Shown: piece by piece, positions 1-64,000 of the stretch
Position numbering within the stretch: position 1 is the stretch's first letter
Layout: the number at the start of each line of letters is the position of its first letter
From: a virus
Direction: 5' to 3' (one strand)
Virus record (IMG/VR): IMGVR_UViG_3300036446_000021
Length of the DNA: 64,000 bases
The notes under the pieces: generated by a model
What the model was told of the DNA's origin: nothing
Seen by the model: only the letters and a program-made list of their open reading frames with translations
Databases searched by the model: none
Made by a program: the position numbers and the translations under genes

Positions 1-1073
1 TGCACCCTATCAGCCAGTGTCTTAGGCACTGCTGCACCGCAGTCTGAACAGTCAATCGTTGACCTGGCTGGATTCTTTGGTAATGTCCCGCCCCCGGCTC
101 TTTCAGCCTTGTAAGCGGCAATCTTCAAGAATTGACTCCAGCCAGCATCATTGATCGATTTGGCAAATCTTGTCCTTGCCAGTCCTTTGATATTTAAGTC
201 TTCATGGGCAATGTATTGGTATTGCAAGAGAAGCTTGTTAACCGTCTTGTGGTGAAAATCTCTGCGCTGATTAGCCACTTTCAAATGAGCTTTGGCAACT
301 CGTTTTACTGCTTTTCTGCGGCGATTTGAGCCTTTCTTTTTCCTGGACAGTTGACGCTGTAACCGCTTCAGTCGCTTCTCTGCTTTGCGGTAATGTTGGG
401 GGATGCCTACTGGTTCCCCGTCACTCGTGACCAGAAAAGACTTCAACCCCATATCAATCCCAACGGTATTCTCCCAATTGGGCGCATCGGCAGTCAGTTC
501 TGGCACTGATAAATCTTCAAGGCTGAGGCTCACATACCAACCATCGGCTTTATGGGTAATCGTAGCAGTCTTAAGCTTGAACCCATCGGGTAGGGGACGA
601 TGCAGAATCAGCTTGACCTTACCGATTTTAGGCAGAGTGATGAATTTGCCATCAACGCAGTCTTGCTTGATCTGAGGAAAGGTGAAGCTGCGATATCTGC
701 CTTTACCCTTAAAGCGTGGCTTGCCTGAGCGTTTCCCACTGCTATTGCCCTTCAACCACCGCTCAAAGGTCTTCTTGACCCGCTCGACGCAGTTCTGTAG
801 CACTTGTGAATGGATGTCTGCATAGTCGGGGAACAAAGCTTTACTGTTCACCAGGTCGCGCTTCTGAGAGTAGAAATCGGGTTGATCTTTGAGTTCTGGC
901 AGATGACAGACTTCAATCGAGCAACGGTCAATGTCACAGCGGTTTTGCTCCCACCAATTGAAACGCTCTGCCAAGCGATAGTTGTATTGCCGTCGCAGCA
1001 GTTCCAGCCAGTTGTCAATCGTGGCTTGCTGTTGAGCGGTTAGGCGTAAGCGGTATTGGTAAGCGATTCTCAT
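1..1073 (-). CDS. tnpB: IS200/IS605-family RNA-guided nuclease TnpB; 3' end runs off the window
   Basis: Translated by hand from ATG at 1073: MRIAYQYRLRL...KPRFKGKGRYRSFTF...GIDMGLKSF (RuvC-I)...HEDLNIKGL (RuvC-II)...CSDCG zinc finger; absent from the ORF track because it is incomplete; no tnpA between it and the next gene. Confidence 0.92.
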   Translation of the reverse strand, partial: MRIAYQYRLRLTAQQQATIDNWLELLRRQYNYRLAERFNWWEQNRCDIDRCSIEVCHLPELKDQPDFYSQKRDLVNSKALFPDYADIHSQVLQNCVERVKKTFERWLKGNSSGKRSGKPRFKGKGRYRSFTFPQIKQDCVDGKFITLPKIGKVKLILHRPLPDGFKLKTATITHKADGWYVSLSLEDLSVPELTADAPNWENTVGIDMGLKSFLVTSDGEPVGIPQHYRKAEKRLKRLQRQLSRKKKGSNRRRKAVKRVAKAHLKVANQRRDFHHKTVNKLLLQYQYIAHEDLNIKGLARTRFAKSINDAGWSQFLKIAAYKAERAGGGTLPKNPARSTIDCSDCGAAVPKTLADRV

Positions 1074-1206
1074 GCGGCTGGTTCAGAGGTGTGCTTGAGT
1101 TGTTTGCGCGTGATTACGAACCATTGATTGCGGATACGCTTAGAGGTGCTGTGGGAGGGGAGATTAAAATCCTTTATCGACTTGATTAGAACACTATTAC
1201 GCTTCT

Positions 1207-1983
1207 TCAATTTGATGCTGGGATATCACGAAAATGAATCGTAAAGCTTCCTTGGTCTTGCAAACTAGCCGCGACCTCAACCAAATCAAGATGATTTATT
1301 TGAGTTGGCACATCCTCAAAAGTAATGAGTGCAGTTAAGCCAATACCTCGAGCAAGTTTTTGGCATACATAAGCCTTGTTTTTTTTGTTGCCAAAAGTAA
1401 CACTTTTGGCAACATACTGCTTTCCTTGGTTAGTTATTGCACTGCTATTAGTATATTTACCGTAGATACAGAGATCCCTATTTTGTGTTTGGTCAGTTAC
1501 CAGGAATTCGCACTTCAAAGCTTCATTGTCACTCCTACATTCTTGCAGGTGAAAAAGGACATCCTCATTTGACTGAGTAACTAATGGAGAATTAGTAGGA
1601 GGTGGGTTAAGTCTAGGTGATATAGAAGGGGAGATTGTAGGACTAGAAGAAGGATTTGGTGTTGAAGTAGACGAAGAAGGTGAGACTACTGCATTGGGAG
1701 GCAAGGATGAAGACGACTGAGGTAGTTGAGTAACTGGTATTCCACTTGGACTTCGAGTAGGAGTAGAATTGAGCACTAAACCAAGAATTAGAAGTATTAG
1801 TCCAAGTGGAATAGTTAATCGCTTTTGATTTGGTTGTACTTCAATCACTCCTCCAAGCTTACTTACAAAGCTTAAAATGAGAAAGAACAAACCTGCTAAA
1901 ACAAGCAAGGTAGGAATTGGCGTATCTTTAAGTGCATTAATGATATCTTTCATTAGATTCTTTTGTCGCGTCTTGTTTAACAC
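1207..1983 (-). CDS. Membrane-anchored hypothetical protein (2 TM helices, Ser/Pro linker, beta-rich C-terminal domain)
   Basis: PTLLVLAGLFFLILSF and LTIPLGLILLILGLVL hydrophobic segments, long S/P/T tract; AT-rich DNA. Confidence 0.6.
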   Translation of the reverse strand: MLNKTRQKNLMKDIINALKDTPIPTLLVLAGLFFLILSFVSKLGGVIEVQPNQKRLTIPLGLILLILGLVLNSTPTRSPSGIPVTQLPQSSSSLPPNAVVSPSSSTSTPNPSSSPTISPSISPRLNPPPTNSPLVTQSNEDVLFHLQECRSDNEALKCEFLVTDQTQNRDLCIYGKYTNSSAITNQGKQYVAKSVTFGNKKNKAYVCQKLARGIGLTALITFEDVPTQINHLDLVEVAASLQDQGSFTIHFRDIPASN

Positions 1984-2157
1984 AGCTCATCTTACTGACC
2001 ATCGTCTTGCCGTCGTGACATACTCCCAGCCGCTATCAGTCAAGTGAAAAAGGGCAACAATAGGAGCCGCAAGCGTCACAGCATACTCAAAATTCAACAC
2101 GGTCAGTTTTTCGCACTCAAAACTCTGAATCATGACTACCTTCCCTAGCAAACACCT

Positions 2158-3075
2158 TCATCCACAATCGGACTCCTCTAACTGACCAGGCGCAGCCCTC
2201 CCACTCAGCGCCTTCTGCTGCATCCCCCAGACAAAGAGGTTTGCTGCTGCGTTGTCCTGCGTCAGGATACGCCGCGCTTCTTCGTATTTGGTTTCTGAGA
2301 TGACGTAGTGCTGTCGCAAGTAGGCAGCTTCCTCTAAGCCGTCACCTGTGTCGTAATCAATCCCGATCGCCTTCAACCGCTCTTTAGCCTTGCTCACATC
2401 CTTCTTTGAACTGGGGTTTAGTCCGGCATCCTTCAGAAGCGCTGTCATTGTGCGACCGTTAGCTGACTTACCAACGACTTGATCGGTGCCCTGTTCAATG
2501 AAGACAAATTCGGTTTTAGCTGGAGCTAGCTGGATCGGTGCTTCGCCTCGCGCCTCAGCCATGATGCGCCGACCAGCCTCTTCGCCCATCGTGGCTGTTA
2601 CGGCAAAGAAGGCGGTTTCACGATCGCGCTTCACCTTTTCCAGGTCTGCCAGTAACCGCAGGTTCTCGTTTTGCAGCCGTAACCGCTCTAATTCTGCTGC
2701 TTGAGCAGGGATGACCACTTCAGCTTCGCGTGTTTTCACTGCGAAGTAAGACTGTGCAGCAGAGATCTCCGGTTTGCGAGGATCACCATTCATTGCCACC
2801 AAGTAGGCACCCAGTCGCGAAATTTTCCAATCTTCCATCGGTCTACCACCAGAAGGGTTTTTTCCGGTAGCGCGGCTAAAGTGCTCTACGACTAAGTTCC
2901 CAGTGTTTTCACAAGCTAGTTTGGCTCGACTGATGACAGGACTAAAGTGCTTCCACTCGGAATAGCCAAGCAAAGGCATTAACTCACGCCCTGTCCAGTA
3001 CTCGTTACCCGCTTCGTCAGTCCGGCAGATTGAGTCAAAGAGATTAGAAGACGCACGAGAAAGGCTAGTCATCAC
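2158..3075 (-). CDS. Phage antirepressor-like protein with DinD/Bro-type N-terminal domain
   Basis: FDSI..DEAGNEYWTGRELMPLLGYSEW..F...I.RAK.AC...DW.ISRLGAYLVAMNGDPRKPEISAAQSYFAVKTREAE. Confidence 0.75.
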   Translation of the reverse strand: MMTSLSRASSNLFDSICRTDEAGNEYWTGRELMPLLGYSEWKHFSPVISRAKLACENTGNLVVEHFSRATGKNPSGGRPMEDWKISRLGAYLVAMNGDPRKPEISAAQSYFAVKTREAEVVIPAQAAELERLRLQNENLRLLADLEKVKRDRETAFFAVTATMGEEAGRRIMAEARGEAPIQLAPAKTEFVFIEQGTDQVVGKSANGRTMTALLKDAGLNPSSKKDVSKAKERLKAIGIDYDTGDGLEEAAYLRQHYVISETKYEEARRILTQDNAAANLFVWGMQQKALSGRAAPGQLEESDCG

Positions 3076-3728
3076 GCATCCTCCTCGTCTGCTTGCAGCA
3101 GTGACGCTTGAACGCGATCGGTATCACTCCCCTTTGGTCGATCGGTGGTAATAGCGCTATTAACAGGATCGGTTAAAAAAATTACTCCTAATGCAGACTC
3201 AATTGCGCTGAGTGTCGTCTCAGGGAGGACATCGACTTTCCCACCTTCAATTCGATACCAGTTAGCGACACTCATTCCAGCCTCAGCCGCAAGCTCGGTT
3301 ACAGATTTTGGGGAATCTAGACGAGCTTTCTTAATCTGAATCTCAAGGTTGGGAATGTCGTAGTCGGTAAAACGCCTAATCTTCACTGCTCCAACTCGCT
3401 TAGGACGAGCGCTGGTAACAGTTCTGTTCAGTACAGGGTTGAACCAAGCAATCAAAGCGCTTTCAATCTCAGACAAGAAAATGGCATCGTCAACAACTAG
3501 ATGGGCAAGCCTCACTCCGCCCATTGTCAGCAGGTTTTTATAGCAATGATGACTAGACCCTATCCACCGCTGCCTAGCATTCTTTGCTTTGCCTATGTAC
3601 TGAACCACTCCTTGCGCGTCGATCGCAAAGTAAATGCATGGCGTGGTGGGTAGTTGCGATCGCTGTTCAAGCGGTAAAGATGGCAAAGCAGAGAAGTCGA
3701 TCGTCTCAAGGTTCAGCATCTTTCTCAA
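3072..3728 (-). CDS. GIY-YIG nuclease fused to a C-terminal Xre-type HTH
   Basis: CIYFAID...VQYIGKAKNARQRW...EIESALIAWFNPVLN; C-terminal SVTELAAEAGMSVANWYRIEGG. Confidence 0.75.
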   Translation of the reverse strand: MRKMLNLETIDFSALPSLPLEQRSQLPTTPCIYFAIDAQGVVQYIGKAKNARQRWIGSSHHCYKNLLTMGGVRLAHLVVDDAIFLSEIESALIAWFNPVLNRTVTSARPKRVGAVKIRRFTDYDIPNLEIQIKKARLDSPKSVTELAAEAGMSVANWYRIEGGKVDVLPETTLSAIESALGVIFLTDPVNSAITTDRPKGSDTDRVQASLLQADEEDA

Positions 3729-3936
3729 CCTCTATAGATTCATAAAGGTCTGAAGGTTGGCAGCCGAAAAGCTTACAAAGCCCATCGACTCGAACAAACA
3801 TTTTTACGCCATCTCGACTTTTCTCCCAATTCCGAACTGTTGAAACGTCAATCCCCAACGTTTCTGCAATTTGGCGTTGAGTCAAGCCCTTCTCTTCTCT
3901 GAGCTTGGCAATTCTGGACACGTGTATTTCTCCCAT
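3706..3936 (-). CDS. Xre-family HTH regulator, probable phage repressor or Cro
   Basis: IAKLREEKGLTQRQIAETLGIDVSTVRNWEK; divergent from the genes starting at 4094. Confidence 0.85.
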   Translation of the reverse strand: MGEIHVSRIAKLREEKGLTQRQIAETLGIDVSTVRNWEKSRDGVKMFVRVDGLCKLFGCQPSDLYESIEVEKDAEP

Positions 3937-4093
3937 GCGTTAGTTCATAGCATTATGTTAGCACGAGTTTCTTCATGTGAACTAGTTGACAGTGTGAACA
4001 AGTTAACGCATCATAGAGATAAGGAAAGGCGCTCTATCCCGCGAAGAAGAAAGCGCCCCTCCCACAAAGTCCCATCACTGGAACCCCTCAATT

Positions 4094-4369
4094 ATGACTC
4101 AAGCCGTTCTCAACGCTGACCCCTTCTTGCTCACCAGCAACGAGTTAGCCACCCGTTTTGATGTCACCCCACCGCGTCAATTCATCCACCGCGTGACACT
4201 GGTGAACCACAAGATCGATCGCTCCATGAAGCTCGATGTGATTACGCTATCCGAGTCATTCACTGACATCTGCCGGGAGATTTCTTACCTCCGCGACCTC
4301 TATAAGCTTGGCGGCTACACCCTCTGTTTAGAGGCTGACATCGAACTTATCAGCGGCGATCCGTTCTAA
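4094..4369 (+). CDS. Hypothetical phage protein
   Basis: 91-aa ORF heading a co-oriented run divergent from the Xre gene. Confidence 0.55.
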   Translation: MTQAVLNADPFLLTSNELATRFDVTPPRQFIHRVTLVNHKIDRSMKLDVITLSESFTDICREISYLRDLYKLGGYTLCLEADIELISGDPF

Positions 4370-4402
4370 TCAATCTCTCTGGGCACTCCTCCACTTCAAG
4401 GG

Positions 4403-4750
4403 GTGCCCATTCTCATGCCCTTCATTCTGAGCAACATCATGGTTAAGCACGGTACTGACGCAGTTGCGTCCCTCCTTCCCGCTGACATTTATCAACGCTT
4501 AAGCACCTTTGAGCTTGAGATTCTCGGTCACATCCTCCAGCGCCCTGAACCCCAGTTCCAGTTGTGGCAGAAGGTCAAGCACGGCAAACACACCGCGATG
4601 GTGACGGGACTGCGCTATCAGTCCCTCAAAGCTCGGTTTACGGAAGAGGATGATTTCATCGGCTGGTACTACTATGTCGAGCACGAAGACGGTCAGGTGG
4701 ATATCTGCTACGAGAACAACCTCACAGCACTGGAGGAGGAGCAGTCATGA
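4403..4750 (+). CDS. Hypothetical phage protein (start may be ATG 4439)
   Basis: ATGA overlap with the next ORF; protein-like composition. Confidence 0.55.
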   Translation: MPILMPFILSNIMVKHGTDAVASLLPADIYQRLSTFELEILGHILQRPEPQFQLWQKVKHGKHTAMVTGLRYQSLKARFTEEDDFIGWYYYVEHEDGQVDICYENNLTALEEEQS

Positions 4751-5217
4751 ACACGACCACACTAAGTCCAGTTACCCAAACCGAGGGCACCTACTACGGC
4801 TTACCCTCCTTCAAGCTTGACGGTGAAGAATACATTGTTGGCACCCTGGCACAAGCCACTACAGCGGCAGCAGCCTGCATCAGGGAGTGCGCCATCTCCT
4901 CTGGTCTGATTGACGCAGAAATGCTCTTAGCCTATTCCTGTCTGCCACCACAAGCGCTGGCACTCATGCGCCATCTGCAAGGGGGTTGCTACACCATCGC
5001 TGAAGAACAGGCGTTAATGCAAGTGCTGGATGTCGAGGCACTGACAGAGGCAGCATTGTCCCGCTATGGCATCGCCCGGTTTCTCTGTGCGGGGTATGGC
5101 GATACTGCTGTGGGTCGCACGCTTAGCAGCTTTCCGGCTCATGTGGGAGAGTTCATTCTCCAAGCGTTGGGGCTGACTGCTGAACAGGCGGCAACGGCCA
5201 GACTCTATCGGGTTTAG
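4747..5217 (+). CDS. Hypothetical phage protein
   Basis: 156-aa ORF coupled to the upstream gene. Confidence 0.55.
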   Translation: MNTTTLSPVTQTEGTYYGLPSFKLDGEEYIVGTLAQATTAAAACIRECAISSGLIDAEMLLAYSCLPPQALALMRHLQGGCYTIAEEQALMQVLDVEALTEAALSRYGIARFLCAGYGDTAVGRTLSSFPAHVGEFILQALGLTAEQAATARLYRV

Positions 5218-5356
5218 ACGGCATGAATTGTGCATTGAATTGTTGATGTTTTGGGCACTGCCCAACATGGTTAACCTTAATTGCCGTAAGGCTAATCCCT
5301 ATACCACCATTATCGCTATGTTTTAGGGTTGGCAGGGCAAAATAGAAGCACCCTGA

Positions 5357-6109
5357 ATGTTTGTCACCGTGTCCCATCCTCTCACCTGGAATGAACGCAT
5401 TGAGACTGCGATCGCGTCTAGTGCCTTAGTTTTTTACTGCCAACCGATTTACAAATGCGGTCATACAACCCCATCTCTGTATGAGGTGCTTGTTCGCCTT
5501 CGCGGGGCAGACAAAGAGGTTATTCCGGCCTGTCAGTTTATTAATGAAGCCTCAGCAGAGCAGTTAAAGGCTATCGATCGCCTTGCGGTCATTGGCACTT
5601 TGAAGCACCTACAGCAGACCGATACCCCTCACGCCATTAATTTATCAGGGCACACGCTCAACGATTTACAGTTCCCTGTCTTCCTATCAGAGCAATTACA
5701 GAAGAGCGGTGTCGATCCACGAAAATTGGATGTCGAGATTACTGAGCAAACGGCGTTGCTACCACTTTCTGTACAAGTTATTGCTGCTCTGCGCGAGTTG
5801 CGTTTAGCTGTCGGCCTGGACGATATTGGCTCTGGGTATGCAGCAATTCCGGCTATCTTGGCTGTTGCGCCCGACTTCATTAAAGCCGATGGGTCAATTG
5901 TGCGTTTGCTCGCTACCGACCACTGGCGTGAGTGCATTGTATACGGCATTATGGCTGGTGCCCATCACCGGGGGCTTAAGCTAATTTTGGAGTGTATAGA
6001 GTCAGGACTAATTGAGTCGAGAGCGCTAGAGCTAGCTGAAGACTTCCCTGGCTTGAAACTTTATTTCCAAGGGTGGCTGTATGGGAGACCAGAACCGTGC
6101 CTAAACTAA
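5357..6109 (+). CDS. Stand-alone EAL-domain c-di-GMP phosphodiesterase
   Basis: FYCQPI, YEVLVR, INLS, VEITE, LDDIGSGY, FIKAD, LECIE, FQGWLYGRP: the canonical EAL catalytic residue positions are present. Confidence 0.9.
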   Translation: MFVTVSHPLTWNERIETAIASSALVFYCQPIYKCGHTTPSLYEVLVRLRGADKEVIPACQFINEASAEQLKAIDRLAVIGTLKHLQQTDTPHAINLSGHTLNDLQFPVFLSEQLQKSGVDPRKLDVEITEQTALLPLSVQVIAALRELRLAVGLDDIGSGYAAIPAILAVAPDFIKADGSIVRLLATDHWRECIVYGIMAGAHHRGLKLILECIESGLIESRALELAEDFPGLKLYFQGWLYGRPEPCLN

Positions 6110-7515
6110 GTCTGATTGCTAGCTTCGGTGCTAACATCCTTGCTTTCGCACTCTTAGGCACCAGCTTTTATCAGCAGGAACGGGCGCGATCGTCCGTGCA
6201 ACATTCGATCGCTGTCATAGAAGCTATGCAGCAGCTTCGTAGCACAGTTGTCAGAGCCAGAAAAGACTACGATGATTATTTACTAAACTCATCTTTGCTG
6301 CCTGCTTACCGTCACAGTCTAGAAGCGGTAGGAGCTGAGATTAAGGAACTTAAACAGATTACTGCTGATAATGCCACACAGCAAAAACGGTTGAACAGCT
6401 TAGCAGAGATGATGAGGTTTGACCCGCGATCGCCCAAGCAACTCTTGTTCACAGATTCAGAGCGACGGTCACTGCTAGCAATCTCAGATGAGGAAACTGC
6501 CTTGCTAGGGCAACGACAGGAAGCGGCAGAGGTGCAGTCTCGTTTTCTGTCTGGCATGACATTGCTATGTTCCTTGGGCATTTTTGTTGCCACTGCTCAA
6601 TCATGGCGCATATCCAGTCTCAAGACGAAAGCCTTGCGAACCTTGGCAGACCGCACTACCCAACTAGAAACAGTGCTTAGTCGCATACCTGCTGCTGTGC
6701 TGATCCGCAATCGGGCTGGTGTTTGCTTGGAGATCCTGAGTGAGGGTAACAGTCTGCTGTTTGATCCGCAGCGCATGGTGGGTACAACACCGTTTGATGT
6801 GGCACCAATCAAGGTGGCGACACAGTTGATGAATGGGATTGAGCGAGCGCTAGATACCCAACAGACGGTAGAAGCAGGGTACGAGTTCAGACTGTCGAGC
6901 GGACGCTTAGTTTGGTTTGACACATCCATCAATCCACTACCGGGCGATCGAGTGTTGATTATGGCTGCCGATGCTACACAAGAACACAGGATGACTCGGC
7001 AGTTAATCAGATTGGCAACTCAGGACGGCTTGACCAACCTCTACAACCACAACACCTTCGTCAAATTGGTGCAGAGTGAAATTGCTTTGCGATCGCGTCC
7101 TCGACAATCAACGCAATCGTTTGCGTTGTGTTTGTTTGACCTTGATTACTTCAAAGCAATTAATACCACTTATACGCATAGTGGCGGCGATTTGGCTTTG
7201 CAGGCAGTAGCACGATCGCTACAAGAAAATGTTCGCGGTGAGGCTCATGTTGCTCGTCTTGGTGGTGACGAACTGGCTGTCTTGTTAAGAGAGATTGATG
7301 CGTCTGCTGCTACTAAAGTGGCAGAACGGTTGAAGGATGCAATTGCCAAGCTCTGCATCCCTAGCCCAAAAGGTGAGATTCGGGTGACAGTTAGTGTTGG
7401 CATTGCCCTCTACTCAAATACTTGCAATACTTTTGAGGCGTTGCACCAATCCGCATCAGAAGCATTGCTTGAAGGAAAAGCGGCGGGGCGCGATCGGGTA
7501 TGTGTGGCTGAGTAG
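6073..7515 (+). CDS. CHASE3-like/PAS/GGDEF diguanylate cyclase
   Basis: Two TM segments flank a helical periplasmic region (LKQITADNATQQKRL); PAS-like middle; DGLTNLYN, DLDYFKAIN, GGDLAL, ARLGGDELAV, TVSVGIA. Confidence 0.88.
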   Translation: MAVWETRTVPKLSLIASFGANILAFALLGTSFYQQERARSSVQHSIAVIEAMQQLRSTVVRARKDYDDYLLNSSLLPAYRHSLEAVGAEIKELKQITADNATQQKRLNSLAEMMRFDPRSPKQLLFTDSERRSLLAISDEETALLGQRQEAAEVQSRFLSGMTLLCSLGIFVATAQSWRISSLKTKALRTLADRTTQLETVLSRIPAAVLIRNRAGVCLEILSEGNSLLFDPQRMVGTTPFDVAPIKVATQLMNGIERALDTQQTVEAGYEFRLSSGRLVWFDTSINPLPGDRVLIMAADATQEHRMTRQLIRLATQDGLTNLYNHNTFVKLVQSEIALRSRPRQSTQSFALCLFDLDYFKAINTTYTHSGGDLALQAVARSLQENVRGEAHVARLGGDELAVLLREIDASAATKVAERLKDAIAKLCIPSPKGEIRVTVSVGIALYSNTCNTFEALHQSASEALLEGKAAGRDRVCVAE

Positions 7516-7516
7516 C

Positions 7517-7810
7517 TCAACACTTCCCAATCCACAAAGTAAGCGCCCAATCTTTGCCAGTATGCACCCACTCACCTAATGCTCCCGGCCTGCGATAATC
7601 ATCTGTCCGCCCGGTTGTGGGATAGCTCACAATTTTCACCCAGCGTTGGCCGTTATAGCAGGGAATGGGGTCTAAGGCGGAAGCGCGATCGTAGTCAATC
7701 TCGCGACCAGGCTCTACAGGAAAACTGATTTCAGGTGCAGGTTCCACACCCGGCTGTGCATCCGGTGGATACCCATAGTGAGCGGCGTAAGCTTGGAGGT
7801 CGATCGCCAC
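7517..7810 (-). CDS. Hypothetical protein
   Basis: 97-aa ORF convergent on the DGC stop codon. Confidence 0.45.
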   Translation of the reverse strand: MAIDLQAYAAHYGYPPDAQPGVEPAPEISFPVEPGREIDYDRASALDPIPCYNGQRWVKIVSYPTTGRTDDYRRPGALGEWVHTGKDWALTLWIGKC

Positions 7811-7855
7811 TGCCCGTAGATCGGATTGAATTTGTACGTCACGCGCTGTAGAGAC

Positions 7856-8464
7856 TTAGCCATTTTTGCCGCCTCGCAAGCCATACCCGCGCACACTATC
7901 AAGCGGCGCACGCTCCTGCACTATGCCAGCCTCAACGTAGAAACTACGGACGCGGCTGAACGCAAACACTAACCAACTTTCGGCTGTGTAAATCTTGGTG
8001 CTGACCAGCAACCCTGGCAGTTTTTGATCAAGCACTACAAACGTTAGAAATTCGCCCACCGACCGTGCTACTGAATCTTTATCAAACCCTCTGATATTGA
8101 GATTAAGCCACACATGCAAGAGCTCTTTAGCGGGTGCTGTTGGCGTACTGACAAGTTGATAGGAAAACCTTAAATAGTGAGTGGGATATCCTTGGAGGAG
8201 CGATCGCCAAATCACTTTGTCCTCTTCTCTAGTCCCATCTGTTGACAAAATCTTTTGTGATAGTAGCTTCCCAGGCGATAGCGATCGCGTGTAGCCAGTC
8301 GCGCTTGAAAGCCTGCCAATGGTAAGCCGATGCACCAATTGAGGAGTGAGAGCTTCAATGCTGCCATACGCCTCGTAAACCACTGGTAGTGCAGGATGCG
8401 CGATCGCATCAAACTTTGGGATTGAAGGTGGCTTCGGTTGCTGTTTTTTGAATCTGAACCACAT
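7856..8464 (-). CDS. Hypothetical protein (likely start ATG 8464, MWFRFKK)
   Basis: The longer ORF-track start overlaps the LuxR gene; a purine-rich RBS-like sequence precedes 8464. Confidence 0.55.
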   Translation of the reverse strand: MWFRFKKQQPKPPSIPKFDAIAHPALPVVYEAYGSIEALTPQLVHRLTIGRLSSATGYTRSLSPGKLLSQKILSTDGTREEDKVIWRSLLQGYPTHYLRFSYQLVSTPTAPAKELLHVWLNLNIRGFDKDSVARSVGEFLTFVVLDQKLPGLLVSTKIYTAESWLVFAFSRVRSFYVEAGIVQERAPLDSVRGYGLRGGKNG

Positions 8465-8480
8465 CGATCGCCCATCCTTC

Positions 8481-8690
8481 CTACCCCACTGTTTCTTGTG
8501 TTCGCACCCAAAGCAAAGCAGCTTCTGTCCTGTTTCGCACGTCCAGTTTGTCGTAGATAGTGTGGGCATATGAGTCGATCGTGCGTACTGCCAGTCCAAG
8601 CCGGATCGCAATCTCAGGATTACTCAGTCCCAGGCTGAGCAAAGACCATACCTCATGCTCTCGTGGTGTCAGTGGCTCAAGGTCGATCAT
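8481..8690 (-). CDS. Stand-alone LuxR-family HTH regulator
   Basis: LTPREHEVWSLLSLGLSNPEIAIRLGLAVRTIDSYAHTIYDKLDVRNRTEA. Confidence 0.9.
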   Translation of the reverse strand: MIDLEPLTPREHEVWSLLSLGLSNPEIAIRLGLAVRTIDSYAHTIYDKLDVRNRTEAALLWVRTQETVG

Positions 8691-9114
8691 TGGCTACTGT
8701 TTTATCTGTTCGACTGGTCTTCTGTACAGTCATTCCTTGCTGATATTCAGCCATCAGTCTCTTTGTTTCAGCAACCACGTCTGGATGAATAGATGGTAGT
8801 TTTAACTTGTGTGTGGCTATTGCAATGGCAATAAACCAGGCTTCGCTATCGTCCTCTTCAGCGTCTACATTCTCATCTTGGAAAACGAAGGCAATAATTT
8901 GATCAAGTGCTTGCCCCAGTCCATCTAAAATTTTCTGAGAGACACGGTAATGCCACCACTTCCAAAACTTCCATGTTTGACCAATTACAAGTGCTAAAGG
9001 GAAAGTGAGCCAAGCTCGGAGGTAAACACCGGGCGATCTTTTTGTCATTTTCGCCTCTTGAATAAATGACACGTTGAAGGTATTGCACCCATTGGGACAT
9101 ATGCTAAACCCCAA
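8677..9114 (-). CDS. Hypothetical membrane-associated protein
   Basis: Hydrophobic segment AWLTFPLALVIG; part of a tightly packed minus-strand run. Confidence 0.45.
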   Translation of the reverse strand: MGFSICPNGCNTFNVSFIQEAKMTKRSPGVYLRAWLTFPLALVIGQTWKFWKWWHYRVSQKILDGLGQALDQIIAFVFQDENVDAEEDDSEAWFIAIAIATHKLKLPSIHPDVVAETKRLMAEYQQGMTVQKTSRTDKTVANDRP

Positions 9115-9449
9115 ACTTGAGCAGTTAAAACCAGCCTTGCTCCAAATTGATACCTTAACGTCTTGAAAATACTTCTAACGTCTGCTTCAAAACGTCGATA
9201 GACATAACTTGGCAAAGGCAAATCTGTGCGACAAACAGTGACAGTATTATCAAACCAATCACGGCTAACAACTTCTAAGCGCCAAGGGTTAAGATGCTGA
9301 ACGCAGTCCCATTCTCTGTGATCAAGCCTTACTACTCCTCGTGGATCACCATGCCATTCGCATCTTGAAAGATACATACCGTTAGTTAATGGATTGCGAT
9401 CGTACTTCAGCTCAATCCAAGGCTCTGCTTCAGTCATTATTTTTTTCAT
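9045..9449 (-). CDS. Hypothetical phage protein
   Basis: 134-aa ORF in a co-oriented run. Confidence 0.5.
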   Translation of the reverse strand: MKKIMTEAEPWIELKYDRNPLTNGMYLSRCEWHGDPRGVVRLDHREWDCVQHLNPWRLEVVSRDWFDNTVTVCRTDLPLPSYVYRRFEADVRSIFKTLRYQFGARLVLTAQVWGLAYVPMGAIPSTCHLFKRRK

Positions 9450-9453
9450 TTTG

Positions 9454-9786
9454 TTACGGCTTTGCCTTCTTCTGCACCGTTACCGCGATCGCCCCTCCAG
9501 TACCCACAGCAGGCACGACGATCGACAGCAATTGCCCGATCGTGTCAGGGCTTAACCCGAACTTGAGCGAACTGTTGTCGCTTTTGTATTCCCAAGTGAA
9601 CCCAGCCAACGCCCCGATCGCCAGTGCTCCACCTAAAGCCAGCGAAGCGCTTAGCAATTTCAGGCGGATGTCTAGCTGTTGTTCTAGCCCTTGTACTCGG
9701 TTCTGCAAGTCGGCGATCGTCTCTTCTTGATTGCTCTGGCTCCTCATTTGAGAAGTGGCGAGATCGGGCTTCAGGTGTTCAGTCAT
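9454..9786 (-). CDS. Small two-TM protein, holin-like
   Basis: Coiled coil, two hydrophobic segments and basic C-terminus QKKAKP. Confidence 0.4.
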   Translation of the reverse strand: MTEHLKPDLATSQMRSQSNQEETIADLQNRVQGLEQQLDIRLKLLSASLALGGALAIGALAGFTWEYKSDNSSLKFGLSPDTIGQLLSIVVPAVGTGGAIAVTVQKKAKP

Positions 9787-10088
9787 AGCTGTTCACTTCC
9801 TTGGGCTTCAAAGGTTTGAAGATCGCCAACAGTTAGTGCCCATCTCCAGACGATAATCTGAAAACCGTAGTAAGTGCCTTCTTCAAAATCGCGATCTACA
9901 ATGGCTACATTAAATATTTGGTGCTGCTTTGACCCATCTTTGCAATAGACAAACCATAGCCCGTCGTCAGACCATTTAGAGTGAATGATGAATCGCTTAA
10001 ATAGAACCATTTTCAACTCCGACTGGTGGATCATCACCGGGATGGCAATGGCAGCAACGGCAAAGGCGATCGCAACAGTCCAACTCAT
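9783..10088 (-). CDS. Hypothetical protein with N-terminal hydrophobic segment
   Basis: MSWTVAIAFAVAAIAIPVMI; ATGA overlap with the next gene. Confidence 0.45.
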   Translation of the reverse strand: MSWTVAIAFAVAAIAIPVMIHQSELKMVLFKRFIIHSKWSDDGLWFVYCKDGSKQHQIFNVAIVDRDFEEGTYYGFQIIVWRWALTVGDLQTFEAQGSEQL

Positions 10089-10091
10089 ATC

Positions 10092-10319
10092 TCACCACAT
10101 CTTGTGTTTTTGGGTTCTGTCAGTTAGCGATGTTGCGATGTGCAGTCGAGAACTATCTATGACTTCACGATGATAAAGCTCCCACAAGATGTGGTTAAAG
10201 AGCGGTTTCCATATAGGATACGTCAAACGCAGAAGAGGCTTACGCCAATACTGGTATGGGTTGTAACAAAAAACATGCTTACAAATTTCTTGAGACTGCT
10301 GCTCATTAATAGCTTGCAT
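10092..10319 (-). CDS. Hypothetical phage protein
   Basis: 75-aa ORF in a co-oriented run. Confidence 0.45.
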   Translation of the reverse strand: MQAINEQQSQEICKHVFCYNPYQYWRKPLLRLTYPIWKPLFNHILWELYHREVIDSSRLHIATSLTDRTQKHKMW

Positions 10320-10375
10320 TGTTAAACTCCTGTAAATTAAAACAAACGGCGGCTCATCTCATAGCGGTAATTTAC

Positions 10376-10564
10376 TCAATCGAGTTTTGCCTGGATAAAA
10401 CAATCTTTTGCTTCAAGCAACTTCCGCATCCCTGCTGATTTTTCAGCGCCATCAGGCAATGTTGTATCCATTAATCTGGCTAAATCAGCGATCGGTCTGC
10501 TTACATCTTGCAAGTGCTGTGGCAGGTGGTCATAGACGAAATATTTGTCAACAATGGCTACCAA
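10376..10564 (-). CDS. Small helical-hairpin phage protein, Acb2/Tad1-hairpin-like candidate nucleotide sponge
   Basis: YFVYDHLPQHLQDVSRPIADLA...LPDGAEKSAGMRKLLEAKDCFIQA matches a recurrent phage family I recognise; the LPxxxEKSxxxxKLxEA segment resembles sponge hairpins. Confidence 0.55.
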   Translation of the reverse strand: MVAIVDKYFVYDHLPQHLQDVSRPIADLARLMDTTLPDGAEKSAGMRKLLEAKDCFIQAKLD

Positions 10565-10578
10565 TGTTGTTCCTCCAA

Positions 10579-10881
10579 TTAAACATCCTTACTGATCATG
10601 TTGTCAGGCAAAGCCTTGTCACCCTGAGCGGCAATTGTGGCAGCACCCATCATGGCCGCGATCGCATCTGCGTCACTGATGTCAGCTTGATCCACGGCTT
10701 CAGCAGACAGCCTGAGTTGTTCAGCTTGGGGCAGATACGCCTGAAGGTGAGCCACAACCGTCTCAAGTGCTTCTACTCGCCCTTCTAAGTGGTCGTGCAT
10801 CCCTGCCAGTGCTGCTAGTTGCTGTTCTAGAAGGGTAAGGCGATCGTGCGCTAAAGCCGCATTCGGTTCGTTCAAAGGCAT
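10579..10881 (-). CDS. Coiled-coil hypothetical protein (likely start ATG 10881)
   Basis: LTLLEQQLAALAGMHDHLEGRVEALE heptads; the start abuts the upstream stop at 10883. Confidence 0.55.
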   Translation of the reverse strand: MPLNEPNAALAHDRLTLLEQQLAALAGMHDHLEGRVEALETVVAHLQAYLPQAEQLRLSAEAVDQADISDADAIAAMMGAATIAAQGDKALPDNMISKDV

Positions 10882-10882
10882 G

Positions 10883-11194
10883 CTATTGCCCTCCCTGTGG
10901 CGGCTCGTAAGGCGCGTAATTACCTTGAGGTGGTCGGTAAGTTGGAGCCGTTGGAGGCTTCTGAGTAAACCAGGAAAAGACGCTGCCCAAAACACCCGCG
11001 ATCGGGATCGTCATGTGTGGCGCTACACCAAAGCCGGCTAGCGTACCAGAAACGGAAGCACCCACGCCAGAAATAGTTGTAATCACATCGAGAGTCGGTT
11101 GACGCATGACTTTCAAGAAGGGAGTAGTACACCCATATTTTGCCCTACTGTCAACAAAAGGGGGCGATCGAGTACCCGATCTCCCCAGCATCAT
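10883..11194 (-). CDS. Small two-TM protein, holin-like
   Basis: VITTISGVGASVSGTLAGFGVAPHMTIPIAGVLGSVFSWF. Confidence 0.4.
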   Translation of the reverse strand: MMLGRSGTRSPPFVDSRAKYGCTTPFLKVMRQPTLDVITTISGVGASVSGTLAGFGVAPHMTIPIAGVLGSVFSWFTQKPPTAPTYRPPQGNYAPYEPPQGGQ

Positions 11195-11222
11195 TCATGC
11201 TTCAATCTGTTTCCAAAATACG

Positions 11223-11546
11223 TCATGCGGACGGAGTCGCTGCTTCCAGGTAGGTGATCAACTCCTGAATTTGCCCCTCCTCTTCCACATCTTGCTGCTT
11301 CACCACTGCTAAATCAGCCTTGGCGGTCTCGGCTTCTGCCTTGGCTGTTGCCGCCTCTTGCAACAGGGCTTGAATGCGTTCTTCAGTCTCAGCAGGTAGC
11401 GCTGCTGTATCGGCTGGCTTTTGTTTGAGATCAGCGTTCTCTGCCTTCAGCGCTACGTTTTCCTCCTGGTACTCTGCTAGGGATGCGATCGCGGCTTTCA
11501 AGCGACTCACGATCCCATCAATCAATTCTTTAAGTCTTGCAAGCAT
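11223..11546 (-). CDS. Acidic Ala-rich coiled-coil protein (likely start ATG 11546)
   Basis: MLARLKELIDGIVSRLKAAIASLAEYQEENVALKAENADLK. Confidence 0.6.
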   Translation of the reverse strand: MLARLKELIDGIVSRLKAAIASLAEYQEENVALKAENADLKQKPADTAALPAETEERIQALLQEAATAKAEAETAKADLAVVKQQDVEEEGQIQELITYLEAATPSA

Positions 11547-12019
11547 TGTACTGATTCCATTAGTACAGGACGACTCTATTAAGCCATGAAAAACCCGTCG
11601 CGGCATTTACACGAGGGGAAAGAGTGACTTCGATCGTCCCAGACAATAGAACTCAATATAGAACTTCTGTATTAGCTCAATATAGTTGCTCAACTTGGTT
11701 TCGCATCGCCGTAATTGCCACCTTTGCTGACGGTCACGCTGGGCACCACGCCGCCGCTGGCAATACCACCACCTGTGCTGATTAATTTAGCGCTGAGCGA
11801 TCCGTTAGCTGGTATGCCGTGTCGCTGGGTGAGCTAACGGAAGCGCAAGCCCTGGTCGCCAACCGCTCTGCTGACCCTCGCGCCCGCATCGGCAGCGGCA
11901 TGGGGAGCTACGGTCTAGCCCCGGCACTGGCAGCACAACTGCGGAGCGCCGTCCGCCAGGTATGGCTGCAAGCTTGACAATTTTGAGCCACGAAGACACA
12001 ATCGGGCTGTAAGCACCAA

Positions 12020-12304
12020 TTGATCGCCATGCTTGTTGACGCGGCTTCGCTCTATTTTGGCTACTTTGACCGCCCCAACCAGGACGCTCCGACTTATGAT
12101 CCGGGCATGGCGGGCGGGAAGTGTCTGCTTTGTGGTAATCCGCTAGCGCGCCCGGTCAAGACCATCAGCCTCATGCGGGATGGTGATTCTCGCTCCTATT
12201 TCTACCGGGCACATAAAGCCTGTTACGAAGGCGCGGACGCAGCGACCATTACCCAGTACGAATCAGCGCTCATTGATGCTCCCCTGAGCAGTGAGCCGCT
12301 TTAA
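12020..12304 (+). CDS. Hypothetical protein with putative Zn-binding residues
   Basis: CLLCG...HKAC; DNA visibly richer in GC than its flanks. Confidence 0.55.
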   Translation: MIAMLVDAASLYFGYFDRPNQDAPTYDPGMAGGKCLLCGNPLARPVKTISLMRDGDSRSYFYRAHKACYEGADAATITQYESALIDAPLSSEPL

Positions 12305-12316
12305 CCTTTTTGCACC

Positions 12317-12476
12317 ATGACCAATACTTTTTGATGACCCGCTGGCTGACGACCCAGAGCCTAGTGCGATCTTTTCGCTGAGCGATGCGGACGCGCTGGC
12401 GGCATCGCTGAGTTATATAGGTCAATATTTGTATATGGAAATCGATTTTAGCAAAGAGGCGTTTAGTAATGGCTAA
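12317..12476 (+). pseudogene. Small acidic ORF broken by one extra T in a T5 run
   Basis: ATG ACC AAT ACT TTT TGA; the +1 frame from 12333 reads DDPLADDPEPSAIFSLSDADALAASLSYIGQYLYMEIDFSKEAFSNG* and its stop overlaps the ATG at 12469. Confidence 0.5.
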
Positions 12477-12666
12477 TACAGCAGATGACGCATTACTGAA
12501 GGCGCTGCAAGACTACCGCGATCGCGTCACTGTACAGGTAGAGACAATTGCCTCCGATGCGCGACAAAACGGGACATTTCTTGCCGCGTCTTTGCAGGGA
12601 CGGCAACAGTTCACGGTGCCTGTGTTGGACTCATCGGTGAGTAGAAGTTCAGGCACAATCGGTTAG
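12469..12666 (+). CDS. Hypothetical virion-associated protein
   Basis: 65-aa ORF just upstream of the tail-fibre gene. Confidence 0.5.
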   Translation: MANTADDALLKALQDYRDRVTVQVETIASDARQNGTFLAASLQGRQQFTVPVLDSSVSRSSGTIG

Positions 12667-12701
12667 CCAAGGCATAATGAGAGTAGTTTGTCAACGCTTC
12701 T

Positions 12702-15700
12702 ATGACTGCTGTTTACGCCACCCTTCGATCGCAAGCCTCTAACATCACCTTCAGTGCCGTTTCCGGTGGTTCCCTCACTGGTAGCGGCACTTTGTATTTC
12801 TGTGCCCAACTGCGATCGCGCGCTGGCTTAAACTTACCTACTACACCCGTTAGTGTCAGCTATACCGCAGGGCAACGCATTGCCGTGACGATCGCGTCTT
12901 CTGCTATTTCAGCAGTCGAAGCGGGGTCAGCCCATGCCGTTGTGATTAGTGCAGCGACAACGAATGATGTCACCCAAATGGTCAAGTTGGGGTCATTCAG
13001 TTTGCTTCAGTCTGATCAGATAACACAAGTGACGCTGCCACAGACGTTCTACTTGTCCACCCCTGCTCAGATTGCCCTGGCTCAAGCGATCGCCACTCAA
13101 GCTTCTCTGCCAACGGGTAGTGATTTGCTTCAGGGAATGGTGCGACAAATTACGGCACCGACCGGGGGAGTAGCAGCAGGCTATTACAAATACGAGCCAA
13201 ATGCGACGAGTGGCGCGATCGCGGCTTCTCCTAACGGGTACTGGGTTAGCTCTTACCCCTGGATCGATGCGCCCAACGGTTTTACGACATACATTGGTAT
13301 CAGCACGGACAACCCTGGAGGATGCGACTATCCTTTGCAGGCGGTAGGCAGCGATGCTCTGTTGTTACCTGCTTACAACCCAGTAGCAGGTGCCAGCACA
13401 CCACTGAGAATAGCCATTGAAAACGGGCTGACTGAGGATGGTGGAAACAGTGTTGAGGCGCTTTCGCCAATTGGCATGATCGTGCTTGCTAACGGGGTCA
13501 ATTTATCAGCAGCATTTAGTGGCGCGATCGATGTCACTTATCTGGGTTTGGCGCGTAAGTCCACCGGGACGCTGGACACTTCCGATCCAAATGTGGGAGT
13601 CAACAAAACCGTAACGCTCTTTGCGGGCGCTGCCAATGCTCAGCAGAACGCCCAGGGCAACTCAACACTGAGTAGCTATGCCTCAACTAACCTGACCTTT
13701 CCGCAAGCAGTGCCGCGCGGCTATTTTGCGCTGTTCACGGTGCGCTTCAATGCTCAAGCAAACAAAGTTAGCCAGTTTATCAATGGTGAAGATATCACGC
13801 TTTATCTGGATGCTGTGGGTGACGTGGGTGAGTATTCAGCCCTAGCAGAAGCGATCGGGGATACCGTTCTGCGATACTCTGACTTGCCGAATGATGGTTA
13901 CCTGCGGGTGCTACCTGCGGCCAACTCGATCGTCTCTCAACCTGGTCTGGGCGTTTTCCAGGGGTATATTGCCAGACGGGCAGGGACACGATCGGCTTCA
14001 CTTTCTGTGGCAGACACCGCAGGGCAAAAGGTAGCGATCGCGGGTACCAGCAACGGTCAAATTATTGTTCGTCAACCGTCAGACACGCTACTACCCACTG
14101 AAGCGCTACGAACCAAAGTCAGCACCTCCCCAGGAACAGCAGACGCTACGGCGACGGGGGCAGCGTTCAGCAGCGCAATCAGTGTCGGTACGTCCGGCAC
14201 GCTTAATATTGCGTTGACATATCCGACAAGCATTCGGGCAAATTACCCGGATGAGATCGCAGGCACCACAGCCCCTTACAATGTGCCCCGGCTCAAGGTC
14301 TACCTGAAGGTGGGCGGGGTGATCACTGAGCAATCAGTGTTGATCACAGTAACACCGGGCGGCGGTACGCAGAACATTGTTGTTAGCGCTAACTCTGGCT
14401 CTACAGTAGGCACTCTGCCAACAAACGCTGATCCTGCTTTCTGCTTGTTCAACGCACCTTCAGCATCGGGCAGTGCCGGGACGGGCGGCAGTCTGGCAGC
14501 GGGCAGCTATCAATATGCGGTAGTGCCACACTTCCCTACCGGGAATATGCAGGCGACAGCGCTTAGCCACAAAGTCAGTGATGGCTGTGTCCCTGAGATT
14601 CTGACTGATTTAGCAACGGCGATCGGTGGGGCAAAAGGTTACACCACGCTCGCGGCAAGTTTTGTGCAACCAGCAGTCGGTGGCACGGTTATTGCTTATC
14701 CTGGCGTGACGGATTTCTTTGGTGTGGGGCAACCTGTCTTTGTCGCGGGTGGGGGTGGTTACACGCTGCAAAGCAAGACTGCAAGCGCGCTCACATTGCT
14801 CAGAGCGATCGACAATGGCAGTGCCTATGCAGCGACGGGCGGCACAGTAGCCAGCGGTGGGTTAGTTGTGCCCGGTGGTCAGCCAGGGTTGACGGGTGCA
14901 ACGGGGTCAATTAATGGGATTGGTTACAGCTTCAGCAATGCGATAACGGGTGCCCCTGCCAGTGGTGGGTTATTGCTCAACAACGCAACACCTGGTAGTG
15001 CCACAACGATCAGAGTGTCAGAGAGCGATCGTCTCGCAGCGAGTACTGTCAATTTTCTCAATGCTCTCACTGCTAACAGCTTGTTGCAACTTGCTAGTGA
15101 TGCCGATAAGAGTGTTTACCACTGGTACACGTATGTTAGCCAAGTGGACAACGGCACAGACAGATCTCTGACCGTTACTTACTTGTTTGGTAACGGGTCG
15201 CTGGTGAATGCGTCTAATGTGACGGTGGGACTGGTGCTGGCAGGGGCAACGGGTGCAGCAGGTACGAATGGCGCTAATGGAACAAATGGGACAAACGGTA
15301 CCAATGGGGTGAATGCCTATACCGCTACTACTGCCAGTTTCACTCAGCCTGCAAGCGGCAGTACTGTTCCAGTGGCGGTTGGCTCAACTGCCTGGATGGT
15401 AAATGGAGAGGTTCTGGTCGTTGCCACGGGGGGCTATTACTCTGTCGCGTCTATCACAGACGCGACCCATGTTGTGCTGACCAATCTTGGCTACACAGGC
15501 AATGCTTCAACCAGTAGCACGATCGCCTCTGGCTCTGCGATCTCACCGGGGGGCGTTAAAGGGCAAGATGGCACGGGGGCTGGGACTGTCACGAATTTTA
15601 GCGCAGGTGATCTCTATCCCTTTTTTACAACCACAGAAGCGACTCCGACAACTACGCCTGCACTGACATTTACGCTGACAAAAGCAGATTTATACAAGTG

Positions 15701-15719
15701 GAATCTTTTTTACGGATAA
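12702..15719 (+). CDS. Tail fibre/spike protein with collagen-like repeats
   Basis: Gly/Thr/Ala/Ser-rich; GATGAAGTNGANGTNGTNGTNG; duplicated domain YT(T/A)xxASF(V/T)QPA.G.TV. Confidence 0.72.
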   Translation: MTAVYATLRSQASNITFSAVSGGSLTGSGTLYFCAQLRSRAGLNLPTTPVSVSYTAGQRIAVTIASSAISAVEAGSAHAVVISAATTNDVTQMVKLGSFSLLQSDQITQVTLPQTFYLSTPAQIALAQAIATQASLPTGSDLLQGMVRQITAPTGGVAAGYYKYEPNATSGAIAASPNGYWVSSYPWIDAPNGFTTYIGISTDNPGGCDYPLQAVGSDALLLPAYNPVAGASTPLRIAIENGLTEDGGNSVEALSPIGMIVLANGVNLSAAFSGAIDVTYLGLARKSTGTLDTSDPNVGVNKTVTLFAGAANAQQNAQGNSTLSSYASTNLTFPQAVPRGYFALFTVRFNAQANKVSQFINGEDITLYLDAVGDVGEYSALAEAIGDTVLRYSDLPNDGYLRVLPAANSIVSQPGLGVFQGYIARRAGTRSASLSVADTAGQKVAIAGTSNGQIIVRQPSDTLLPTEALRTKVSTSPGTADATATGAAFSSAISVGTSGTLNIALTYPTSIRANYPDEIAGTTAPYNVPRLKVYLKVGGVITEQSVLITVTPGGGTQNIVVSANSGSTVGTLPTNADPAFCLFNAPSASGSAGTGGSLAAGSYQYAVVPHFPTGNMQATALSHKVSDGCVPEILTDLATAIGGAKGYTTLAASFVQPAVGGTVIAYPGVTDFFGVGQPVFVAGGGGYTLQSKTASALTLLRAIDNGSAYAATGGTVASGGLVVPGGQPGLTGATGSINGIGYSFSNAITGAPASGGLLLNNATPGSATTIRVSESDRLAASTVNFLNALTANSLLQLASDADKSVYHWYTYVSQVDNGTDRSLTVTYLFGNGSLVNASNVTVGLVLAGATGAAGTNGANGTNGTNGTNGVNAYTATTASFTQPASGSTVPVAVGSTAWMVNGEVLVVATGGYYSVASITDATHVVLTNLGYTGNASTSSTIASGSAISPGGVKGQDGTGAGTVTNFSAGDLYPFFTTTEATPTTTPALTFTLTKADLYKWNLFYG

Positions 15720-15722
15720 GCT

Positions 15723-16040
15723 ATGCCAGTCACCAATAAAGTCAAGACAGTTGTACTTACAACAACCCTCACGACCGCTCTCTTGACGGCTGGAAGTGCT
15801 GAAACAATCCGGGTGACTCATATTATTGCGAGTTGCGGTACAACTGCGGGTTCGCTTACGCTTTCACTCAACGACAACTCTGGTAGCGTACTGGCACGTC
15901 TCTGGAACGCCAAGGCCATTAACGCTAATGCAAATCTGGAAATATTCGACCTGTTTCTTGAGTCGAACGACGAATTGAGAGGCGGTTACACAACTGCCTC
16001 CAGTGCTGAGCTTACAATTTGTTACCAGGTGGAAACCTGA
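15723..16040 (+). CDS. Small beta-rich virion protein
   Basis: TLTTALLTAGSAETIRVTHIIAS...LFLESNDELRG; within the fibre cluster. Confidence 0.55.
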   Translation: MPVTNKVKTVVLTTTLTTALLTAGSAETIRVTHIIASCGTTAGSLTLSLNDNSGSVLARLWNAKAINANANLEIFDLFLESNDELRGGYTTASSAELTICYQVET

Positions 16041-16846
16041 TGCCGTTTTATCGCTTGCCAATGGACGGCGTGCCCAACAGGATGCGATCGCCGATCGCTG
16101 TAGAAAGCGCAGTTACAGGCATGATTGCTGCTCTAGCAACAACAAACCTTGCTCTGCGTCTTGTTGCCAAAACTGATTACGTCACTTTAGCGAGTGGTGT
16201 AGTAACTCAAATTCTGGACATTTCAGGCAATAGCAATACCGCAACACAAAGTAGTAGTGGTGTTCGTCCTGTATGGAACGCTACGGCTGTGGCGGACAGC
16301 AAACCCGCGATCGTGTTTGATCGCTCCACTTATCTAGACATTGCCAACTCAAGCTCAATGCAAATTAGTGCGGGCATGACCTATTACGGGGTTGCACGCT
16401 ATGACAATTTTGCAGACAGTCAGCACAACACCATCATTGAGAAAGGGCCGCATGGTGTAGGGGCGAACTACGTCTTTGGTAAAGGCAACAGCGCACTCAG
16501 CAACGCATTGAAGTTTACCTATGTTGATTCAAACTTCAGAGACGTAGTTGAGTCGACTCATTATCAAGGTGCTGACAATACTTTCTATGTTTACTGTGTT
16601 GTTGTGAGACAAAGCGCTGGACAGGTGGATTTCTATGTCAATGGAAGCCTGAAATCTACAGTTTCCGACTCTTATGGGCTGGACTATGGAGCCACATCAA
16701 CAACGGGTGCTCGTATCGGACTAAACAATAGTGATGACGAAGGGTTAGCAGGCGCGATCGCAGAGTTAGTGATTGATCGTGCGGAGCATACCTCAACTGT
16801 TGTGAGTAATAACACAACAGCACTACGCGCATATTGGGGCATTTGA
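16040..16846 (+). CDS. LamG/concanavalin-A-like jelly-roll virion protein
   Basis: PAIVFD...YLDIANSSSMQI...QVDFYVNG...ARIG...LAGAIAELVI; ATG 16040 overlaps the upstream TGA. Confidence 0.75.
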   Translation: MPFYRLPMDGVPNRMRSPIAVESAVTGMIAALATTNLALRLVAKTDYVTLASGVVTQILDISGNSNTATQSSSGVRPVWNATAVADSKPAIVFDRSTYLDIANSSSMQISAGMTYYGVARYDNFADSQHNTIIEKGPHGVGANYVFGKGNSALSNALKFTYVDSNFRDVVESTHYQGADNTFYVYCVVVRQSAGQVDFYVNGSLKSTVSDSYGLDYGATSTTGARIGLNNSDDEGLAGAIAELVIDRAEHTSTVVSNNTTALRAYWGI

Positions 16847-16847
16847 T

Positions 16848-17870
16848 TTGCGGTATTCTTTCCTGGACGCAGTTCGAGCTTTGTCAGCACTTTATATTCT
16901 TGCCCATCATGCCTACATTTTGCAGTTTGGTGAAGGTGCGACGGGTCAACTGACTGATGCGTTGCTCTACGGACATCTGGGTGTTACCACGTTTATTGTG
17001 CTAAGCGGGCTTTGCTTGGGGCTACCGCTGAGACAGAACAAACCGATTTTTTATCGGCAATGGTTCAAACATCGCTGTCAGCGCATCATGCCGCCTTACT
17101 ATGGGGCGATCGCGGTGATTGGTCTAATCACTGCAACCAAAGCCTCACTGCTGGGCTTTTTTATACCGATTACAATAAATGGTATGTTAGCCAATCTGTT
17201 ACTGCTTGGGGATGTCTACCCCAACTTGGCAAAGCAGTTCAGCATTACTTTCTGGAGTGTCTGTGTTGAATTTAAAATATACATGTTCTTTCCACTGCTG
17301 GTAGCTGCGTGGCGGCGGTGGAACATATTGGGACTTTTAGTATGCTCCACTTTTTGTGCCAGTGTTGCCGCGATCTCTCAAAACCTTTTACAGATACCGC
17401 TTGATTATGCTTGCCCTTGGTACGTGATAATTTTTGCTGTTGGCATCGCAATTTCTCAGTCTAATAGCAAGTGCTGGCATCTTGTTTCACTGCTTGGTTT
17501 TACCTGTCTAGCGTCACTGCTCTACTGCTTCCCCTACACCCAAACCGGGGCTTTAGAACTATTCAAACCACACCTTCTGCCCATTGATCTTGCATTCGGA
17601 TTAAGCGTTGGGGCATTGATGGGATGGCTGATTTCTAAAAATTCAAATAGATGGCTTGATTTTAAATTATTTAAATGGTTAGCGGCATGGAGCTACAGCC
17701 TCTATCTCATTCACTATCCTTTGTTGAAACAAGTTAACTTTCTGTTGTCACTGGTGGAGGTAAGAGGTTGGCAAGCGATCGCTTTTGAAACCATCCCTGT
17801 CCTCGCTTGCTGTTACCTTTTCTCGCTGGTGTTTGAGCGGCGATATGCCATAAAGGAACCATGCCACTAG
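16848..17870 (+). CDS. Acyltransferase-3 (OafA-like) multi-pass membrane O-acyltransferase
   Basis: LDAVRALSALYILAHH, GHLGVTTFIVLSG, RCQRIMPPYY, FWSVCVEFKIY, WSYSLYLIHYP, FERR. Confidence 0.9.
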   Translation: MRYSFLDAVRALSALYILAHHAYILQFGEGATGQLTDALLYGHLGVTTFIVLSGLCLGLPLRQNKPIFYRQWFKHRCQRIMPPYYGAIAVIGLITATKASLLGFFIPITINGMLANLLLLGDVYPNLAKQFSITFWSVCVEFKIYMFFPLLVAAWRRWNILGLLVCSTFCASVAAISQNLLQIPLDYACPWYVIIFAVGIAISQSNSKCWHLVSLLGFTCLASLLYCFPYTQTGALELFKPHLLPIDLAFGLSVGALMGWLISKNSNRWLDFKLFKWLAAWSYSLYLIHYPLLKQVNFLLSLVEVRGWQAIAFETIPVLACCYLFSLVFERRYAIKEPCH

Positions 17871-18715
17871 AAGACGACCTCCCCAAAGCCCTGACTCCGC
17901 TCTCGCCGATCAAGCAGGGAAGGTTGCTCACAGCGCGCGGCGGGATGCCTGGTGAGCAAGTTTGGGTTGAAGTGGAAGGATCGCCGATTTCGCAACGACT
18001 GACCTGTGCCACCGTAGTCAACTCTGAGCGCGTGACCGTGATTGGAGACAGGGTTTTTTGTGCGTCAGTGCCCAGGACATTACTTTCACGCACGTTAGAG
18101 TACAGTCGGTATCGACCGATCGGGGCACCCGTAAAGAACCCTGGCTTTGTTTTCTGGACAGACACTCAATGGCTAGATCCGCAGCTAAGTACAGATGTTT
18201 TGTACGAGATCATCAGGCTGTTTAACACAAACACAATTTACGGTTTAAGTGCCAGTGCTACTGGTTTTAATCGAGTACAAAACCTTTTGGGTGTGCCTGC
18301 TGTGTCCAGCGCCCTTGCGGCTAAAAATATTCAAATAAAAACAGTAGCAAGCATTGCAGAAGCGGTCGGTAAAGGTCTGTTCCTTCTCGACTTAATGGCT
18401 ACGTTTACCATCTTCAGCAGTGATGACTTTAATTCCTTGCGTCAGATCGCTCAAACAAATGGATTATTAGTTTCTGGTGAGCGCTTTTCTTGGCTTGCTT
18501 ACAACAATCGCATCCTACGCGGCATGGGTATAAGAGATGAGGTCACAATCGAAGTACCACCGATCGAGGATTCAGACTTTAGGACGGTGGGTAGATTGCC
18601 AAGTCTTTCTTTTCTTGGTAGTGGTAACTGCAAATTCGTCGGTTTGACCGCTTCCGAAATACTTGTGAAGAACGGTTTAGACGATAACGTTTTCGCCTTT
18701 TTTGATGTTACCTAA
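17861..18715 (+). CDS. Hypothetical virion-associated protein
   Basis: 284-aa ORF closing the plus-strand fibre cluster, convergent with the tail genes. Confidence 0.55.
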   Translation: MPLEDDLPKALTPLSPIKQGRLLTARGGMPGEQVWVEVEGSPISQRLTCATVVNSERVTVIGDRVFCASVPRTLLSRTLEYSRYRPIGAPVKNPGFVFWTDTQWLDPQLSTDVLYEIIRLFNTNTIYGLSASATGFNRVQNLLGVPAVSSALAAKNIQIKTVASIAEAVGKGLFLLDLMATFTIFSSDDFNSLRQIAQTNGLLVSGERFSWLAYNNRILRGMGIRDEVTIEVPPIEDSDFRTVGRLPSLSFLGSGNCKFVGLTASEILVKNGLDDNVFAFFDVT

Positions 18716-21105
18716 ACCTGCAACGGTACTTTTAGTACGGAAACAGGTATCCGTAGATAGCGACCCAGAGTGAGTTGCATCCCCTCACAATCCACGCGCC
18801 CAGGACTAAGCTTTTCGCTCCAACTGATGTCAAAGATCACAAACAACTGCCCTTTACGCCACAGCATATCGCCTTCCTGGTAGGCAAGGTTGCGGCGCAC
18901 GGTTAGATTCACCACTTCACTCCCCTGAGAGTTGACGATCGCCAGATCACATTCTGCTGCCCTCACACCTCTTTGCAACACAGGCGTAGGGTACGATTCA
19001 CTGCCCTGCTGTGGTTTTAGGTTAGCGTAGCTGCCATACTGCGAGAAGGTATCGCCCAAGTCGCCATAATCTGAACCTTGAACGTTGAGCAGGTACTTGA
19101 TCTTTTGACTGGCTAAAGTATCACTCGTGTTGCCAAGGTTAAAGGTGAATAATTCAGTTGCCGTGTCCGCCCAGGTATGTGGTGAAGGCTTGCCCAGCTT
19201 TTTCTCAGTGATGGATTGCTTCGCCCCCTGCTTATAACCAGTACCCTCACTGTTTTGCGTTGTGGTGGTCAAATCAAAGGCTTCTTTACCCTGGATTGTA
19301 CTGGTGATATTGACCGTCTTCTGCTGAAAGAAAATTTTACCAGTGGTAATAGGCGGCAATGGCTTAGAGGTTGTCGAAGCTGGATCGGGTGCTGTGGTTT
19401 CACTGCGCTCTGTCGTTGTTTCAGTCAAGCAAAAGTAGCTGGGGACTTCGACATCGATCGGGGTGTCCGAAAAAAGGGTGTCCATGCGGGCCAACTCATA
19501 GGTGGTGTTCTTCTCCGTAGGAGCGATGATATTAAATTTGTAAGCCGCAATCTGAGCCGTCAGCGCATCGGCGACGGCACCAGAGGCCGTAAGCCGAGAC
19601 TTAGCCAGTTCAAGCGTCTCTCCGTTCTGCTCCTGCTTTAAGCGACAGGTGCGCGTGCCTGTTTCGGTAATACCTGTCAGATACCCGTATTGGTTGTAGG
19701 TAAAGGTCGTCGTCGTGGACTCGATCGGTATCCAGAAAGCAGCGGGGTTAATGGCGCTGTTATAAATTGCTTGTGTGCCCTGACCAGATACACTAGCGAT
19801 CGCGTACACATCGCTCAACGCAAAGGCAAAACCCCATTTCACTTTGGTGCGGGCAAGCTCCGTATTACTGATAGCGGTGATAAATGATTGCTCTTTCGTG
19901 ATGCCACCGTTGTCAAACGCTAAGCCACTCTCGCGTAATTCTTTGATTTCCGGTGGCGGGATGCTGGGGTTTTGCACCGGATCGTAGTAAGTGTGTCTGC
20001 CCTGCCCTTGCTGAATCTGGCTAAAGTCAAAGTTCAGTACGGTATTCTTGTAAACCTTGACCAGTTGCCGTCCCTGGTAGATGAGTTCTTTTCCTGGCAG
20101 CGATGTTTCTGGTTCATTCAAAATATCGGCTTCGCTCAGGTAATGTTGCGTCGTCTGCCCAAAGGTACGCACCTCAACTGTGTTGGGGCTGCTGAGGAAT
20201 TGAAAGCCATTATCGATTCTGATGTACTCCTGCAAGGCTCCTGCCAGCGTTGTTGTAGCGTTATGCGGTGCATTGGCAGGGATGAAAAATTGGGCACTTG
20301 TTCCGGTCAGTGTTAGCCCAGCACGACTGACAATATCAGTGAGCGGTACATATTGAGCCAGCCTACTTGTCACATTGGGAGGTCGCTGCTTGATCGGCTG
20401 CGCCATCAAATACTGGTATTTGCCTGTAAACGGAATGGTTACAACCATCCGCCCTTCCGGGTACAGGCTCAGGCTTAACTCTTTGAATTTAGGGGCATTG
20501 ACCTCTAACCCCATTTGGTAGAACAGCGCGGGTGTGCGATTCCTGAAGGTGTTGATAATTGCTTCTTTGTCGCGGATCAGCGCATAGTAGGCGATTGTAG
20601 CTGATGGATGTCCTTCAAAACTGCGCTTGTAAGTGACAACCGCTTCACCGATCGCATTTAGTTGCCCATACAGATCAGGGTAAGGCGGGGGTACATAAGC
20701 CGTAGGGATGCGTGTGAGAGGATAACTACCTGCCAACCCAAAGTAGGTGATATGTCCCGGGTTCTCGCCGCTCCTAAGCGTAATGGTGACGCTATTCCCC
20801 GCTTGCACATACTCGCCTGACTGTGGGTTGGTCGCATCGACAGCAGGGGTGTAAGGTGCTGCACCAGGAGCAACGATCGTAGTGGGTGTCGTGCCCGCTG
20901 GTAGTGTCACCGTCACCACTCCAGCGGTGGGCGTCACAGGCAAACTTCCAGAGGTAGCAAGAATGGCATTACCAGCGGTGTAATCGATCGTCGCTAACTT
21001 CGCACCACTGAACGCTGTGCCTGTATTGATGCGCCCCAAAGAAGCCCCACCGCGATCGGGGTAGGGTGTGGAGGGTAGAGAGGAAGCGGCGATCGTCTGC
21101 ACCAT
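18712..21105 (-). CDS. Tail tip/hub-like structural protein
   Basis: 797-aa Thr-rich ORF two genes downstream of the tape measure; assignment by position. Confidence 0.55.
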   Translation of the reverse strand: MVQTIAASSLPSTPYPDRGGASLGRINTGTAFSGAKLATIDYTAGNAILATSGSLPVTPTAGVVTVTLPAGTTPTTIVAPGAAPYTPAVDATNPQSGEYVQAGNSVTITLRSGENPGHITYFGLAGSYPLTRIPTAYVPPPYPDLYGQLNAIGEAVVTYKRSFEGHPSATIAYYALIRDKEAIINTFRNRTPALFYQMGLEVNAPKFKELSLSLYPEGRMVVTIPFTGKYQYLMAQPIKQRPPNVTSRLAQYVPLTDIVSRAGLTLTGTSAQFFIPANAPHNATTTLAGALQEYIRIDNGFQFLSSPNTVEVRTFGQTTQHYLSEADILNEPETSLPGKELIYQGRQLVKVYKNTVLNFDFSQIQQGQGRHTYYDPVQNPSIPPPEIKELRESGLAFDNGGITKEQSFITAISNTELARTKVKWGFAFALSDVYAIASVSGQGTQAIYNSAINPAAFWIPIESTTTTFTYNQYGYLTGITETGTRTCRLKQEQNGETLELAKSRLTASGAVADALTAQIAAYKFNIIAPTEKNTTYELARMDTLFSDTPIDVEVPSYFCLTETTTERSETTAPDPASTTSKPLPPITTGKIFFQQKTVNITSTIQGKEAFDLTTTTQNSEGTGYKQGAKQSITEKKLGKPSPHTWADTATELFTFNLGNTSDTLASQKIKYLLNVQGSDYGDLGDTFSQYGSYANLKPQQGSESYPTPVLQRGVRAAECDLAIVNSQGSEVVNLTVRRNLAYQEGDMLWRKGQLFVIFDISWSEKLSPGRVDCEGMQLTLGRYLRIPVSVLKVPLQV

Positions 21106-21626
21106 CAGTACTGGATCCGTCGCGTAAACTCCTGGAATGTGACCCGCAACCCGCCCGTACTCAATCGCCGCCCAGTGAAACCACTATTGGCAAACATCAG
21201 CGTCCCTGCCTCAACTGCAATCTCAGTAAAGATGCCTTGTCTGACTGTGTACCCCGTTGCATACCGATCGCTCGTCTCCGGTCGCACGTAATCTAATACG
21301 GTAATTGCTTGGATTGTTGTCGGGTCAGCGATCGCTGTGTTCATCAGCGTATTGAGAATGTCCTCAATTTCAACGCGACCATCCGCGATCGTCACTTCAA
21401 AGCCTATCCGTCGCGTTGGTGAGAGGGCAAAGGGCGAGGTAAAACCATCTTTTACCTCGATTTTACCCTCGCTCAACTTTTTGTAAGAGTTTGGCTGCAC
21501 GGATAACTGCAACCAATTGTTAACACTGTCAAACAGGTCGCAGGCACCGGGGAGTGAGCCGAAGGAGCCGTAAGCAGTGACGATTGAGGGCGGACAAGGA
21601 ATGACAATTTGGTTAATTTGCACCAT
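21105..21626 (-). CDS. Distal tail-like protein
   Basis: Directly downstream of the tape measure with 1-nt overlap; assignment by position. Confidence 0.5.
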   Translation of the reverse strand: MVQINQIVIPCPPSIVTAYGSFGSLPGACDLFDSVNNWLQLSVQPNSYKKLSEGKIEVKDGFTSPFALSPTRRIGFEVTIADGRVEIEDILNTLMNTAIADPTTIQAITVLDYVRPETSDRYATGYTVRQGIFTEIAVEAGTLMFANSGFTGRRLSTGGLRVTFQEFTRRIQY

Positions 21627-24600
21627 TAATTAACTCTCCCTAGTACGCCGATCAGATTGTCAGTCATGCGTTTAGTAGCAAGGTCAACCACTTGAGAAGC
21701 ATCAGGCCCCGCGATCGTGTTATTGACCGTTGCTTGAATCGGGCGTGCTTGCCCAGCCTCGATCGTTGCATTCAACTTATCCAAGGTTGACTGTAACTGT
21801 GGGCTGTTGTTGTTGCTAGTGATGGGCGCGATCGCGGTCTGCCCTTTGATCAACCCTGACAACTGCTGTTGCAACGCCAGCACCTGTGGCGACGATACAA
21901 AAGCTGATGGCGCGGCTAGTGGGTTGAGAATACCCGGTAAACCTAAATTGCCTTGCCCTGTGATGGCAGCTTGGCGGATACGATCGGTGTTAATATCTCC
22001 CAGCGATGTCACGCCAAACCCTGAGCCACTTAAGACTTCTTGCTGTAAACGAAACCGAGCTTCCTGCTTGGCCCCGTCATCAGGTAGTGCCTCAATTAAT
22101 GCCGAGCGTGCTTGCTGGGTTTGAGTGCGTTGGGTGATCTGTAGAGCCTGCTGTTGGGCGGCAGCGGTTTGAGCTTCCACGCGTCCGCGATCGTTTAGTT
22201 CAGCACCTTGTAATTGCAGCCCTAGTCCAGCGGCTTGCTTGGCCTGCAGGTTTAATTCAGCGGCTCGAATCGCTTCAGGATTGAGCCTAGCATTAGGATC
22301 AGCTTTCGCTTTAGCAAGGTCAGCAGCAGCCTGTGCTTGATCAGCCTGGTTTTGAATCTGACTAATTCTGTTCTGAATTTTTTCGCGTTCCAACGCAGCG
22401 GCATTTTGCCTTAGCTGAATGTTTAACGTTTGTTGCTCTAGCTGTTGCTGGCGTTGCAGTGCCGCGAATTTCTGAGCAGCAATTAAGAGAGTGGCTGTTT
22501 GTTGATCTTTCTCACTAGCACCTGACTTTTGTAGCAGCGCTAAGGAGCTTTCAGCGAACCCAGTCAGCGCATTTTGTAATCCCTTACGAGCCTCTAGTAG
22601 CTTGTTCTGATTCTCTAACGACTTACTGAGCGCATCCTGTAGCTGTAGCTGTGCTTGAAGTGGTTGTACCTGCCCTTCTGCTGCATTCTTAGCAGCTTGT
22701 GCTTGTCGATCGAGCCTTTCACTAACGACTCTGAAAAGGGCTTCCTGCTGTTCAATTTCATTTTTGACTAAGCTATCAGCCAATTCAGCCGTTCTAATCC
22801 GGCTTGCCCTGATCTTCTGCTGCCTCTCTTCTTCTTTAACCGGGTCAGAAACTTTGGGGAGCTTCTCCAAAGCTGCTGTCTTTTCTTTCTCCAGTTCCAG
22901 CTCTTTGGCGATCGTCTGCCGACTGGTTTGTACCCGCAATAACCCTGCTTCTGACTCACGAATTTGACGAGCAGCAATAAGCTGATCAATCTCAGTATTG
23001 CGACTGATTTCAGACAGTTTGGCAGCATCTTCAGCTTTTTTCTGGGCGCGTTCGACGATCGCTAGCTTTCGGGACTGAAACTGCTCTTCCGCTGCTTCAC
23101 GCTTGCTATTAAGTGCCGCCTCTTGCGCGTCGATCGCTTGCTGTCCCGCTTTATCACCTGGCTTAAGCAGACCGCGTTGTCGTTCAAGTTCTTGCTGCTC
23201 CAACGCAAGACGGCGTTTGGTGATTGCCAGTGATTCATTGGCAAATGCTTCCTCACTCAGCTTGCCGCTGACGCGCTTACCTTCTAAAATTTTGAGTTCA
23301 TTATCAGCAGCGGTCTGTTCGGCCTGGGCGCGTTTGCGGTTACCATCCTCAGAGATCGCGCTTCTCTGCCCTTGTAATTCAGCTTCTTCGCGTCGCAGTG
23401 CTACCAAACGTGGTGAACTGCGTCCGCCAGTTAGCTCAAGTTCACGCTTAATACCTTCAGCATTCAAGGCCAGTTGTTTATCAAGCTCCTCAGCTTTAGC
23501 GACAGTTAGTTGGCGTTCGCCTTCGATTTGGCTCAAGCGCCCCGCTTTAAGGTCGGACTCAATCGTCTTCTCTTTAGTTTTAAGTGTGGCTACTTCTTCG
23601 TCAGCGCCTTTCTGCAAAAGGTCTGTCAACGCTTTCTGTGCCGACAACCTAGTCTTCAGTTCTAGTCCCTGGTTGTTTTGCAACGCTTCCAGATTTTTGG
23701 CGGCTTCACTTCTGGTAATTCGGCCTGCGTCTAACGCTGTTTGTGTAAATTCTTGTACCCGTTTTGCCGCATCTTCAGCTTTCGCAGGATTCAAAAGATC
23801 AGTCTGGGCACCCTTCAAACTTTGGTCGATCAGATCTTTGGTTTTACCTAAATCCTGTAGCGCACGATTACCCAGTCCAACATTAGCCTGACCGCTGAGC
23901 AGTTTAGCGCGTTGCTCTAGTAAGGCAATTTGTACTTTGAGGGCATTTGCTTGTTCCTGGTTTGCTGGTTGCAGCGCTTTCAAATCAGCAATTTGTTGTT
24001 CGATCGACTGTTTAGTACCAGCGGTCAAGCTTAATAATTGTTTTTTTAGTGCAATTTGTTCTTCGGTAAGCTTGCCGCCATTCTTCTCAATGTCATTGAG
24101 TGACTTCAGGCGCTGAGCGTAGTTCAGTGATTCATCAGCTAGCCTATTGGTAGATTCGCTCAGTGTTTCGATCGCGTCATTCACCGCTGCCAACTTGACT
24201 GCTTCAAACCCTGTCACAATCAACGCTAACGCAGCGGCTAGGGCGACCAAAGGTGCTGCTGCTAAAGCTGCACTGAGCGCCACGGCCCCTAGACCTGCGG
24301 CTGTGGGTGTCAATAGCCCGATCAGGAGTGGTAGCGCTGTAGAAACGGCTGTAATCGCGCCGACAGCGCTACTCACAACCGCAACGACCGCTAAAATTGT
24401 TGGTACCAAAGGCGCAACGATCGCGGCTAACAGCCCGATTTGTAGTAATAATCGCCCAATATCCGTACTAGCAAAACTGGCAAAGACTTTGGCGAGTTCG
24501 CCCACGATCGACAGCAAAGGCGCGATCGCGGTAGCTGTGGCAACAAAAGCATCAGCGAGGCTATTGAGGATACCGCCTAGCGATTCGCCGCCAGCCTTCA

Positions 24601-25990
24601 AAACACTGCCCAGTGCTTCTCCTAGTGGTTGTAAAGCTTTAACCAGGATACTGCCTGCGGTTTGCACTTTTTCAGAGATGCCAACTGCGAAATCAGCGAC
24701 ACTGGTCAGCAGCTTTTCAAGTTCTGGCTGAGCTTTCTGGAGGCTGATGAGAATTCGATTCAGTGGTTCAAGGATAGCATCTAGGATCGGTGCCCCCGCT
24801 TTCTGCGTGACGACCTCAAAGACCTCTTGCACGTTTGAAGTTAGTCCGGCGAAGCCTCTAGCCGCTAATTCCTGCCCTGCTACTAGCGCCTTTGTGCGTT
24901 GGTCAATGTACTCGTACAACCTGCCTTGAGCAATGAGCGATCGCGCCTTTTCGTTATTCAATTCCAGCGTTTTCGCCAGTGTGTTAAAGGTCGGATCGAT
25001 TTGTAGGTTCGCAATCTGCGCGATGTATGTCTGTGCCTGCCCCAGTGGTAAACCTAGCGTGGTAGCAGAGGCATTGAGTTTGATGGTGACTTTTTCGGCT
25101 TGCTCCAGGTTGATACCCAAGGCGTTTGCCTGCTGCGCAACTAGCTTAAACGACTCCACCAGTTCGGAAGACGTGATGCCGCTAAGCTGTAGTGAATCAA
25201 GGCGGATTTGATCAATTTGGCGTTGTACTTCTGGTAGGACGGTTTGGATTGCTTTCACCGGATCGGTGACATTCTCGCCACCGATCGACACTTGCTGTAC
25301 GTTCGCTAGCAGAGCTGACAAACCCAATGTCTGCTCTCTGAGTCTGACGTTTTGACCAATTAGCAAGTTAAACGCTTGTCCGCCAGTTTGTGCTAGTCGT
25401 TGGGCGGCATTGGTGGCCTCGTTAAAAGCAAAAGCCACCCCTGCGATCGGTGTTTTAGCTAAATTAGCCAGATCGCCAAGACTACTGAACAACCCCTCCA
25501 CAGGTTTTGTCTTTTCTTCAAGTGACTGTGTTCTTAACGCTGCTGCTTGCGCTCGTGACTGCGCTGCTGCTGCATTGGCTGTTGCCTGGATCGCCCTTGC
25601 CTTTTCCGTTTCCAGCTTCACCGCTTGCTGGTCAACCTGGATCGCTTCTTTCTGTGTTTTCAGTCGTTCAGTTTCGGTTCTTGCTGCCTGTTGACTAGTT
25701 TTCTCTTGTTCGGCAGTGGCTTTAGCTAATTGCTGCGCAGCCTTGGCAGTCTCAGCCGCAACTTTCGCCCCTTCCTTCGCTGCTCGATTCTGTTCTGTCG
25801 TCTGGTTCAGTTTCTGAAACTCTTGAGCAAGCTGGCGAATGGAGTCGATCGCGCCGCCAAACGTGAACGGGGTAGTGGCGATCGCGTTAATCTGCGTTTG
25901 AATTTGACTCAAGGATTCAATTCCTTGAGTCGATATTTGCAAAATAAGATCTAAAGTTCTTGAGCTTGCCAAGCTCGAATTCCCTGTCAA
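21626..25990 (-). CDS. Tail tape measure protein
   Basis: 1454 aa, Ala/Gln/Leu-rich helical, central hydrophobic stretch (LLLQIGLLAAIVAPLVPTILAVV), long coiled coils; downstream of tube and chaperone genes. Confidence 0.88.
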   Translation of the reverse strand: MTGNSSLASSRTLDLILQISTQGIESLSQIQTQINAIATTPFTFGGAIDSIRQLAQEFQKLNQTTEQNRAAKEGAKVAAETAKAAQQLAKATAEQEKTSQQAARTETERLKTQKEAIQVDQQAVKLETEKARAIQATANAAAAQSRAQAAALRTQSLEEKTKPVEGLFSSLGDLANLAKTPIAGVAFAFNEATNAAQRLAQTGGQAFNLLIGQNVRLREQTLGLSALLANVQQVSIGGENVTDPVKAIQTVLPEVQRQIDQIRLDSLQLSGITSSELVESFKLVAQQANALGINLEQAEKVTIKLNASATTLGLPLGQAQTYIAQIANLQIDPTFNTLAKTLELNNEKARSLIAQGRLYEYIDQRTKALVAGQELAARGFAGLTSNVQEVFEVVTQKAGAPILDAILEPLNRILISLQKAQPELEKLLTSVADFAVGISEKVQTAGSILVKALQPLGEALGSVLKAGGESLGGILNSLADAFVATATAIAPLLSIVGELAKVFASFASTDIGRLLLQIGLLAAIVAPLVPTILAVVAVVSSAVGAITAVSTALPLLIGLLTPTAAGLGAVALSAALAAAPLVALAAALALIVTGFEAVKLAAVNDAIETLSESTNRLADESLNYAQRLKSLNDIEKNGGKLTEEQIALKKQLLSLTAGTKQSIEQQIADLKALQPANQEQANALKVQIALLEQRAKLLSGQANVGLGNRALQDLGKTKDLIDQSLKGAQTDLLNPAKAEDAAKRVQEFTQTALDAGRITRSEAAKNLEALQNNQGLELKTRLSAQKALTDLLQKGADEEVATLKTKEKTIESDLKAGRLSQIEGERQLTVAKAEELDKQLALNAEGIKRELELTGGRSSPRLVALRREEAELQGQRSAISEDGNRKRAQAEQTAADNELKILEGKRVSGKLSEEAFANESLAITKRRLALEQQELERQRGLLKPGDKAGQQAIDAQEAALNSKREAAEEQFQSRKLAIVERAQKKAEDAAKLSEISRNTEIDQLIAARQIRESEAGLLRVQTSRQTIAKELELEKEKTAALEKLPKVSDPVKEEERQQKIRASRIRTAELADSLVKNEIEQQEALFRVVSERLDRQAQAAKNAAEGQVQPLQAQLQLQDALSKSLENQNKLLEARKGLQNALTGFAESSLALLQKSGASEKDQQTATLLIAAQKFAALQRQQQLEQQTLNIQLRQNAAALEREKIQNRISQIQNQADQAQAAADLAKAKADPNARLNPEAIRAAELNLQAKQAAGLGLQLQGAELNDRGRVEAQTAAAQQQALQITQRTQTQQARSALIEALPDDGAKQEARFRLQQEVLSGSGFGVTSLGDINTDRIRQAAITGQGNLGLPGILNPLAAPSAFVSSPQVLALQQQLSGLIKGQTAIAPITSNNNSPQLQSTLDKLNATIEAGQARPIQATVNNTIAGPDASQVVDLATKRMTDNLIGVLGRVN

Positions 25991-26026
25991 GACTACAATA
26001 GACGAGGGAAATTAGAATCTTCTCAA

Positions 26027-26058
26027 TTATGCCCTCTAGATTGCTCTAGAGGGCATAA
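26027..26058. terminator. Perfect 14-bp inverted repeat (terminator, RNA end stem or operator)
   Basis: TTATGCCCTCTAGA-ttgc-TCTAGAGGGCATAA. Confidence 0.7.
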
Positions 26059-26064
26059 CTTTTA

Positions 26065-26173
26065 CTGCCATAATAAACCGCACCTCAGCGCACCCCGCCT
26101 GACCACTACGCACCACAACTTGCCAGGTCATACCAAACCCAACAAACCTCGTCCTACCTGATATCGCCATGCC
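26065..26173 (-). repeat. GGY-NN pentamer array 2, putative guide-type ncRNA
   Basis: Minus strand: GGCAT GGCGA TATCA GGTAG GACGA GGTTT GTTG GGTTT GGTAT GACCT GGCAA GTTGT GGTGC GTAGT GGTCA GGCGG GGTGC GCTGA GGTGC GGTTT ATTAT GGCAG; 14 of 21 pentamers start with exact GGY; one 4-nt unit shifts the register. Confidence 0.85.
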
Positions 26174-26206
26174 ACAAATATCAGTATGGCTTTTTATAGT
26201 CCATGG

Positions 26207-27316
26207 TTATTCAAAACTTTGGCATCTTGAACTTGGAAGTAAACGGAAACCATAGATTCCCGCCAACCCTAGATATTCAAGATTCTTGGAAGCATTAAAA
26301 TCAGCATGGTCAGCATGATTGCAATTCACGCACAAGAATCTATCGCCTCTACGGTTTCGCCTGTCCCACTTGCCACAAGCGTAGCAGCGCTGCGAAGTCT
26401 TCCAGGGGTCTTTGCGTTGAACCTCAATCCCCTTAACTTCACAATGGCGCTGCAACAAACTTGCAGCATAGGCATACAGCCAATGAGACAACCGCCTGTT
26501 AAACCTGCGAGAGAACGTCCCTCGTTTGCCAGATTTAACTTTCTTCAAATCTTCAATGACAAGCACTTTGATCTGAGAGAAATCTATTTGCTTAATCGCC
26601 TGACCCAGCCAGGATTTAATCTCTGCTCTGGTGTGTTTTTGGCGCTTTGCAAAGCCTTGAATCAGATGGTACAACTCGGTGCCTACGTTCTGCCCATCCG
26701 AGAATACCAATCCATTTTTATAGTTAGAGTCCATCCCCACTACCCGTCCTTCAGTCTTGGGTGTAGGTCGTTTTTTCTCCAGCAGAAGGTCGATAAAAAG
26801 TCTGCCTTTCCTCATCCCCAGTCGAATTGTTTGCCGCAAGTTCCAACCATCCGCCAGCTTCTCATTCAGCGGCTTAGTCGATGGAATCGGAACGGTCAAC
26901 CCTTTGGGAGCGCCAGAGCCAGTGAAGCGAACTGCCCAATTAAAGCCATTCCCTCGAAATGGCTCAACGCTAACGAAGTGATAGAACAATGTCACGACTT
27001 GGCGCTGCAAATTGGGCTTACGCTTCTTAATCCTCTTACGCTGACTGGCAACGACTTCACCGCCCTGTTTTGCCAAAGCCTGACTCAATCGAGTCGTCGC
27101 CCCGAACCGCTTCACAGCACGGTGAGCGGTAGACAAATCAGCCAGCTTGCCGCGAAAGTCTTGCCGCCGCCAATACAGGTCAACGAAGTACTGCATGATG
27201 TCATGGCAGCGATGCAGGAAGGCTTTCAAAACCTCTTGCTTTCCTTGATTCAGGTCATTCAGATAAACCCGATACGACCGAGACATCATTCCTTTGTCAC
27301 GCCGCGCTGCCATCAC
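26207..27316 (-). CDS. tnpB: IS607-associated TnpB RNA-guided nuclease
   Basis: VVGMDSN (RuvC-I), VIEDLKKV (RuvC-II), TSQRCYACG and CVNCNH zinc finger, HADFNASKN (RuvC-III); alternative start ATG 27289. Confidence 0.88.
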   Translation of the reverse strand: MMAARRDKGMMSRSYRVYLNDLNQGKQEVLKAFLHRCHDIMQYFVDLYWRRQDFRGKLADLSTAHRAVKRFGATTRLSQALAKQGGEVVASQRKRIKKRKPNLQRQVVTLFYHFVSVEPFRGNGFNWAVRFTGSGAPKGLTVPIPSTKPLNEKLADGWNLRQTIRLGMRKGRLFIDLLLEKKRPTPKTEGRVVGMDSNYKNGLVFSDGQNVGTELYHLIQGFAKRQKHTRAEIKSWLGQAIKQIDFSQIKVLVIEDLKKVKSGKRGTFSRRFNRRLSHWLYAYAASLLQRHCEVKGIEVQRKDPWKTSQRCYACGKWDRRNRRGDRFLCVNCNHADHADFNASKNLEYLGLAGIYGFRLLPSSRCQSFE

Positions 27317-27909
27317 TCCGTCTCCTCAATCGCTTTGATTGCAGCCTCAGTCTTTTTACGTCCTCTGCGTTGCCCATACAACCTTGCTGCAAAGCTCGTA
27401 ATCACAGCTACCAAATCTTCCATCAAATCATGGGTGCAATTATCTGAAAGGTTCACCACTTCGATTTTGAATGGGCAAAGAGACTCAAACCAACGGAATC
27501 CAAAGCGGGTTAAGCGGTCTTTATTTTCAATCAGGAGTACGTCAAAGTTTTGGTCTTTCAATAGTTTGTGGAGCTTTTTGCGATCGTCATTCATCCCAGA
27601 GGCAAACTCTTTCGTTGTCGAAATGATTTGGTATCCCTTGGCGATGGCGTACCGGGTTAAGCCGTCTACCTGCGAGTCCATTGCCGCTTTATTTTCAGAT
27701 GACGACTCTCTGGCATATAGGGCGCATTTAACCCCGCTACTGGCAGGGGCTTCACCTAGCTGCTCTGCCAGCCAATATCCAGGAATAAAAACATGCCCTG
27801 ATTCAGATTTAAGGCTAGGCGCTTTCCCTGCATACACCCACCGTCTGAGTGTCCATGGGTTTACGCCTAGCATCTTTGCCGCTTTAGTAAGCTTGTACCT
27901 TTGCTCCAT
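27313..27909 (-). CDS. tnpA: IS607-family transposase TnpA (MerR-like HTH + serine recombinase)
   Basis: AAKMLGVNPWTLRRW, ALYARESS, FASGMN, ENKDRLTRFGF, DLMEDLVAVITSFAARLYGQR. Confidence 0.93.
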   Translation of the reverse strand: MEQRYKLTKAAKMLGVNPWTLRRWVYAGKAPSLKSESGHVFIPGYWLAEQLGEAPASSGVKCALYARESSSENKAAMDSQVDGLTRYAIAKGYQIISTTKEFASGMNDDRKKLHKLLKDQNFDVLLIENKDRLTRFGFRWFESLCPFKIEVVNLSDNCTHDLMEDLVAVITSFAARLYGQRRGRKKTEAAIKAIEETE

Positions 27910-27957
27910 ACCTCAAAGTATAGCAAAGAAAGTCAAAGTTATGGAGAATTAGTTATC

Positions 27958-28047
27958 ATGCCAAGTCTTAACTCAGCAAACCCGACCCAACCAGATCTCG
28001 TCAAACCGGATTTGACCCTGGCAAACCGTACCGAACCTTGCCAAACC
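27958..28047 (-). repeat. GGY-NN pentamer array 1, putative guide-type ncRNA
   Basis: Minus strand, 18 in-phase units: GGTTT GGCAA GGTTC GGTAC GGTTT GCCAG GGTCA AATCC GGTTT GACGA GATCT GGTTG GGTCG GGTTT GCTGA GTTAA GACTT GGCAT; 17/18 start with G, 18/18 have a pyrimidine at position 3, 11/18 exact GGY; bracketed by TGATAACT copies exactly 100 nt apart (27951-27958, 28051-28058). Confidence 0.9.
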
Positions 28048-28055
28048 TCAAGTTA

Positions 28056-28685
28056 TCAGTCTAATCCAACTTGAAAACTGGTTACAACAAACCGACCGTA
28101 AGTAGGGCGAAAATCAGCAACGCCAATAAGCTTCCCAGCCATTGTCAGAACATCCATGAAGTCTACAGGTCGAATGTACTCAGGGACATTTACCAAAAAA
28201 CTAATCTCGCACTTCCAGCCGGCTTTAAGCGCTGGTCTTGTTCTTGTTATACCAGCCCTTTGCACAGTTACACGGCACTTGTGTTCGTAGTCCCATGCAC
28301 TTACACCCAAAGGCGCAAGTGGAGTCAACGCAACAATCCCAGCCTTGTATAAATCCATAGCCGATTTTCGCGGAGATCGTGGGTCTTGCCTGAATTTAGC
28401 GGCATTAATTACAGCCATCCTGAAATATTCGCCAGGGATGCACAATATACCTTCATCATCTCGATAAACATAACTTTCGATATTGTCTGATTTTTTGGTT
28501 TTAGACCCTTTCGCTGCATTCGCTTTTGCCTCTACCTCTTCACAATTCCAGCGATGAAATAGAATATCAGCCACGCCTTCAAGCTTGACAGTAGCAATAT
28601 ATGGCTGACAAAGCTCCAATACTTCAAGCGCCCCATTCGTAACTTCAGGGCCAACCGCTGTCGCAACAATACCGTTTTTGACCAT
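28056..28685 (-). CDS. Stand-alone Cas7/RAMP-like protein
   Basis: CIPGEYFRMAVINAAK resembles the RAMP IPGSSLKGALR helix; RTRP...W...F.V; C-terminal Gly-loop-like AGKLIGVADFRPTYGRFVV; no other cas gene in the window. Confidence 0.72.
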   Translation of the reverse strand: MVKNGIVATAVGPEVTNGALEVLELCQPYIATVKLEGVADILFHRWNCEEVEAKANAAKGSKTKKSDNIESYVYRDDEGILCIPGEYFRMAVINAAKFRQDPRSPRKSAMDLYKAGIVALTPLAPLGVSAWDYEHKCRVTVQRAGITRTRPALKAGWKCEISFLVNVPEYIRPVDFMDVLTMAGKLIGVADFRPTYGRFVVTSFQVGLD

Positions 28686-28791
28686 TGAAAACCTCGCAAT
28701 TAACTATTAACAGTATAGCATTATTATGCCATAGCAGTATCGTAGACGTGTTTAATTTAGTGCTGTAGCATGATAGTGGTACTATTTTGAG
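28686..28791. promoter_or_regulatory. Divergent promoter/operator region between the Cas7-like gene and an Xre gene
   Basis: AT-rich; palindromes TGCT-GT-AGCA (28761-28770) and ATAGT-GGT-ACTAT (28773-28785); ATAGCA direct repeat (28715, 28731). Confidence 0.5.
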
Positions 28792-29013
28792 ATGGTCGTG
28801 AAAAATCTTGTTGCAAAGGCTCTTCAGGAAAGAGAAATGACGCGTTATAGGTTTTGGCAAAAAACCGGATTAGCGCGTGTTACAGCGTATCGTCTGGTAG
28901 ACGACCCGTTGTATGTACCTGGCGGTGACGTATGGGAGAAAGTCTGTGCGGCTTTAGATTGCCAGCCTGGCGAATTATTAATTAGAGAAATTGAAAACAA
29001 TAACTTAAGCTAG
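28792..29013 (+). CDS. Cro/C1-type (Xre) HTH regulator
   Basis: LQEREMTRYRFWQKTGLARVTAYRL...WEKVCAALDCQPGELL. Confidence 0.85.
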   Translation: MVVKNLVAKALQEREMTRYRFWQKTGLARVTAYRLVDDPLYVPGGDVWEKVCAALDCQPGELLIREIENNNLS

Positions 29014-29029
29014 TCAATCGCCTAAAGAA

Positions 29030-29446
29030 CTACCGTCGCTGTCCGCTTTGCACAGGTTTGGGTTTGCCAGCCTTGGGTGTGGTCGTCACTTGCTGCAACT
29101 GGCTAAAAACCTGCAAGATTTCCTCAACGGTCAAGTTGAACGTCACGTCCTCCTGCTTCGATCCATTGGGCAAGAGGATCAACCGATAGTCGCACAGCAG
29201 TGGGTCGAGTTCTGGTATCAACGCTTTAAGGCTGTAGGCAAGACGATAGTGGTTAGACGGGTCGCTAAGACGCTGTAAGACCAGTTCGGCGTAGTCATTG
29301 CCTAAGGGTGTACCCGGTTGAATTGGTCTACCATGTTTGTCCGTACCTAACACCGTTGCTAAAGGCACCATCTTGATCTCAGAGAGGTTAACGGGCGTGT
29401 TGATGGTGTAGGTGCGATCGCGCAACTTCAGTTCAATCGACGGCAT
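29030..29446 (-). CDS. Probable tail assembly chaperone
   Basis: Position between the tail tube and tape measure genes; size. Confidence 0.45.
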   Translation of the reverse strand: MPSIELKLRDRTYTINTPVNLSEIKMVPLATVLGTDKHGRPIQPGTPLGNDYAELVLQRLSDPSNHYRLAYSLKALIPELDPLLCDYRLILLPNGSKQEDVTFNLTVEEILQVFSQLQQVTTTPKAGKPKPVQSGQRR

Positions 29447-30158
29447 CTGGTTCTAACTCCTGTGCGATTGCATGTTGTTGGATTAACTTTTGACGTTCGG
29501 TTTTGTCCCACCACTTCACCTGATAGGTACGGCGTTCGTACTCTTCAGCGTTCTCTTGCTTCCAACCGTCATAACTGCGTTTTAGGCTTTCCATTACCCG
29601 TTGTTCAGGGTCTTTCTGAAGTTCGCTATGAGTGTAAAGGAACTTGTCAAGCCCTTCGATCGGGAAGTGTTCATACAGCCATAAACCCATCTCCCACCCG
29701 AACCCATTGGCTAAGTTGGCAATCGTGTCATAGTCGTAGTCGCCTGACGATGGAAACGGCAGATCATCAACTGTGATCGGGTCGTCTGGGCTTTTGACCC
29801 GTTCTGCCTTGGGTTGTGGTGTGAAGGTGTGCAACGCAACTAACAACGAAGGCTCTAGCACCTCTGCAACCACTTGCCCAAAAAACAAGCGTTCAAGCAG
29901 GTTGATGTCGGTTTTCAACGCTTCCACTTGTAATGGCAAAGCGTTTTCAGCGGGAATGATGGCTGCGATCGCCTCTACCAAGCCCCACCCCTTTGGGTCT
30001 TCTGCGAGCAACTCAGTCATCTGCCCTAACTCCACCCACGCTTGCACCAATTCATTGAGGAGCAATTGCATCAAAGTAAGGCGCGATCGCGGTACCGGGT
30101 AAATAACCGCAATTGCGCCTGTTTGATAGCGCAGCACACAGGGTTGACCAAACGGCAT
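29433..30158 (-). CDS. Probable tail assembly chaperone
   Basis: Directly downstream of the tail tube gene with 1-nt overlap; assignment by position. Confidence 0.45.
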   Translation of the reverse strand: MPFGQPCVLRYQTGAIAVIYPVPRSRLTLMQLLLNELVQAWVELGQMTELLAEDPKGWGLVEAIAAIIPAENALPLQVEALKTDINLLERLFFGQVVAEVLEPSLLVALHTFTPQPKAERVKSPDDPITVDDLPFPSSGDYDYDTIANLANGFGWEMGLWLYEHFPIEGLDKFLYTHSELQKDPEQRVMESLKRSYDGWKQENAEEYERRTYQVKWWDKTERQKLIQQHAIAQELEPDAVD

Positions 30159-30943
30159 CAGCAGGGGTTGAGTTGGTTCAGAAACAACACATCAGGAGCA
30201 GACGAAAGGAAGAAGGCTAACTCTTGACCTGGCTCAGTAATGGGGATAGAACCAGTTGAATCGGGTGAAGCATCAAAAATCCATTGCGTCAGCTTGCCAT
30301 TGGTCAAAATGATGTTGAGCAGCACTGACAGCGAAATGAATGGTGTGGATGACTTCACATAGATATTGCTGAGCGCAATCGGCACCTTATAGGAGACGTA
30401 CTTGCCCCATAGTCCACTGCCCCACTTCTGAGCGTTATTCTGACCGATCGCAAACTTAAGCTCATTCCCCGCGCCAGACGGATCGAAGGCGTTGTAATCA
30501 GTGTCTTGCACCAGGTTGAACAACGATTTATCAACGGTGGGGTCAAACCACGATGCCTCAGTAATCGCATTTGCTAAGACACCCGTGCCAAACGTACCAC
30601 TGGTAGAGGCTGCGACTAACCCGTTGGGTGGAACAAGGTAAGCAGATTTTGCTACAAAGGTCGAGCGGCTGCCAAGCTCAAACTTACGGGCAAACTTCAT
30701 ACCCAAAATATCCATCGTTTTAGAACCAAAGTTGAGGTTTAGTTTTGGCTCTTCTTTGGTGGGATAACGCAAAGCCACGTTACGAGTGCCCGCGCAATCC
30801 ACTGTCTCAATGTTGGCAAGCTCGATGCCTGTATCATAAGCAGCGGTGGACGGTGGCGGGATGACCAACAACTCACCTGTCGTTGCATCAGCTACAACAC
30901 AATCAACAACACCCTTAAATGCCTGAAAAATTTCCTTAGCCAT
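30158..30943 (-). CDS. Major tail tube protein
   Basis: 261 aa, beta-rich, acidic; sits between head-tail joining genes and chaperones/tape measure. Confidence 0.6.
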   Translation of the reverse strand: MAKEIFQAFKGVVDCVVADATTGELLVIPPPSTAAYDTGIELANIETVDCAGTRNVALRYPTKEEPKLNLNFGSKTMDILGMKFARKFELGSRSTFVAKSAYLVPPNGLVAASTSGTFGTGVLANAITEASWFDPTVDKSLFNLVQDTDYNAFDPSGAGNELKFAIGQNNAQKWGSGLWGKYVSYKVPIALSNIYVKSSTPFISLSVLLNIILTNGKLTQWIFDASPDSTGSIPITEPGQELAFFLSSAPDVLFLNQLNPC

Positions 30944-30999
30944 TGACAGGTATACCTCTGTGTGCTTTCGAGTAAACTAAAACAGAGGGTTTGGAACCC

Positions 31000-31044
31000 C
31001 AAAAAGAAACCGTTCCGGCGTGTCTGTTGGGCGGTTTCTTTTTG
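31000..31044. terminator. Intrinsic terminator-like hairpin, potentially bidirectional
   Basis: CAAAAAGAAACCG (31000-31012) and CGGTTTCTTTTTG (31032-31044) form a perfect 13-bp inverted repeat with A/T tracts at both ends. Confidence 0.7.
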
Positions 31045-31052
31045 TACCAAAG

Positions 31053-31415
31053 TTAAGTTGAGGCAACGCCCGCTGCTGTCAGTACGGCATCATAGTTGAA
31101 CGGACTGAGCGTATAAATATTTGGGCTGGTAGCGTTAATAGCGGTACTATTGGCAGGGCTGGCACTGCTTACATAAGTGGCACCACCGGCAAACAGATAC
31201 TCTGTAATCGTAGTTGTCTTCAAACTGCCGTTAAAGCCTTCTTTGATCAGTAAGCGTCGAGTGAGCTTTTCAACGGTGCCATTGTTGACTGTTTGCGAGA
31301 GAATCCATTGCTTATTCGGGGCGTCGATCGCAAAGTTAGTAGTGATGGCATCACTGGCACTCACTATCTGCGTGACAGAAGGACGCGCACCCATCGTTTG
31401 TGTAAAATCAGCCAT
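31053..31415 (-). CDS. Hypothetical virion-type protein
   Basis: 120-aa Thr/Ala/Ser-rich ORF upstream of the tail tube gene. Confidence 0.55.
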   Translation of the reverse strand: MADFTQTMGARPSVTQIVSASDAITTNFAIDAPNKQWILSQTVNNGTVEKLTRRLLIKEGFNGSLKTTTITEYLFAGGATYVSSASPANSTAINATSPNIYTLSPFNYDAVLTAAGVAST

Positions 31416-31469
31416 AGGGTGAAAAGTAGTTGTAGCGCTACGCCTCCATTAAGCCCTTGACAGAGTACA

Positions 31470-31688
31470 ATGATGATGATATATACCGCTTACGGTATGA
31501 CAAGTTCGTCTGAAATACTCGATCGGCTCATTCGCGCACACCAAATGACCCAAGGGCAGGCAGCGGTCTTTCTTGGGGTGAAACAGCATCACATCAGCCT
31601 TTACGTGAACGGCAAACGCAAGATGAGCGCCGATCGGTTTTTATTGTTCTTGGAAAAGCTAGGCGGTGAAGTGAGGGTAAAGGGATGA
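31470..31688 (+). CDS. Xre-family HTH protein
   Basis: IRAHQMTQGQAAVFLGVKQHHISLYVNGKRKMS. Confidence 0.75.
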   Translation: MMMIYTAYGMTSSSEILDRLIRAHQMTQGQAAVFLGVKQHHISLYVNGKRKMSADRFLLFLEKLGGEVRVKG

Positions 31689-31894
31689 GTGACAGTACAG
31701 AAACGGCATCGTCTCTGCTTCAAATGCCGTTAGTATTAGCGGAGTTACTATTTGCCTGTTACGGCATCAGGTCGATCGCGCATCGTGATTTCGAGTCATT
31801 TGCAGGCTGCATTCTGATCGTTGCATTTCTAGGATGGGTAGTACGGCAAATAAGCAGGACAGCAACACAGATAAAAGAAAATGAGAACTTGTAA
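31685..31894 (+). CDS. Small two-TM membrane protein
   Basis: LLQMPLVLAELLFACYGI and FAGCILIVAFLGWVV; ATGA overlap. Confidence 0.5.
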   Translation: MSDSTETASSLLQMPLVLAELLFACYGIRSIAHRDFESFAGCILIVAFLGWVVRQISRTATQIKENENL

Positions 31895-32522
31895 TTCATG
31901 CGTTTACTACTACAATGATCGATCAGGTTCCGTCTGCAATGCGTTTCATTCACTTGCTTCAATTGAGCATGCGGAAAGTTGCCGTGATTATAAAAAAGAT
32001 GAATCAAAGCTTTTAGCGGTATCATCACGCGATCGATGGGTGTGCACACAGCCTGAGGATGGATGGCTCGACATTCATCGCTATGAACGTGTTTATTTTG
32101 ATAAACCGAATAGGTTATTGCCGTTCACGATTGGTATTACTTTTGACTCCAATTACAGACGTTGTCGTTATCAAACTTTTGGCATTACGGATAGCGCTTG
32201 GTCGTGCCACAAAGTTACTCATTATGAAGTAGAACGAGAATTTGTAGAGACGATGGATATGAGCAGGTATGTACCTGCGGCTATTGCCACAAAAACGTTT
32301 ATTTCTGCAAATATTGAATTCAGTGACCCTTTCTTAGGCTTGTCTACATTTGACGGGCATTACACTTTCTTAGACCTGTCTATATTTGACGGGCATTACG
32401 AAGTTACGTCAAACCCTGCTTACTCACCATCTATAGAATATTTTTCGCATGTTTTGAGCATCAGGCGCTTGCCCGCTGAATTAACAATTCTCAGAATTCC
32501 GATCGCTGGAACACGAGGATAA
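31881..32522 (+). CDS. Hypothetical protein with N-terminal Cys cluster
   Basis: CNSCVYY...CNAF...C; AT-rich; internal 12-aa duplication. Confidence 0.55.
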   Translation: MRTCNSCVYYYNDRSGSVCNAFHSLASIEHAESCRDYKKDESKLLAVSSRDRWVCTQPEDGWLDIHRYERVYFDKPNRLLPFTIGITFDSNYRRCRYQTFGITDSAWSCHKVTHYEVEREFVETMDMSRYVPAAIATKTFISANIEFSDPFLGLSTFDGHYTFLDLSIFDGHYEVTSNPAYSPSIEYFSHVLSIRRLPAELTILRIPIAGTRG

Positions 32523-32531
32523 TACCGCCCA

Positions 32532-33032
32532 TCAACGCGCGTACAAACTAAGCTCAAACGTCAGCATTACGATATGCCAGCGCGATCGCATGTCCCCTGC
32601 CGCCAAATTTGGCACTGCTCCGATACCTTGTACCCCGTTGACTTCAAAATCTAACTGATTAGCAATGCCGAATGGGCCGCCCTTGCAATTCACCCACTCG
32701 ACGATCGCGCCCTTGAGCAGGTCATAAAAATCATCAGCGGTGGTATCGGCGATGCCTTGCTGCGGCGGCTGGCAAGGGAAAATACGACCGACATCGATCG
32801 TGGCTGTTTCTACTCTTGGTGCATAGCCTGACGACTTGCGGCTGGTGATACGGTGCCCCGCCGCCAAACGGTTCAGGTCTAATGCCTTCCCAGTGAAGCC
32901 GTAGTTTTTCACCTCAAGTCCCTCAAAGGTTAGCCCAATCCGCGCATCAAGGTAAGTTAGCAATCCTTCAGGGCTGACGCTGGTGAGTGCTGGTGTAAAA
33001 GGGCTAGTGTGGGCAGTGATGGGTATGATCAT
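32532..33032 (-). CDS. Tail terminator-like neck protein
   Basis: Position in the head-tail joining run; ending WHIVMLTFELSLY. Confidence 0.45.
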   Translation of the reverse strand: MIIPITAHTSPFTPALTSVSPEGLLTYLDARIGLTFEGLEVKNYGFTGKALDLNRLAAGHRITSRKSSGYAPRVETATIDVGRIFPCQPPQQGIADTTADDFYDLLKGAIVEWVNCKGGPFGIANQLDFEVNGVQGIGAVPNLAAGDMRSRWHIVMLTFELSLYAR

Positions 33033-33553
33033 TGCTCGTGAGCGATCTCTAGTAATATAGTCTGTAATGCCTGCGCTTCATCTAACAAGTCTGCTGCGAT
33101 CAATTGACAGGGCAAAGGTAGCCAAACGAAAAAACCAGAAGCTAACTCATTGTGCGGCTGAGTATAGAAAAAACCGCCAATGTCGCCACCGATTTCATAT
33201 TTTAAGTAGTCTCCCCCTGGTTTATTTGGTGACGGCTTCCATTGCTCTTGATTCAGCCCAGACTGAATAATGGTTAATTTACGGTAGACAATTCCAATTT
33301 GAGGGGTTGGCGTTTTGCCTAAATTAAAAAAGTCACCTGGGTTAATGTTGCTGGTGACGATCGGCACAGGCTGCTGCATTGCCTTATTGATTGGATAGAC
33401 AACATATTCTGATCTACACCAATAGTCTTGAATCGTTTTTGAGGCGTAGCAATACGTTAAATAGTTCTGATGTTTAATTAAGTCTACAAGACAGGATTGC
33501 CCGTATTTTGCATCGATTGGTCTTTTGATTTCTTTAATCATTTCCCACTCCAA
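33029..33553 (-). CDS. Hypothetical protein
   Basis: 174-aa AT-rich ORF overlapping both neighbours. Confidence 0.5.
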   Translation of the reverse strand: MEWEMIKEIKRPIDAKYGQSCLVDLIKHQNYLTYCYASKTIQDYWCRSEYVVYPINKAMQQPVPIVTSNINPGDFFNLGKTPTPQIGIVYRKLTIIQSGLNQEQWKPSPNKPGGDYLKYEIGGDIGGFFYTQPHNELASGFFVWLPLPCQLIAADLLDEAQALQTILLEIAHEQ

Positions 33554-33981
33554 ATTGCTTCAGCTTCGCCTAGCAGTAACGGCTCCAACAAAGCGTAAAA
33601 CTCATCATCAGATGGCAGCAAGCTGGATTCTTGAGCTTGCCCGATCGCCTGTTTGTGTCCCAATAGCTCATCCACGATCGCGGCATAGGGCAGATCAGAC
33701 CCGATACTCAATGAAGCATCCTCAACAATGATATTCTCAGTTAACTCTCTGAACAGCGCCTCTGTATCAATGCCCCAATTACCTTCGCCTGCACGTTTAG
33801 GATTGGCGTAACGGGTGGTGGCGCTGACCTTATTGTAATGCTGACGTTCAAGGTCGCTGAATACCTGCTTGTTCGCCTTTAACGTGTTGGTCAGCCACTC
33901 TGGGGATACGAGGAGTGCGATCGCGCTTAGCGTCTGCTCTAGACCTATGACTTCAGTGGTGATGTCAAACACCATAATCAT
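33538..33981 (-). CDS. Neck / tail-completion-like protein
   Basis: GIDTEALFRELT...LSIGSDLPYAAIV resembles the conserved GTNxxYA region of this class. Confidence 0.55.
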   Translation of the reverse strand: MIMVFDITTEVIGLEQTLSAIALLVSPEWLTNTLKANKQVFSDLERQHYNKVSATTRYANPKRAGEGNWGIDTEALFRELTENIIVEDASLSIGSDLPYAAIVDELLGHKQAIGQAQESSLLPSDDEFYALLEPLLLGEAEAIWSGK

Positions 33982-34366
33982 TGGCTCCCATTTCTTTCAA
34001 CGTCACCTGGTATTTCCCGATCGTATTAAACGCAGGTGTCCCCCAGGTGCGGCACCGTCGCCAACCCATTGTGTCACCCCGATCGACATACCAAATGTTG
34101 TTAGATGCCATTGCCGCGATCGCGTTAGTCATATTGCCAAAAACAGCGATTAGCGTGTCGTCAGGAATACTGACTTGATAAGTTTCGTAGCCCTGCCCCT
34201 GAATGGTCAGTTCACTGCTAACGGGGGCATCTGGTTGGATACCCATCGGCGTAACCAATGGATTAGGGGTGAGTATCTTGCTATCGCCAAACCGAATCTG
34301 GGTGTTGTTGAGTCCGAGATTGGTGAAAAGGCGATCGGCTGAAGCTTTGAACAGGTTGATGTTCAT
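33965..34366 (-). CDS. Head-closure-like protein
   Basis: Position and size; beta-rich composition. Confidence 0.4.
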   Translation of the reverse strand: MNINLFKASADRLFTNLGLNNTQIRFGDSKILTPNPLVTPMGIQPDAPVSSELTIQGQGYETYQVSIPDDTLIAVFGNMTNAIAAMASNNIWYVDRGDTMGWRRCRTWGTPAFNTIGKYQVTLKEMGANDYGV

Positions 34367-37300
34367 ACTTTTAACGCCACTTTCAATTGATCAGGCGCGT
34401 CTGGCAACTCTTTCTTCTTGCGCCTCTTCTTGGCACTACACTCCTGGCAGCCACAGTCGCTATCCATTTTTGTGGCTAGATAGGGGTATTGCGCTACGAG
34501 ACGAGATCGGGCTGCTTGTACAACCTCGTGTGACAGCGAGTCCAGGCTCACATGTTTGTACTTGCCCTTGTCACCAAAGTCAGCAGCAGTGCGCGATCGG
34601 GCTTTAGGTGCAAGGGGTGCGGAATGAATGCCTTTTGCAGTCCTTTTTTTGGCTATCGATGGATTCTTGTCGGGATCGAGAAGTACCGTATGCACTCCAT
34701 GCTGCTTAGCGTTTTGCCAATCAGCATTTTCCATTTTTTGCACCTTCCAAGAAAGATCTCTCAAAGCTTCTTGGTTAAGCCCTTTTTGCTTTTTGCGTCG
34801 ATAGTCGGCAGCAGCCTCTTTTGTCACTTCAGAAAGAAATGTAGGTGTGTGTCCGTTTGGAGCAAATCCGCCAACTGTACCGCTTGAACTGGCTGGCACA
34901 AACAACGGCACACCGTAAGGATCTCTATGTTCACCATTCACATTTCTTACAGAGCCATAGTATGATTTGCTTGCCTGTCGTTTCAGTTGTTCTGCTGTCT
35001 CAGTAAATTCTTTAGGCACCGTTGACGGCAACCCGATCGCCTGTCTCTCCCTCCCCTCAATCTCTTTCGATGGCTGCCCCTGCTTTCCTCTAGCCGCTAG
35101 TTGGTTCACTGTTGTTTGCGCCACCGCATAAGTCATTGCCGCATTGCGGTTACTGGCGGTCTCGTTCTCTTGCAGGTTGTTCAATAATTTCTCAATTCGT
35201 TGTCTGGGTGTACCCGTTGGTCTCTGGAAAGTACTGGCTGCTGGCTCAGACAATTGCACTGTATGCGTAGGGTCAAGTTGGTGCAGTGCAGCGTGTGCTA
35301 CAGCATGAATTTGAGCCGCATTTTTGATGTCAGCCTCATGGTTTTGCTGCAACTGATTCACTAGACCAGCAAGACGTTTACCGCGTCCTGATTGTGAGGT
35401 TTCAGGTGGCAAAACTTCAGGCATAATTGCTTTTGTCGGCACAGGTATCTTCATATGCCCCATCACCGCTAAACGTGCTGCTTCTGCTTGTGGAATGACG
35501 ATTGGCGCTTTGGTAGTACCAGGCACGATCGCGCCTACAGTCATGCTGGCTGGCTTCTTAGGAGCAACCTCTGTTGGCGTGTTCTTCACCATTCGATCGC
35601 CCGTCCGTTTTGCGATCGTATTCGCCGCTTTCAAGTCTCGCGTCTGCTGAATCTGCGCTGCCACACCCTGCAACTTAGCAGCATCAGGCTTATCCAATCC
35701 TTTCGAGGGGTGCTCGCCCCCTTGGCTTAGATGCTCAATCAATGCGTTGATTTTGTTGATCCTACCGTGATCAACTGCTGCCTTCTCATTTTTGTGGCAA
35801 TTTCGATGCACACCCTGACAAATGCCCCCGCATTGGTAGGTGGCACTACCACATTTCAAACGCTTGCCAGTAGCGTCCAGGCGTACCGGGTTTGACACCT
35901 TAGCCTCTAGCGCCTCTGTGTGGCTATCCCACCGCACAGTAAACTGATTCGCACTCTCACTGTCGAGCTTAGCTACAGCAGGCTGATAAGTGACATTTCC
36001 GTTGGCATAAGTAAACGCGTAAGACCTGCCATCTTGGGTGCCGACAAATTCACCCGTCACCGTCTTGCCCTGGACATTAAACTTGCGAATGCGGATGGGT
36101 GCCCCGTACAGCCCTGGTGCTTGCAGTTCTTCACCAATGAGTTGAGCCAAAGTAAGGCGATCGTCTAAAGCGTCTTTTCTGCTTAATTTAGCAATCGCTG
36201 TTGCCACTTCCTGTTTAGACATCGAGAATTGACCATAACCTTGGTCAGTCATGCCCATTTTGGCATAGAAGCCTTTAGCACTATCAACTGATGACGCTTC
36301 AATACCCTTACCAAGCTTTGCAGCATGGTGTAATAGTTGATTAAACATCTCGCTGCCAGATCCTTTAGTTGAGCCATCAGCCCCAAAATTCTGCACTGAG
36401 ATCAGTGACTTACCTTCTTTGTAAGACATCGCCCCTGTAATGTACCCGTCTTTGTTATGGCTGGTAAACAAACCGATGCGTGGGTTCTTGGCATCTTTTA
36501 GCGCTGTCAAGGTTCCTTGCTTGCCGTGTCCATTCGGATCATTGGCTTGAGGCTTGAAACGCCCTGACTCTAATTTGCTCACTAATTGATCAATACGGCT
36601 TGTTCTGCCCTGTTGCTCTTTTTGCCCCGATGTAGAGAAAGGGTCTGCGTGCGGCTCAAGAATATGACGACTGGAAACAGCGCCAGTGGGTCTGCCTGCC
36701 TTGCAACTTCCAGGAGGAGCATAGCCTTTGCCGCAGGGTTCCCATTTAGCATCTGCATGCAATTGATCAAGTGCATCAGCGCGTTCATCCTTGTCGCTGC
36801 TTACCTGTACAGCCCAAGCGCGATCAATGCCAGCCCGTCTGACTACTTCATGAGCAAAGTGATTTCCAACAACCTTGTAAGAACCATCTGCGTTTTCATG
36901 CACAAGAATCGGTACCCAGTTCCGCCCGTTTGTTTCCAGTAACTTCCTGGCGGCAGCATCCACCTGCCCTTGAGTGCCTTTATGCTTTTTGTTGGCAGTA
37001 GGATCCGTAGCAATTTCATCGGTATAGAGGTGCTGATAGTTGCCATTGTCGCTAAAGCCAGACCCACCCTCTTTTCTAGATAGCTGGTTTTGCATTGGCT
37101 TAACATGGGCAGCATCCACCTTGTCAGGCACTTGCATCATTTTGGCAAGTGCAATCTGCTCAGGGTTATTCGATACAATCACGCTGTAAGCTCTGCCTCC
37201 TTTGGAAGCATTAGCAGAAGCGGTAATTTTTTCGCTGATGCCACCGATCGCTTGGTACTGATCTTTCCCAGTTTCGATGACCAAAGCAGGGTTAAAATTA

Positions 37301-38547
37301 CGTTCACCTCTATCAAATGCTGCTGTGATAACAGGATCGTTTTTACCTTTGGTCTTTACTTCGTCTGCGTAAAGACTGATGAGGTTACCAACATCGCTAA
37401 ACCCTTTGCCAATATTGCCTAAAGTACGGGCATCTTCTTCTTTGTAGTTCTTTCTTAAAATCGCTAAGTCGTTTGTTTGTTGCGGATTTTGCTCAGTTGG
37501 TTTTGTTGCCGTTGCTTTGCTTTGTTTCTTTTTTACTTCAGGTTTCAGTGCCGATTCTCCAGCTTTTTTTAGTTCCTCTACAGTTGCCTTCTTGCCCTGT
37601 TTTTTTAACTCTGTCCGCTTTTGCTCGATTGCGGCTTCAACTTTCGCTTTTGGCGTAGCTTGATTCACTGGCTGACTGGTTGAGGAAGACGCGGTTTTAG
37701 CACCTCCTTTCTTTGCTCTCACGCACCCAGGTCTATTACCCTCCCAACCCCGTCCGCACTTTTCAGCGTCCTCCCGTAACCGCTCGATTGCCCCACTCAT
37801 GTCATAGTCAAGGTCAGCATACTTAGCGATCGCTTTTTGGTGGGCTTCAATAGTTGGCATCTGAGCATCTTGTTTGGGTTGAGTTTTGAGGTGACGCGCG
37901 ATCGCCCAGCCTGCCATCGTTAGGTCAAAGAGCGTCGATCGTTCCTGCTGAGTTAGTCGGTCAGTAGTTCCAGCATCAGCATCAGCGCGGCTGACAGGCA
38001 CCCTAGCAGTAACCAGTGCATGAAGGGCTTTGCCTTGTTTGGTGAGTCGTTCGGCGTATCTGTGGGCAAGGTCTGAGACTGCAACGGCTGTACTGATGCC
38101 GCCTGCTTTTCCGGCAATGATGGCTCCAAGGGCTTTGGCATGTGCTGATCCTTCTATATGTTCCAACGCCGAATGCGCCCCTGAATGCGAACTTTTGCCG
38201 ATCGCCCCTGCTGCCGCTTCAGTAATAAATTTGGCAGCAAGTTCTGTAGGGTTACGATTCTCTGGCTTGCGGGCATGGATGAGAGTAGCAGCGATCGCTT
38301 GAACTGCGGTTTCACTAATCAGATGAGCCGCGCCAGGGGGGAAACCGTGCGAAGCTGCCACTTGCGCGATCGCGCCTCCTACTGTCTTGCCAACGCCCCA
38401 GGATAATGCTGATTCCGAGACGTGTTCTGCTGCATGAGCGACTTTAGACCGAACGCAATGCCCCTTTAGCCCTTCCCATCCCTTACCGCAGTCATCATCC
38501 AGCCTGGCTTCGACGAGGCTATTGACACGGGCAAAGGTTGTAGACAT
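34363..38547 (-). CDS. 1394-aa multi-module head-associated protein (two ParB-like domains, GNAT domain, Cys micro-modules)
   Basis: NFNPALVIETGKDQYQAIGG and NWVPILVHENADGSYKVVGNHFAHEVVRRAG (ParB/Srx-like); KGSGSEMFNQLLHHAAKLGKGIEASSVDSAKGFYAKMGM (GNAT motifs A/B). Confidence 0.65.
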   Translation of the reverse strand: MSTTFARVNSLVEARLDDDCGKGWEGLKGHCVRSKVAHAAEHVSESALSWGVGKTVGGAIAQVAASHGFPPGAAHLISETAVQAIAATLIHARKPENRNPTELAAKFITEAAAGAIGKSSHSGAHSALEHIEGSAHAKALGAIIAGKAGGISTAVAVSDLAHRYAERLTKQGKALHALVTARVPVSRADADAGTTDRLTQQERSTLFDLTMAGWAIARHLKTQPKQDAQMPTIEAHQKAIAKYADLDYDMSGAIERLREDAEKCGRGWEGNRPGCVRAKKGGAKTASSSTSQPVNQATPKAKVEAAIEQKRTELKKQGKKATVEELKKAGESALKPEVKKKQSKATATKPTEQNPQQTNDLAILRKNYKEEDARTLGNIGKGFSDVGNLISLYADEVKTKGKNDPVITAAFDRGERNFNPALVIETGKDQYQAIGGISEKITASANASKGGRAYSVIVSNNPEQIALAKMMQVPDKVDAAHVKPMQNQLSRKEGGSGFSDNGNYQHLYTDEIATDPTANKKHKGTQGQVDAAARKLLETNGRNWVPILVHENADGSYKVVGNHFAHEVVRRAGIDRAWAVQVSSDKDERADALDQLHADAKWEPCGKGYAPPGSCKAGRPTGAVSSRHILEPHADPFSTSGQKEQQGRTSRIDQLVSKLESGRFKPQANDPNGHGKQGTLTALKDAKNPRIGLFTSHNKDGYITGAMSYKEGKSLISVQNFGADGSTKGSGSEMFNQLLHHAAKLGKGIEASSVDSAKGFYAKMGMTDQGYGQFSMSKQEVATAIAKLSRKDALDDRLTLAQLIGEELQAPGLYGAPIRIRKFNVQGKTVTGEFVGTQDGRSYAFTYANGNVTYQPAVAKLDSESANQFTVRWDSHTEALEAKVSNPVRLDATGKRLKCGSATYQCGGICQGVHRNCHKNEKAAVDHGRINKINALIEHLSQGGEHPSKGLDKPDAAKLQGVAAQIQQTRDLKAANTIAKRTGDRMVKNTPTEVAPKKPASMTVGAIVPGTTKAPIVIPQAEAARLAVMGHMKIPVPTKAIMPEVLPPETSQSGRGKRLAGLVNQLQQNHEADIKNAAQIHAVAHAALHQLDPTHTVQLSEPAASTFQRPTGTPRQRIEKLLNNLQENETASNRNAAMTYAVAQTTVNQLAARGKQGQPSKEIEGRERQAIGLPSTVPKEFTETAEQLKRQASKSYYGSVRNVNGEHRDPYGVPLFVPASSSGTVGGFAPNGHTPTFLSEVTKEAAADYRRKKQKGLNQEALRDLSWKVQKMENADWQNAKQHGVHTVLLDPDKNPSIAKKRTAKGIHSAPLAPKARSRTAADFGDKGKYKHVSLDSLSHEVVQAARSRLVAQYPYLATKMDSDCGCQECSAKKRRKKKELPDAPDQLKVALKV

Positions 38548-38584
38548 AGCTTAAACCGATAACTGCCCATATCATAACCGTGTC

Positions 38585-39439
38585 TCAAAGTAAAGATTCT
38601 GTTTTCTCGGCAAAACGGCATGGTCTTGTTAGCGTAGCTTCTATACTCCACCCCATTTTTAATCTCGCCCCAATGGTGCCACTTGTTAGCCCTGTATCTC
38701 TTGCCCAAGCAGCAATTGAGAGCATTTTTCCGTTATAAGAAAGTATCCGCTTTGCTCCGTTACGGGTTGTCAGCGCTTTCTCTACAGTCCATCCAAATTT
38801 GTCAATGCGGTTAGCAATTACAGAACCTGCTATACCCAGTCTTTCGGCCCACTCTGCCAAAGTCAGTCGTTCGCCGTTAAATTCTATAAACCGATTTCTT
38901 CTAGTATTTCTGGCTTGCTGCTTTTTTGTTGCCCAGTAGCAATTCTCAGGGCAGTAGTCGCCATCATTATCTCTACGATCGATAGAATGCTCTGAAGATG
39001 GTTTTAAACCCATGTCAGCAATGAAGTTCTCAAACTTACGCCAGCGATCGCAAACTTTTATTCCTCTACCGCCGTAGTCCTCAAACCTTGTGTCTTTAGG
39101 GCTATCGCATCGACGGATCATCTGACCCCATATTCTATATTCTGGAGTTTTTCCGCCAACTGTTGCGCCATGACTTAAGTTATGCCTTGTTACAGGAGGC
39201 TTATTAATTGTCCGACAAAGCTCTGATTTGTAACATCCGCAAGATATGCCCTTGCCAGTGATTACTATCTGCGCGTTAGTAATCTTTTCTTTGCCGCAAT
39301 CGCATTTGAACAGCCATAAATGCTTGTAAATCCATCCGCTTACAGGATGTTTGCACTTCTCAACAAGCCTTACAGCCTTTAATCGTCCATATTTTTGACC
39401 AGGACGCAAATCATGTATACTTGGCATTGCAGCCTCCAA
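38585..39439 (-). CDS. HNH homing-endonuclease-like protein with repeated C-terminal DNA-binding modules
   Basis: WLFKCDCG; YGGRGIKVCDRW; HSIDRRDNDGDYCPENCYWAT; two [FY]NGxxLT/SxAxWA repeats. Confidence 0.85.
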   Translation of the reverse strand: MEAAMPSIHDLRPGQKYGRLKAVRLVEKCKHPVSGWIYKHLWLFKCDCGKEKITNAQIVITGKGISCGCYKSELCRTINKPPVTRHNLSHGATVGGKTPEYRIWGQMIRRCDSPKDTRFEDYGGRGIKVCDRWRKFENFIADMGLKPSSEHSIDRRDNDGDYCPENCYWATKKQQARNTRRNRFIEFNGERLTLAEWAERLGIAGSVIANRIDKFGWTVEKALTTRNGAKRILSYNGKMLSIAAWARDTGLTSGTIGARLKMGWSIEATLTRPCRFAEKTESLL

Positions 39440-39576
39440 CTAGGTTGTCATCCCCCGGCTCTGACTCCCCAGAAAGAGCGCGGGGCTTTTACTTATTCTA
39501 GCATTTCGCCACTCAACACCAAGCAAGATGCACAAAGCGGTAAAAAGATCAACGCGATCGCTTGTTCTAGGGCAAA

Positions 39577-40089
39577 ATGGAACTGTCCATCCTGGACAGA
39601 CTGATGAACCTCGATACTCTCTTAAAGACGATCGCGCAAATCCCTGAAGACCTGGCAGAAATCTTGTCCAAGGTGCGTTTGCTGCCATTAATCGTCACTG
39701 CTCTCTCAAAAATGGAAGATAGAATTATGTCCACTCTCTCTGATTTCGAGGCATTCAAGCCCAAAGTGCTAGAGCTAATCGACAAGCTCAACCAGTCTAC
39801 TGACCAATCACAGCAACTAGCTGACGTGCAGAAGCAGTTGGCTGAAGCACTGGCAGATGATAAGGCTGATGAAGAGGCGATCGATGCTGCCAATGCTAAG
39901 GCGGCTGAGTTGCAAGCGGCGGCTGATGCCAAAGCCCAAGAAGATGCTCAGTTGACGGCTGAAATCGCTCAATTGAGTCAGCAGATTGGTGGTGATGCTC
40001 CTGCAACTGCTACGCCCGCACCTGTAGCACCTGTGGTCGAGCCTGACCCCGTAGCGCCACCAGTTGTACCTGCTACGCCCGCTCAATAG
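39577..40089 (+). CDS. Acidic Ala-rich coiled-coil protein with Pro-rich tail
   Basis: QLADVQKQLAEALADDKADEEAIDAANAKAAELQAAADAK...; single plus-strand gene followed by a terminator. Confidence 0.6.
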   Translation: MELSILDRLMNLDTLLKTIAQIPEDLAEILSKVRLLPLIVTALSKMEDRIMSTLSDFEAFKPKVLELIDKLNQSTDQSQQLADVQKQLAEALADDKADEEAIDAANAKAAELQAAADAKAQEDAQLTAEIAQLSQQIGGDAPATATPAPVAPVVEPDPVAPPVVPATPAQ

Positions 40090-40109
40090 TTGTATTGCTT
40101 TCTGAAAGG

Positions 40110-40139
40110 CGAAACCCCTGCCGAATAGCAGGGGTTTCG
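40110..40139. terminator. Intrinsic terminator between convergent genes
   Basis: CGAAACCCCTGC-cgaata-GCAGGGGTTTCG 12-bp stem followed by a T-tract. Confidence 0.8.
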
Positions 40140-40143
40140 TTTT

Positions 40144-40368
40144 CTATAGATTAGATTTTTTCTCTACAAGTCCCGTTTTGGATTGAAACAAAGACTGAAT
40201 ATTACCTGTACTGTTAACAACCCTTTTCAAAAATTCTTCATAACAGTCTGAATTTGATAGCTTTGGTTGTGGGTGTCGAATATTGCCTGTCTTGTTTATG
40301 ATTGTATTCTTAACAACTTCAATACTGCCAATTTTTTTGTCGTCAAGCAAGTAAATAAATTTAGTCAT
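40144..40368 (-). CDS. Small hypothetical protein coupled to the portal-kinase gene
   Basis: 74 aa, AT-rich, start shares base 40368 with the upstream stop. Confidence 0.5.
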   Translation of the reverse strand: MTKFIYLLDDKKIGSIEVVKNTIINKTGNIRHPQPKLSNSDCYEEFLKRVVNSTGNIQSLFQSKTGLVEKKSNL

Positions 40369-43300
40369 TAAAAGCCTGCCTTTACTAGCTTTTCTAGCAA
40401 TTCTTTAGCGTACCCGAAGCTGTCTCTAATAGAATTCTGCCTTTCTGGAGTAAACTCTTGTCTCTGTTTTTCATCCGAAGAAGGTATAAGTTTGTCTTGT
40501 GATGCTATAGCACTCTTGGCAAATTCGGCTTTATTCATATCAGCAAGCCCGCGCAGTGTTTCTACAAAAAGGTGTAAATTTTCTTTCTCACTATGTGTCA
40601 ACTTTTTGTTTGACAAAACAGAATCAAAACTTTTTTCAATAGCCTCACGTTCGTAATCTCGATAGGGCGAGTAAGGAGACTTGTAGAAAGCACCTTCATT
40701 ATCAATAGCGTGATAGGAATCTGTTTTCTGATCGTAAAAAATATTTCCATCATGACGATCGCCATTAAACGAAAAAACATCAAAAGCGTGTATCCTGGCT
40801 AAATCTGGATGGCTGATAGCATTTTTAAGCGCATCCTTGCTAGAAAGCATAAGACTATCGGGTTGTGTAAATTTCTGAACCTCCCCCAGCGACACTCCCG
40901 ACACAAATTGGCTCAATATTCTAGGGTAGCGATCGTCCTTGTCTGCTATTTCTGGATCTTCTATTTTGATCTTTGCTGTATTAATTCCGGCTGCTTGCAT
41001 TACCTTTTGTGCAATCATCTCTGATGTGTTGTCATAAGGAATATAACCAGTCATAGCGCTGGCAACTTTTGCAACATACTTCTGACCTCGATCGTCCTCA
41101 AAAATACTGTGTTTATTTTCGCCGATTGTGCCTAATTGTTTAAGCTCTTCAAAATTAACCAAATCTTTTTTAGTTAGAGCTAAGTCAGCAGTTCTGTTTT
41201 TTGGTTCTTCTGTGGCTTTTGCTTTCGTTTTTGCTTTTGCCTGCCGCTTCGGTTTCTTCTCTGCCGTTGGTTTTTCAGCCACAGTCGCGGGTGTTTTAGG
41301 CTTAACAGATCGCGTCTTCTTCTCAGCTTTTTCGGTCTTAGCCTTGGCAGATGCTTTCTCAGCCTTGGCTGAAGTTACAGCGGGCTTATCCTCACCTCTA
41401 GCAGCAGCGATCGCGCTCCTCGCCTCCACCTTCACCACAGCCCGTGCTGCTGCTCGTAGCTCTTTGGCAGTCGGTTCCTTGCCTGCTTTTTTGGCTTCAC
41501 GGCGCGTCTTGTCGATCGCCTTCTGAATCTTGCCGCGCAGGTCTTTCTCAATAGACTCAGGGTCAGCCCCGGTCTTTTTGGCGATCGCGGTAGCAATAGC
41601 AGAGGATGTCTTGCTGGTCTGATATTTGCCGCCTTTAGTCCCACCCTTAGCTTTAGTAGCAGTCTTTGGGGTAGCAGGAGTGGCAGCGCCTTCACCAACG
41701 AACTCTGCGATCGCAACATTAGACTTGCCAAAGGTGTTAAACTTCTTGCCTTTCTCCAGCCCTTCATTCTTGGCTTTGGCTTTGGCTAAAAGCTCCTGAC
41801 GAGTGGCATCCAGACGCACATCAGAATCTTGTTTAGCAAATTTGCGGGGGTCGTAAGCCCAATTTCTGAGGCTAATTAGGCGTTTAGTCATCCACACGGG
41901 CGCGTCGGCACTAACAGGCTCACCCTTACCTGCACCACGCATGCGAGCAATAAACGACACCGTTCTGAGCGCTTGTGTGGCATCTGCCTGCGTCCACTGT
42001 GCTTTAGGCTTCTGCAACAGTCTCAGGTTGCGTTGGATAGGTGCGCGATCGACACTTGCCAGTTTGCTCCAACGTGTTTTAGACCATGCCAGAAACTCAC
42101 TGGCACTCATGTTCACAGCGCCGTGGTATTTGGCATAGGCGGTGTCGATTGGTGAGTCAACAGCATCAAGCCTGTACCGCTCTAAGTCAGCTAAACTTAT
42201 CGCCTTAATGCCACCGAACATATCGGCAGGCATCACCTTGAGGAACGTCTCGCGAGCAGTATCCAGGCTGTCAAAGCCCAGCATGTATTTGTGCTCATCA
42301 AATTGCCCATCAATGAGTTGAGTGACTTCAAAGACCCGATTGCTTTCCAGGTCGGTGCCGACATAGCAATCACACGCCATGCCATCCGCACCGCGAGTCT
42401 TTTGAATATGCCCGTATGCCACAGGCAACACCTTCCCATGCCGGATATCGAAGGGCTGATATTGCAGCCCTAGTTTCAAGCCCTGCCAATCGATAATGCG
42501 TTTGACAGGAGTGGCATCATCCAAATGAAATGAGTCAGCAGAGTCGAGAAGAGCGCGATCGCTCAAAATATCGTCCGCGATCGACTGGTCTTGCTGCGCC
42601 TGTTCATCTTGCCCCAGTGCCTGATCTTCATCCGCAGTCGCTCCGTCCGCAGGCTGATCGCCACCTTGTAAAGCACTTACGTCTGGCTCAGTTGGTTGTG
42701 GTTTGGCTTCTTCCTTGATGTCACGTTGCAATGCCTCAGCGTATGGCTTGGGCAGGGTGATGGCACTGCTGTACTCTTTCTGTCCATAGGTAGCCGCGAT
42801 CGCCACCTTGCCAAAGCGTGGGTCAACACCATTTAAATCCTGAATCAACTGTGCCCGCTTTAGTTCTAAGTCAGCCTGTTCCGCTGGCGACGGTGGATAA
42901 GGAGGTAACCATTCCCACCCCAAACCATCAGGCAAGTCTCCATTTGTGGGTCCTGACTTGCAAAGGCAGACTAACTGCTGCAAGTCTTGAATGCTGTCGT
43001 CATATTTATCAACCTGGAACTGCGTTGTTGTCTCGTTCCACAGTTGGTTCTCAGTGGTCGATTGCCCGGTCGAGTTTAAGCCACTGGCAAACTCCCCAAA
43101 GGCGATCGCGGGTGGCAGGTCAATGCTCGCCAAAAGATTTTCCTTGACGCGATCATGCAAGTCACTCATACCTGTCACTTGCCGCGTCCAGTTGTCCAAC
43201 GCCTCGTTATCCATATCAATCACCTGAGTCCGGTAATTGCTACGACTGATCTGATCAACCTGCAAGCGAGTCAGCAGTTCGGCTTTGTACTCGTCACCGC

Positions 43301-44105
43301 GATCTGCTAAGTTCTGCGCCAGGTCTTTCACCTTACGGACAGGCACATCAAAATCGGTGAGCATACGCCCCGCCGCTTGTACAGCAGGTTGATACATGAA
43401 CCACGCATCACGCACCAATTCAAGAATCGAATCATCGCAGCCATTATTGGCAATGAGGTCGTAGTCGTCAAGAATCGGCACACCCCGAAACCAATGCACA
43501 CGACTCCTGTGAATGCGTTGCCCGTTGGCATAACCTTTCATGTTGTAAGTATTCAACACAATGTAGTGCTCCGGCAACCCACTACTCAGTGTGGAAATGT
43601 CTGGTCTAAGCGCATGACGTGAGAGCAGCGCCATTTTATTGATGCGCTTGATGTGTTCGCGATCTAGCGGCTCATCCAGTTTGCGGCCATCATCAACATC
43701 GAGCACTAAACCACTATTGCCAGTTTGTAGAGCAAGCTCACCCGCGATCTGATACCCCTTTTTGGTTCTGCCAAGCCGTTGCAAGGGTGTGACAACTGGA
43801 ATATTGTTGACAGCATCGGCGATCGACTGGAGCAGCTTAGCGTCACCGTTTGCCAGTGTCGGTCTACCCCACCGCCAAGTGGCAGCTTTGGGCAAGTTTG
43901 TAGTCAGCTTTTTGAGCAGCCCTGACTGACGGACTAGCGCTGATTGCTCTTGCCTTGAAAGACGACTCAGACCAGGTTGAATGTAGGTATGCTGCGTTGG
44001 ATCGACATACGGGTTCCCCATGCCTGTGTAGGGATTCTGCAAACCGCTGAAGACTTGCAACAGGGAATCTAAACGGATATCGAACGTTGGAGTTTCAGAA
44101 GACAT
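40368..44105 (-). CDS. DUF1073-type portal protein fused to InPase-like, DUF3140-like and HipA-like kinase domains
   Basis: N-terminal ~440 aa portal (RIHRSRVHWFRG; IPPAIAFGE-like DLPPAIAFGEFASGLNSTG; WEWLP); YGHIQKTRGADGMACDCYVG...FDEHKYMLGF; VNMSASEFLAW; YVAK...SEMIA...DRHDGN...AIDNEGAF. Confidence 0.78.
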   Translation of the reverse strand: MSSETPTFDIRLDSLLQVFSGLQNPYTGMGNPYVDPTQHTYIQPGLSRLSRQEQSALVRQSGLLKKLTTNLPKAATWRWGRPTLANGDAKLLQSIADAVNNIPVVTPLQRLGRTKKGYQIAGELALQTGNSGLVLDVDDGRKLDEPLDREHIKRINKMALLSRHALRPDISTLSSGLPEHYIVLNTYNMKGYANGQRIHRSRVHWFRGVPILDDYDLIANNGCDDSILELVRDAWFMYQPAVQAAGRMLTDFDVPVRKVKDLAQNLADRGDEYKAELLTRLQVDQISRSNYRTQVIDMDNEALDNWTRQVTGMSDLHDRVKENLLASIDLPPAIAFGEFASGLNSTGQSTTENQLWNETTTQFQVDKYDDSIQDLQQLVCLCKSGPTNGDLPDGLGWEWLPPYPPSPAEQADLELKRAQLIQDLNGVDPRFGKVAIAATYGQKEYSSAITLPKPYAEALQRDIKEEAKPQPTEPDVSALQGGDQPADGATADEDQALGQDEQAQQDQSIADDILSDRALLDSADSFHLDDATPVKRIIDWQGLKLGLQYQPFDIRHGKVLPVAYGHIQKTRGADGMACDCYVGTDLESNRVFEVTQLIDGQFDEHKYMLGFDSLDTARETFLKVMPADMFGGIKAISLADLERYRLDAVDSPIDTAYAKYHGAVNMSASEFLAWSKTRWSKLASVDRAPIQRNLRLLQKPKAQWTQADATQALRTVSFIARMRGAGKGEPVSADAPVWMTKRLISLRNWAYDPRKFAKQDSDVRLDATRQELLAKAKAKNEGLEKGKKFNTFGKSNVAIAEFVGEGAATPATPKTATKAKGGTKGGKYQTSKTSSAIATAIAKKTGADPESIEKDLRGKIQKAIDKTRREAKKAGKEPTAKELRAAARAVVKVEARSAIAAARGEDKPAVTSAKAEKASAKAKTEKAEKKTRSVKPKTPATVAEKPTAEKKPKRQAKAKTKAKATEEPKNRTADLALTKKDLVNFEELKQLGTIGENKHSIFEDDRGQKYVAKVASAMTGYIPYDNTSEMIAQKVMQAAGINTAKIKIEDPEIADKDDRYPRILSQFVSGVSLGEVQKFTQPDSLMLSSKDALKNAISHPDLARIHAFDVFSFNGDRHDGNIFYDQKTDSYHAIDNEGAFYKSPYSPYRDYEREAIEKSFDSVLSNKKLTHSEKENLHLFVETLRGLADMNKAEFAKSAIASQDKLIPSSDEKQRQEFTPERQNSIRDSFGYAKELLEKLVKAGF

Positions 44106-44173
44106 TGCGCTTTGCTGGAGTGCCGCTGCTTACATCATGCCTTGCAAGGCACAAAACGGTGCAACCTGCAAGT

Positions 44174-45754
44174 CTAGACGAGCGACTTCATCCAATTAAC
44201 GTTAGATGGCATTTGATCAAGACTAGCAAAGGCGATCGCCGCCGCCATTACCGCATCATCATGCATCCCTGATTCAGCTTGACGCAACCGCGAAGCCCCT
44301 TTGATAGTTTCAATAAAATGCGGCATCTCTTGAGCAATCGCGCTGTCTGCCGGGAACTGTAACTGTTCGCGCTCTAAAAGCAAAATGAGGCGATCGGTGT
44401 TGATCAACTTGGATGTATTAGTGGTGCAGACACCTTGCCAGTTCCAGGCCGCTTTGAGCTGACTCAGATCTTCTAGGATGAGTGTACCGCCTGAGTTGGT
44501 TTCAACACTGACCACGCCCGGTTTATATTGTTCTAGCAGCAAAAGCGATTGAGAAATACTGTAATCTTTAGTCTTGCGACTGGCACCATATTCTGCTGCC
44601 AATGAGTATGGCGTGCGTGTCACATCCCATACTTGACAACGGAAAAAGTCGGCACCGCCAAAGTTGGGATCAATCCCTGCCAGATAACGTCGTCCTTTCT
44701 GCGGTGCTTGCAAGCGCCCAATCGTAGCTTTCTCAATCAACTCAAGGTTGAAAACATTCTTCTGCCCTTCGCTGAACTGAAGCTCGTATTCTTGATCCCA
44801 AGCTTGTGTAGTTAACTGGCGTTCAAGGCGCGTTTTTTCTGCCCACTCAGGATCAGCACCATACAGCGGATGCGATCGCCAATGCAAGAAAACTTTGGCC
44901 CATTTCTTGTGCTCCCACGAGCGGGTATTAGGATTTTGCCCCCGCTGAAACGGCACAATGTTGTTGGCAGGCTGACGAATAGCTGTCAAGGTTTCATTGA
45001 CGCGTTTGGCTTCGCCGACACCAGCCATAATCAAACGGTAGAATAGCCCTGTACGTCCGTTCGGCGTACTGTTAAAAATCACCTTGCCGCGATCGCCCAA
45101 CATTGATAGTGTCGGCATGGCTGCCTGGTATACCCCGTCAATACCGTCGATAAACGCAGCTTCGTCAAAGAGAATGACCGAAACAGATGGGATACCACGA
45201 GCAGCGCGGGCGGTAACAGGTAGGAAATGAATGCGTCCCAGACCCTTAAAGGCAAGTTTGGTTGCACTTTCGCTAGTTAGTACTGGGCAAAGCGAACCAA
45301 GAGAGATTGCCATGTCTCGAATCCGTCTGCCCAATTCAGACGAATCACCTTGAGTCTTGCTGAACACTACGGCACTAAACCCTGGTTCTGTGAGCGCTCG
45401 CATCAACAAATAGCAGCAGATGGTTTCTGAAACACCCATCTGCCGTGACTTGCAAATGACTGTGTTCTGACTTTGCTCGATTGATTGGATCAGGTCAATC
45501 TGGTAGTCGTATGGTGCAAACGGTTTGACCGTACCAGAGGTCTGAATCTGGGTCATGGGCGCAAAGATTGCCCACAGAGACACGAACGCCCCTACCGCAA
45601 TCAGCTTTTGTGCCGTTTCCCTTAAATGCCTTGCAACAGTCGATTCTTTCGTCGATGCTGTAACGCTATCATCAATCAGCTTTTGCGTGGTTGACTTAAG
45701 CCTGCGATCGCTATGCTTCGGTAGTAGCGCTAGGCTCATCACCGTCACCTTCAT
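44174..45754 (-). CDS. Terminase large subunit
   Basis: KSRQMGVSE (Walker A), ILFDEAAF (Walker B), NSTPNG, AGIDPN and HDDAVMA nuclease motifs. Confidence 0.92.
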   Translation of the reverse strand: MKVTVMSLALLPKHSDRRLKSTTQKLIDDSVTASTKESTVARHLRETAQKLIAVGAFVSLWAIFAPMTQIQTSGTVKPFAPYDYQIDLIQSIEQSQNTVICKSRQMGVSETICCYLLMRALTEPGFSAVVFSKTQGDSSELGRRIRDMAISLGSLCPVLTSESATKLAFKGLGRIHFLPVTARAARGIPSVSVILFDEAAFIDGIDGVYQAAMPTLSMLGDRGKVIFNSTPNGRTGLFYRLIMAGVGEAKRVNETLTAIRQPANNIVPFQRGQNPNTRSWEHKKWAKVFLHWRSHPLYGADPEWAEKTRLERQLTTQAWDQEYELQFSEGQKNVFNLELIEKATIGRLQAPQKGRRYLAGIDPNFGGADFFRCQVWDVTRTPYSLAAEYGASRKTKDYSISQSLLLLEQYKPGVVSVETNSGGTLILEDLSQLKAAWNWQGVCTTNTSKLINTDRLILLLEREQLQFPADSAIAQEMPHFIETIKGASRLRQAESGMHDDAVMAAAIAFASLDQMPSNVNWMKSLV

Positions 45755-46247
45755 AACTGTCAGTAATCAAAAATCCGTTGGGCAGTGGTTTCACTTTGTA
45801 CCCATAAGCTGCAAATGTTGCCAACGCGTCTGACAGAGGTAGTCGTTTGCCAATGACACTTTCAATCACCCATTGCGGTGTAGGCACTGAGCTAACGACC
45901 TTTTTTTTCTCGATCGTCACTTTGGCATCGCCTGTTTCTACGCCATCCTTATCTGTAAGTGCCTCAGTTTTTTCAATTTCGTAGATGTTGGTCTGTTTGG
46001 CTCTGCCATAAAGGTAGCTATCTCGCTGCTTGAGTGCCTGTTCAATGATTTCAGGATCAACATGGCAACGATAATCGTTCAATGCTAACTGTACTTTCTG
46101 GACTAGGGGGGTAACGGTATGCAGCCAAAAATAATAAGTTGACTTTGTAATCTTGGCAGCTTTCCAGGCGGTCTTAAGACTACCAGTTCGTCTAATAGTG
46201 TCCAATAAAATTGCTTCAACTTCTGGCGTGTATTTACTTTCAGCCAT
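45711..46247 (-). CDS. Terminase small subunit
   Basis: N-terminal HTH (GSLKTAWKAAKITKSTYYFW); directly upstream of and overlapping the large subunit. Confidence 0.7.
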   Translation of the reverse strand: MAESKYTPEVEAILLDTIRRTGSLKTAWKAAKITKSTYYFWLHTVTPLVQKVQLALNDYRCHVDPEIIEQALKQRDSYLYGRAKQTNIYEIEKTEALTDKDGVETGDAKVTIEKKKVVSSVPTPQWVIESVIGKRLPLSDALATFAAYGYKVKPLPNGFLITDSYEGDGDEPSATTEA

Positions 46248-46558
46248 TAGCCAACTAAATCCTTAAAGTCACAACCAAACACCTTTAACCACTCTCTCAA
46301 CTCTGGCGGATCGACTTTGCGCCCCGCATTCATGATTGCGTAAACGGACGATCGCGGTAGCCCAATCATGTCAGCAAGCTGACTAATGTTGTAAGGCGAT
46401 CGCTCAACTTGCTGCCTAAATTTACTAGCAAAAAGCTGCTGAGGCGTAACAGGTGTAGTATTTTCGGACACTTCCGCGTCGCTCAATCTTAGCAAGGGTA
46501 AAACAAGATATTGACCTAATGCCCTTATTATGCCTTCGGCTACCGCCATTCGGTTCAA
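46247..46558 (-). CDS. Xre-like HTH protein (true start probably a downstream GTG near 46471)
   Basis: SPYNISQLADMIGLPRSSVYAIMNAGRK; the listed start overlaps the divergent gene. Confidence 0.65.
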   Translation of the reverse strand: MNRMAVAEGIIRALGQYLVLPLLRLSDAEVSENTTPVTPQQLFASKFRQQVERSPYNISQLADMIGLPRSSVYAIMNAGRKVDPPELREWLKVFGCDFKDLVG

Positions 46559-47963
46559 CCAATTAGCGACAATCGATCACTTCGACTCGAAAGACGGGGT
46601 GATGACGGTCACGGCGATCGCGCGCACGCCGGGGATATTGACCTATCGTAATGCCGATGGATCTACTCGTCGTGAGTTGGTATCGCGTGAGTTTCTGCGA
46701 CGAACAGATAGCAATGGTGTACCTTTAGTTGCTCAACTAGCAAACTTACCCGTAACAAATGAACATCCACCTTGCTTGCTGCGAAATGATGCTGACCTAT
46801 TGAAAAAGTATCAAGTAGGTAGAACTCAGAACAAGGTGCATGTCTTTGACGACGGACGTGTCCAAGTTACTTTTGACGTTTTCGATCCAGAGACACAAGA
46901 CGATATTCGCCTTGGGCGTAAAGACGGCGTGAGTGTCGGTTACGAAACAGCCGTAAAACATGATGCTGGCGAATGGCATGGACAGCATTTTGATGCTATG
47001 CAAGACGAGCCGATTGACAAAGACCACATGGCAGTCTGCGTGAATAACAGAGCGATTGGCGCAAAGATTAAAGCTTTCAAATTTGACTCCGCTGACACGA
47101 CTGATATTGCGTGGCAAGTAGACAGCGTGGAACCAGAACAACCTTTAACAGCTACTCGCAAGGATGCGCCCATGCCTCAAATGTTCCAGATCGAACTGGC
47201 AACACCCGACGGTAAAGCGCCGTTTATGGTGCCTCGTGAACTGTACATGGAAATTAAGCGACTCGGTTTAGATGATTGTGGCTGCCATGTTGACGCAGCA
47301 GAAATGGAATTAGTCTTTGATGCTGACGATGCTGAATATCGCGTTGATAGTGACGATACACTGTGGCGCTTTGATAAGGCGACAGGCAAAGGAAAGCAAT
47401 GTCCAGGCGGATATTACATTCCACAAAATCGAAACTGCAACCCCAAAACTCATGCGAAACGGGAAGGGCAAAAGTTAAATAAATTAGCTCAGAAAAAATC
47501 AACTTTTGACCCAGACTACGAAAAAGTAGCAGGCAAAGCAATTGATAAAAGCATGATGGCAGCAAAAGGTAGCCTTGCTGCTAGGGTTTCTGAAAACGTT
47601 CTTTCTAGTGCCTACTCTCGCGTTTCTTCGCCCTATACAGAAGGTTTAAGAAAAGAAGAAGCTGATCATCTCGCAGCAAAGACTCTGGCAAGGCGAATGC
47701 GGCGAGGCAAATCACAAAATACAACGGGCGAAATTGCCGAAGAGGCGAAGAGCAGAGAGCAAATAAGATCGCATTTCAAAAACGAAGGCATGGAACAAAG
47801 TTTGGCTTCTGACAAATCACGCAAAAAGCTAGCTCAGAAAAAGCGTATAGCCGAAAAAAGAAGACTTCAATCACAAGGTTTACCAAATGAAGGCGGCGCT
47901 TTTAGAGCAAAAGCAGCGTCTGGAAAAGGTAAACGAGCTTCAACTTACAGGATGCCAGCATGA
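46530..47963 (+). CDS. DUF2213-type prohead (maturation protease-like) protein with basic C-terminal extension
   Basis: IARTPGILTYRNADG...RELV...PVTNEHP...GVSVGYE...HMAVC...RAIG. Confidence 0.8.
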   Translation: MPSATAIRFNQLATIDHFDSKDGVMTVTAIARTPGILTYRNADGSTRRELVSREFLRRTDSNGVPLVAQLANLPVTNEHPPCLLRNDADLLKKYQVGRTQNKVHVFDDGRVQVTFDVFDPETQDDIRLGRKDGVSVGYETAVKHDAGEWHGQHFDAMQDEPIDKDHMAVCVNNRAIGAKIKAFKFDSADTTDIAWQVDSVEPEQPLTATRKDAPMPQMFQIELATPDGKAPFMVPRELYMEIKRLGLDDCGCHVDAAEMELVFDADDAEYRVDSDDTLWRFDKATGKGKQCPGGYYIPQNRNCNPKTHAKREGQKLNKLAQKKSTFDPDYEKVAGKAIDKSMMAAKGSLAARVSENVLSSAYSRVSSPYTEGLRKEEADHLAAKTLARRMRRGKSQNTTGEIAEEAKSREQIRSHFKNEGMEQSLASDKSRKKLAQKKRIAEKRRLQSQGLPNEGGAFRAKAASGKGKRASTYRMPA

Positions 47964-48817
47964 CAACCATTACACTTCCAGGCAGCATCAAAACCTATGA
48001 CGTAATGCCTGAATTGGCTGACGCAATTGAATATTCACTGCAAGTAAAACAAAGCAATGAAGCTTCTAAAAATTTTTTAGATGATAACAATGACGAGGAT
48101 AGCACTATGTCAAGCCAATACTATGACAGCGATGACGAGTATGACGAAGACGAAGACGAAGACGAAGATATGAATGATGACGATGATGATATGCCCAGTG
48201 GCAAGAAAATGCCGCTCTGGCTAAAAAAGAAAATGGCAAAAAAGGACTCTGCAATAGCAGAGTTAGCCGATCGTCTCGACTCACTCGCCGCTGAAATAGA
48301 AACCAAAGATGGCGAAATCGCAGTCTTGCAAGCGATCGTTGGGCGCACTGATGCTGAAGAGGCTACTGAACACGCCGACGCTGAGGCGATCGAGGCTGAA
48401 GTGCAGGCTCGTCTTGACAGCATGTTTGAGGCATATGCTGATGCTGAGCCATACTTACCTGCTGGCTTCAAATTAGATGCCACGAGCACTCCTGCGACCA
48501 TTCAGAGCGCTGCACTTAGCACCCTTGACACCGAGTTCAAGTTGGACTCAGCAGAGGCGATCGCGGGTGCCTATGCTGCCATGAAACGGTTTTCACCTAA
48601 GCGCCAGGACAGTAGCAGCCAATTAAATGGCCTTTTGTATCAAACCTTGCCTACACCAGCAGCAAGGATAGATGCAACACCGCTCAGTATTCCTGAACTG
48701 GCACGGCTGGACAGCGCTGATCCTCGACTAGCAGCGCTTGATTTCCGCACTCAAGGCCAAGTGCGTAGCTATCGCGTTGGTCGTGAAAAAATTACTACCC
48801 AAGGAGCGCATAACTAA
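47960..48817 (+). CDS. Head scaffold-like protein
   Basis: Highly acidic and helical, D/E tract, between the prohead gene and capsid genes; ten [RKH]xD[AS] motifs. Confidence 0.65.
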   Translation: MTTITLPGSIKTYDVMPELADAIEYSLQVKQSNEASKNFLDDNNDEDSTMSSQYYDSDDEYDEDEDEDEDMNDDDDDMPSGKKMPLWLKKKMAKKDSAIAELADRLDSLAAEIETKDGEIAVLQAIVGRTDAEEATEHADAEAIEAEVQARLDSMFEAYADAEPYLPAGFKLDATSTPATIQSAALSTLDTEFKLDSAEAIAGAYAAMKRFSPKRQDSSSQLNGLLYQTLPTPAARIDATPLSIPELARLDSADPRLAALDFRTQGQVRSYRVGREKITTQGAHN

Positions 48818-49671
48818 TGGTTCAGTCTATCTATACGCAACTGCCACAAGCAGGCTATCCAGGTAGTTTGTACGATTCTTGGGCAGTTGAAAAAGGCAAC
48901 CGTTTTACGCTCATTAATGCTCCTGTTGCTGCCAAACAAACCGTTGGCACGATGACAGTCGTGAAAGGTGCCAATGCTGGCGCTTATACCTATCAAGTGA
49001 TCGGTACGGCACCTAATGGTAATGCGGTGAATATCATCAAAACTTACAACGCACTGGCTGGCGACGACCTCAATATTGTTGCCAATAACTTAGTGAGTCT
49101 GGTCAACAACGACGATGTGCTGAATGATTTTCTGTCGCTGACGCAAACGGGCGGAGTGATCACCACCACTGTCATTCCCAGCAACAGCAACCCGGTTACG
49201 TCGATCGCGGGCACAGCTTCAGGCAGTGGTAACTCCATTACAGCCTCTCCCGCTGTAACAAACTATGCGGCCAACGGCATCATTTACTACGGCTATGCTT
49301 TGGGGCAATACGGGCAGGCACAAGTCAACCAGTCACAGTTAACCGGTGGCACTTGCTCCCCCATCACTACAGCCTCCAATTTGACGATTGTAGGGATTGC
49401 GATCGAGGCAAAAGCGGCTGAATTTGTTTATCCCTATAGCAATACCGCTCAAGGTGGTTGGCTACCAAACGAAGCTGTGCCTTATGCACCTGTGGGATCT
49501 GGCATTCGCATCTGGGTGCCTGTTTTAGCAGCAGTCACATCCGGTACGGTGCCGGGTGTTTCTAACTCCACCGGGCAGTTAACAACCACCGGGAGCGGCA
49601 CCGCGCTAACAGGTGCCACTTACATCAGTGATCAAGCAGTCGCAGGGTTAACCGCCCTCGTCCAACTTTAA
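48817..49671 (+). CDS. Head decoration / structural cement-like protein
   Basis: Starts MVQSIYT...AGYPG; IYYGYAL; GIRIWV; immediately upstream of the major capsid gene. Confidence 0.6.
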   Translation: MVQSIYTQLPQAGYPGSLYDSWAVEKGNRFTLINAPVAAKQTVGTMTVVKGANAGAYTYQVIGTAPNGNAVNIIKTYNALAGDDLNIVANNLVSLVNNDDVLNDFLSLTQTGGVITTTVIPSNSNPVTSIAGTASGSGNSITASPAVTNYAANGIIYYGYALGQYGQAQVNQSQLTGGTCSPITTASNLTIVGIAIEAKAAEFVYPYSNTAQGGWLPNEAVPYAPVGSGIRIWVPVLAAVTSGTVPGVSNSTGQLTTTGSGTALTGATYISDQAVAGLTALVQL

Positions 49672-49689
49672 TTTAGGAGGTTAACCTTA

Positions 49690-50694
49690 ATGACCGCAGC
49701 GATTCTTGATAGACCGCCAGTTGCTAGTTTTGGGCTGCGACTGGACACTAAAGAAAATATTCAACGCACCGCTATCGCGGCTGCAAGTGTTTCTCACTTA
49801 GACGCTGGCGAAGGTTTGTTCTTTGCCCGTCAGTTGGAGTATATCGTCCCCCAACTGTATCAGGTGAAATACGCCGAACAACGCGCACGGGTACATTTTC
49901 CGGTTTCGTTTGAGGGTGGAAACGGCATCAAAACCATTACCTACCGCGCTATAGATCGGCGTGGCAAAGCCAAAATTGTCACCAACTGGAGTACCGACTT
50001 TCCGCGTGTAAACGTGCTGGCAAGAGAAGTCTCTAACAAAGTAGTCTCTTTAGGTGACTCCTACGGTTACGACTTTCAGGAGATTCGTTCCGCCGCACAA
50101 GCCAATACACCGCTTGAACAGCTAGAAGCGAACGCGGCTCAAATGGCAATCACTGAGCTTGAAAACTCGCTGGCTTATTTTGGCGATGCCAATGCAAATG
50201 TTTATGGCGCTTTCAACAATCCATCAGTACCAATCACTTACGCTGCCTATCCGCTAGCACTAGGTGGAACGCTTGCTGTCACGGTTGATCAAGTGGTCAG
50301 TGTTTTTAATACTGCCATCAATGGTGTCCTAGTCACGTCGCGTGGTGTGGAAAGGGTCAACATGATTCTTGTTCCATTAAAAGTCTGGACGTTTCTGTCA
50401 GTCACGCGACTTGGTAGTTACAACGACAGGACGTTAATGGAGTATCTGGAAAAAGTCTTTCCAGGTGTTGTTTTTGACTGGTGTAACGAATGCTCTGGGG
50501 CTGGCCCTAACGGGCAAGACATTATGTTTTCTTACGTGCGTGATGACATGCACTGCAACTTGTTAGTGCCTAGCGACTTTGAACAACTGCCCGTATTTTC
50601 CGATGGTGCCACTTTCTCGGTGAAGTGCCATGAACGTTTTGCTGGGGTGCGCTTACCTTACCCTGCCTCCTGTTTGCTCACCATTCTTCAATAG
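49690..50694 (+). CDS. Major capsid protein (DUF2184-type HK97 fold)
   Basis: DAGEGLFFARQLEYI, AYFGDA...YGAFNNP, CHERFAGVRLPYPAS. Confidence 0.88.
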   Translation: MTAAILDRPPVASFGLRLDTKENIQRTAIAAASVSHLDAGEGLFFARQLEYIVPQLYQVKYAEQRARVHFPVSFEGGNGIKTITYRAIDRRGKAKIVTNWSTDFPRVNVLAREVSNKVVSLGDSYGYDFQEIRSAAQANTPLEQLEANAAQMAITELENSLAYFGDANANVYGAFNNPSVPITYAAYPLALGGTLAVTVDQVVSVFNTAINGVLVTSRGVERVNMILVPLKVWTFLSVTRLGSYNDRTLMEYLEKVFPGVVFDWCNECSGAGPNGQDIMFSYVRDDMHCNLLVPSDFEQLPVFSDGATFSVKCHERFAGVRLPYPASCLLTILQ

Positions 50695-50705
50695 CGACAA
50701 AACCT

Positions 50706-51131
50706 ATGCCAGCAGTTGAATTCTATGCGCGCCATCCTAAATGGGGATGGGTATCGCCTCTAACATTAGGCCCAGTTGGTTTGCAACCCGGCATGGATGT
50801 TGATCCTGGTCATAATCTGATCAGTGAAGAAGCGATCGCTTCGATGTTAGAAAACCCGTTCTTTGCTCAAACTTGGCAAGAACTTCAAGACAGCAATATT
50901 GTCAAAGTGCTGAATTTGACAACTGGCACGATCGAGCCTGATCTGCCTAGTCAATTAATTCCGGCGGTCAAGCAAGTGCAAGCAACTTCTAGCCTTTACG
51001 ATTTGGAGCGCTGGCGTGACACTGATTTACGTCAGGGTGTGCAAACTGCGATCGCGGCACAAATTGAACGACTACAGCCAACCGAACCACCCAAACCAAC
51101 CAATCGGGCAAAAGGACAGACGCAACCTTGA
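50706..51131 (+). CDS. Hypothetical post-capsid protein
   Basis: Conserved position after the capsid gene; LQPGMDV...N.I. Confidence 0.55.
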   Translation: MPAVEFYARHPKWGWVSPLTLGPVGLQPGMDVDPGHNLISEEAIASMLENPFFAQTWQELQDSNIVKVLNLTTGTIEPDLPSQLIPAVKQVQATSSLYDLERWRDTDLRQGVQTAIAAQIERLQPTEPPKPTNRAKGQTQP

Positions 51132-51520
51132 TTGTCACCTACGATGACTTTAGCAACGACCCTCGGTATGAATCCTTTGGAACGCTTGACGAGGGTTTGG
51201 TTCAGGTTTACCTGTACGACGCGATCGCTGACTGCGCCCCTTCTGTGTGGCGCAATCCCACTACTAGAATCAGAGCGGTTAAATTGCTGGTCGCACATCG
51301 GCTGACTCTAGCTAGCCAAGCGGGTGAAGATGCCGTTCTGCCTGGTTTTGCTTCTGGTCAGATGACTTCACTTAGCACGTCTCAAGGTTCCAATTCTGCC
51401 AGTTTTAGCCCTGTTACGGGCATTGGCAGCACAGGTGATGAACTGCTGATGTTGACCATCTACGGTCAGGAGTTTTTGAGGTTACGTCGATCGCTTCCTA
51501 CTGTTGGCTTTGTCGTTTGA
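51128..51520 (+). CDS. DUF4054-type head-tail adaptor
   Basis: LLVAHRLTL...SLSTSQGSNSASF...LTIYGQEFLRLRR. Confidence 0.8.
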   Translation: MIVTYDDFSNDPRYESFGTLDEGLVQVYLYDAIADCAPSVWRNPTTRIRAVKLLVAHRLTLASQAGEDAVLPGFASGQMTSLSTSQGSNSASFSPVTGIGSTGDELLMLTIYGQEFLRLRRSLPTVGFVV

Positions 51521-51532
51521 GGCCTAAAGTTT

Positions 51533-52078
51533 GTGTCTTGCCAAACGCTACACCTGATTAATTCTGAGCTTGGCTGCCTCGCCCTAAAGCAAGGAGCCAA
51601 TTTCGGCTTAATGCCACTGAGCGACGGCATGCGTTTCTTCTACCCAGAGAACCCAGCGGTAGCAGGCAGCGGCGATCTGACAGGTTACACCGTCATTGGC
51701 CCGATTAAAGCAGATGTGAATGGCATCGTTCTAGCCACTTTCACATGCTCAGCACCGTTCTATCAACAAAAGGTAAAAGACGGAGTGCCTGTTGTGGCTA
51801 ATGGCTCTCCTGTGATGGGTAGCTACTTCACCGTCAGATTGCCAGCAGTGGTGAAGCCAACAGCAACAGGAGACGATCGCTACCTACCTGTCCCACCCAA
51901 TAGCCACAAACTGCCTGTACCGCTCGATAGCACTACGATCGACAATCAGGTAGCAAAAGGCCTTTACAAGCTTGGCAAACATTTCTGGACGTACAGCATT
52001 CTGGCAATGCCGCCTAATGATGCGGTGGATGCGATCGAGATCATTGCCCCGTCTCTCATGCAAGTGATTGGGAGGTAG
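51533..52078 (+). CDS. Virion structural protein
   Basis: FGLMP...DLTGYTVIGPIK resembles small baseplate/fibre-associated proteins; co-oriented structural run. Confidence 0.5.
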   Translation: MSCQTLHLINSELGCLALKQGANFGLMPLSDGMRFFYPENPAVAGSGDLTGYTVIGPIKADVNGIVLATFTCSAPFYQQKVKDGVPVVANGSPVMGSYFTVRLPAVVKPTATGDDRYLPVPPNSHKLPVPLDSTTIDNQVAKGLYKLGKHFWTYSILAMPPNDAVDAIEIIAPSLMQVIGR

Positions 52079-52080
52079 TT

Positions 52081-52509
52081 TTGACGATCTTAGACGTGGA
52101 AGTCGATAGCCCGCAACTGGAGGTAACGATTGATGGAGTCCTGGTTTTAGAAATTGACCCGATCGGCATTCAGGGGCCAAAAGGCGATCCGGGTAGTAGT
52201 GGACTGTTAAAAATGCCGTTTGCTTACGGAGATGCTTCACCGATCGTCGTCACTTCGATCACAGGTTTTGTATTCACAGCAGCGATCGTGATTACAACTC
52301 CATTTAACGGTATTGGTGCTGCTTTGCGATTAGGTGACGCTGTTCAATCAGATCGTCTCATGAATGCCGCTCAAAACAACCCAGCGTTTGCGGCTGAGTA
52401 CGAAACGAATCCAGGTTACGGGTATACCAGTGCTACGCAGCTTTTGTTCACAATCACTCCTGGCGCAGGGGCAACTCAAGGCGCTGGCTATGTTCTTCTA
52501 GAGGTCTAA
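52081..52509 (+). CDS. Virion structural protein
   Basis: IGIQGPKGDPG collagen-like patch; beta-rich C-terminus similar to that of the next gene. Confidence 0.55.
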   Translation: MTILDVEVDSPQLEVTIDGVLVLEIDPIGIQGPKGDPGSSGLLKMPFAYGDASPIVVTSITGFVFTAAIVITTPFNGIGAALRLGDAVQSDRLMNAAQNNPAFAAEYETNPGYGYTSATQLLFTITPGAGATQGAGYVLLEV

Positions 52510-53211
52510 ATGTCTAAAGTCCTTGATGTTATTGCTACTAGTCTGTCAAAATTTCAAATTGCGATCGGAGGAGTGACGCTCAAAAACTCATCCGGTAATT
52601 TGCTTGTTCGCAACCCTGCTGATTCGGCTGACGCTGCGGTCACGGCCTCTCAGTTGAATAATTCAGGCGATGCGATCGTTATCAACTCTGATGCTGCTAG
52701 CACAGGGACGGACTGGGCTTTGACGATCGGGCGTAATCCAGCGGCAACGGCTGCTGTGACTCTCTACGCTCCACCCGCTAAAGGGACAGACGGCTTTTTC
52801 TTACGACAAAAAGCAGGCACCGCAGCAGGGGTGCTAGAGCTAGAGCTTGCATCAACCAGTGGCGCAAGCAATCAGCTAACTACAGACACGACCTCTCTCG
52901 CCTTCGGTACAACTTCGCCCTTGACACTGTTTACACTGCCTGCCAACGCGGTGGTTGAAGCTGTGCGGGTGATTATTGACACTCCTTTCACTGGCGGTAC
53001 GCCATCCTTGTCAGTTGGCATTACGGGTACGACCTCAAAATATATGAGCAGCACTCAAGTTGATTTGACCGCAACAGCTCAGACAATTTTTGAAGTTTAC
53101 CCCGGACGCACAGCCAATGGTTCTTCTGAGAACTTGATTGCCACCTATGCGGCAAACAGTGCTTCTGCTGGAGCGGCACGCATTGAGGTTGATTACGCTA
53201 TTCCTAGCTAG
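52510..53211 (+). CDS. Virion structural protein (fibre-associated)
   Basis: Thr/Ala/Ser-rich; C-terminal VRVIIDTPFTGGTPSLSVG parallels IVITTPFNGIGAALRLG of the upstream gene. Confidence 0.6.
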   Translation: MSKVLDVIATSLSKFQIAIGGVTLKNSSGNLLVRNPADSADAAVTASQLNNSGDAIVINSDAASTGTDWALTIGRNPAATAAVTLYAPPAKGTDGFFLRQKAGTAAGVLELELASTSGASNQLTTDTTSLAFGTTSPLTLFTLPANAVVEAVRVIIDTPFTGGTPSLSVGITGTTSKYMSSTQVDLTATAQTIFEVYPGRTANGSSENLIATYAANSASAGAARIEVDYAIPS

Positions 53212-53222
53212 AGGCCGCGACT

Positions 53223-55259
53223 TTGGCTCGACACATTGACTTAGCAAGCACAACCGAAGCCGATCTTAAGATCGGGGGGCCAGGAGGTAAGAGCGTACTG
53301 ACAACAGATGCTCAATTCCTGTTGGTCGAGGGCTGTGAATGCTCGGTCAACGGCAGCAACACACAGTATCTCGACCTTACCAGCGGCAAGGCGATTGTTG
53401 ACGTGCAAGGTGTGCGCTACGTGGTCACACCAGCCGCGTTTACCAAGCGCCTCAACGCAGCCTGGGCGATCGGCACTAACGCAGGCGGCTTGCTGACAGG
53501 TTCATCGTTCCCAGCATCCACAACGCTGCATTGCTATATTATGCGGCGGCGTAGTGACGGGACAGTTGATCACGGGTTTCATACGTCTGCAACCCAATCG
53601 ACGTTTACAGACGGTTCTAGCAACGTTTGGGATCTGCGGCTGCACATGTCGATCACGACACAGAGCAGCAGTATTCGCCCAATCAAACAGAACGGCGGCT
53701 TAGTGCAATACCTCACGCCAGTCACAGATATTACAGCCGTTATTGGTACGACAGCCTCTCTCTATACGCTGTCGGTAGTCACTGGTATCAAAGTCAGGCC
53801 ACTCTGCAAAGCGCATCTAGGCACGCAAGCATCGTCTGGCTACACTTTCTACTATTTCTCTGATCCCGACTGCGTGGATATTGCACCTGATTCCAGCACG
53901 CAATCCGGCAACACTGGGGCTTTTATGGTTGGGGCTTACTTGTATACTACGGCTGCCCCGATCGAGTACATCTACTGCAACACTTCGGCCCAAATTCGTG
54001 GACGGGCTAGCGCTACTGCCAGCAATACAATCATCACGACCTTTGGGTACATTCACCCGCGTGGAGGCAATCCCACAGCAGCGCAGACGGTTGTCTTGAA
54101 TGCGGGTACGGTGCGATCAACTTTTTCTGACGCGAACTACACAGTTACTGCTGGTACGACGATCGCGGCTCAGACGGGCACAATGAGCGCTGCACGGACA
54201 GTCACCTTGCCTGCTGCCAATGCTGTTATTGCAGGTTTTCAGTTATTGGTGATTGACGAAGCGGGTAGCGTCACCACCACAAACAGTCTGTCAATCAGTG
54301 CGGCTGGTAGCGACACAATTAATGAACTCACTTCGCTGCCAGCTTTAATCAACAACGCTAGCAGTTCAGTTATTTTGGAAAGCGACGGAACATCGAATTG
54401 GACGGTCGTTAAAAGCTCTCCTTGCATTTTTGAATTTACTAGTTCGGGGTCTTTCAATTTCCCGAATAACAACTTCAAACTAATAAGAGAACTACTCACA
54501 GGCGGTGGTGGTGGTGGTGGTGGTGGTAGACGTGACGCCACCAGTACGGCAAAGGCAGGAGGCGGCGGGGGGGCGGCAGGCAGCGTCATAGACACGATCG
54601 TTAATGCCGTAGACCTACTAGCGCTAGGTCTTACTATGACAGTGACGATCGGGGCTGCTGGTACGGCTGGTAACGCGGCTGCTTCTGATACCGCTAACGG
54701 AGGTAACGGAGGCACAGGCGGCACGACTAGCCTCAGTATTAGTGGCACTACGATCGGGCAAGCGCCTGGGGGCAACGGAGGCACAGGCGGCACCACCAGC
54801 ACAGGTACACCGGGAGCAGCCTTAAACTCAACCTCGGCTCAATGGATTGGTGGTGGAGGCGGCACAGGTAATGCGACATCGGCAGGGCAAAATGGGTCTT
54901 CACACGCCTATGCACCTGGTAGCGGCGGCGGCGGCGGCGGTGTCAACGCCAGTAATGTTGCTCAAGCAGGCGGAGCCGGGACGGTTGGGTCGCGGGCGGC
55001 ACATGGTACTACAACAGGCGGCACGGCTGGCACCAGTGGCACCTCCGGGGGTAATGGTGGTGCTGGCAGCGTGATTAACAATACGTGGGGAGGAGGAGGA
55101 GGCGCGGGGGGCGGCGGCGGTTCGTCAGGGACAGGAGGTGCCGGGGGGTCTGGTGCACGTGGCGGTGGCGGCGGCGGTGGCGGCGCTTCGCTCAACGGCA
55201 ATGCCTCTGGTGGAGGTGGTGCTGGTGGCGCAGGTTTTGCCCGTATAGTTTTCTTCTGA
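53223..55259 (+). CDS. Tail fibre protein with C-terminal glycine-rich domain
   Basis: FTSSGSFNFP...GGGGGGGG, repeated GGAG/GGNGG, terminal GGAGGAGFARIVFF. Confidence 0.75.
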   Translation: MARHIDLASTTEADLKIGGPGGKSVLTTDAQFLLVEGCECSVNGSNTQYLDLTSGKAIVDVQGVRYVVTPAAFTKRLNAAWAIGTNAGGLLTGSSFPASTTLHCYIMRRRSDGTVDHGFHTSATQSTFTDGSSNVWDLRLHMSITTQSSSIRPIKQNGGLVQYLTPVTDITAVIGTTASLYTLSVVTGIKVRPLCKAHLGTQASSGYTFYYFSDPDCVDIAPDSSTQSGNTGAFMVGAYLYTTAAPIEYIYCNTSAQIRGRASATASNTIITTFGYIHPRGGNPTAAQTVVLNAGTVRSTFSDANYTVTAGTTIAAQTGTMSAARTVTLPAANAVIAGFQLLVIDEAGSVTTTNSLSISAAGSDTINELTSLPALINNASSSVILESDGTSNWTVVKSSPCIFEFTSSGSFNFPNNNFKLIRELLTGGGGGGGGGRRDATSTAKAGGGGGAAGSVIDTIVNAVDLLALGLTMTVTIGAAGTAGNAAASDTANGGNGGTGGTTSLSISGTTIGQAPGGNGGTGGTTSTGTPGAALNSTSAQWIGGGGGTGNATSAGQNGSSHAYAPGSGGGGGGVNASNVAQAGGAGTVGSRAAHGTTTGGTAGTSGTSGGNGGAGSVINNTWGGGGGAGGGGGSSGTGGAGGSGARGGGGGGGGASLNGNASGGGGAGGAGFARIVFF

Positions 55260-55265
55260 CTGGGG

Positions 55266-55706
55266 GTGATTATGGCATCTGATTGGGCAATTTTAGACGA
55301 CACTGGCTTGGTAGTGAACAAGATTGTGGCTGATGCTACTTTTCTGGAACAAGCGTATCCAGGCAAAGCTGTGCCGATCTTGCTTGATCAGCCTTGCGAA
55401 ATTGGTTGGACACATACAGACGGTGCGTTTATTGCACCCACGTCTGAAACAGTGCTCGACTATCGTTGGGTTGATTTGGAGAATGCGCTCAGAGGTACGG
55501 ATTTGTTCGGAGTCGCTTTTGCTAACAACGCCGCCCTCACGCTGATTACGCACTCGTTTGCAAACACCGCTCAGACGGATGAAAACCGCTTTGCCGATTT
55601 CACGTTTGCAGTTCAGGCAATTCAGTCTCAGTACACCCAGAAACAGCGCGATCGGTTCCTCACGACGCTACAAAATTGCGGGTTTCCAGCGATCGAGTTT
55701 AGCTGA
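55266..55706 (+). CDS. Tail-fibre-associated protein
   Basis: WAILDDTGLVVNKIV...IGWTHTDGAFIAP, typical of genes following Gly-rich fibres. Confidence 0.6.
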   Translation: MIMASDWAILDDTGLVVNKIVADATFLEQAYPGKAVPILLDQPCEIGWTHTDGAFIAPTSETVLDYRWVDLENALRGTDLFGVAFANNAALTLITHSFANTAQTDENRFADFTFAVQAIQSQYTQKQRDRFLTTLQNCGFPAIEFS

Positions 55707-55941
55707 GGGCAAGCGCTGGGTTAATAATCGCTAAATTCCGCATCGCTCTCATAAATTCCACATCGTTAAGCTGACCTTCCGCCCAGTACCGTAATGTCTG
55801 AACAACGATCGACACACTTACACCTAGCGCAGGATCTAGGCCAGCTTCCCGCATAAGCGCAATCGCTCTATCGGCTCTGTCTCGATCGTCTTGGTTTGTC
55901 ATTGACAAATTAACTCCGTGGGCCCGCCAATCGTAGGGCAA
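55699..55941 (-). CDS. Hypothetical protein
   Basis: 80-aa ORF divergent from the recombinase; start uncertain. Confidence 0.4.
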   Translation of the reverse strand: MPYDWRAHGVNLSMTNQDDRDRADRAIALMREAGLDPALGVSVSIVVQTLRYWAEGQLNDVEFMRAMRNLAIINPALALS

Positions 55942-56007
55942 AGTCTAGCCTTCAATTATACTATCATGAAGTGATAATATTTCGATTATAGACATATTAT
56001 TACCAGC

Positions 56008-57336
56008 ATGATATTGGGATACGCTCGCGAATCGACGCTTAAAGCGGAGCAAGATCAAGCTCTAGCTTGGCAAATACAGCGGCTACAGCGGTATGGCTGC
56101 GATCGCATCCTTACCGATCGTATGAGTGGAGCCAGCAAAAAGCGACCTGGCTACAAAGAACTACTAGCACTAATCGATTCAGACAACGTTACAGAGGTGG
56201 TCGTTTGCTCGGTTACCAGGCTAGGGCGATCAACTCGTCAAATGGTAGATGCGATCGATCTCTTTGCTGAGAAGAAAGTTAAATTTACTTCACTTGACGG
56301 CAAAATTGACATTGACACAGCATCAGGCAGGGCAAACGTACAGATGCAAGCTGTTTTTGCACAGCTAGAGCGCGAGTTAATCCAAGAAAGGATCAACGCG
56401 GGCTACGACGGCATCCGAGCAAATAGAATGCCGATTCACGCCCCCTTTGGCTACAGAATCATTGACAAGCGGTTAGAAATCGATGTAGACGTGGAAACCA
56501 TTGCACGGTGGATACGGCAATCAGTCATTGATGTTGGCCTGATCAAAACGACTCAAGCCATAAACCTCAATCACAAAGATTTGACTAAGATCCCACGATC
56601 GCCTGGCGGCATCAAGACCTGGCTGCAATGCGAGACTATCTACGGCAACCTTTGGTACGACCGTCACAATCGACGGGGCAAAACAAAAATTTACTACAAC
56701 AACCATCCTGCCCTTTTCACTCAGCAAGAGCGTTTAGAAGTTGAAGAGTCTTTAAGCTTTCGGCAAAAACATCATGGTTTCAAGTCTGATCCAGTGCGGT
56801 TTCCCTTAACTGGCTTAATCTATTGTGCTGAGTGTGGCAGCAGTATGTCTGTCTCCTATAAGCACGATCGGGTTAACCCCATAGTTTATTACCGTTGCTA
56901 TAAAGGAGTGCGGCGATCGTGCCCTAACAATAAGTACATGAATACTGACAACATTCAAAAAGCAATCATTATCGCTTTAGTAGACAGATCTGAAACCATT
57001 GCTGCACGAGCCATTCAAGCAGAACAAAAAGTAGCTGAAAACCCTGGGCTTTTGGAGCTTAGAAAACAATTGATTGCTTTAGTAAAGCTGCCTACAAACT
57101 TTCATATCGAGGCCGCGATCGCAGGTATTCAATCCGATATAGCTGAAATCGAAGTTGCTGCGTCTAAACAAGAAATTACGCTACAGCCGGATAGAGAGAA
57201 AGCATTAAAAGCATGTTCTAATCCAACTTTCTGGATTGAGCTAAAACCAGAAGACAAGCATTCAATTTACCGACTACTTGTGAAGCGAGTGGTTTGCCGA
57301 AGGAACAGCATCGAAACTGTTGAGCTTTGGGTCTAG
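56008..57336 (+). CDS. Large serine recombinase (phage integrase)
   Basis: LGYARES catalytic motif, DRMSGA, VTRLGR, ERELIQER, APFGY, zinc ribbon CAECG...YYRC...C, coiled coil. Confidence 0.92.
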   Translation: MILGYARESTLKAEQDQALAWQIQRLQRYGCDRILTDRMSGASKKRPGYKELLALIDSDNVTEVVVCSVTRLGRSTRQMVDAIDLFAEKKVKFTSLDGKIDIDTASGRANVQMQAVFAQLERELIQERINAGYDGIRANRMPIHAPFGYRIIDKRLEIDVDVETIARWIRQSVIDVGLIKTTQAINLNHKDLTKIPRSPGGIKTWLQCETIYGNLWYDRHNRRGKTKIYYNNHPALFTQQERLEVEESLSFRQKHHGFKSDPVRFPLTGLIYCAECGSSMSVSYKHDRVNPIVYYRCYKGVRRSCPNNKYMNTDNIQKAIIIALVDRSETIAARAIQAEQKVAENPGLLELRKQLIALVKLPTNFHIEAAIAGIQSDIAEIEVAASKQEITLQPDREKALKACSNPTFWIELKPEDKHSIYRLLVKRVVCRRNSIETVELWV

Positions 57337-57337
57337 A

Positions 57338-57496
57338 TTAAGCGGCTTTTCGCAAGGCTGTTTCCAAATAGGCTTTTAACTGCGGCTCAGCTTTGTGCCA
57401 GTCAGGATGACCAGCAACAATCTTAGCTATTTTTTCTAAAGCTTCTTGACGCTCGGTAAAAGCTTGAATGTTTTCGTTTAACAATTGCCAGGTCAT
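57338..57496 (-). CDS. Small hypothetical protein (52 aa, not in the ORF track)
   Basis: Hand translation MTWQLLNENIQAFTERQEALEKIAKIVAGHPDWHKAEPQLKAYLETALRKAA*; start overlaps the upstream stop. Confidence 0.55.
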   Translation of the reverse strand: MTWQLLNENIQAFTERQEALEKIAKIVAGHPDWHKAEPQLKAYLETALRKAA

Positions 57497-57693
57497 TATT
57501 TTCCGTCCTTACAATTAATTGGCTTTGCCATCACTTTCAAACACCCTTTGCATGTCACTGTTTGCGGATTGCTATTGCTGCTTATAGTGCTGCTGTGCCA
57601 GCGTCCACCTGCACGAAGGTCAGCTTTGCAGGGAATCCCGATGTAATGGATGCGTTTCTTAGTCATTGGTGCGATCGTCTTCCTTAAATTCAA
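57496..57693 (-). CDS. Small Cys/His-containing hypothetical protein
   Basis: HYIGIPC...VTCKGC. Confidence 0.45.
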   Translation of the reverse strand: MNLRKTIAPMTKKRIHYIGIPCKADLRAGGRWHSSTISSNSNPQTVTCKGCLKVMAKPINCKDGK

Positions 57694-57931
57694 AACCTAG
57701 CCAATCCAAATCTGTGCGTTCAATTGTCCAAATGAGGCTACCTTCTACTGGCTTAAAACCCTTTTCATCAAACTCTTTGTTTAAGAGATCGAGGCTTGTT
57801 CTTTGCTGTAGGCCAAGAATAGAGATTGCCATTAACGGTGGTAGTGCTGGATAGTTGTAATGCTGCCAGTAGCGCACATAATAACTGTTAGCCAAAAGCC
57901 GTACAATGGTGGTGAACTCTTTTAATGTCAT
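57659..57931 (-). CDS. Hypothetical early protein
   Basis: Overlapping minus-strand run. Confidence 0.45.
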   Translation of the reverse strand: MTLKEFTTIVRLLANSYYVRYWQHYNYPALPPLMAISILGLQQRTSLDLLNKEFDEKGFKPVEGSLIWTIERTDLDWLGFEFKEDDRTND

Positions 57932-58218
57932 GTGCGATTGGTTCCATAAATGAACGCTCCAAGCTCATTGGTGTCATTGTCGTCACCGCCTGAGATTATT
58001 GGCTCGTCCCAAACAGGATCATCATCAAGGCGGACGCAGGTGATGACTTCGGCCAAATTCAGCAGGGCTTTAACTAACGACTGACCGTCAGCGCTAATAG
58101 AACTACCATTTGGAACATCGTTTTCAACGCGGAGAATGACCCTGCCATTTGCTTCCCATACTTGGAGCTTGATGTTTTTAATCATTGCGATCGCCCTCCA
58201 TGCCTTCAAGCCGTTCAA
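57928..58218 (-). CDS. Hypothetical early protein
   Basis: Overlapping minus-strand run. Confidence 0.5.
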   Translation of the reverse strand: MNGLKAWRAIAMIKNIKLQVWEANGRVILRVENDVPNGSSISADGQSLVKALLNLAEVITCVRLDDDPVWDEPIISGGDDNDTNELGAFIYGTNRT

Positions 58219-58516
58219 TCAAAGCAATCAGTCTGTTTTCGACAGGGACCATTGTTTCTTTGACAATGGTTTCGATGACGTCAGAATGATCGACCTCAAA
58301 AACATCAGAGTCATCATCACAATCAGTGTCTTCTATCTCGCCGAACACAACTTCCCCAAGATTGTTTGTAGCTCGTTCTAAATCTTGCAGGCACTGGACA
58401 AAAGAAGAGATTGTGCTTGCGCTAGCGTTGGCTTCAACAAGGGGCGCTAGGCGCGATTGGATAAAGCTTTCTACTTCACAAATTAGGCTCAGAATCTTTT
58501 CGTTATCTCGGTTCAT
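58178..58516 (-). CDS. Acidic hypothetical early protein
   Basis: Overlapping minus-strand run; D/E-rich. Confidence 0.5.
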   Translation of the reverse strand: MNRDNEKILSLICEVESFIQSRLAPLVEANASASTISSFVQCLQDLERATNNLGEVVFGEIEDTDCDDDSDVFEVDHSDVIETIVKETMVPVENRLIALIERLEGMEGDRND

Positions 58517-58594
58517 TCGCTTTCCTCAATTTCATCAATTGGTAAACCTGATTAAGAGCGGCATCGCTACCTGATGGCGATAAATTACTAACTG

Positions 58595-58990
58595 TCATTG
58601 CAGTCGGTTTGCTTTCCAAGTGGCTCTTAACGCATTGGAAAGCTGCATATACCGTGAACCAACACGTGATGCAAAACTAGGCAAAACGTATAGACAAATC
58701 CGTGCAAGTTTGCGCCACGCTTCTTGCTGCGTCTCCGTTAACGCCTGCCAATGGTAGAACCCTTCACCTAGTAACGTCTGCGGTTCAAGTTCAAGATAAT
58801 CCCATTGCTCGGAATCGACTAGCCAAGGTACTGTGCTGATACAACCTGAGCCTAGACGACTATTCTCGAATAGAACTCTTGCAAGCCACTCAATATCAGA
58901 GGCTTGTTGATTGCCTTTAAGCGACGCACCAAGGTTATGCAAAGTACAAGCAGCAGCGTCTAGTTCCAATGCTTCTTTAGAAAAATCCAC
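58595..58990 (-). CDS. Hypothetical early protein
   Basis: 131-aa ORF with 1-nt overlap to the upstream gene. Confidence 0.55.
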   Translation of the reverse strand: MDFSKEALELDAAACTLHNLGASLKGNQQASDIEWLARVLFENSRLGSGCISTVPWLVDSEQWDYLELEPQTLLGEGFYHWQALTETQQEAWRKLARICLYVLPSFASRVGSRYMQLSNALRATWKANRLQ

Positions 58991-59202
58991 TAAAGATCGC
59001 TCTCCTTAATTTCATCAGGCGGGTGCGGTGGAAAAACATTTTCCCAGTCTTCTATCACTTTTGCTTCGTCAACGTACTGGCTCTGCTCTAATACTTCCAG
59101 CTCGTCAGGCTGGCGCGGAAAGCGTAACTGGCAAGCGGAGATCGCTAGCACTGCGAGGGTTGAAAGAACGAAGCAGAGAGCAATGATCAGGCAAGGTGTC
59201 AT
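58990..59202 (-). CDS. Small membrane or lipoprotein-like protein
   Basis: MTPCLIIALCFVLSTLAVLAISAC. Confidence 0.5.
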   Translation of the reverse strand: MTPCLIIALCFVLSTLAVLAISACQLRFPRQPDELEVLEQSQYVDEAKVIEDWENVFPPHPPDEIKESDL

Positions 59203-59552
59203 GTGCGATCGTCCTCTTCTTTCAGCGCTTCAATTGCTCCTGTAAAGTGGCAGTAAGGTTTCTCAGGCTCAGCGACTGGGCGCTCATGCTGCCACTCATG
59301 GTATTGATTCAATTTCCCGTCAACCCGCAGCCATATAGCTTTTTCGTCAAGGTCGTGCGTCTCAACGACAAAGAGAATGGCAGCCATCACATCAGCTGCT
59401 TCATCTTGAAGGCGTTGCAAGAGCGATCCTTTACCATCAGGATGTTGATCTGTGTTGTAGTAAGCCGATTTTTTAGCAGCAATTTGAATGAGTTCGCCAC
59501 ACTCTTCCATCATTTTTGTTAAGCCATCTTGATGCATCATGTGCGATCGCAC
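59199..59552 (-). CDS. MazG-like nucleotide pyrophosphohydrolase
   Basis: LTKMMEECGELIQ and LQDEAADVMAAI supply the EExxE...ExxD metal-binding pattern. Confidence 0.75.
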   Translation of the reverse strand: MRSHMMHQDGLTKMMEECGELIQIAAKKSAYYNTDQHPDGKGSLLQRLQDEAADVMAAILFVVETHDLDEKAIWLRVDGKLNQYHEWQHERPVAEPEKPYCHFTGAIEALKEEDDRT

Positions 59553-59801
59553 TCCTGTTTTCTCATGGCATCAATCACTTCTTGAGCTTTGAAAAGCACT
59601 AGAACACCGTCATCACCAATATCAGCAAGGCATTGCCCGACTGGAGCGCCTTTGCCGTTCCAAAGTTTTTTCCTGCCGGAATTCGTAAATGAGCCTTTGA
59701 GAACAAGGCTGATTTTTTGCATCTGCTCCACCTAGAATTCCATGATTAATAGCGTGTTCGCATTTTTGAATTAATTGCTCTGGTGTCATTTGCCGCACTC
59801 C

Positions 59802-60080
59802 TTAAAACAGTAAATCATCATGTTTGTTGTGGCGGTTCTGCCACCAATGCTGCAAATAAAAACGACGACGCACTAACCATGAATGCAGAGTGTCAGCGTG
59901 GGGATGTGGACATCGATCGCAGTGCAGAACTGAGCCTCCATAACGCCTTTTGTATGAGCGTAATTTGTGACCGAGAAAGAAGCATTTTAAGTAACCGATC
60001 CAGCCGTGAAAAGTCATAGTGATCTTGCTCCAAAACTGCTTGAATAATAATCTTTGGTCAGTTTTTCGGTTAGCTTGCAC
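59802..60080 (-). CDS. Hypothetical protein with Cys/His motif
   Basis: CFFLGHK...CDRC. Confidence 0.45.
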   Translation of the reverse strand: MQANRKTDQRLLFKQFWSKITMTFHGWIGYLKCFFLGHKLRSYKRRYGGSVLHCDRCPHPHADTLHSWLVRRRFYLQHWWQNRHNKHDDLLF

Positions 60081-60089
60081 TTCAGATCC

Positions 60090-60866
60090 TCAGAATGGAA
60101 AATTATCAAACTGATAGTTTTTGATTAGCTCAAGCATTTGCTCACCTTCATTGAAATTTGACATTTCAACCGCCACCCGCACGGCATCAACTAACGACAC
60201 ACCCGAATGCACGATCGCTGCTTTCACCAACTCAGCAGGTTCTAAATGCTTGAGCAAACCTTGCAACTGAATCCGTGCCACCTGATCAACCTCTTCTGGC
60301 TCCCAACGGCTGCAAACGGGGCGTTCTTCGACTAAGCCATTTGCTTGCACGGGTCGGAGAGTTGGGTTTGCCTCGCCACACATTTCCCGCTTGGATTCTT
60401 CTGGCGTAATGGAAGGCGCACACACCTCAAGGCCCATTGATGCCAACTTCGCTTCAACCTCAAGCGACACGGCGGTAGTGGTTGGGTCGGACATGTAAAC
60501 CCGATCGCGCGGTACATCCGACGCCCGCTCCTCACCCCAAGTAATCCGCATCATGCCCTTGCCATTGGCAGCGATCGCCTGTCCTTCCACCACCCCACCG
60601 CCTGGATTGAACCAGACAGAAGTCGGATCAATGGGCTGATACTCGTAAGGGTTGCTCCCCTGATTTTCGTCCTCTAAGCCCTCTGTTTTGGTGGGGATGA
60701 TGCTAAGAAGATCGCTCGACTCGCTGAAAGATACAAATGCAAGCGCGATCGCTAACTGATGCAGCCTTGCTCTGATAACTTCCTCAGATGGCTCCCTAGT
60801 GCCCTCAGAAACATCTGAAGAGGTTTTGTGATGACAAGGCTGTTTATGTGGTTGCAATGTGTTCAT
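60090..60866 (-). CDS. Hypothetical early protein
   Basis: 258-aa ORF, ATGA overlap with the HNH gene. Confidence 0.55.
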   Translation of the reverse strand: MNTLQPHKQPCHHKTSSDVSEGTREPSEEVIRARLHQLAIALAFVSFSESSDLLSIIPTKTEGLEDENQGSNPYEYQPIDPTSVWFNPGGGVVEGQAIAANGKGMMRITWGEERASDVPRDRVYMSDPTTTAVSLEVEAKLASMGLEVCAPSITPEESKREMCGEANPTLRPVQANGLVEERPVCSRWEPEEVDQVARIQLQGLLKHLEPAELVKAAIVHSGVSLVDAVRVAVEMSNFNEGEQMLELIKNYQFDNFPF

Positions 60867-61354
60867 AGACTTTCCTGCTTAGCTTTTTTGCCGGAAACAT
60901 ATTCAGCCAAAGTCACTCCTTTTCTGTAGGCAATCCAAACATCGGCAATGGTCAAATCTTCTAGGCGTGCAACAAACAAGCAATGGCGGATGCGCTCTAA
61001 AACAACCTGTTTTTCGGCTTGTTTTGCTTTGATCGCCTGCTTCAACCTGCCTCTAAGATCCTCGTAGTCTTCTTCAGACCAATGCGGCGAGTTAAGAAGT
61101 CGTCTATAGCGGACAGCAAGTCTCGTAGCCAAAAAATCGGCTCTTTCGGCTATGGAATAAAACGAATAAGAACTTAAGAGGCTGTTACACTCGCTACAGC
61201 AAGGGATAACCGTTTTTTCTGATCTCCATGCTTTAGCGTGTCGTTTTTGACCAGAAGCGTAAGCAAACGGAATGACATGATCAAAACAATTTGCGGTATG
61301 TCCGCAGTAAGAACATTCCGATACAAGCGCGCTGACTTCTATAAAACCGCTCAT
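60863..61354 (-). CDS. HNH endonuclease (likely start ATG 61354)
   Basis: CSYCG...DHVIP...PCCSECNSLLS; the longer listed start crosses an operator-like region and a divergent gene. Confidence 0.82.
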   Translation of the reverse strand: MSGFIEVSALVSECSYCGHTANCFDHVIPFAYASGQKRHAKAWRSEKTVIPCCSECNSLLSSYSFYSIAERADFLATRLAVRYRRLLNSPHWSEEDYEDLRGRLKQAIKAKQAEKQVVLERIRHCLFVARLEDLTIADVWIAYRKGVTLAEYVSGKKAKQESL

Positions 61355-61355
61355 T

Positions 61356-61406
61356 GTTGCTACGATATTGCTACACATACCTTTATTGTAGCAACGTTGT
61401 AGCAAC
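61356..61406. promoter_or_regulatory. Operator-like repeats in a divergent promoter
   Basis: GTTGCTAC (61356) and TTGCTACA (61368) are inverted relative to tandem TTGTAGCAAC (61386, 61397). Confidence 0.65.
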
Positions 61407-61562
61407 ATGGTCAAAGAATTTATGCTCCGGGTTAGGCTGTCAGGTAGACAAAAGCGGCGATTGAAGTGGGCTGCAAGAGAACAGGATAAGGACATGTCTG
61501 AAGTGGTTAGAGAGCTTGTCAATCGATTGCCTGAACCGCCAGAAGACTGGCAAGAAGAATAG
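61407..61562 (+). CDS. Ribbon-helix-helix (CopG-like) regulator, 51 aa, not in the ORF track
   Basis: MVKEFMLRVRLSGRQKRRLKWAAREQDKDMSEVVRELVNRLPEPPEDWQEE*. Confidence 0.75.
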   Translation: MVKEFMLRVRLSGRQKRRLKWAAREQDKDMSEVVRELVNRLPEPPEDWQEE

Positions 61563-62523
61563 CAAGGCGTTGGGCTGTGGTGGGATCATGCTCTACCTGA
61601 TCAGATGCTTCTGTGGTAACGAACGAATGTTTTACCGCAAATCCTTTCCATTCCTCCTGCCATCGCTTCCAGGCTGAGGCGCGATCGCGAAAAGCAAGGG
61701 GGAAAGGAGCACCCATATCGTCACGCTCGACGGCACACCCTTTCTTCCAGCGACGGACGGTACCAATCTGGGAGTAGAGGGTCATGAGTTGTTCTAGCGT
61801 GGGAGTCGCGTGATCGCCGATCGCGGCAAATTGAGTCTCGATCGCTTCCGGTGAGAGTAGTGATGAGTTTTGAATACTCACTGATGAGTCTTGTACGTTT
61901 CGAGACTCATTTGGATGTTCAGCAGGCATAAGCGCCTTCTTGCTAATCGCTGCCAAAGCCTCAGTCAGCGTCAATTCCGTCATGCTGTCGGCTTGTGCTT
62001 CAAGTTGCTGTCGATGATGCCATAACCGGATCGCACGTTGCGCCTGTCGTTCAGTGATGCCCCGATCGCTCAACCAGGGTAGCCACCGACCGTAGCCACC
62101 AATTTCGGGTAAAGCTTTGGCCTCTAGAAGTTTTTCGCCTAAAGTTAGCGATCGCTGGAGTGCTGCTGTGCCAGCCTGCCGCATGGTGCTTTCGGCTTCT
62201 TCTGCCTCGGCCCAAATCGCCTCGATTTCAGTGGCAAGGCGATCGACAAGGTTGTCAGACTCTGCGATTGTCAGCGCGTCTTCTACTTGGCTATCGTCGA
62301 TCGCGGGTGCTTCCGGTGTGTCGATAATGGGTTCTGATTCTAGCTCTGGGGCGTCTCGTTCGACGGTGGCAGGGTTAAGGGCGATCGTCTTTTCACCCGT
62401 GCTGCATTTGATCCAATCATCGGTGGTGAAACCCTCAAAGGTACCCGTGTAAACATTTCCTTTGGCGGAAGTACCTGTGATGCGATCGCCCTTTTGCAGT
62501 AGCTGTTTAGTGGCTGTGGTCAT
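61519..62523 (-). CDS. DUF3102-like domain phage protein
   Basis: SLTLGEKLLEAKAL...YGRWLPWL...GITERQAQRAIRL. Confidence 0.65.
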   Translation of the reverse strand: MTTATKQLLQKGDRITGTSAKGNVYTGTFEGFTTDDWIKCSTGEKTIALNPATVERDAPELESEPIIDTPEAPAIDDSQVEDALTIAESDNLVDRLATEIEAIWAEAEEAESTMRQAGTAALQRSLTLGEKLLEAKALPEIGGYGRWLPWLSDRGITERQAQRAIRLWHHRQQLEAQADSMTELTLTEALAAISKKALMPAEHPNESRNVQDSSVSIQNSSLLSPEAIETQFAAIGDHATPTLEQLMTLYSQIGTVRRWKKGCAVERDDMGAPFPLAFRDRASAWKRWQEEWKGFAVKHSFVTTEASDQVEHDPTTAQRLAILLASLLAVQAID

Positions 62524-62568
62524 GGCTCAATTTCCGGTGTGAAGGGTAACTGAATGCGGGTCGGGTCT

Positions 62569-63315
62569 TTACCGTGACCCGTTGCTATGGGGGGAGAGTT
62601 CAATTGCGGCAGTCGGTTTCACTTGCTGAAAACTGACAACCCACACGTAAGGATTGCTAGCCCAGGGATATTTATCGGCATTAATGGAATTCCACAAGTC
62701 TTCATATGCAAGGCGTGAGCTAAGACACCAGCGCGACCAGTCCCAGCCGATATTGTCACCCCCTGGTAATCCGTCACGATCAGGGATGCCGTACTTCACG
62801 GTTTGCCCACCGTCCTTGGAGAGTGCTGCTAAACCTTCCGCGATCGCATCCTCTTCGCTGATGTCTTGGAGCCGTTGCACTCGCACGTTTGTAATTTCCA
62901 ATAAGAGTCGCGAGGCTTTACGAGGCATATGGATCGACGGCTTCCAGCCCGCTGTGCTGCCATCGGGTTCTGGCATTGGCTTGTTGCAGCGATACTGTCG
63001 ATCGGCTCGATAAGCAAAGCATTCATGCGTTTCAGACTTGGCTGGTCGCCAAGTCTCTCTCACCCAAAGGCGATCGCCAACCTTACCGTATGGGCATTGC
63101 ATCGCACTAAAACAACCTGTGTTAGCCGCGATCGCAATTAACTCGCCATCCTCAAGCTCAACATCTTTCCAGTTCTGAATCGCCCAGGATGGTAGCTTGG
63201 CTGCCCGTCTAGTCATCGTTTTCCGCCCTTCCAGAATGGCTTTTACCATTGCCCCAGAAAATAAAATCGGTCGTTCTCTTGCTGAGATCGTTGGTTCTAG
63301 CGTTGCGGTGCTCAT
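62569..63315 (-). CDS. ASCH/PUA-like domain phage protein
   Basis: ERPILFSGAMVKAILEGRKTMTRR, CPYGKVGDRLWVRETW, WKPSIHMPRKASR, ISEEDAIAEG, NPYVWVVSF. Confidence 0.82.
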   Translation of the reverse strand: MSTATLEPTISARERPILFSGAMVKAILEGRKTMTRRAAKLPSWAIQNWKDVELEDGELIAIAANTGCFSAMQCPYGKVGDRLWVRETWRPAKSETHECFAYRADRQYRCNKPMPEPDGSTAGWKPSIHMPRKASRLLLEITNVRVQRLQDISEEDAIAEGLAALSKDGGQTVKYGIPDRDGLPGGDNIGWDWSRWCLSSRLAYEDLWNSINADKYPWASNPYVWVVSFQQVKPTAAIELSPHSNGSR

Positions 63316-63320
63316 GGCTT

Positions 63321-63524
63321 TTAACGGTTAAAAATGGGGTGTTTAATCCAGGCGAGGAAGCGGTGACATTGTTGGCAGCGCCAGTCTTCGATGCCGATCT
63401 GGGTGACGGAGGGGTAGCGATCGAGGCTTTTGCAAGCGGGGCATTGAGCGGGCGGTGGTTTAATGTCGGGAGCGGTTTTCTGGCGACGTGACTTTGGTGG
63501 GTCGGGAATAGCAAGCTGGGTCAC
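63321..63524 (-). CDS. Small zinc-ribbon protein
   Basis: CPACKS...CQQCHRFLAWI. Confidence 0.55.
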   Translation of the reverse strand: MTQLAIPDPPKSRRQKTAPDIKPPPAQCPACKSLDRYPSVTQIGIEDWRCQQCHRFLAWIKHPIFNR

Positions 63525-63889
63525 AACGACTCCCTCACCCAGCGACCAGTAGCATCCAGCCAGCGGCGGCAGGTGGTATCGCTACCCACAAACTGCAAGC
63601 TGGTGATGCCTGTCGTGAACACAACCTGCCAGCACAACTCCTCTAGCTCTTGCCAGTAGGCAGGCTGGCAGATAGTAGCGGGACCTGGCTCGTACTGCAC
63701 AATCAGGAACGGTTGCACGCCAGGGACGTAGGCAAAGCGAAGGTTAGCACTGCCCAAGGCAATCATGGTGCGGTGGGAAAGTTGGCAAAAGAGGTGCTCC
63801 AAGATGCTGCTGCGGAGACTGGGAGAGCTTACCAATTGCTGAGCGGTATGGCAGCGGAAGGCGCGGGATGAAAGGTCGATCGTGCTCAT
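63521..63889 (-). CDS. Hypothetical early protein
   Basis: 122-aa ORF overlapping the next gene. Confidence 0.5.
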   Translation of the reverse strand: MSTIDLSSRAFRCHTAQQLVSSPSLRSSILEHLFCQLSHRTMIALGSANLRFAYVPGVQPFLIVQYEPGPATICQPAYWQELEELCWQVVFTTGITSLQFVGSDTTCRRWLDATGRWVRESL

Positions 63890-64000
63890 AGTTTTTGAAT
63901 CAGGGGTTGGAAGTAACGGAGGATGACGAGTAGCGCGTCTGTGCGTTAACGGGGATGGGGTCTGTCGGCTTTGCCTTCGAGGTAGTCAACGTCTCGCCCT

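Follow-up and report, generated by a model that had tools for sequence, protein, structure and literature searches.

VIPR (Viral Interference Programmable Repeat) systems combine a minimal RAMP protein, Vipr, with vrRNAs, each of which consists of 9–16 GGY/NN repeats with a 3′ tail behind them; a locus has several vrRNAs, and the systems are mostly viral (10.64898/2026.04.26.720920). The arrays are defined as tandem GGY/NN (YNNGG) pentamers, at least four units in number, with a conserved GGY and a hypervariable NN (10.64898/2026.04.26.720920). Seven types (I–VII) and six vap genes (vap1–6) have been described. In the case of Escherichia phage SUSP1, the type II system is made up of Vipr, Vap1, and four vrRNAs (10.64898/2026.04.26.720920, 10.64898/2026.04.26.720927, 10.64898/2026.10.15.759431; PDB 36pp), and cryo-EM has revealed that residues H17, R138, D177, W178, and R179 of its Vipr hold G1, G2, and Y3 of the repeat (10.64898/2026.04.26.720927).

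Here, we describe a 5-base-periodic tract at positions 26065–26173 (minus strand) of a 64,000-nucleotide stretch of viral DNA (IMG/VR record IMGVR_UViG_3300036446_000021), hereafter the window. We read the tract, with a probability of roughly 0.86, as the second vrRNA gene of a phage VIPR system whose Vipr would be the product of the gene at 28056–28685. The system is of a kind already described, and the locus leaves the picture of the VIPR mechanism unchanged.

The window covers positions 54261–118260 of contig G000:C70. Over the 343.7 kb of this contig, a 102,201-bp unit is repeated head to tail 3.36 times at 100% identity, which points to a phage-like replicon, circular or terminally redundant, in a long-read assembly. 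The density of HIP1 (GCGATCGC) is 0.93 per kb on the contig and 0.94 in the whole genome, 62 times the random expectation, and the G+C content of the contig also matches that of the genome; on these grounds, the element is a phage-like replicon that has long resided in a cyanobacterium. The 102-kb unit has PHROG matches, in keeping with the viral context of VIPR. No CRISPR-like tandem repeat was found in the 64-kb window. A 36-nt unit is present there in two tandem copies of 91% identity (32329–32399), and it is not CRISPR-like.

The features of the locus are as follows, beginning with the divergent gene upstream and continuing in the direction of the minus strand.

28792..29013, plus strand: divergent gene for a 73-aa Cro/C1-type HTH protein (Pfam HTH_26, E 1.7e-12).

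28056..28685, minus strand: vipr gene, encoding a 209-aa RAMP/Cas7-like protein predicted to read the GGY/NN repeats (profile match and fold).

28048..28060, minus strand: leader motif ACTGATAACTTGA before vrRNA1, overlapping the TGA stop codon of vipr (single match in the window).

27961..28047, minus strand: repeat tract of the putative vrRNA1 (array 1), with 17 pentamers (28047–27963) and the GG of unit 18, where an insertion sequence (IS) cuts it.

About 26201..27960, minus strand: IS607-family insertion of 1.76 kb between the vrRNA1 tract and the spacer.

27313–27909, minus strand: tnpA of this element, a serine recombinase gene (Pfam Resolvase and MerR-type HTH).

26207–27316, minus strand: tnpB of this element (Cas12f1-like TNB domain).

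26174..26200, minus strand: 27-nt spacer from the IS to array 2, holding the putative start of the vrRNA1 tail, TAAAAAG, and the leader motif ACTGATATTTGT.

26065–26173, minus strand: array 2, the GGY-NN tract of 109 nt, with six pentamers, a 4-nt unit, and 15 in-phase pentamers.

26140..26173, minus strand: the six out-of-register pentamers and GTTG, belonging either to the 5′ portion of vrRNA2 or to the tail hairpin of vrRNA1.

26065..26139, minus strand: guide tract of the putative vrRNA2, with 15 in-phase GGY/NN units, inside the published range of 9–16.

26020..26064, minus strand: 3′ tail of the putative vrRNA2, TAAAAGTTAT and then a 16-bp hairpin (26027–26058; RNA fold).

Past this hairpin, last in the order of the locus: gene for a 1454-aa tail protein.

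Read on the minus strand from 26173 to 26065, array 2 begins with GGCAT, GGCGA, TATCA, GGTAG, GACGA, and GGTTT, slips by one base at GTTG, and continues as 15 pentamers, the first of which is GGTTT and the last GGCAG. The grammar of the units is simple: position 1 is nearly always G, position 2 is often G, position 3 is a pyrimidine, and positions 4 and 5 are free. Over the 15 in-phase units, the information content of positions 1–5 is 1.65, 0.62, 0.84, 0.20, and 0.17 bits, as is characteristic of GGY/NN. The second G is missing from five of the 15 (GACCT, GTTGT, GTAGT, GCTGA, and ATTAT), while the G of position 1 is retained in 14, and GGTTT is the most frequent unit. Between 26065 and 26139, pairs of GG are more numerous at lag 10 (eight) than at lag 5 (five), and units with a complete GGY and units with the first G alone tend to take turns.

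Chance does not account for this phasing. The tract holds 11 in-phase GGs; 5,000 shuffles that preserved dinucleotides gave 5.5 ± 0.9, and not one of them had as many as 11. When the DNA was scanned for places with at least seven in-phase GGs out of 10, the window contained two arrays only, array 1 and array 2; the 7.28-Mb genome contained 20 further places, nearly all of them generic purine-rich runs of G lacking the pyrimidine at position 3, with one inside an open frame and one being a 15-nt tandem repeat. Arrays 1 and 2 are the sole GGY/NN arrays of the 7.28-Mb genome.

In the putative vrRNA1, 11 of the 18 units begin with GG and one phase is kept throughout; the information content of positions 1–5 is 1.68, 0.45, 1.21, 0.13, and 0.07 bits. 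The original prediction for this DNA, that array 2 shares its strand and grammar with array 1, is borne out by these similar profiles. Its count of 21 pentamers and one 4-nt unit is confirmed on the minus strand, its NN string after the slip (TT AT CT AA GT GC GT CA GG GC GA GC TT AT AG) is identical to ours, and the resemblance it saw between the leaders is real, with ACTGATATTTGT (26185–26174) before array 2 and the similar ACTGATAACTTGA (28060–28048) before array 1.

In a single-sequence phmmer search, the 209-aa protein matched PDB 36pp_D, the "SUSP1 Vipr protein," at E 2.6e-4, and a nine-sequence profile (this protein and eight homologues) matched the same chain at E 9.4e-11 over 171 profile positions. 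The match spans profile positions 30–200 and chain positions 5–188 and is, thus, nearly full length. Residues H44, R150, D191, F192, and R193 align to H17, R138, D177, W178, and R179 of SUSP1 Vipr, and all five are invariant in the nine-sequence profile; the substitution of F192 for W178 preserves the aromatic stack. An AlphaFold2 model (pLDDT 72.6) returned almost exclusively Cas7-type RAMP subunits among its top 50 Foldseek matches, mostly Csm3, with a probability of 1.0 to Csm3, and the neighbors in the ESM Atlas were unnamed viral clusters first and then Csm3 at a TM-score of 0.61. Judged by this alignment and the conserved contact residues, the 209-aa protein is a member of the Vipr family. 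Since a Vipr and GGY/NN arrays lie together, the locus is read as a VIPR system, and 15 in-phase GGY/NN units that are intergenic, flank vipr, and lie downstream of it on the same strand have the features expected of a VIPR array.

The protein belongs to phrog_4652 and has no match in Pfam, in which no family covers its clade. At a threshold of E 1e-5, that clade comprises 6,924 clusters, the nearest of which has 75% identity. Some of the public names within it look wrong: a member in phage DSL-LC04 (OR003939.1, L033 2471–3088) is called a "helix-turn-helix transcriptional regulator," and members in JGI records (proteins P0153 and P0184) are called "archaeosine-15-forming tRNA-guanine transglycosylase." No second vipr was found in the genome; a weak tblastn match on contig C29 is an unrelated ORF with no arrays nearby.

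Homologous loci, with proteins 53–66% identical to the 209-aa protein, were collected from IMG/VR contigs, a MAG, and the GenBank phage DSL-LC04. By one criterion, GG-phased pentamer arrays adjoin the vipr homologue in nine of 10 related loci, nearly always on its strand, with one to five arrays directly beside each gene, and they are also present beside the gene in the two closest long contigs (73% identity). The NN content differs in every related locus. Hairpins lie 3′ of many of the tracts, and the tail sequences cannot be aligned across the related loci (53–75% identity). In a tblastn search of GenBank phages with the window protein, three records only were matched, SUSP1 not among them. 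In the closest long relative (L038), a tRNA gene (3938–4009) and a CsrA-domain gene (4598–4924) follow the vipr array, and in a sister contig the CsrA-domain gene is fused to a DNA methylase.

The 3′ hairpin of the putative vrRNA2 has a predicted energy of −26 kcal/mol (z −6.7), and none of 200 shuffles was equally stable; a terminator scan reports it as a plus-strand site only. The TAAAAG segment 3′ of array 2 is paralleled by the TAAAAAG with which the spacer begins. The four to six pentamers that precede the slip may belong to a tail hairpin of the preceding RNA or to a 5′ extension of vrRNA2, as judged from their sequence; a possible hairpin between the spacer and these leading pentamers (CTGATAT...ATATCAG) is weak, with a z of −0.8 when RNA folds were compared with shuffles.

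A promoter scan found no sigma-70-like promoter on the minus strand. A search for sequencing runs holding this sequence listed the source DNA sample only and no RNA run. A motif resembling YTGATAA (28059–28053 and 26184–26178) precedes the first GG unit of several tracts by 5–12 nt; it also occurs 5′ of tracts in related loci L025 and L040, and even precedes internal tracts away from any stop codon. This motif may represent a promoter element of the extended −10 type (TGnTAnnnT), or else a signal for vrRNA processing in this clade. Searches of Rfam matched no family in 25500–28600 at E values up to 1, and, in ten related loci, neither a hammerhead nor any other family except one tRNA.

How does this locus compare with the systems already known? 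Like SUSP1, it encodes a stand-alone RAMP protein that is small (about 200 aa) and shares the GGY-contact residues, it has tracts in the flanking intergenic DNA on the strand of the gene (9–16 GGY/NN units) and more than one vrRNA, and it is carried by a phage and lacks a CRISPR array. Unlike SUSP1, the two proteins being related at the profile level only (E 9.4e-11), it has F in place of W178 and a plain 16-bp hairpin as tail, in which no likeness to the pseudoknot tail of SUSP1 could be detected; its host is a cyanobacterium, and one guide is interrupted by IS607. No vap1-like gene follows vipr here, whereas a divergent Cro/C1 HTH gene lies upstream. Among the neighbors across the related loci we found no conserved vap accessory gene, which leaves this divergent HTH_26 gene as the sole candidate in the window. 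It is possibly a regulator or a DNA-binding accessory of the cassette, an uncertain link suggested by position, and it is not conserved beside vipr in the related loci examined.

The VIPR of a Pseudomonas fulva prophage shares with this locus the logic of a protein plus vrRNAs, its place on a temperate or resident element, and several guides per locus; it differs in that its vrRNAs map to regulators of a resident prophage, whereas no target was found here. The resemblance to the Cas7/Csm3 filament of class 1 CRISPR lies in the predicted fold (Foldseek probability 1.0 to Csm3) and in the arrangement of one protomer per repeat unit on a guide RNA, with base flipping mediated by the thumb. In contrast to class 1 systems, VIPR has a period of 5 nt, with three bases sequestered and two paired, rather than of 6 nt with five paired, and its guide is hard-wired in the genome instead of being acquired. 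CRISPR repeats and spacers are absent here, and no other cas genes are apparent.

What we infer for this guide, namely, its transcription, binding, target, and present activity, would run as follows. By homology to SUSP1 and P. fulva, the tract of array 2 would be transcribed into a small RNA of about 100 nt, along which Vipr protomers would polymerize, one per pentamer. The RRM sheet, the thumb, and the G-loop would keep the GGY bases flipped out, and the NN bases would be presented for pairing. The filament would then bind double-stranded DNA whose complementary dinucleotides lie one skipped base apart, and would silence transcription there, the probable targets being a competing phage, prophage, or satellite. 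The original prediction had taken the tract for a second guide of a Cas7-like protein in a multiplexed locus, with targets of the form NN-x-NN. Homology (the Vipr profile at E 9.4e-11 and the Csm3/Cas7 fold) and architecture support the guide, several vrRNAs per Vipr are usual in published systems (10.64898/2026.04.26.720920), and the target format is that of the published 1-nt-skip rule.

The IS607 element lies between the two arrays. Each 102-kb unit has one copy, which sits in vrRNA1 directly behind the GG of unit 18 and ends 27 nt before array 2 begins. The junctions carry GG at both sides (27962–27961 and 26202–26201), in agreement with the GG core dinucleotide of a different IS607 element (PMC10690162). 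We set the ends of the element with eight related insertion sites, whose TnpA proteins are 71–89% identical and whose flanks are unrelated; homology among them is limited to the region from GCAT..ACTAAT through ..TTTTGAATAACCAT (27961 to 26203 in the window, where the element is accordingly placed at 27960–26203), and one related contig breaks exactly at AACCAT. No DNA relatives of the IS together with its flanks were found in phages, plasmids, or the 90 genomes of the order, and hence there is no empty site for comparison.

The termini of this IS607 subgroup (L003, L006, L011, L012, and L014–L017) are GCAT..ACTAAT at the left and ..TTTTGAATAACCAT at the right, 3 nt past the stop codon of tnpB. 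In related copies, GG is not found at both junctions: a G always stands before CAT, and the bases after CCAT vary. Because of such copies, the core dinucleotide or TAM of the subgroup may differ from the TGGG/GG of the Clostridium botulinum element. Judging from its position, the 27-nt spacer would supply the guide of TnpB.

As a result of the insertion, vrRNA1 is now parted from the DNA formerly 3′ of it, and vrRNA2 lies downstream of tnpB on the same strand. Because the 1.76-kb element lies between the vrRNA1 tract and the DNA that followed it, it probably hampers the use of both guides today, and the insertion may have detached a guide from its native promoter.

Targets were sought on both strands by replacing each GGY with one wildcard base (1-nt skip); under the published rule, a natural target has an NN match of 80% or more. 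In its own genome, the best match reached 22 of 30 bases for vrRNA2 and 24 of 34 for vrRNA1, with controls of skip 0 and skip 2 giving equal values; the arrays themselves were recovered only with skip 3. This absence of self-targeting agrees with the VIPR preprint. At up to three mismatches, no target of vrRNA2 was found in a phylum sample of 401 cyanobacterial genomes and the 90 genomes of the family, and none of vrRNA1 in the genus. Three exact nine-unit seeds per guide gave a few matches in IMG/VR, which extended to 18–24 only, the chance level, and one exact 10-unit seed in JGI metagenomes likewise extended no further than chance; for vrRNA2, the seeds in both collections reached 18–22 of 30. 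These seeds of nine to 10 perfect units are strict, and the mobile elements of the host are thinly sampled. For orientation, the authors of the VIPR preprint identified targets for 20 of 41 guides of the SUSP1 clade with a dense pangenome, and they report that vrRNAs are often degenerate internally. The original prediction held that a lack of gapped matches above background would count against a guide, as would a lack of transcription or binding. The first half, having been run, gave no match above the skip controls or chance and speaks weakly against the guide.

There are three other ways to explain the tract. One is that array 2 is a VIPR tract by descent that has decayed or become inactive and is no working guide now. 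One third of its units are degenerate at the second G, its register slips by 1 nt, no collection searched holds a target, and an IS607 lies directly upstream with no promoter-like site on the minus strand; against this, according to the preprint authors, internal degeneracy is frequent and about half of the SUSP1-clade vrRNAs have no target. Moreover, a first-position G in 14 of 15 units beside a free NN is what selection predicts, the 3′ hairpin is intact, and the co-oriented tnpB could supply transcription by read-through. On balance, we consider decay unlikely.

As for the second, tnpA and tnpB have an array at either side, both on the same strand and directly oriented, and the known ends of IS607 elements (IS1535 and IS607) carry short direct repeats over 60–80 bp by tnpA/tnpB, bound by TnpA and with a GG junction core (PMC6188088, PMC10690162), so one might take the arrays for subterminal TnpA-binding repeats, with array 2 also part of the omega-RNA of TnpB. 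Such repeats, however, lie within the element and move with it, whereas none of the eight related insertion sites has GG-phased arrays beyond its ends, and arrays accompany vipr homologues in loci without IS607. We rejected this candidate, as the conserved ends of the eight sites leave the arrays outside, and it is very improbable. Equally improbable is the reading in which the tract codes for protein or is a pentanucleotide microsatellite in decay, with no role as an RNA guide. The DNA is G-rich, A-poor, and open in some frames (array 1 in the vipr frame past TGA TAA, array 2 in one frame), and the prevalence of GGTTT would suit a microsatellite; nevertheless, a strict phase of 5 nt is not a multiple of three and places GGY in all three codon phases, for which reason coding was rejected, and conservation of positions 1–3 with freedom at 4 and 5 is unlike neutral decay. 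The same grammar with other NN also recurs beside diverged vipr genes. The reading that we prefer for the 15-unit tract and its hairpin is vrRNA2.

A further pair of proposals, which we regard, jointly, as rather unlikely, concerns the insertion and the clade. The arrays offer GG every five bases and the serine transposases of IS607 elements require a GG core, so that the arrays could be preferred landing sites and the insertion no accident. Separately, the combination of a vipr lacking a conserved vap gene with a plain hairpin as tail and YTGATAA as leader may amount to a VIPR architecture that is yet to be characterized. If the arrays were such a hotspot, an RNA-guided transposon would have severed an RNA-guided weapon of the phage from its tail and would now drive or block the second guide; recurrent insertion of IS607 in arrays, if true, would mean that two RNA-guided systems are in conflict or are being rewired.

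VIPR, described only recently (four 2026 preprints), is a form of RNA-guided DNA recognition that is possibly older than CRISPR and has so far been characterized in enterobacterial and Pseudomonas phages. As we read it, the present locus extends VIPR to a 102-kb phage-like element of a cyanobacterium. Besides this host, the points of interest are the clade of Vipr proteins, which is very large and unannotated, the hairpin tail, the lack of an evident vap, and the IS607/TnpB insertion after a GG of an array, a small experiment of nature on the 3′-end requirements of a vrRNA. Once rival elements have been sequenced, the targets of the guide pair would reveal phage-against-phage conflict in cyanobacteria.

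Follow-up and report, generated by a model that had tools for sequence, protein, structure and literature searches.

The 64,000-nucleotide viral sequence analysed here (IMG/VR record IMGVR_UViG_3300036446_000021; hereafter called the window) carries a VIPR (Viral Interference Programmable Repeat) system. Protein sequence, predicted fold, RNA-contacting residues, an adjacent pentamer array, similar arrays throughout the protein family, and a proviral setting all place the locus among these systems. Our preferred reading, to which we assign a probability of about 0.88, is that of a moron-like cassette that resides in a 102-kb cyanobacterial prophage, has been interrupted by an IS607-family insertion, and acts by silencing.

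VIPR systems were described in April 2026 (10.64898/2026.04.26.720920; structures in 10.64898/2026.04.26.720927), and two October 2026 preprints extend this work (10.64898/2026.10.15.759431, 10.64898/2026.10.21.760802). The published guide RNA, or vrRNA, has a structured tail downstream of 9-16 YNNGG repeats. Each repeat is bound by one protomer of Vipr, and the protomers assemble into a helical filament in which the GGY nucleotides are sequestered and the NN nucleotides are presented for pairing with double-stranded DNA that reads NNx, resulting in the transcriptional silencing of competing phages and satellites (10.64898/2026.04.26.720920, 10.64898/2026.04.26.720927). Seven types (I-VII) are distinguished by their accessory vap genes, and the genes of the founding Vipr entries either stand alone or form simple operons of two genes, in both cases free of CRISPR repeats (10.64898/2026.04.26.720920). 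Because stand-alone vipr genes have also been published, a vap gene is typical of these systems rather than obligatory. An initial annotation of the DNA had linked it to phage systems of this layout under the name VIPR, and this link is correct (10.64898/2026.04.26.720920). Its proposal that one subunit grips each GGY, that the NN pairs spell a gapped target, and that rival elements may be repressed corresponds to the published mechanism.

The Vipr protein

The vipr gene spans positions 28056-28685 on the minus strand and, as first annotated, has an intact ORF for a protein of 209 aa, which we assign to the Vipr family of RAMP (Cas7-like) proteins. The sole family match for this protein is phrog_4652 in PHROGs (E 3.9e-14), whose function is unknown, and searches of Pfam, NCBIfam and PADLOC returned no match. 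Its relatives number 6,924 in a protein collection clustered at 90% identity, reducing to 966 representatives at 50% identity. Relatives are also encoded by 357 IMG/VR contigs. The best identity of any relative to the window protein is 75%. A single-sequence search matched the chain annotated 'SUSP1 Vipr protein' (PDB 36pp_D) with an E value of 2.6e-4 across the C-terminal third. Profiles made from 24 and 71 homologues gave values of 8.6e-10 and 1.8e-17, respectively, with the larger profile aligning residues 32-205 of the query with residues 5-189 of the 202 in 36pp_D.

This alignment extends to the residues that hold the guide RNA. The cryo-EM structure of SUSP1 Vipr revealed that H17 and D177 touch the first G of each repeat, R138 and W178 touch the second G, and E71, M72 and R179 touch the pyrimidine (10.64898/2026.04.26.720927). 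According to HMMER alignments, the SUSP1 residues H17, E71, M72, R138, D177, W178 and R179 correspond to H44, E86, Y87, R150, D191, F192 and R193 of the window protein, all of which are invariant or more than 90% conserved across homologues. The exchange of W178 for F192 is conservative, and K33 of SUSP1 has no confidently placed counterpart. The glycine-rich G-loop is represented by GVADFRPTYGRF at residues 188-199.

An AlphaFold2 model based on the 71-sequence alignment (pLDDT 93.8, pTM 0.85) predicts a minimal RAMP fold with an RRM core, a thumb, and a glycine-rich loop. When this model was compared by Foldseek with solved structures in the PDB released up to 8 April 2026, the top 50 matches were all Csm3, Cmr4, type VII Cas7 or Cas7-11 chains (E values down to 3.9e-7, probability 1.00, TM about 0.5, identity 10-14%). 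The leading match among AFDB clusters is X1U2U4 (E 1.4e-16, TM 0.76/0.89, 26% identity), which served as the PSI-BLAST seed of the VIPR discovery paper (10.64898/2026.04.26.720920). Indeed, ranks 1-4 and 8 of this search, held by X1U2U4, A0A661D0E2, A0A0F9A1L0, A0A1F4YLN4 and A0A2D6XG06, are the five founding Vipr entries (10.64898/2026.04.26.720920). The ESM Atlas includes the window protein itself, along with mostly viral clusters at TM values of about 0.75 and a Csm3/RAMPs cluster at 0.61. The structure search proposed in the initial annotation therefore recovers both Csm3/Cas7-type chains and founding Vipr entries, and these matches, along with the SUSP1 profile match, bear out the earlier description of the protein as Cas7/RAMP-like.

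Guide arrays and the IS607 element

The vipr stop codon (TGA, 28058-28056) is followed by the sequence TAACT and then, beginning 5 nt past the stop, by the vrRNA1 repeat tract (27961-28050, minus strand). This tract comprises 18 YNNGG-type pentamers that run in one phase from TGAGG to CTTGG, with a pyrimidine at position 1 in 18/18 units, G at position 4 in 17/18, and G at position 5 in 11/18. The NN code reads GA TT AA TC AC TT AG CA CC TT GA CT TG CG TT GA AA TT. The initial annotation had likewise reported 18 in-phase pentamers after the stop codon along with an 18-pair code. The array is as real as had been claimed, except that the last unit of that reading, GGC-AT, is chimeric with the IS607 element and its final AT is not native. 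The 3ˊ limit given here was set by alignment of the left end of the element. A window of 19 units at vrRNA1 scores 48/57, whereas simulating the 64-kb window as a first-order Markov sequence, with both strands scored, gave a null maximum of 33.9 ± 1.2 (highest 38). The periodic array is real and lies far beyond chance expectation.

A second repeat tract, vrRNA2, is present at 26068-26176 on the same strand. It is formed by six pentamers (26176-26147), a 4-nt slip (26146-26143), and a further 15 pentamers (26142-26068). When the 7.28-Mb genome was scanned for sites scoring at least 29/36 over 12 units, the only ones recovered were vrRNA1, vrRNA2, and one borderline repeat in a coding region. 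Each array is counted twice in this assembly because the prophage is duplicated. The borderline site (C4:107892) was rejected as a third array, as it lies inside an ORF with a repeat rich in Pro, Thr, Ser and Gln.

The two tracts differ in what follows them. Downstream of vrRNA2 is a perfect tail hairpin with a GCAA loop (26027-26058, minus strand), consisting of a 14-bp inverted repeat whose predicted stem extends to 16 bp. The hairpin has a folding energy of -26.0 kcal/mol (z -6.1) and ends 36 nt upstream of the start of the tape-measure gene. The current 3ˊ region of vrRNA1 exhibits no significant structure (z -0.2), and its native flank has been displaced by IS607. That flank, which doubles as the leader of vrRNA2, is GGACTATAAAAAGCCATACTGATATT at 26177-26202 on the minus strand and lies outside the homology of the insertion element. 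The sequence ACTGATA precedes both arrays, at 28060-28054 and 26185-26179. A search of positions 25000-29500 with Rfam models found no family, and hence no hammerhead and no known omega-RNA model. An inverted match of 13 nt (27943-27931 and 26066-26054) was also considered and dismissed, as matches of this kind are at chance level for the region.

The IS607-family insertion that separates vrRNA1 from vrRNA2 occupies positions 26203-27960 (about 1758 bp, minus strand) and encodes tnpA (27909-27313) and tnpB (27316-26207). TnpA is a serine recombinase with an HTH at its N terminus that matches the IS607 transposase model NF033518 with 148 bits (cutoff 110) and includes a Resolvase domain, and TnpB matches guided_TnpB and PF07282. 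The initial annotation had stated that no nuclease is encoded nearby. In fact, tnpB, which belongs to an RNA-guided nuclease family of the RuvC type, is located about 650 nt downstream, although it is part of the transposon and not of the cassette.

We mapped the ends of the element by comparison with related copies whose TnpB proteins are 74-79% identical and which reside in other genomic contexts. The right end is at 26203, where five sequences are conserved to ...ATAACCAT and diverge directly thereafter. The left end is near 27960, with a tolerance of 7 nt in either direction, as conservation begins at GCATGATAACTAATT / GCATGATAACTAATTCTCCATAAC, or at about 27961/27960. Two copies of TGATAACT, at 28058-28051 and 27958-27951, are indeed 100 nt apart, as the initial annotation had noted when it described them as a bracket around the array. 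However, the distal copy coincides with the left end of IS607, and the same sequence is found at the left end of one of the two related copies. Because conservation of this end starts at about 27961/27960, the second TGATAACT belongs to the transposon, as do the apparent units CATGA and TAACT. The 100-nt bracket does not form part of the guide. As a separate observation, the left end of the element mimics the local grammar, in that it repeats the TGATAACT present at the vipr stop codon and stays in the pentamer phase for one further unit.

A GG dinucleotide flanks the element on both sides (CTTGG/CAT ... CCAT/GGACT, with slashes at the junctions). IS607 elements are reported to prefer GG targets, and the presence of GG at both junctions fits this preference. 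Excision of the element would yield array 1, a spacer of 24-26 nt (26 when both GG copies are retained), and array 2. Because removal of IS607 would join the arrays in this way and ACTGATA precedes both, the ancestral locus consisted of vipr, a pair of guide tracts that were almost contiguous, and a single hairpin tail. The insertion has moved vrRNA2 1.76 kb away from vipr. Other DNA copies of the element or of the locus are restricted to the tandem copy in the same genome, with none in 90 genomes of the order or among PLSDB plasmids. No allele lacking the element was found, and the region is represented by a single contig without variants in the only run that contains it, a DNA run that is labelled an algae metagenome and is the probable source.

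Arrays of this type accompany vipr genes throughout the family, an expectation on which the initial annotation had made its own reading depend. An array was counted if 10 consecutive units scored 26/30 or more between -350 and +300 nt relative to the gene. A same-strand array was found at 52/55 loci from species-representative genomes (opposite strand, 1) and at 72/80 IMG/VR loci (opposite strand, 2), for a combined 124/135. Flanking DNA more than 1.5 kb away yielded 8 same-strand clusters and 0 on the opposite strand in 308 kb. Among the closest relatives (73% identity), the array likewise begins right after the stop codon. The median array of the clade comprises 16 units, and mean conservation is 0.93 for Y, 0.96 for the first G, and 0.84 for the second. 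The locus in the window has no near-identical relatives, and the variability of NN relative to GGY gave mixed counts in two small sets of related Phycisphaerae arrays.

Prophage context, function and competing explanations

Genes for a portal protein, a large terminase, a major head protein, and an integrase are present in the window. The prophage is a unit of 102,201 bp that occurs twice in perfect tandem on contig C70. Three copies of the 11-bp att core CATGAAGTGAT delimit it, and the junction is adjoined by a gene for a large serine integrase. The host genome includes a photosystem reaction-centre gene, and the relatives of TnpB are cyanobacterial. The cassette is ordered HTH_26, vipr, vrRNA1, IS, vrRNA2 and hairpin, and is situated between two small, tail-chaperone-like genes and a gene for a presumed tape-measure protein of 1,454 aa.

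The divergent gene at the upstream edge of the cassette (28792-29013, plus strand) encodes a Cro/C1-type HTH protein of 73 aa (PF13443 HTH_26, E 1.7e-12) that is a candidate regulator of the cassette. We also considered it as a vap gene and rejected this assignment, as no homologue adjoins other vipr genes. Between this gene and vipr is an AT-rich intergenic region (28686-28791), presumably the promoter/operator for both, which includes one promoter-like site on the plus strand (28700-28727) and no pentamer array. There is no vap gene in an operon with vipr and no second co-oriented gene. The initial statement that CRISPR arrays and other cas genes are absent also stands, as no CRISPR-like repeats or other cas genes are present in the window and PADLOC returned no match to a Cas or defence family among the neighbours.

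Homology with SUSP1 suggests that Vipr protomers would polymerise on each vrRNA, with one protomer per pentamer. The GGY bases would be flipped out and gripped by the RRM sheet, the thumb, and the G-loop through H44, E86, R150, D191, F192 and R193. The exposed NN nucleotides would then pair with double-stranded DNA reading NNxNNx, leaving out every third base. Because the cassette has no nuclease or helicase accessory gene of its own, it is expected to act by silencing the transcription of a competing phage, satellite or prophage. At this locus, IS607 has inserted exactly at the 3ˊ end of the vrRNA1 tract and replaced its native 3ˊ flank, with vrRNA2 retaining the tail hairpin of 16 bp. We infer expression and processing of the RNAs, the assembly of filaments, use of the skip rule by this clade, silencing as the output, and any continued activity of vrRNA1.

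Some observations count against a VIPR system that acts in this manner, namely the degeneracy of the arrays, the loss of the native flank of vrRNA1, the lack of a conserved vap gene, and target searches that found no match. Most of these features would be expected if the system were decaying or disabled, with IS607 having severed vrRNA1 from its tail and put vrRNA2 out of reach of the vipr promoter, the repeats eroding, and silencing lost. We consider this explanation unlikely, though it is the alternative to be taken most seriously. The element is indeed located exactly at the end of the repeat tract, and the 3ˊ region of vrRNA1 has no significant structure. In addition, perfect units make up 54-56% of vrRNA1 and vrRNA2, which ranks them at the 12th-13th percentile among 295 homologous arrays, and 56-62% of their units have the second G. 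However, internal degeneracy of vrRNAs is reported to be frequent (10.64898/2026.04.26.720920), and many arrays of the clade do without a common tail sequence; none shared across 369 of them was found. Moreover, the vipr ORF is full length and retains all of the contact residues, and the genes of the insertion element are co-oriented with the cassette, such that transcriptional read-through could still yield vrRNA2 with its strong tail hairpin.

That no target was found would also fit a disabled system, but such a miss is expected because cyanophages are thinly sampled. Our searches applied the published NNx rule with one skipped base, under which a natural target should match at least 80% of NN. 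This rule was worked out in type II systems, in which Vipr is no more than a distant relative of the protein examined here. No target was found for the full pattern with up to three mismatches in 90 genomes of the order, nor for 12-unit windows with up to three mismatches in 12 genomes of the genus. Two of the patterns used in these searches included the non-native AT unit, which weakens them only slightly. Searches of IMG/VR with four exact 9-unit seeds and of metagenomes with one exact 10-unit seed, which are insensitive to mismatches, gave four seed matches. None of these extends, as 4-7 of the remaining 18-20 positions agree, which is the level expected by chance.

The insertion might instead have been put to use. 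The position of IS607 at the boundary of the repeat tract may be no accident, and the guide of TnpB would come from what was originally the 3ˊ flank of vrRNA1. If the element exploits or rewires the guide locus, it might, for example, provide a new 3ˊ end for vrRNA1 or drive vrRNA2 by read-through. Separately, the YNNGN form of the repeat, with its relaxed second G, together with the replacement by F of the W that stacks on this G might mark a variant code of this lineage. We regard this pair of proposals, taken jointly, as improbable.

It is more improbable still that the cassette regulates genes of its own prophage or host rather than those of a competitor. Such self-targeting might be imagined from the location of the cassette inside the tail operon with an HTH regulator of its own, and, according to a follow-up VIPR paper, host genomes contain decoy sites for satellite vrRNAs. 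Against this proposal, when the same genome was scanned at skips of 0-3, the best sites under the NNx rule matched 26/38 positions for vrRNA1 and 22/32 for vrRNA2, and were no better than those from skip-0, skip-2 and shuffled-order controls. The lack of a target in its own genome agrees with the absence of self-targeting in the published systems (10.64898/2026.04.26.720920).

The possibility that the pentamer tract is merely the left end of IS607, for example a set of subterminal repeats bound by TnpA, and not a guide RNA gene is extremely slight. The tract does abut the element, which also contributes the two units that seem to close the tract, CATGA and TAACT. However, homology to the related copies starts only at about 27961, and the flanks upstream of those copies lack pentamer periodicity. 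Furthermore, vrRNA2 is located beyond the other end of the element and outside its homology, and the 124/135 homologous loci that have same-strand arrays are free of the element. There is likewise almost no chance that vipr is a Cas7 gene left over from a decayed class 1 CRISPR-Cas locus and that the periodicity nearby is unrelated to it since, despite the match of its fold to Csm3/Cas7, the window has neither a CRISPR array nor another cas gene, the nearest structural relatives are founding Vipr entries and not Cas7, and the family is overwhelmingly viral with period-5 arrays throughout.

Relation to known systems and meaning for VIPR biology

The VIPR cassette in the window can be compared most directly with the type II system of Escherichia phage SUSP1, which comprises vipr, vap1 and vrRNAs (PDB 36pp). 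Both encode a single-RRM RAMP protein of about 200 aa that shares the GGY-contacting residues, and both have same-strand YNNGG arrays by the gene. Both are also phage-borne, lack a CRISPR array, form a cassette without a nuclease, and have at least one guide ending in a structured 3ˊ tail, which in the window is the predicted hairpin of vrRNA2. However, the two Vipr proteins are only distantly related, and the window has a divergent gene for a Cro/C1 HTH protein in place of a vap1-like gene. Its arrays have 18 and about 21 units, compared with 9-16, and are more relaxed at the second G. The tail is a simple hairpin in contrast to the pseudoknot of SUSP1. Furthermore, the host is cyanobacterial and the array is split by IS607.

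Resemblance to other systems is more partial. The founding entry X1U2U4 and the four other AFDB entries are the best structural matches to the window protein at low sequence identity. Csm3, Cmr4 and type VII Cas7 share with it the fold of RRM core, thumb and G-loop, and also fixed-step polymerisation on a guide RNA. Unlike these class 1 CRISPR subunits, VIPR systems have no crRNA repeats, spacers or partner Cas proteins, advance in steps of 5 nt of which three are sequestered and two are read, and constitute a viral family. Phages and satellites also carry orphan or solo vrRNA loci (10.64898/2026.10.15.759431), which are likewise pentamer guide genes located among phage genes. As in those loci, vrRNA2 of the window is physically apart from vipr following the insertion. 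The difference is that vipr remains in the same prophage, 1.9 kb away, and that a transposon, and not deletion of vipr, accounts for the separation.

The working principle of VIPR was already known and is unchanged by the locus described here. What the locus adds is the placement of VIPR in a cyanobacterial prophage, with a Vipr lineage that is far from the characterised ones of E. coli and Pseudomonas. It represents a natural stand-alone vipr gene with its own Cro/C1-type regulator in a tail operon, and its two guides are long and relaxed at the second G. The IS607/TnpB element that splits a guide tract from its 3ˊ flank constitutes a natural experiment, and the main practical value of the locus is for testing if the 1-nt-skip code and the tail requirement extend beyond type II.

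The prophage unit and its tandem copies

The cyanobacterial prophage that includes the window is present on contig C70 of the host genome as two copies of the entire 102,201-bp unit, which form a perfect tandem with 100% identity (C70:8024-110235 and C70:110225-212436). An 11-bp core, CATGAAGTGAT, is located at three boundaries of the tandem, with the window copy at positions 55965-55975. The prophage junction is adjoined by a gene for a large serine integrase of 442 amino acids (56008-57336). The tandem copies represent either a tandem double lysogen or the assembly of replicating phage DNA.

Sequences flanking the vrRNA arrays

The sequence ACTGATA is found on the minus strand ahead of both native vrRNA arrays, at 28060-28054 for array 1 and at 26185-26179 for array 2, and the array 1 copy overlaps the stop codon of the Cas7-like gene vipr. 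In the Phycisphaerae homologues, the ORF likewise ends with GACTGA and the array begins just after it. This 7-mer could be a processing or 5ˊ-end signal, or it could be the trace of a duplication. The tail of vrRNA2 carries a hairpin (26027-26058) that is a perfect palindrome, and the presumed tape-measure gene starts 36 nt downstream of it. When read on the plus strand, the hairpin is followed by a T-rich run, and within the tail operon it may additionally terminate or attenuate transcription.

In the homologous loci of the prophages from Phycisphaerae (L005-L021), two vrRNA arrays flank a gene for a RusA-like resolvase, after which comes a helicase gene (for example, L005:6683-7054). The vrRNA guides of this clade lie scattered among genes for replication and recombination. 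A weak period-5 GG pattern on host contig C4 (~107892-107980; 29/36) resides inside an opposite-strand ORF encoding a Pro/Thr/Ser/Gln-rich repeat. It was judged to reflect chance or coding periodicity and was rejected as a solo vrRNA.

Ends of the IS607 element and its candidate guide

Alignment of the left ends of three related IS607 copies revealed a common TTA(A/G) sequence that precedes the start of conservation by ~7-9 nt, at ~27972-27968 in the window and in the left flanks of loci L148 and L149. This sequence could be a TAM-like target motif. Alternatively, its sharing could mean that the true left end of the element lies a few nucleotides further out. At the opposite end, TnpB elements take as their guide the DNA just outside the right end of the element. 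If this usual rule applies, the guide of the IS607 TnpB would be the native 3ˊ flank of vrRNA1 (26202-26180, minus strand). In that case, the guide of one RNA-guided system would come from inside the guide locus of another.

What the first reader, a model, noticed from the sequence alone, without database searches (positions are those of the whole stretch)
34363..50694. [RKH]-x-D-[AS] motif marks module boundaries across head proteins: candidate protease code
Seen by eye: 10 copies in the 285-aa scaffold (KKDS, RLDS x3, RTDA, HADA, KLDA, KLDS, RQDS, RIDA), 9 in the DUF2213 protein, about 12 in the 1394-aa protein, 5 in the portal fusion, and HLDA just before the capsid core, versus about 1 in the 1454-aa tape measure. 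In the two large fusions they fall at domain junctions (RLDA before the DUF3140-like and the kinase-bearing modules; REDA, HADA, RLDA before Cys modules). Established: prohead proteases cleave scaffold and internal proteins at short sequence motifs. Inference: an Asp-directed protease releases the fused effectors inside the capsid.
Basis: partly seen in the sequence, partly recalled or inferred. Interest (0 to 1): 0.75.

Follow-up and report, generated by a model that had tools for sequence, protein, structure and literature searches.

The report
Asp-specific cut sites in phage head
A four-residue motif (Arg/Lys/His, any residue, Asp, then Ala/Ser) recurs in this prophage's capsid, scaffold, head protease and a giant cargo protein; it is most likely where the phage's own head-maturation protease cuts, which gives a testable cleavage rule for a very large, little-studied protease family.

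Summary
[RKH]-x-D-[AS] occurs 10 times in the 285-aa scaffold (0.8 expected), 9 times in the DUF2213 protein (1.2) and 12 times in the 1394-aa protein (2.3). These are the only three ORFs of the 102-kb prophage above baseline. No host ORF of 300 aa or more reaches P<1e-5. The portal fusion (5 vs 2.8) is not enriched by count.

The motif acts at protein level, since its codons vary. It is family-wide: 140 DUF2213 representatives carry 922 copies against 150 expected, and control motifs are not enriched. In 119 of 120 capsid homologues the Asp is conserved just before the core.

The strongest support is experimental. The Edman N-terminus of the mature capsid protein of the distantly related phage TLS (ASDMGIW) follows K-N-D in its sequence, so the cut falls exactly inside this motif.

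The DUF2213 domain models as a T4 gp21/herpes assemblin-type serine protease (Z 11.3) with invariant His/Ser/His. In homologues of the portal fusion and the 1394-aa protein, whole modules come and go exactly at conserved motif sites.

Cleavage in this phage and release of the modules remain inferred. This scan noted similar Asp motifs earlier on other DNA. Verdict: a new variant of a known kind (prohead-protease cleavage code).

The parts
46530..47087 (+). Protease domain (aa 1-186) of the 477-aa DUF2213 protein. It holds six motif copies, including HFDS17 near the N-terminus and KFDS184 at its C-terminal end.
   Evidence: Pfam PF09979, E 3.5e-15, 56.8 bits vs cut-off 22. PHROG 530 'head maturation protease'. 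H79, S135, H166 and R174 are invariant in 50 sequences. AF2 pLDDT is 84.8 and the best PDB match is T4 gp21 5jbl_A, Z 11.3, rmsd 2.6 over 127 aa. The site at aa 184-187 is conserved in 87 of 140 representatives.
47139..47963 (+). Cargo insertion (aa 204-477 of the DUF2213 protein). It holds RKDA210, a CGC module, HVDA253, RVDS271, a Cys-Gly module, and then a 204-aa basic tail (pI 10.2). It separates the protease from the scaffold, which are one gene in relatives.
   Evidence: P0002, P0003 and P0126 are direct protease-scaffold fusions. P0125 shares the insertion at 74% identity with all three motif sites kept. pI values are.
47960..48817 (+). The 285-aa scaffold, whose start (ATGA) overlaps the stop of the protease gene. 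Ten motif copies between aa 94 and 252 would cut it into pieces of 9-24 residues.
   Evidence: Homologous to the C-terminal half of fusion proteins P0002 (70% id) and P0003 (64% id), with the motifs kept at aligned positions and A/S swaps.
49690..50694 (+). Major capsid protein (PF09950). HLDA at aa 36-39 (nt 49795-49806) is the predicted maturation site D38|A39. A second related site, RLDT, lies at aa 17-20.
   Evidence: Pfam E 7.7e-40. In 120 homologues, D38 is kept in 119, a basic P3 in 100 and A/S at P1' in 109. The TLS Edman N-terminus aligns to this site (PMC11447400).
34363..38547 (-). 1394-aa multi-module cargo ('polyvalent') protein with 12 motif copies and five Cys-Gly/Cys modules that follow motif or LDD sites.
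   Evidence: 12 vs 2.3 expected. Homologues P0274-P0276 are also enriched (10 vs 2.4, 5 vs 1.9, 5 vs 1.5) and keep the sites with variable P2. P0275 lacks aa 595-789, a segment bounded by HADA597 and RKDA790. There is a weak GNAT hit in aa 700-770 and a PHROG 1917 'virion structural protein' hit.
40368..44105 (-). 1245-aa portal fusion: portal (aa 55-422), acidic linker, InPase (aa 538-644), RLDA645, an unassigned module, KQDS758/RLDA764, a Lys/Ala-rich linker, and a weak HipA-like kinase (aa 1005-1143).
   Evidence: Pfam Phage_portal_3 E 7.7e-32, InPase E 2.8e-19, HipA_2 E 0.007. The L001 homologue lacks aa ~530-760 and keeps LLDS..HLDA at the join.
42162..42173 (-). RLDA codons (aa 645-648) immediately after the InPase domain of the portal fusion.

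Best explanation
[R/K/H]-x-Asp|[Ala/Ser] is the recognition and cleavage motif of the prophage's own head-maturation protease. That protease is the N-terminal DUF2213 domain of the 477-aa protein, a T4-gp21/herpes-assemblin-fold serine protease with a His79-Ser135-His166 triad. The invariant Arg174 is a candidate S1 residue for the P1 Asp (inference). Inside the assembled prohead the protease would do four things. It removes the first 38 residues of the capsid protein (D38|A39). It frees itself at conserved sites flanking its domain. It chops the scaffold into 9-24-residue peptides that can leave the shell. It cuts the 1394-aa cargo protein, and probably the C-terminal extension of the portal, at module junctions, so the enzyme modules lie free in the capsid for delivery with the DNA. 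Shown: the enrichment, the family-wide conservation, the fold, and cleavage after Asp in this motif in the homologous TLS system. Inferred: cleavage at each site in this phage, packaging of the 1394-aa protein, and release of modules.
For: Enrichment is confined to three head-module proteins, against a genome baseline of 0.81. It is a protein-level motif. Across 140 DUF2213 representatives no more than 50% identical to each other there are 922 copies vs 150 expected. Controls [RKH]xE[AS], reversed, [DE]xD[AS] and shifted register give 0.68-1.26x. Scaffold parts alone give 625 vs 109. The capsid site is conserved in 119 of 120 homologues of 30-67% identity. The TLS mature capsid N-terminus ASDMGIW (Edman, PMC11447400) follows ...GAKND in AY308796, and the TLS DUF2213 protease also carries 9 motif copies. 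In PB1/Pa193 the same three substrates share A-M-D-S instead. The Pa193 capsid model starts at residue 66, just after D64|S65, and the first 93 portal residues are missing. Site consensus therefore co-varies among the substrates of one phage. Fold: Z 11.3 to T4 gp21 and about 7.5 to herpes proteases; the triad is invariant. Module indels in homologues coincide with motif sites, and the InPase domain ends one residue before RLDA.
Against: There are no cleavage or virion data for this phage. Only one site in one distant relative (protease about 26-28% identical) has been sequenced. The TLS authors themselves surmised removal of 45 residues, although the sequenced peptide starts at residue 28 of the deposited sequence. 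The conserved capsid motif continues into a conserved N-arm (D-A-N-E-S-x-F-F), so part of its conservation may be structural. Motif copies inside folded domains (protease aa 58, 85, 143, 153; kinase aa 1127) are unlikely primary sites. The portal fusion count is within chance. The AF2 model of the 1394-aa protein failed (pLDDT 39), so 'junction' rests on homologue indels and one Pfam boundary.
Confidence: 0.72

Rival explanations
1. Only the capsid N-terminal site is a true cleavage site. The repeated copies in the scaffold, protease tail and 1394-aa protein are structural or binding elements: helix N-caps (Asp-Ser/Ala-x-x-Glu), or pseudo-substrate docking motifs that recruit these proteins to the protease or scaffold core without being cut.
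For: Many sites are followed by helix-favouring A/E/L residues, and E is enriched 1.9x at P3'. Pa193 gp24 leaves a helix-turn-helix fragment in the mature head, and its cleavage is undetermined.
Against: A helix cap does not require a basic residue exactly at P3. [RKH]xxD[AS] and [RKH]D[AS] are not enriched (1.26x, 1.21x). The same four-residue pattern is the experimentally cut site in the TLS capsid protein. In PB1 the capsid, portal and scaffold sites changed together to AMDS, as expected for substrates of one enzyme.
Confidence: 0.13
2. The motif is a capsid-targeting or packaging tag, or the site of a different (host or unidentified phage) Asp-specific protease, and not the DUF2213 domain.
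For: No enzymology exists for any DUF2213 protein. The Pa193 authors call gp24 a scaffold and never a protease.
Against: The motif travels with DUF2213 across about 140 diverse representatives and flanks the protease domain itself (87 of 140 at the C-terminal end). The fold and the invariant His/Ser/His match gp21/assemblin proteases. Hosts range from enterobacteria to cyanobacteria, so a shared host enzyme is unlikely.
Confidence: 0.1
3. The enrichment is a by-product of amino-acid composition, internal duplication of modules, or post-hoc motif choice.
For: The motif was chosen by eye. The Cys-Gly modules of the 1394-aa protein are repeats that each carry one copy.
Against: 0 of 2000 composition-preserving shuffles reach the observed counts. 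No host ORF does so. The same predefined motif is 6-fold enriched in independent family members, while the control motifs are not. The scaffold copies are not tandem repeats of one unit: flanks and spacing differ.
Confidence: 0.02

Closest known systems
T4 prohead protease gp21 (PDB 5JBL) with its [L/I]-x-Glu| rule; scaffold gp22 degraded to small peptides; internal proteins IPI-III and Alt trimmed after a capsid-targeting sequence (own knowledge; reviewed in PMC9958956, PMC9026906)
   Same: Best structural match of the DUF2213 domain (Z 11.3). Acidic P1. One short motif shared by capsid, scaffold, the protease itself and packaged proteins. The scaffold is cut into small pieces.
   Different: P1 is Asp, not Glu. 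P3 is basic, not Leu/Ile. Here the sites also lie between modules of multi-domain proteins and a portal extension, not only after an N-terminal targeting peptide. No sequence similarity is detectable by Pfam.
Giant-phage proteases phiKZ gp175 / SPN3US gp245, cleaving at S/A/G-x-Glu in many head and ejection proteins (PMC5694885, PMC10052503)
   Same: A protease motif code read across many head and ejected proteins and defined by MS. The cargo is processed in the head.
   Different: Glu-specific and a different protease subfamily. Proven by mass spectrometry, whereas here it is only predicted.
T1-like phage TLS: DUF2213 'capsid maturation protease' gp33 and capsid protein gp36, mature N-terminus ASDMGIW (PMC11447400)
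   Same: The same protease family (PF09979) and capsid family (PF09950). The cut follows K-N-D, i.e. this motif. The protease-scaffold protein carries 9 copies.
   Different: The paper does not describe a motif and infers a different cut position. TLS portal and MuF proteins have no copies, so there are no fused effectors.
Pbunavirus Pa193 gp24 / PB1 gp22 (DUF2213, 'putative scaffolding protein', PDB 9B40; PMC11456595)
   Same: Protease-plus-scaffold architecture, next to cement and capsid genes. The capsid model starts just after an Asp-Ser.
   Different: The site consensus there is A-M-D-S, with no basic P3. It belongs to a different capsid family.
Herpesvirus assemblin (UL26/UL26.5) and phage protease-scaffold fusions (P2 gpO, lambda C/Nu3; own knowledge)
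   Same: Same fold class (Z about 7.5). His-Ser-His triad. Ser/Ala at P1'. The protease is fused to its scaffold, as in relatives P0002 and P0003.
   Different: Assemblin cuts Ala|Ser at two sites only. In this window the fusion is split by a cargo insertion.
Polyvalent proteins of phages (Iyer, Burroughs, Anand, de Souza, Aravind 2017, PMC5512222)
   Same: Multi-domain virion-delivered proteins. InPase fused to a portal is described there (BcepF1). Processing into units is postulated.
   Different: That paper assigns processing to an in-built zincin-like MPTase domain. Here no such domain was found, and the joints carry the head protease's motif instead.

Membership tests
DUF2213 / Pa193_gp24 (Pfam PF09979) | Score above Pfam's gathering threshold | tested here: met
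   56.8 bits vs 22, E 3.5e-15, aa 21-180. 1969 representatives at E<=0.001.
gp21/assemblin-fold prohead serine proteases (MEROPS clan SH) | Shared fold with solved members | tested here: met
   AF2 model pLDDT 84.8. T4 gp21 5jbl_A Z 11.3, rmsd 2.6 A, 127 aa. HCMV/KSHV/EBV proteases Z 7.1-7.7.
gp21/assemblin-fold prohead serine proteases (MEROPS clan SH) | Conserved His-Ser-His catalytic residues | tested here: inconclusive
   H79, S135 and H166 are invariant in 50 diverse sequences.
gp21/assemblin-fold prohead serine proteases (MEROPS clan SH) | Proteolytic activity on capsid/scaffold substrates | not testable with these tools
   Only indirect: TLS capsid Edman data (PMC11447400).
Prohead-protease cleavage code (as T4 LxE, phiKZ AxE) | Same short motif shared by capsid propeptide, scaffold, protease and internal proteins, above chance | tested here: met
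Prohead-protease cleavage code (as T4 LxE, phiKZ AxE) | Mature N-termini map to the motif | tested here: inconclusive
   Met for one site in homologue TLS (K-N-D|A). Consistent with the Pa193 capsid model start. No data for this phage.
Polyvalent proteins (Iyer et al. 2017) | Several unrelated effector-type domains in one phage polypeptide linked to a virion-packaging domain | tested here: met
   Portal fusion: Phage_portal_3 plus InPase (PF18823, E 2.8e-19) plus a weak HipA-like kinase. For the 1394-aa protein, domain identities are weak (GNAT E 0.006), so the feature is met only for the portal fusion.
Polyvalent proteins (Iyer et al. 2017) | In-built MPTase (zincin-like) processing peptidase | tested here: not met
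   No peptidase family hit in either large protein, even at E<=1. This feature is frequent but not obligatory in that class.
Major capsid protein PF09950 (HK97 fold) | Pfam score above threshold and a solved homologue | tested here: met
   137 bits vs 26.8. PDB 9kmg E 4e-25 and Pam3 8hdt E 2.4e-21.

The most novel reading that the evidence does not exclude
[R/K/H]-x-Asp|[Ala/Ser] (with lineage variants such as A-M-D|S) is a general, Asp-specific cleavage rule of the huge DUF2213 prohead-protease family. In some phages it doubles as a 'plug-and-play' joint. Effector cassettes (InPase, kinase, GNAT-like, Cys-Gly modules) can be inserted into the portal, the protease-scaffold gene or cargo polyproteins as long as they are flanked by the motif. 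They are then set free inside the capsid for injection. The motif would let packaged anti-host effectors be predicted from sequence alone.
Probability: 0.45. Interest if true: 0.78.

Novelty: new variant of a known kind. Interest (0 to 1): 0.66.

Why it matters
Prohead-protease cleavage rules are known for only a few model systems (T4 LxE, phiKZ/SPN3US AxE, HK97, herpes Ala|Ser). DUF2213 proteases with PF09950 capsids are found in well over a thousand sequenced phages, including T1-like Klebsiella and E. coli phages used in therapy, Pbunaviruses and cyanophages. I found no paper that states their specificity. A simple Asp rule would allow four things: correct mature protein boundaries in cryo-EM and proteomics, prediction of which large head-module proteins are processed and delivered into the host, design of capsid-targeted cleavable cargo, and an explanation of how effector modules are swapped between phages. 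It can be tested at once in cultured phages such as T1 and TLS.

Tried and rejected
1. DNA-level explanation (methylase or restriction site, or repeat): rejected, because codons at the sites are diverse.
2. Composition or chance: rejected.
3. blastn of the head module against 50,697 phage records gave no match. The scaffold has only two homologues among 5.8 billion proteins and none in 400 genomes of the same phylum, so conservation tests for the scaffold rest on 2-3 sequences.
4. AF2 of the 1394-aa protein (aa 170-1010, 4-sequence alignment): mean pLDDT 39, unusable for domain borders.
5. Foldseek alone gave only weak E-values for the protease model (best 2.8e-3). The structural re-alignment was needed.
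6. Shigella phage Sf11 was examined as a possible third experimental case, but it is not a T1-like phage. None of its four head proteins checked (capsid, gp41, MuF, portal) is enriched for the motif, and its MS coverage start is a tryptic boundary, so it is uninformative.
7. phmmer of the DUF2213 protein against PDB sequences gave no hit.
8. Literature searches for DUF2213, Pa193 gp24, T1/Rogue1 N-termini and prohead-protease motifs found no statement of an Asp-specific rule. Roberts et al. 2004 (T1 proteome) is not in the library and could not be read.
9. The 'DUF3140-like' label for portal aa 650-757 was not reproduced by Pfam.
10. A complex prediction of protease with substrate was not run, because enzyme-substrate pairs are a poor use of that tool.
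Full report
THE OBSERVATION
I translated the ORFs of the region and counted [RKH]-x-D-[AS].
- 10 in the 285-aa protein (47960-48817 +)
- 9 in the 477-aa DUF2213 protein (46530-47963 +)
- 12 in the 1394-aa protein (34363-38547 -)
- 5 in the 1245-aa portal fusion (40368-44105 -)
- HLDA at residues 36-39 of the capsid protein (49690-50694 +)
- 1 in the 1454-aa presumed tape measure

Against each protein's own composition the first three are far above chance: 10 vs 0.8, 9 vs 1.2 and 12 vs 2.3, with 0 of 2000 shuffles reaching the observed count. The portal fusion (5 vs 2.8, P=0.15) and the tape measure (1 vs 1.2) are not.

As an outside control, 2378 long ORFs of the host genome show obs/exp 0.81, and none reaches P<1e-5. 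Among 120 ORFs of the prophage only these three proteins stand out. The codons used at the sites are diverse, so selection acts on the peptide and not on a DNA word.

WHAT THE GENES ARE
- The 477-aa protein carries PF09979 (DUF2213, now named Pa193_gp24) and matches PHROG 'head maturation protease' families.
- The next genes are the scaffold (no family), a weak Phage_cement match, and a PF09950 major capsid protein.
- On the other strand lie the large terminase, a portal fused to an InPase domain and a weak HipA-like kinase, an HNH endonuclease, and the 1394-aa protein.

A 50-sequence alignment of the DUF2213 domain has invariant H79, S135, H166 and R174. Its AlphaFold model (pLDDT 84.8) matches the T4 prohead protease gp21 best (Z 11.3, rmsd 2.6 A over 127 residues), and then the herpesvirus assemblins (Z about 7.5). 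The domain is therefore a capsid-maturation serine protease of the gp21/assemblin fold.

THE MOTIF IS A PROPERTY OF THE WHOLE FAMILY
A search of 1.8 billion cluster representatives found 1969 DUF2213 proteins. In the 140 best full-length representatives, mutually no more than 50% identical, the predefined motif occurs 922 times against 150 expected (6.2-fold).

Control patterns are not enriched: Glu instead of Asp, the reversed motif, acidic P3, and the basic residue one place nearer or farther give 0.68-1.26-fold. Only Gly/Thr at P1' is also raised, 3-fold.

In the C-terminal scaffold parts alone the count is 625 vs 109. P3 is R 52%, K 39% and H 9%. P2 favours L, F and T. P1' is S 55% and A 45%. 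The site at the end of the protease domain (K-F-D-S184 here) is conserved in 87 of 140.

In 120 homologues of the capsid protein (30-67% identity) the Asp aligned with D38 is present in 119, a basic P3 in 100, and Ala/Ser at P1' in 109. The site lies 7-38 residues from the N-terminus, immediately before the conserved core.

EXPERIMENTAL ANCHOR
The T1-like coliphage TLS has the same protease and capsid families. Its authors determined by Edman degradation that the mature capsid protein begins ASDMGIW (PMC11447400). In the deposited genome (AY308796) this string occurs once, at residue 28, preceded by ...R-G-A-K-N-D. The cut is therefore K-N-D|A, exactly the motif and exactly the aligned position of HLDA in this window (one search shows the related K-Q-D-A in the solved T1-like capsid 9kmg).

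The paper does not note a motif, and it surmises a 45-residue removal that does not fit its own peptide. The TLS DUF2213 protein also carries nine copies.

In the more distant Pbunaviruses the basic-P3 motif is absent. However, capsid, portal and DUF2213 protein each carry A-M-D-S. The Pa193 capsid model begins at residue 66, just after D64|S65, and the first 93 portal residues were not seen by cryo-EM or MS (PMC11456595). Substrate sites that change together within a phage while keeping Asp-Ser/Ala are what one expects of a protease specificity.

MODULE BOUNDARIES
The scaffold has only two homologues in 5.8 billion proteins. Both are single proteins with the DUF2213 protease at the N-terminus and the scaffold at the C-terminus. 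The motif copies are kept at aligned positions while P2 varies and Ala and Ser swap.

In this window the fusion is split. Residues 204-477 of the protease protein are an insertion: three motif sites, two Cys modules and a 204-aa tail of pI 10.2. It is shared at 74% identity with one metagenomic relative. The scaffold restarts at an overlapping ATGA.

The portal homologue on contig L001 lacks residues ~530-760 of the portal fusion (InPase plus the next module). The join falls at the motif sites, RLDA645 and KQDS758/RLDA764 here and LLDS..HLDA there. Pfam places the end of InPase at 644, one residue before RLDA.

Three homologues of the 1394-aa protein are likewise enriched and keep the sites (REDA/RHDA/RFDA; HADA/HEDA; RLDA/RVDS; KMDS/RLDA/RADS). 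One of them lacks residues 595-789, a cassette bounded by HADA597 and RKDA790. My attempt to obtain independent domain borders by AlphaFold failed (pLDDT 39).

MECHANISM
By analogy with T4 gp21, which cuts capsid, scaffold, itself and the internal proteins at L/I-x-Glu, I propose four actions of the DUF2213 protease inside the prohead:
- It trims the capsid protein at D38|A39.
- It releases and later destroys itself.
- It reduces the scaffold to 9-24-residue peptides.
- It separates the modules of the 1394-aa protein and of the portal's C-terminal extension, which faces the capsid interior.

The family-level rule and the single TLS site are shown. Everything specific to this phage is inference. 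Copies inside folded domains (protease core, kinase) need not be used.

COMPARISON AND NOVELTY
The principle of a short motif code read by a prohead protease is established for T4 and for phiKZ/SPN3US (PMC5694885, PMC10052503). Multi-domain 'polyvalent' virion proteins, including portal-InPase fusions, were described by Iyer et al. (PMC5512222), who attributed processing to an in-built metallopeptidase that is not found here.

I found no paper stating an Asp-specific rule for DUF2213 proteases. Earlier notes of this scan on other genomes reached similar readings: R-x-D, A-x-D and T-G-D motifs with DUF2213. Those are unchecked AI notes and not independent evidence, but they show that the scan has met the pattern before. 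I rate this a new variant of a known kind.

SURROUNDINGS
The window lies in contig C70. There a 102,201-bp unit is present twice in perfect tandem. The junction lies just upstream of a large serine recombinase gene, so the head module sits at the right end of a ~102-kb prophage.

Noticed in passing
window ~55965-55975 (G000:C70:110225-110235); whole unit C70:8024-212436: A 102,201-bp unit is present as two 100% identical tandem copies sharing an 11-bp overlap. This is a ~102-kb prophage as a tandem double lysogen, or an assembled concatemer. The junction lies between the last head/neck-side gene (55266-55706) and a large serine recombinase gene.
   Followed up: partly
window 56008-57336 (+): The 442-aa protein has Resolvase (E 6.9e-33) and Zn_ribbon_recom domains. 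It is a large serine recombinase and the likely prophage integrase, at the start of the second copy.
   Followed up: partly
window 46530-48817 (+): The protease-scaffold gene, a single ORF in the closest relatives (P0002, P0003), is split here by an ~820-bp cargo insertion that brings its own stop. The scaffold restarts at an overlapping ATGA. This changes the protease-to-scaffold coupling and adds a basic (pI 10.2) 204-aa tail protein.
   Followed up: partly
1394-aa protein aa 14-34, 257-280, 596-619, 888-918, 1359-1372 (window 34363-38547 -); 477-aa protein aa 245-252, 280-306: There is a repeated short Cys module (C-G-x-G-W/Y-x5-6-C, or C-G-C-x-E-C) directly after motif or L-D-D sites, conserved in homologues P0274-P0276 and P0125. 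It could be a disulfide or zinc knuckle marking the N-terminus of each released module. Function unknown.
   Followed up: no
L005 (phage TLS, AY308796) 15087-16061: The TLS paper surmises that 45 residues are removed from the capsid protein, but its Edman peptide ASDMGIW starts at residue 28 of the deposited sequence, so 27 residues are removed and the cut is after Asp27.
   Followed up: yes
window 38585-39439 (-): An HNH endonuclease (PHROG 374, E 5.6e-66) sits between the 1394-aa cargo gene and the portal gene. Relatives carry an HNH/AP2 gene near the terminase instead.
   Followed up: no
1394-aa protein aa 40-185 (window ~37993-38430 -): The N-terminal module is rich in Gly/Ala/His small-residue repeats (GxxxG/A-like) and is absent from the three homologues. 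It may be membrane-active. No family hit.
   Followed up: no

Follow-up and report, generated by a model that had tools for sequence, protein, structure and literature searches.

A prophage portal protein of a cyanophage carrying pyrophosphatase-like, DUF3140-like and kinase-like modules: a candidate portal-anchored cargo protein

The window analysed here, a stretch of 64,000 nucleotides of viral DNA, belongs to a 102.2-kb temperate cyanophage that is integrated as a prophage in a cyanobacterium, with an 11-bp att core, and its contig contains a perfect 102-kb tandem duplication. There is a TerS-TerL-portal module in which the gene immediately downstream of that for the large terminase (44174..45754, minus strand; Terminase_6N/6C, phrog_2) encodes a portal followed by several further modules. 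According to the ORF list and its translation, this portal-cargo gene (40368..44105, minus strand, stop codon included) specifies a protein of 1245 aa and 138 kDa, begins with ATG and contains no internal stop over 3738 nt. Profile searches of the neighbouring genes turned up neither a prohead protease nor a major capsid protein. Nearby there are, in addition, an HNH homing endonuclease and further insertions.

Residues 1–450 (42756..44105, minus strand) make up the portal domain. Phage_portal_3 (PF06381) matches residues 55–422 (E 7.7e-32; 110.8 bits, cut-off 33.8; profile positions 4–356 of 357), which agrees with the position given in a first-pass annotation made from the sequence, and phrog_146 (portal) matches residues 11–508 (E 4e-46). 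In a profile search of the genome it is the sole Phage_portal_3 match, present in both tandem copies, while no match to Phage_portal (PF04860) or SPP1_portal (PF05133) was obtained. Since no other portal was matched in the genome and this one adjoins TerS/TerL, the 1245-aa gene is taken to be the working portal gene of the phage, with a normal portal in its N-terminal 450 residues.

The portal is followed by an acidic spacer rich in Gln, Asp and Glu (residues 451–530; 42516..42755, minus strand; pI 4.1, net charge -16) that is conserved in the closest protein homologue (P0002), and then by the expected InPase domain (type I pyrophosphatase-like OB; residues 531–648; 42162..42515, minus strand), which ends in YRLDA and for which the PF18823 match to residues 538–644 (E 2.8e-19) is well above the cut-off, with 69.8 bits against 26.8. 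Its residues D553, D574, D579, D603 and E604, putatively metal-binding, are invariant across 9 homologues. The next module (residues 649–759; 41829..42161, minus strand; pI 10.6) had been annotated as DUF3140-like; its location was confirmed but the direct Pfam match (PF11338, residues 660–723) was weak, at 17.5 bits below the cut-off of 25. The assignment instead runs through a stand-alone phage protein (P0141) which is 59% identical to residues 653–755 (E 4e-42) and which itself exceeds the DUF3140 cut-off (26.9 against 25), so that the module is a member by transitivity only; an Atlas feature match to a viral DUF3140 cluster scored 0.77. Compared with the closest homologue the module is an insertion, missing in P0002/L003 at both the protein and the DNA level. 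The Lys/Ala linker of the earlier description corresponds by composition to a basic segment (residues 760–984; 41154..41828, minus strand) with 40% Lys plus Ala and a net charge of +29. It is 64% identical to P0002 overall, and 59 of 60 residues are identical in a core of about 60 aa (819–878). This segment is common to relatives with different terminal cargo.

The C-terminal part (residues 985–1245; 40371..41153, minus strand), supported by 129 homologous cluster representatives, an alignment, a structural model and GC content, is an atypical protein-kinase-like domain. The Lys, Glu, DRHDGN and IDN motifs noted at first reading are indeed retained: the predicted catalytic residues K1013 (YVAKV), E1029 (TSEMIA), D1116, H1118 and N1121 (DRHDGN, 1116–1121) and D1135 (IDN, 1134–1136) all fall at conserved positions when 36 sequences are aligned, with Lys, DRHxxN and ID conserved across them. 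The AF2 model (pLDDT 92.8, pTM 0.92) has a bilobal PKL fold with a complete set of catalytic residues, and the kinase is thus predicted to be competent. Its best structural matches are CtkA of Helicobacter pylori (PDB 3akj/3akk; Z 15.8) and the actin-fragmin kinase of Physarum (1cja; Z 14.9), with CotH (14.3), PI4K-IIalpha (14.2) and HipA (12.5; 11–12.5 for the HipA/HipT toxins) behind them. All share the DxHxxN catalytic loop and a downstream metal-binding Asp, although over the 214–225 residues aligned sequence identity is only 8–15% and no family threshold is reached. The designation “HipA-like” therefore holds for the relationship in kinase fold but not as the closest affiliation, as CtkA, actin-fragmin kinase and type II PI4K are nearer (Z 14–16) and a profile search of the 1245-aa protein detected no HipA N-terminal domain (Couple_hipA, PF13657).

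The domain remains below threshold for every Pfam kinase family. HipA_2 (PF20613) comes closest, with 19.7 bits against 27, and this threshold is exceeded by two relatives (P0013, P0014); HipA_C (PF07804) reaches 14.9 bits against 30.5. A PI3/PI4 kinase assignment (PF00454) was rejected at 16.6 bits against 27.1, with a match that covers the catalytic loop only; a profile search of the PDB with the kinase gave PI4KB at E 0.014. Kinase-PolyVal (PF18762) was likewise discarded, as there was no match at the locus in a whole-genome search at E up to 1 or in a Pfam scan at E up to 10. A HipA-type arrangement with an upstream HipB/HipS-type antitoxin is not seen here, the small partner gene being located downstream and matching no Pfam family.

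This partner, an ORF of 74 aa (40144..40368, minus strand), has an ATG that overlaps the stop codon of the kinase (TAATG). The AT-richness reported for the kinase DNA was substantiated, with a GC content of 0.395 (GC3 0.337) for the kinase and 0.316 for the partner compared to 0.51–0.54 for the other modules. A perfect hairpin with an 11-bp stem (40111..40138), read from the sequence between the partner ORF and a convergent 170-aa ORF, is likely to be a bidirectional terminator and marks the 3' edge of this block, although a consensus terminator scan that requires a T-run did not call it. We interpret these features as a foreign low-GC two-gene cassette in which kinase and partner arrived together. 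A partner homologue follows the kinase in all 8 loci examined, which cover both major kinase clades; in 7 of them it either adjoins the kinase stop or overlaps it, and in the eighth (L076) it starts 109 nt downstream. Two of the partner ORFs were recovered as untrained profile matches (E 2e-6 and 8e-7), and in six other loci the pair is a stand-alone two-gene unit. Conserved genetic linkage of this kind is what toxin-immunity or kinase-inhibitor pairs would be expected to display. Predictions of a kinase-partner complex weakly favour binding, with a median of 0.42 (runs 0.21, 0.86 and 0.42; best control 0.00), in a range where scores up to 0.60 prove wrong in more cases than not; the runs have at least 51% of contacts in common, and partner pLDDT is at least 53. 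Among solved complexes 58 of 80 reach the mark applied to such predictions, compared with 2 of 110 mismatched pairs. For the partner itself, a low-confidence Atlas model resembles Couple_hipA with a TM of 0.48, a lead only.

The first-pass annotation had suggested that the portal serves as a carrier for a swappable kinase, and a comparison of the C-termini of portal homologues agrees with this, as differing modules follow the same portal family. In P0002 the portal is 48% identical, the DUF3140 module is missing and another terminal domain follows the shared basic segment, and in the closest relative on a viral contig (L012, 41% identical) a homologous basic stretch is followed by an ADP-ribosyltransferase (ART) in place of the kinase; no ART was found in the 1245-aa protein or anywhere in its genome when these were searched. 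Other related portals carry InPase only, Acb1, two ARTs, MuF plus DUF3626, or NUDIX plus Zeta toxin, with MuF fused behind the portal in P0003–P0005 and L025. Viral-contig relatives with an intact C end (54) fall into 33 of <600 aa, 13 of 600–800 aa and 8 of at least 800 aa. When the DNA is aligned with that of the closest relative, the flanks are conserved and the kinase cassette between them is replaced by non-homologous sequence. As relatives carry other cargo after the portal, these comparisons show the cargo to be modular and exchanged between related phages.

There is also a second portal-InPase-kinase protein (P0030), and InPase is joined to the kinase in P0026, P0029 and P0052. A split with 97/98 support separates the two portal-fused kinases, each of which is placed beside stand-alone kinases, which is why we interpret the portal fusion of this kinase family as having arisen at least twice, independently. 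ART genes are found beside stand-alone kinases of this family in two further loci (L004, L076).

The motif [RKH]LD[AS] occurs three times in the 1245-aa protein (residues 11, 645 and 764) where 0.26 occurrences are expected (P 0.002), such that RLDA at 645–648 and 764–767 flanks the DUF3140 module; the same motif is found at module borders in P0002 and L012. This positioning hints at cleavage. As YRxD at the end of the InPase domain is conserved in distant homologues, however, it may have a structural role and not be cut at all, and the junction of basic segment and kinase has no RLD[AS]-type site.

The principle of a portal with cargo is already known from polyvalent proteins (Iyer, Burroughs, Anand, de Souza and Aravind, J Bacteriol 2017; PMC5512222), where portal-InPase and portal/MuF-effector fusions were described, including gp124 of Burkholderia phage BcepF1 as a portal-InPase example, and from MuF-type polymorphic toxins (Jamet et al. 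2017, BMC Biol; PMC5576092). The gene described here is by its architecture a member of this class of head-packaged multi-enzyme proteins: portal, InPase (of the PF18823 type), DUF3140 and kinase, a virion anchor and unrelated enzyme domains, are combined in one polypeptide of the TerS-TerL-portal module of an integrated prophage, and in both cases the proteins are proposed to be delivered together with the DNA. It differs from the polyvalent proteins in that the kinase is of the CtkA/AFK/PI4K-II/HipA_2-like branch and not Kinase-PolyVal, in that DUF3140 and HipA-type kinases go unmentioned in PMC5512222, in that no metallopeptidase (MPTase) processing domain was detected in the 1245-aa protein, and in that its terminal module has a dedicated small partner gene. 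In this last respect it is closer to the MuF toxins, which have a small ORF, putatively for immunity, behind 89% of their genes (PMC5576092), and which also occur in temperate phages, combine a conserved head-protein N-terminus with a variable C-terminal toxin or enzyme domain, and have cassettes common to unrelated carriers. Here, in contrast, the portal itself is the carrier, with no MuF (PF04233) match in the protein (P0001), and the word kinase does not occur in PMC5576092. What is new is the kinase with its overlapping 74-aa ORF as a low-GC cassette, the linkage to the partner throughout the loci examined, and the repeated fusion of kinase to portal.

We consider it reasonably probable that a functional portal has been extended into a polyvalent (polymorphic-effector) protein with the portal as anchor, whose cargo includes a kinase that is delivered and is silenced by its partner. 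The portal ring is kept in the capsid and is not ejected with the DNA, so delivery would need cleavage. The portal barrel reaches into the capsid interior (bioRxiv 10.64898/2026.04.10.717836), and as portal C-termini point inwards, 12 copies of the extension of about 88 kDa would lie inside the head beside the DNA. Cutting at the RLD|A-type sites on either side of the modules would free pieces able to exit together with the DNA during infection, with the basic segment riding on it. The lack of a protease profile match among the neighbouring genes counts against such a release, as does the fact that a kinase that is not cleaved off would remain in the capsid. Once inside, the kinase may phosphorylate host proteins early and so weaken defences or reprogramme the cell; CtkA, too, is a kinase that is exported into another cell. 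T7 Gp0.7 provides a functional precedent, as it is described as phosphorylating many host proteins early (PMC13645617; Robertson and Nicholson 1992, cited in PMC5512222) and as disarming defences in this way (PMC13645617), although the T7 kinase is newly synthesised from an early gene rather than carried in the virion, and no search that was run produced a sequence match between it and the portal-fused kinase. InPase might remove pyrophosphate or a nucleotide signal. The partner, as an immunity-type protein or inhibitor, would bind the kinase and silence it in the virion-making cell or the lysogen; against a role in immunity, a lysogen has no obvious need of protection from a late-expressed protein.

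That the extra domains act instead in the phage-producing cell seems unlikely to us, but has arguments in its favour. Unassembled portal fusion, or fragments of it, would then act in the cytoplasm, either late in the infection or once the prophage is induced, and fusion would serve co-expression and dosage. Retention of the portal ring in the capsid fits this reading, as does the lack of an identified protease at the locus; also, in one relative (L026) the kinase has a gene of its own, 3.6 kb away from that of the portal, so that linkage is not obligatory. The T7 portal Gp8, moreover, is described as binding RelA/SpoT and suppressing alarmones (PMC13483052). However, late expression leaves little time for take-over or anti-defence, co-expression alone hardly explains repeated independent fusion to a virion protein, and the Acb1, ART, NUDIX and Zeta toxin cargo of related portals is also found fused to MuF and other head-internal proteins, whose packaging has been documented or is commonly inferred (PMC5512222, PMC5576092). 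Quite improbable, in our estimation, is that kinase and partner form a selfish cassette for toxin-antitoxin action, addiction or superinfection exclusion, placed in frame by recent recombination and tolerated as an accident that serves the prophage or lysogen. The foreign composition covers exactly these two genes, the pair stands alone elsewhere, the kinase fold is related to that of the HipA/HipT toxins, and the homing endonuclease and other insertions indicate a region that accepts mobile DNA. Yet the gene sits in a late packaging operon and lacks its own promoter-like site, and within the frame no ATG that could start the kinase separately precedes its catalytic Lys. Other effector enzymes occupy the position behind the same basic segment in relatives, arguing for a dedicated cargo slot and not a random landing, and the second portal-kinase fusion is independent.

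To an assembly or annotation artefact, i.e. a missed stop, a frameshift or a chimeric join, we assign hardly any weight. The sample is of metagenome type and the perfect tandem duplication could partly be an assembler path, but the possibility of an artefact is largely refuted. Positions 38000–47192 of the window align with 0 differences and 0 gaps to a 43.1-kb Logan contig that was built independently from run X1, which is the only public run holding the gene and may be the source of the assembly itself; no missed stop or misassembly between domains was seen in this comparison. The portal-cargo gene is letter-identical in the second tandem copy, and the uninterrupted frame of the original description thus stands. 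The same continuous frame through portal, InPase and basic segment is also present in homologues from other samples.

At the level of sequence, the comparisons show a portal that appears functional, C-terminal enzymes that are modular, and a fusion between the two that is recurrent and independent. The portal-cargo gene (40368-44105, minus strand), which is immediately preceded by the small and large terminase genes, is one ATG-started frame of 1245 codons according to both the ORF list and the translation. Its product, P0001, begins with a portal domain (Phage_portal_3, residues 55-422, E 7.7e-32) that passes the cut-off and is also matched as portal by phrog_146. An acidic spacer (residues 451-530, net charge -16) leads to an InPase (residues 538-644, E 2.8e-19), which likewise passes the cut-off and has kept five invariant acidic residues. 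The next module (residues 649-759) scores 17.5 bits against DUF3140, under the cut-off of 25. The label is nevertheless accepted by transitivity for residues 653-755, because these are 59% identical to the last 100 residues of P0141, a stand-alone 160-aa phage protein encoded near a terminase, which does pass the DUF3140 cut-off. No mention of DUF3140 was found in a literature search.

The basic segment ahead of the kinase (residues 760-984, net +29) had been described in the first-pass annotation as a Lys/Ala linker. This holds for its composition (K+A 40%) but not for the notion of a featureless linker, as 59 of the 60 residues of its core (residues 819-878, window 41472-41651) are identical in P0002, the closest protein, while portal identity is only 48%. 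The core, for which Spo0A_C (E 0.03) is the sole Pfam hint, could represent either a conserved element that binds DNA or a recombination handle for cargo exchange. The basic segment recurs ahead of an ADP-ribosyltransferase (ART) in L012, the closest viral contig. The N-terminal portions of the stand-alone kinases P0008, P0009, P0012 and P0015 do not resemble the basic segment in P0001, P0002 or L012, so there is no evidence of a shared recombination handle on those proteins.

A comparison of the C-termini of close portal homologues, as had been proposed earlier, revealed differing terminal modules behind a common portal family. P0002 (1478 aa, from a metagenome) has portal and InPase in common with P0001 (48% identity overall, ~85% in the InPase) and a basic segment that is 64% identical; the DUF3140 module is wholly absent, and ~300 unrelated residues stand in place of the kinase. 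In the DNA alignment with L003, the locus of P0002, homology extends through the InPase, breaks at window 41823-42206 (384 nt, the DUF3140 module), opposite which L003 has only 45 nt, resumes in the basic segment, and is absent again from 41382 to 40006, a stretch corresponding to the end of the basic segment, the kinase, the partner ORF and a hairpin, before it returns in a convergent 170-aa ORF. L012 (109 kb, 41% identical) combines the portal and the same basic segment with the ART, without an InPase. In other relatives the protein stops after the InPase (~660-710 aa), or its cargo is a pair of ARTs, Acb1 (anti-CBASS), MuF with DUF3626, or NUDIX with a Zeta toxin. Among the IMG/VR relatives, the C end is intact in 54; of these, 33 are plain portals of <600 aa, 13 have 600-800 aa and 8 at least 800 aa. 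On contigs, relatives were found by the alignment-based scan only; scanning genome contigs and viral contigs with the single protein (residues 1-650) returned none.

Two of these cargo regions deserve separate mention. The first comprises L003:4628-5048 and P0002 residues ~1170-1478, where the terminal ~300-residue domain has no Pfam family and small ORFs (51 and 92 aa) likewise start no more than 3 nt behind it, which may make this a further cargo-partner pair. In the second, L036:7674-10979 (IMG/VR 3300044541_000063), an Acb1 domain (PF23474, E 3e-19) is joined to a portal from the same Pfam family; a known anti-defence enzyme, the anti-CBASS phosphodiesterase, would thereby be carried in the virion.

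When 1.84 billion representatives were searched exhaustively with HMMER, 129 relatives of the kinase (residues 985-1245) were obtained at E <= 1e-3, the best being 37% identical. In a 36-sequence alignment, K1013 (the ATP-anchoring Lys), DRHxxN (1116-1121) and D1135 (the metal-binding Asp of IDN) occupy invariant or near-invariant columns, and E1029 is matched by Glu in most rows. All Pfam matches are below threshold (HipA_2 19.7 bits, PI3_PI4_kinase 16.6, HipA_C 14.9), and phmmer found none among PDB sequences. A single-sequence AF2 model (pLDDT 43.5) was dropped and the alignment-based AlphaFold2 model (pLDDT 92.8, pTM 0.92) was used instead. When compared by Foldseek and VIA-align, the latter was closest to CtkA (Z 15.8), followed by actin-fragmin kinase (14.9), CotH (14.3), PI4K-IIalpha (14.2), HipA (12.5), LepB (11.9), HipT (11.4) and class I/III PI3K (~9.5). 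The kinase motifs noted in the first-pass annotation are thus present, while the sub-threshold Pfam scores and the structural ranking leave "HipA-like" as only a loose label. On the alignment and the model, a CtkA/AFK/PI4K-II-like atypical kinase with an intact active site is the more accurate description. The kinase is not a member of Kinase-PolyVal, the family described for polyvalent proteins.

Directly behind the kinase lies its partner, which the first-pass annotation had not noted, a 74-aa ORF (40144-40368, minus strand) that begins at the kinase stop (TAATG) and is followed by a perfect hairpin with an 11-bp stem. Low GC is confined in this region to the kinase (0.395) and the partner (0.316), the other modules having 0.51-0.54. 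Judged from the sequences, the kinase-partner cassette is shown to have been acquired recently. A promoter/terminator consensus scan around it gave nothing above shuffled expectation, and the hairpin (40111-40138) was not called.

A partner homologue follows the kinase at 8 of 8 loci. Stand-alone kinases of the same clade (L004, L007, L010, L076) are each followed by a homologous 58-73-aa ORF after 0-3 nt (109 nt in one), the one in L076 being an untrained profile match (E 2e-6). The other clade includes the portal-fused P0030 and, as its sister, the stand-alone P0019. In both, the kinase gene overlaps a following ORF of 172-174 aa (mutually 49% identical), the first ~69 residues of which align to the 74-aa family (hhalign 73% probability, E 3e-5). 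With a combined profile, an untrained 78-aa ORF was detected directly after a separate 562-aa kinase gene on viral contig L026 (E 8e-7). A word-based search for partner homologues gave only the four clusters already known, the partner had no meaningful match and no family in Pfam at E up to 10, and Atlas features provided no usable match; a Couple_hipA-like assignment (TM 0.48) was discounted, as the Atlas model is poor (pLDDT 0.43). Complex prediction for kinase and partner gave a median of 0.42 (runs 0.21, 0.86 and 0.42; best control 0.00), on a scale where 58 of 80 solved complexes attain the mark, as do 2 of 110 mismatches, and where a pass at or below 0.60 more often proves false than true unless binding is already likely. 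At least 51% of contacts agree between runs and the partner pLDDT is at least 53; the prediction weakly supports binding.

In a maximum-likelihood tree, the kinases of P0001 and of P0030 (1410 aa), the second portal-InPase-kinase protein, are separated by a split with 97/98 support, and each has stand-alone kinases next to it. As the portal-fused kinases lie on opposite sides, the portal-kinase fusion arose at least twice. InPase and kinase are also joined, without a portal, in P0026, P0029 and P0052. ART genes were seen just upstream of stand-alone kinase-partner pairs (L004:2-721, L076:3182-4378), the former ORF extending past the contig end and sharing 36% identity with the ART terminus of the L012 portal; such arrays look like stored effector cassettes.

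Polyvalent and MuF proteins are a known class (Iyer 2017, PMC5512222; Jamet 2017, PMC5576092), defined by the fusion of enzymes to head-internal proteins, and portal-InPase fusions have been described explicitly. What is new is that a cyanophage portal bears this kinase type and no ART (a search of the whole genome for PF03496 gave no match), together with the DNA-level evidence of cassette replacement and the conserved partner gene. That an assembly artefact makes several genes appear as one, against the uninterrupted frame initially reported, is very unlikely, as it is contradicted by a separate 43.1-kb contig of run X1 that is identical to window 38000-47192; this "algae metagenome", the sole public run with the stretch, may be the assembly's own source. 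Portal C-terminal crown/barrel regions face the capsid interior, e.g. in the phi24B portal (bioRxiv 10.64898/2026.04.10.717836). Twelve extensions of ~88 kDa would lie inside the head, would be cut at RLD/A-type sites and would exit as pieces with the DNA; the kinase might then act early on host proteins, having been restrained by the partner in the producer cell. The motif [RKH]LD[AS] occurs three times in P0001 (0.26 expected, P 0.002), with the copies at 645 and 764 flanking the DUF3140 module exactly, and is also found at the portal/basic-segment border in L012 and the InPase/basic-segment border in P0002. Weaknesses of the cleavage idea are that no motif of this type was found ahead of the kinase and that searches of the neighbouring head-region ORFs yielded no protease. 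In addition, YRxD at the InPase end persists in distant homologues, so its role may be a structural one.

Of the possible explanations, we tentatively prefer this delivery of portal-anchored cargo; a phage kinase is reported to be able to disarm many defences (PMC13645617). A bolder and less probable reading is that the kinase and a partner with a ~65-residue domain constitute a previously undescribed mobile two-gene phage module, an atypical CtkA/AFK-like kinase gated by a small cognate inhibitor and plugged onto portals behind the basic "handle". Each virion would then inject the kinase in about 12 copies, broad in action and able to disarm defences, but silent until out of the producer cell. 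Among the rivals, action of the unassembled portal fusion in the cytoplasm, for which the reported moonlighting of T7 Gp8 (PMC13483052) is a precedent, seems to us rather unlikely, and a selfish toxin-antitoxin or exclusion cassette that became fused to the portal by accident is more doubtful still. If the pair does consist of effector and inhibitor, it would represent a new family among phage anti-defence and take-over tools and would account for the small ORFs trailing such cargo; beyond that, current understanding is unchanged.

Multi-enzyme proteins anchored by a portal or MuF form a class of phage weapon that is recognised but almost untested; this locus adds one more member. It is a clean natural experiment, with a cyanobacterial host, a prophage apparently still excising, and one cargo slot whose occupant differs: the kinase in P0001, an ADP-ribosyltransferase in one relative and another domain in a second. 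The kinase active site is intact and the partner gene tightly linked, and the predicted delivery of enzymes by portals would be open to direct testing. The window is placed at G000:C70:54261-118260, in a genome (7.28 Mb, 50.3% GC) whose 16 phycobilisome-protein matches identify the host as a cyanobacterium. Contig C70 contains a 102,201-bp prophage twice, as a perfect tandem duplication (C70:8024-110235 and 110225-212436), bounded by the 11-bp core CATGAAGTGAT (window 55965-55975, G000:C70:110225-110235). In X1, the phage-phage junction unitig has a depth of 188 vs ~500 for the phage arms, and loose ends at the core are host flanks (attL/attR), indicating that integrated and circular/tandem forms coexist; read depth suggests a temperate cyanophage that is excising and possibly active. 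Megablast of the portal-cargo gene against GenBank phages gave no match, and no RNA run was among the matches listed in a public-run search with this gene or the kinase alone.

Between the head genes, an insertion not present in the otherwise collinear L003 encodes an HNH homing endonuclease (phrog_374, E 6e-66; window 38508-39535, ORF 38585-39439, minus strand; GC 0.44-0.47, lower than its surroundings). The next large head-region gene (34363-38547, minus strand, 1394 aa) is mosaic as well: its ends match two L003 genes that are separate there (encoding 574 aa and 482 aa; identity up to 85%) but joined in one frame here, and a 1.7-kb stretch (36164-37863) is not in L003. It carries 12 [RKH]xD[AS] motifs (2.2 expected). 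The gene product looks like a second polyvalent head protein. PHROG and Pfam searches of the neighbouring head-region ORFs and the 574- and 482-aa L003 proteins did not find a prohead protease, scaffold or major capsid protein. The convergent 170-aa ORF (39577-40089, plus strand), located between cassette and HNH gene, is 76% identical in L003 and has a weak match to phrog_10, "major head protein" (E 4e-4).
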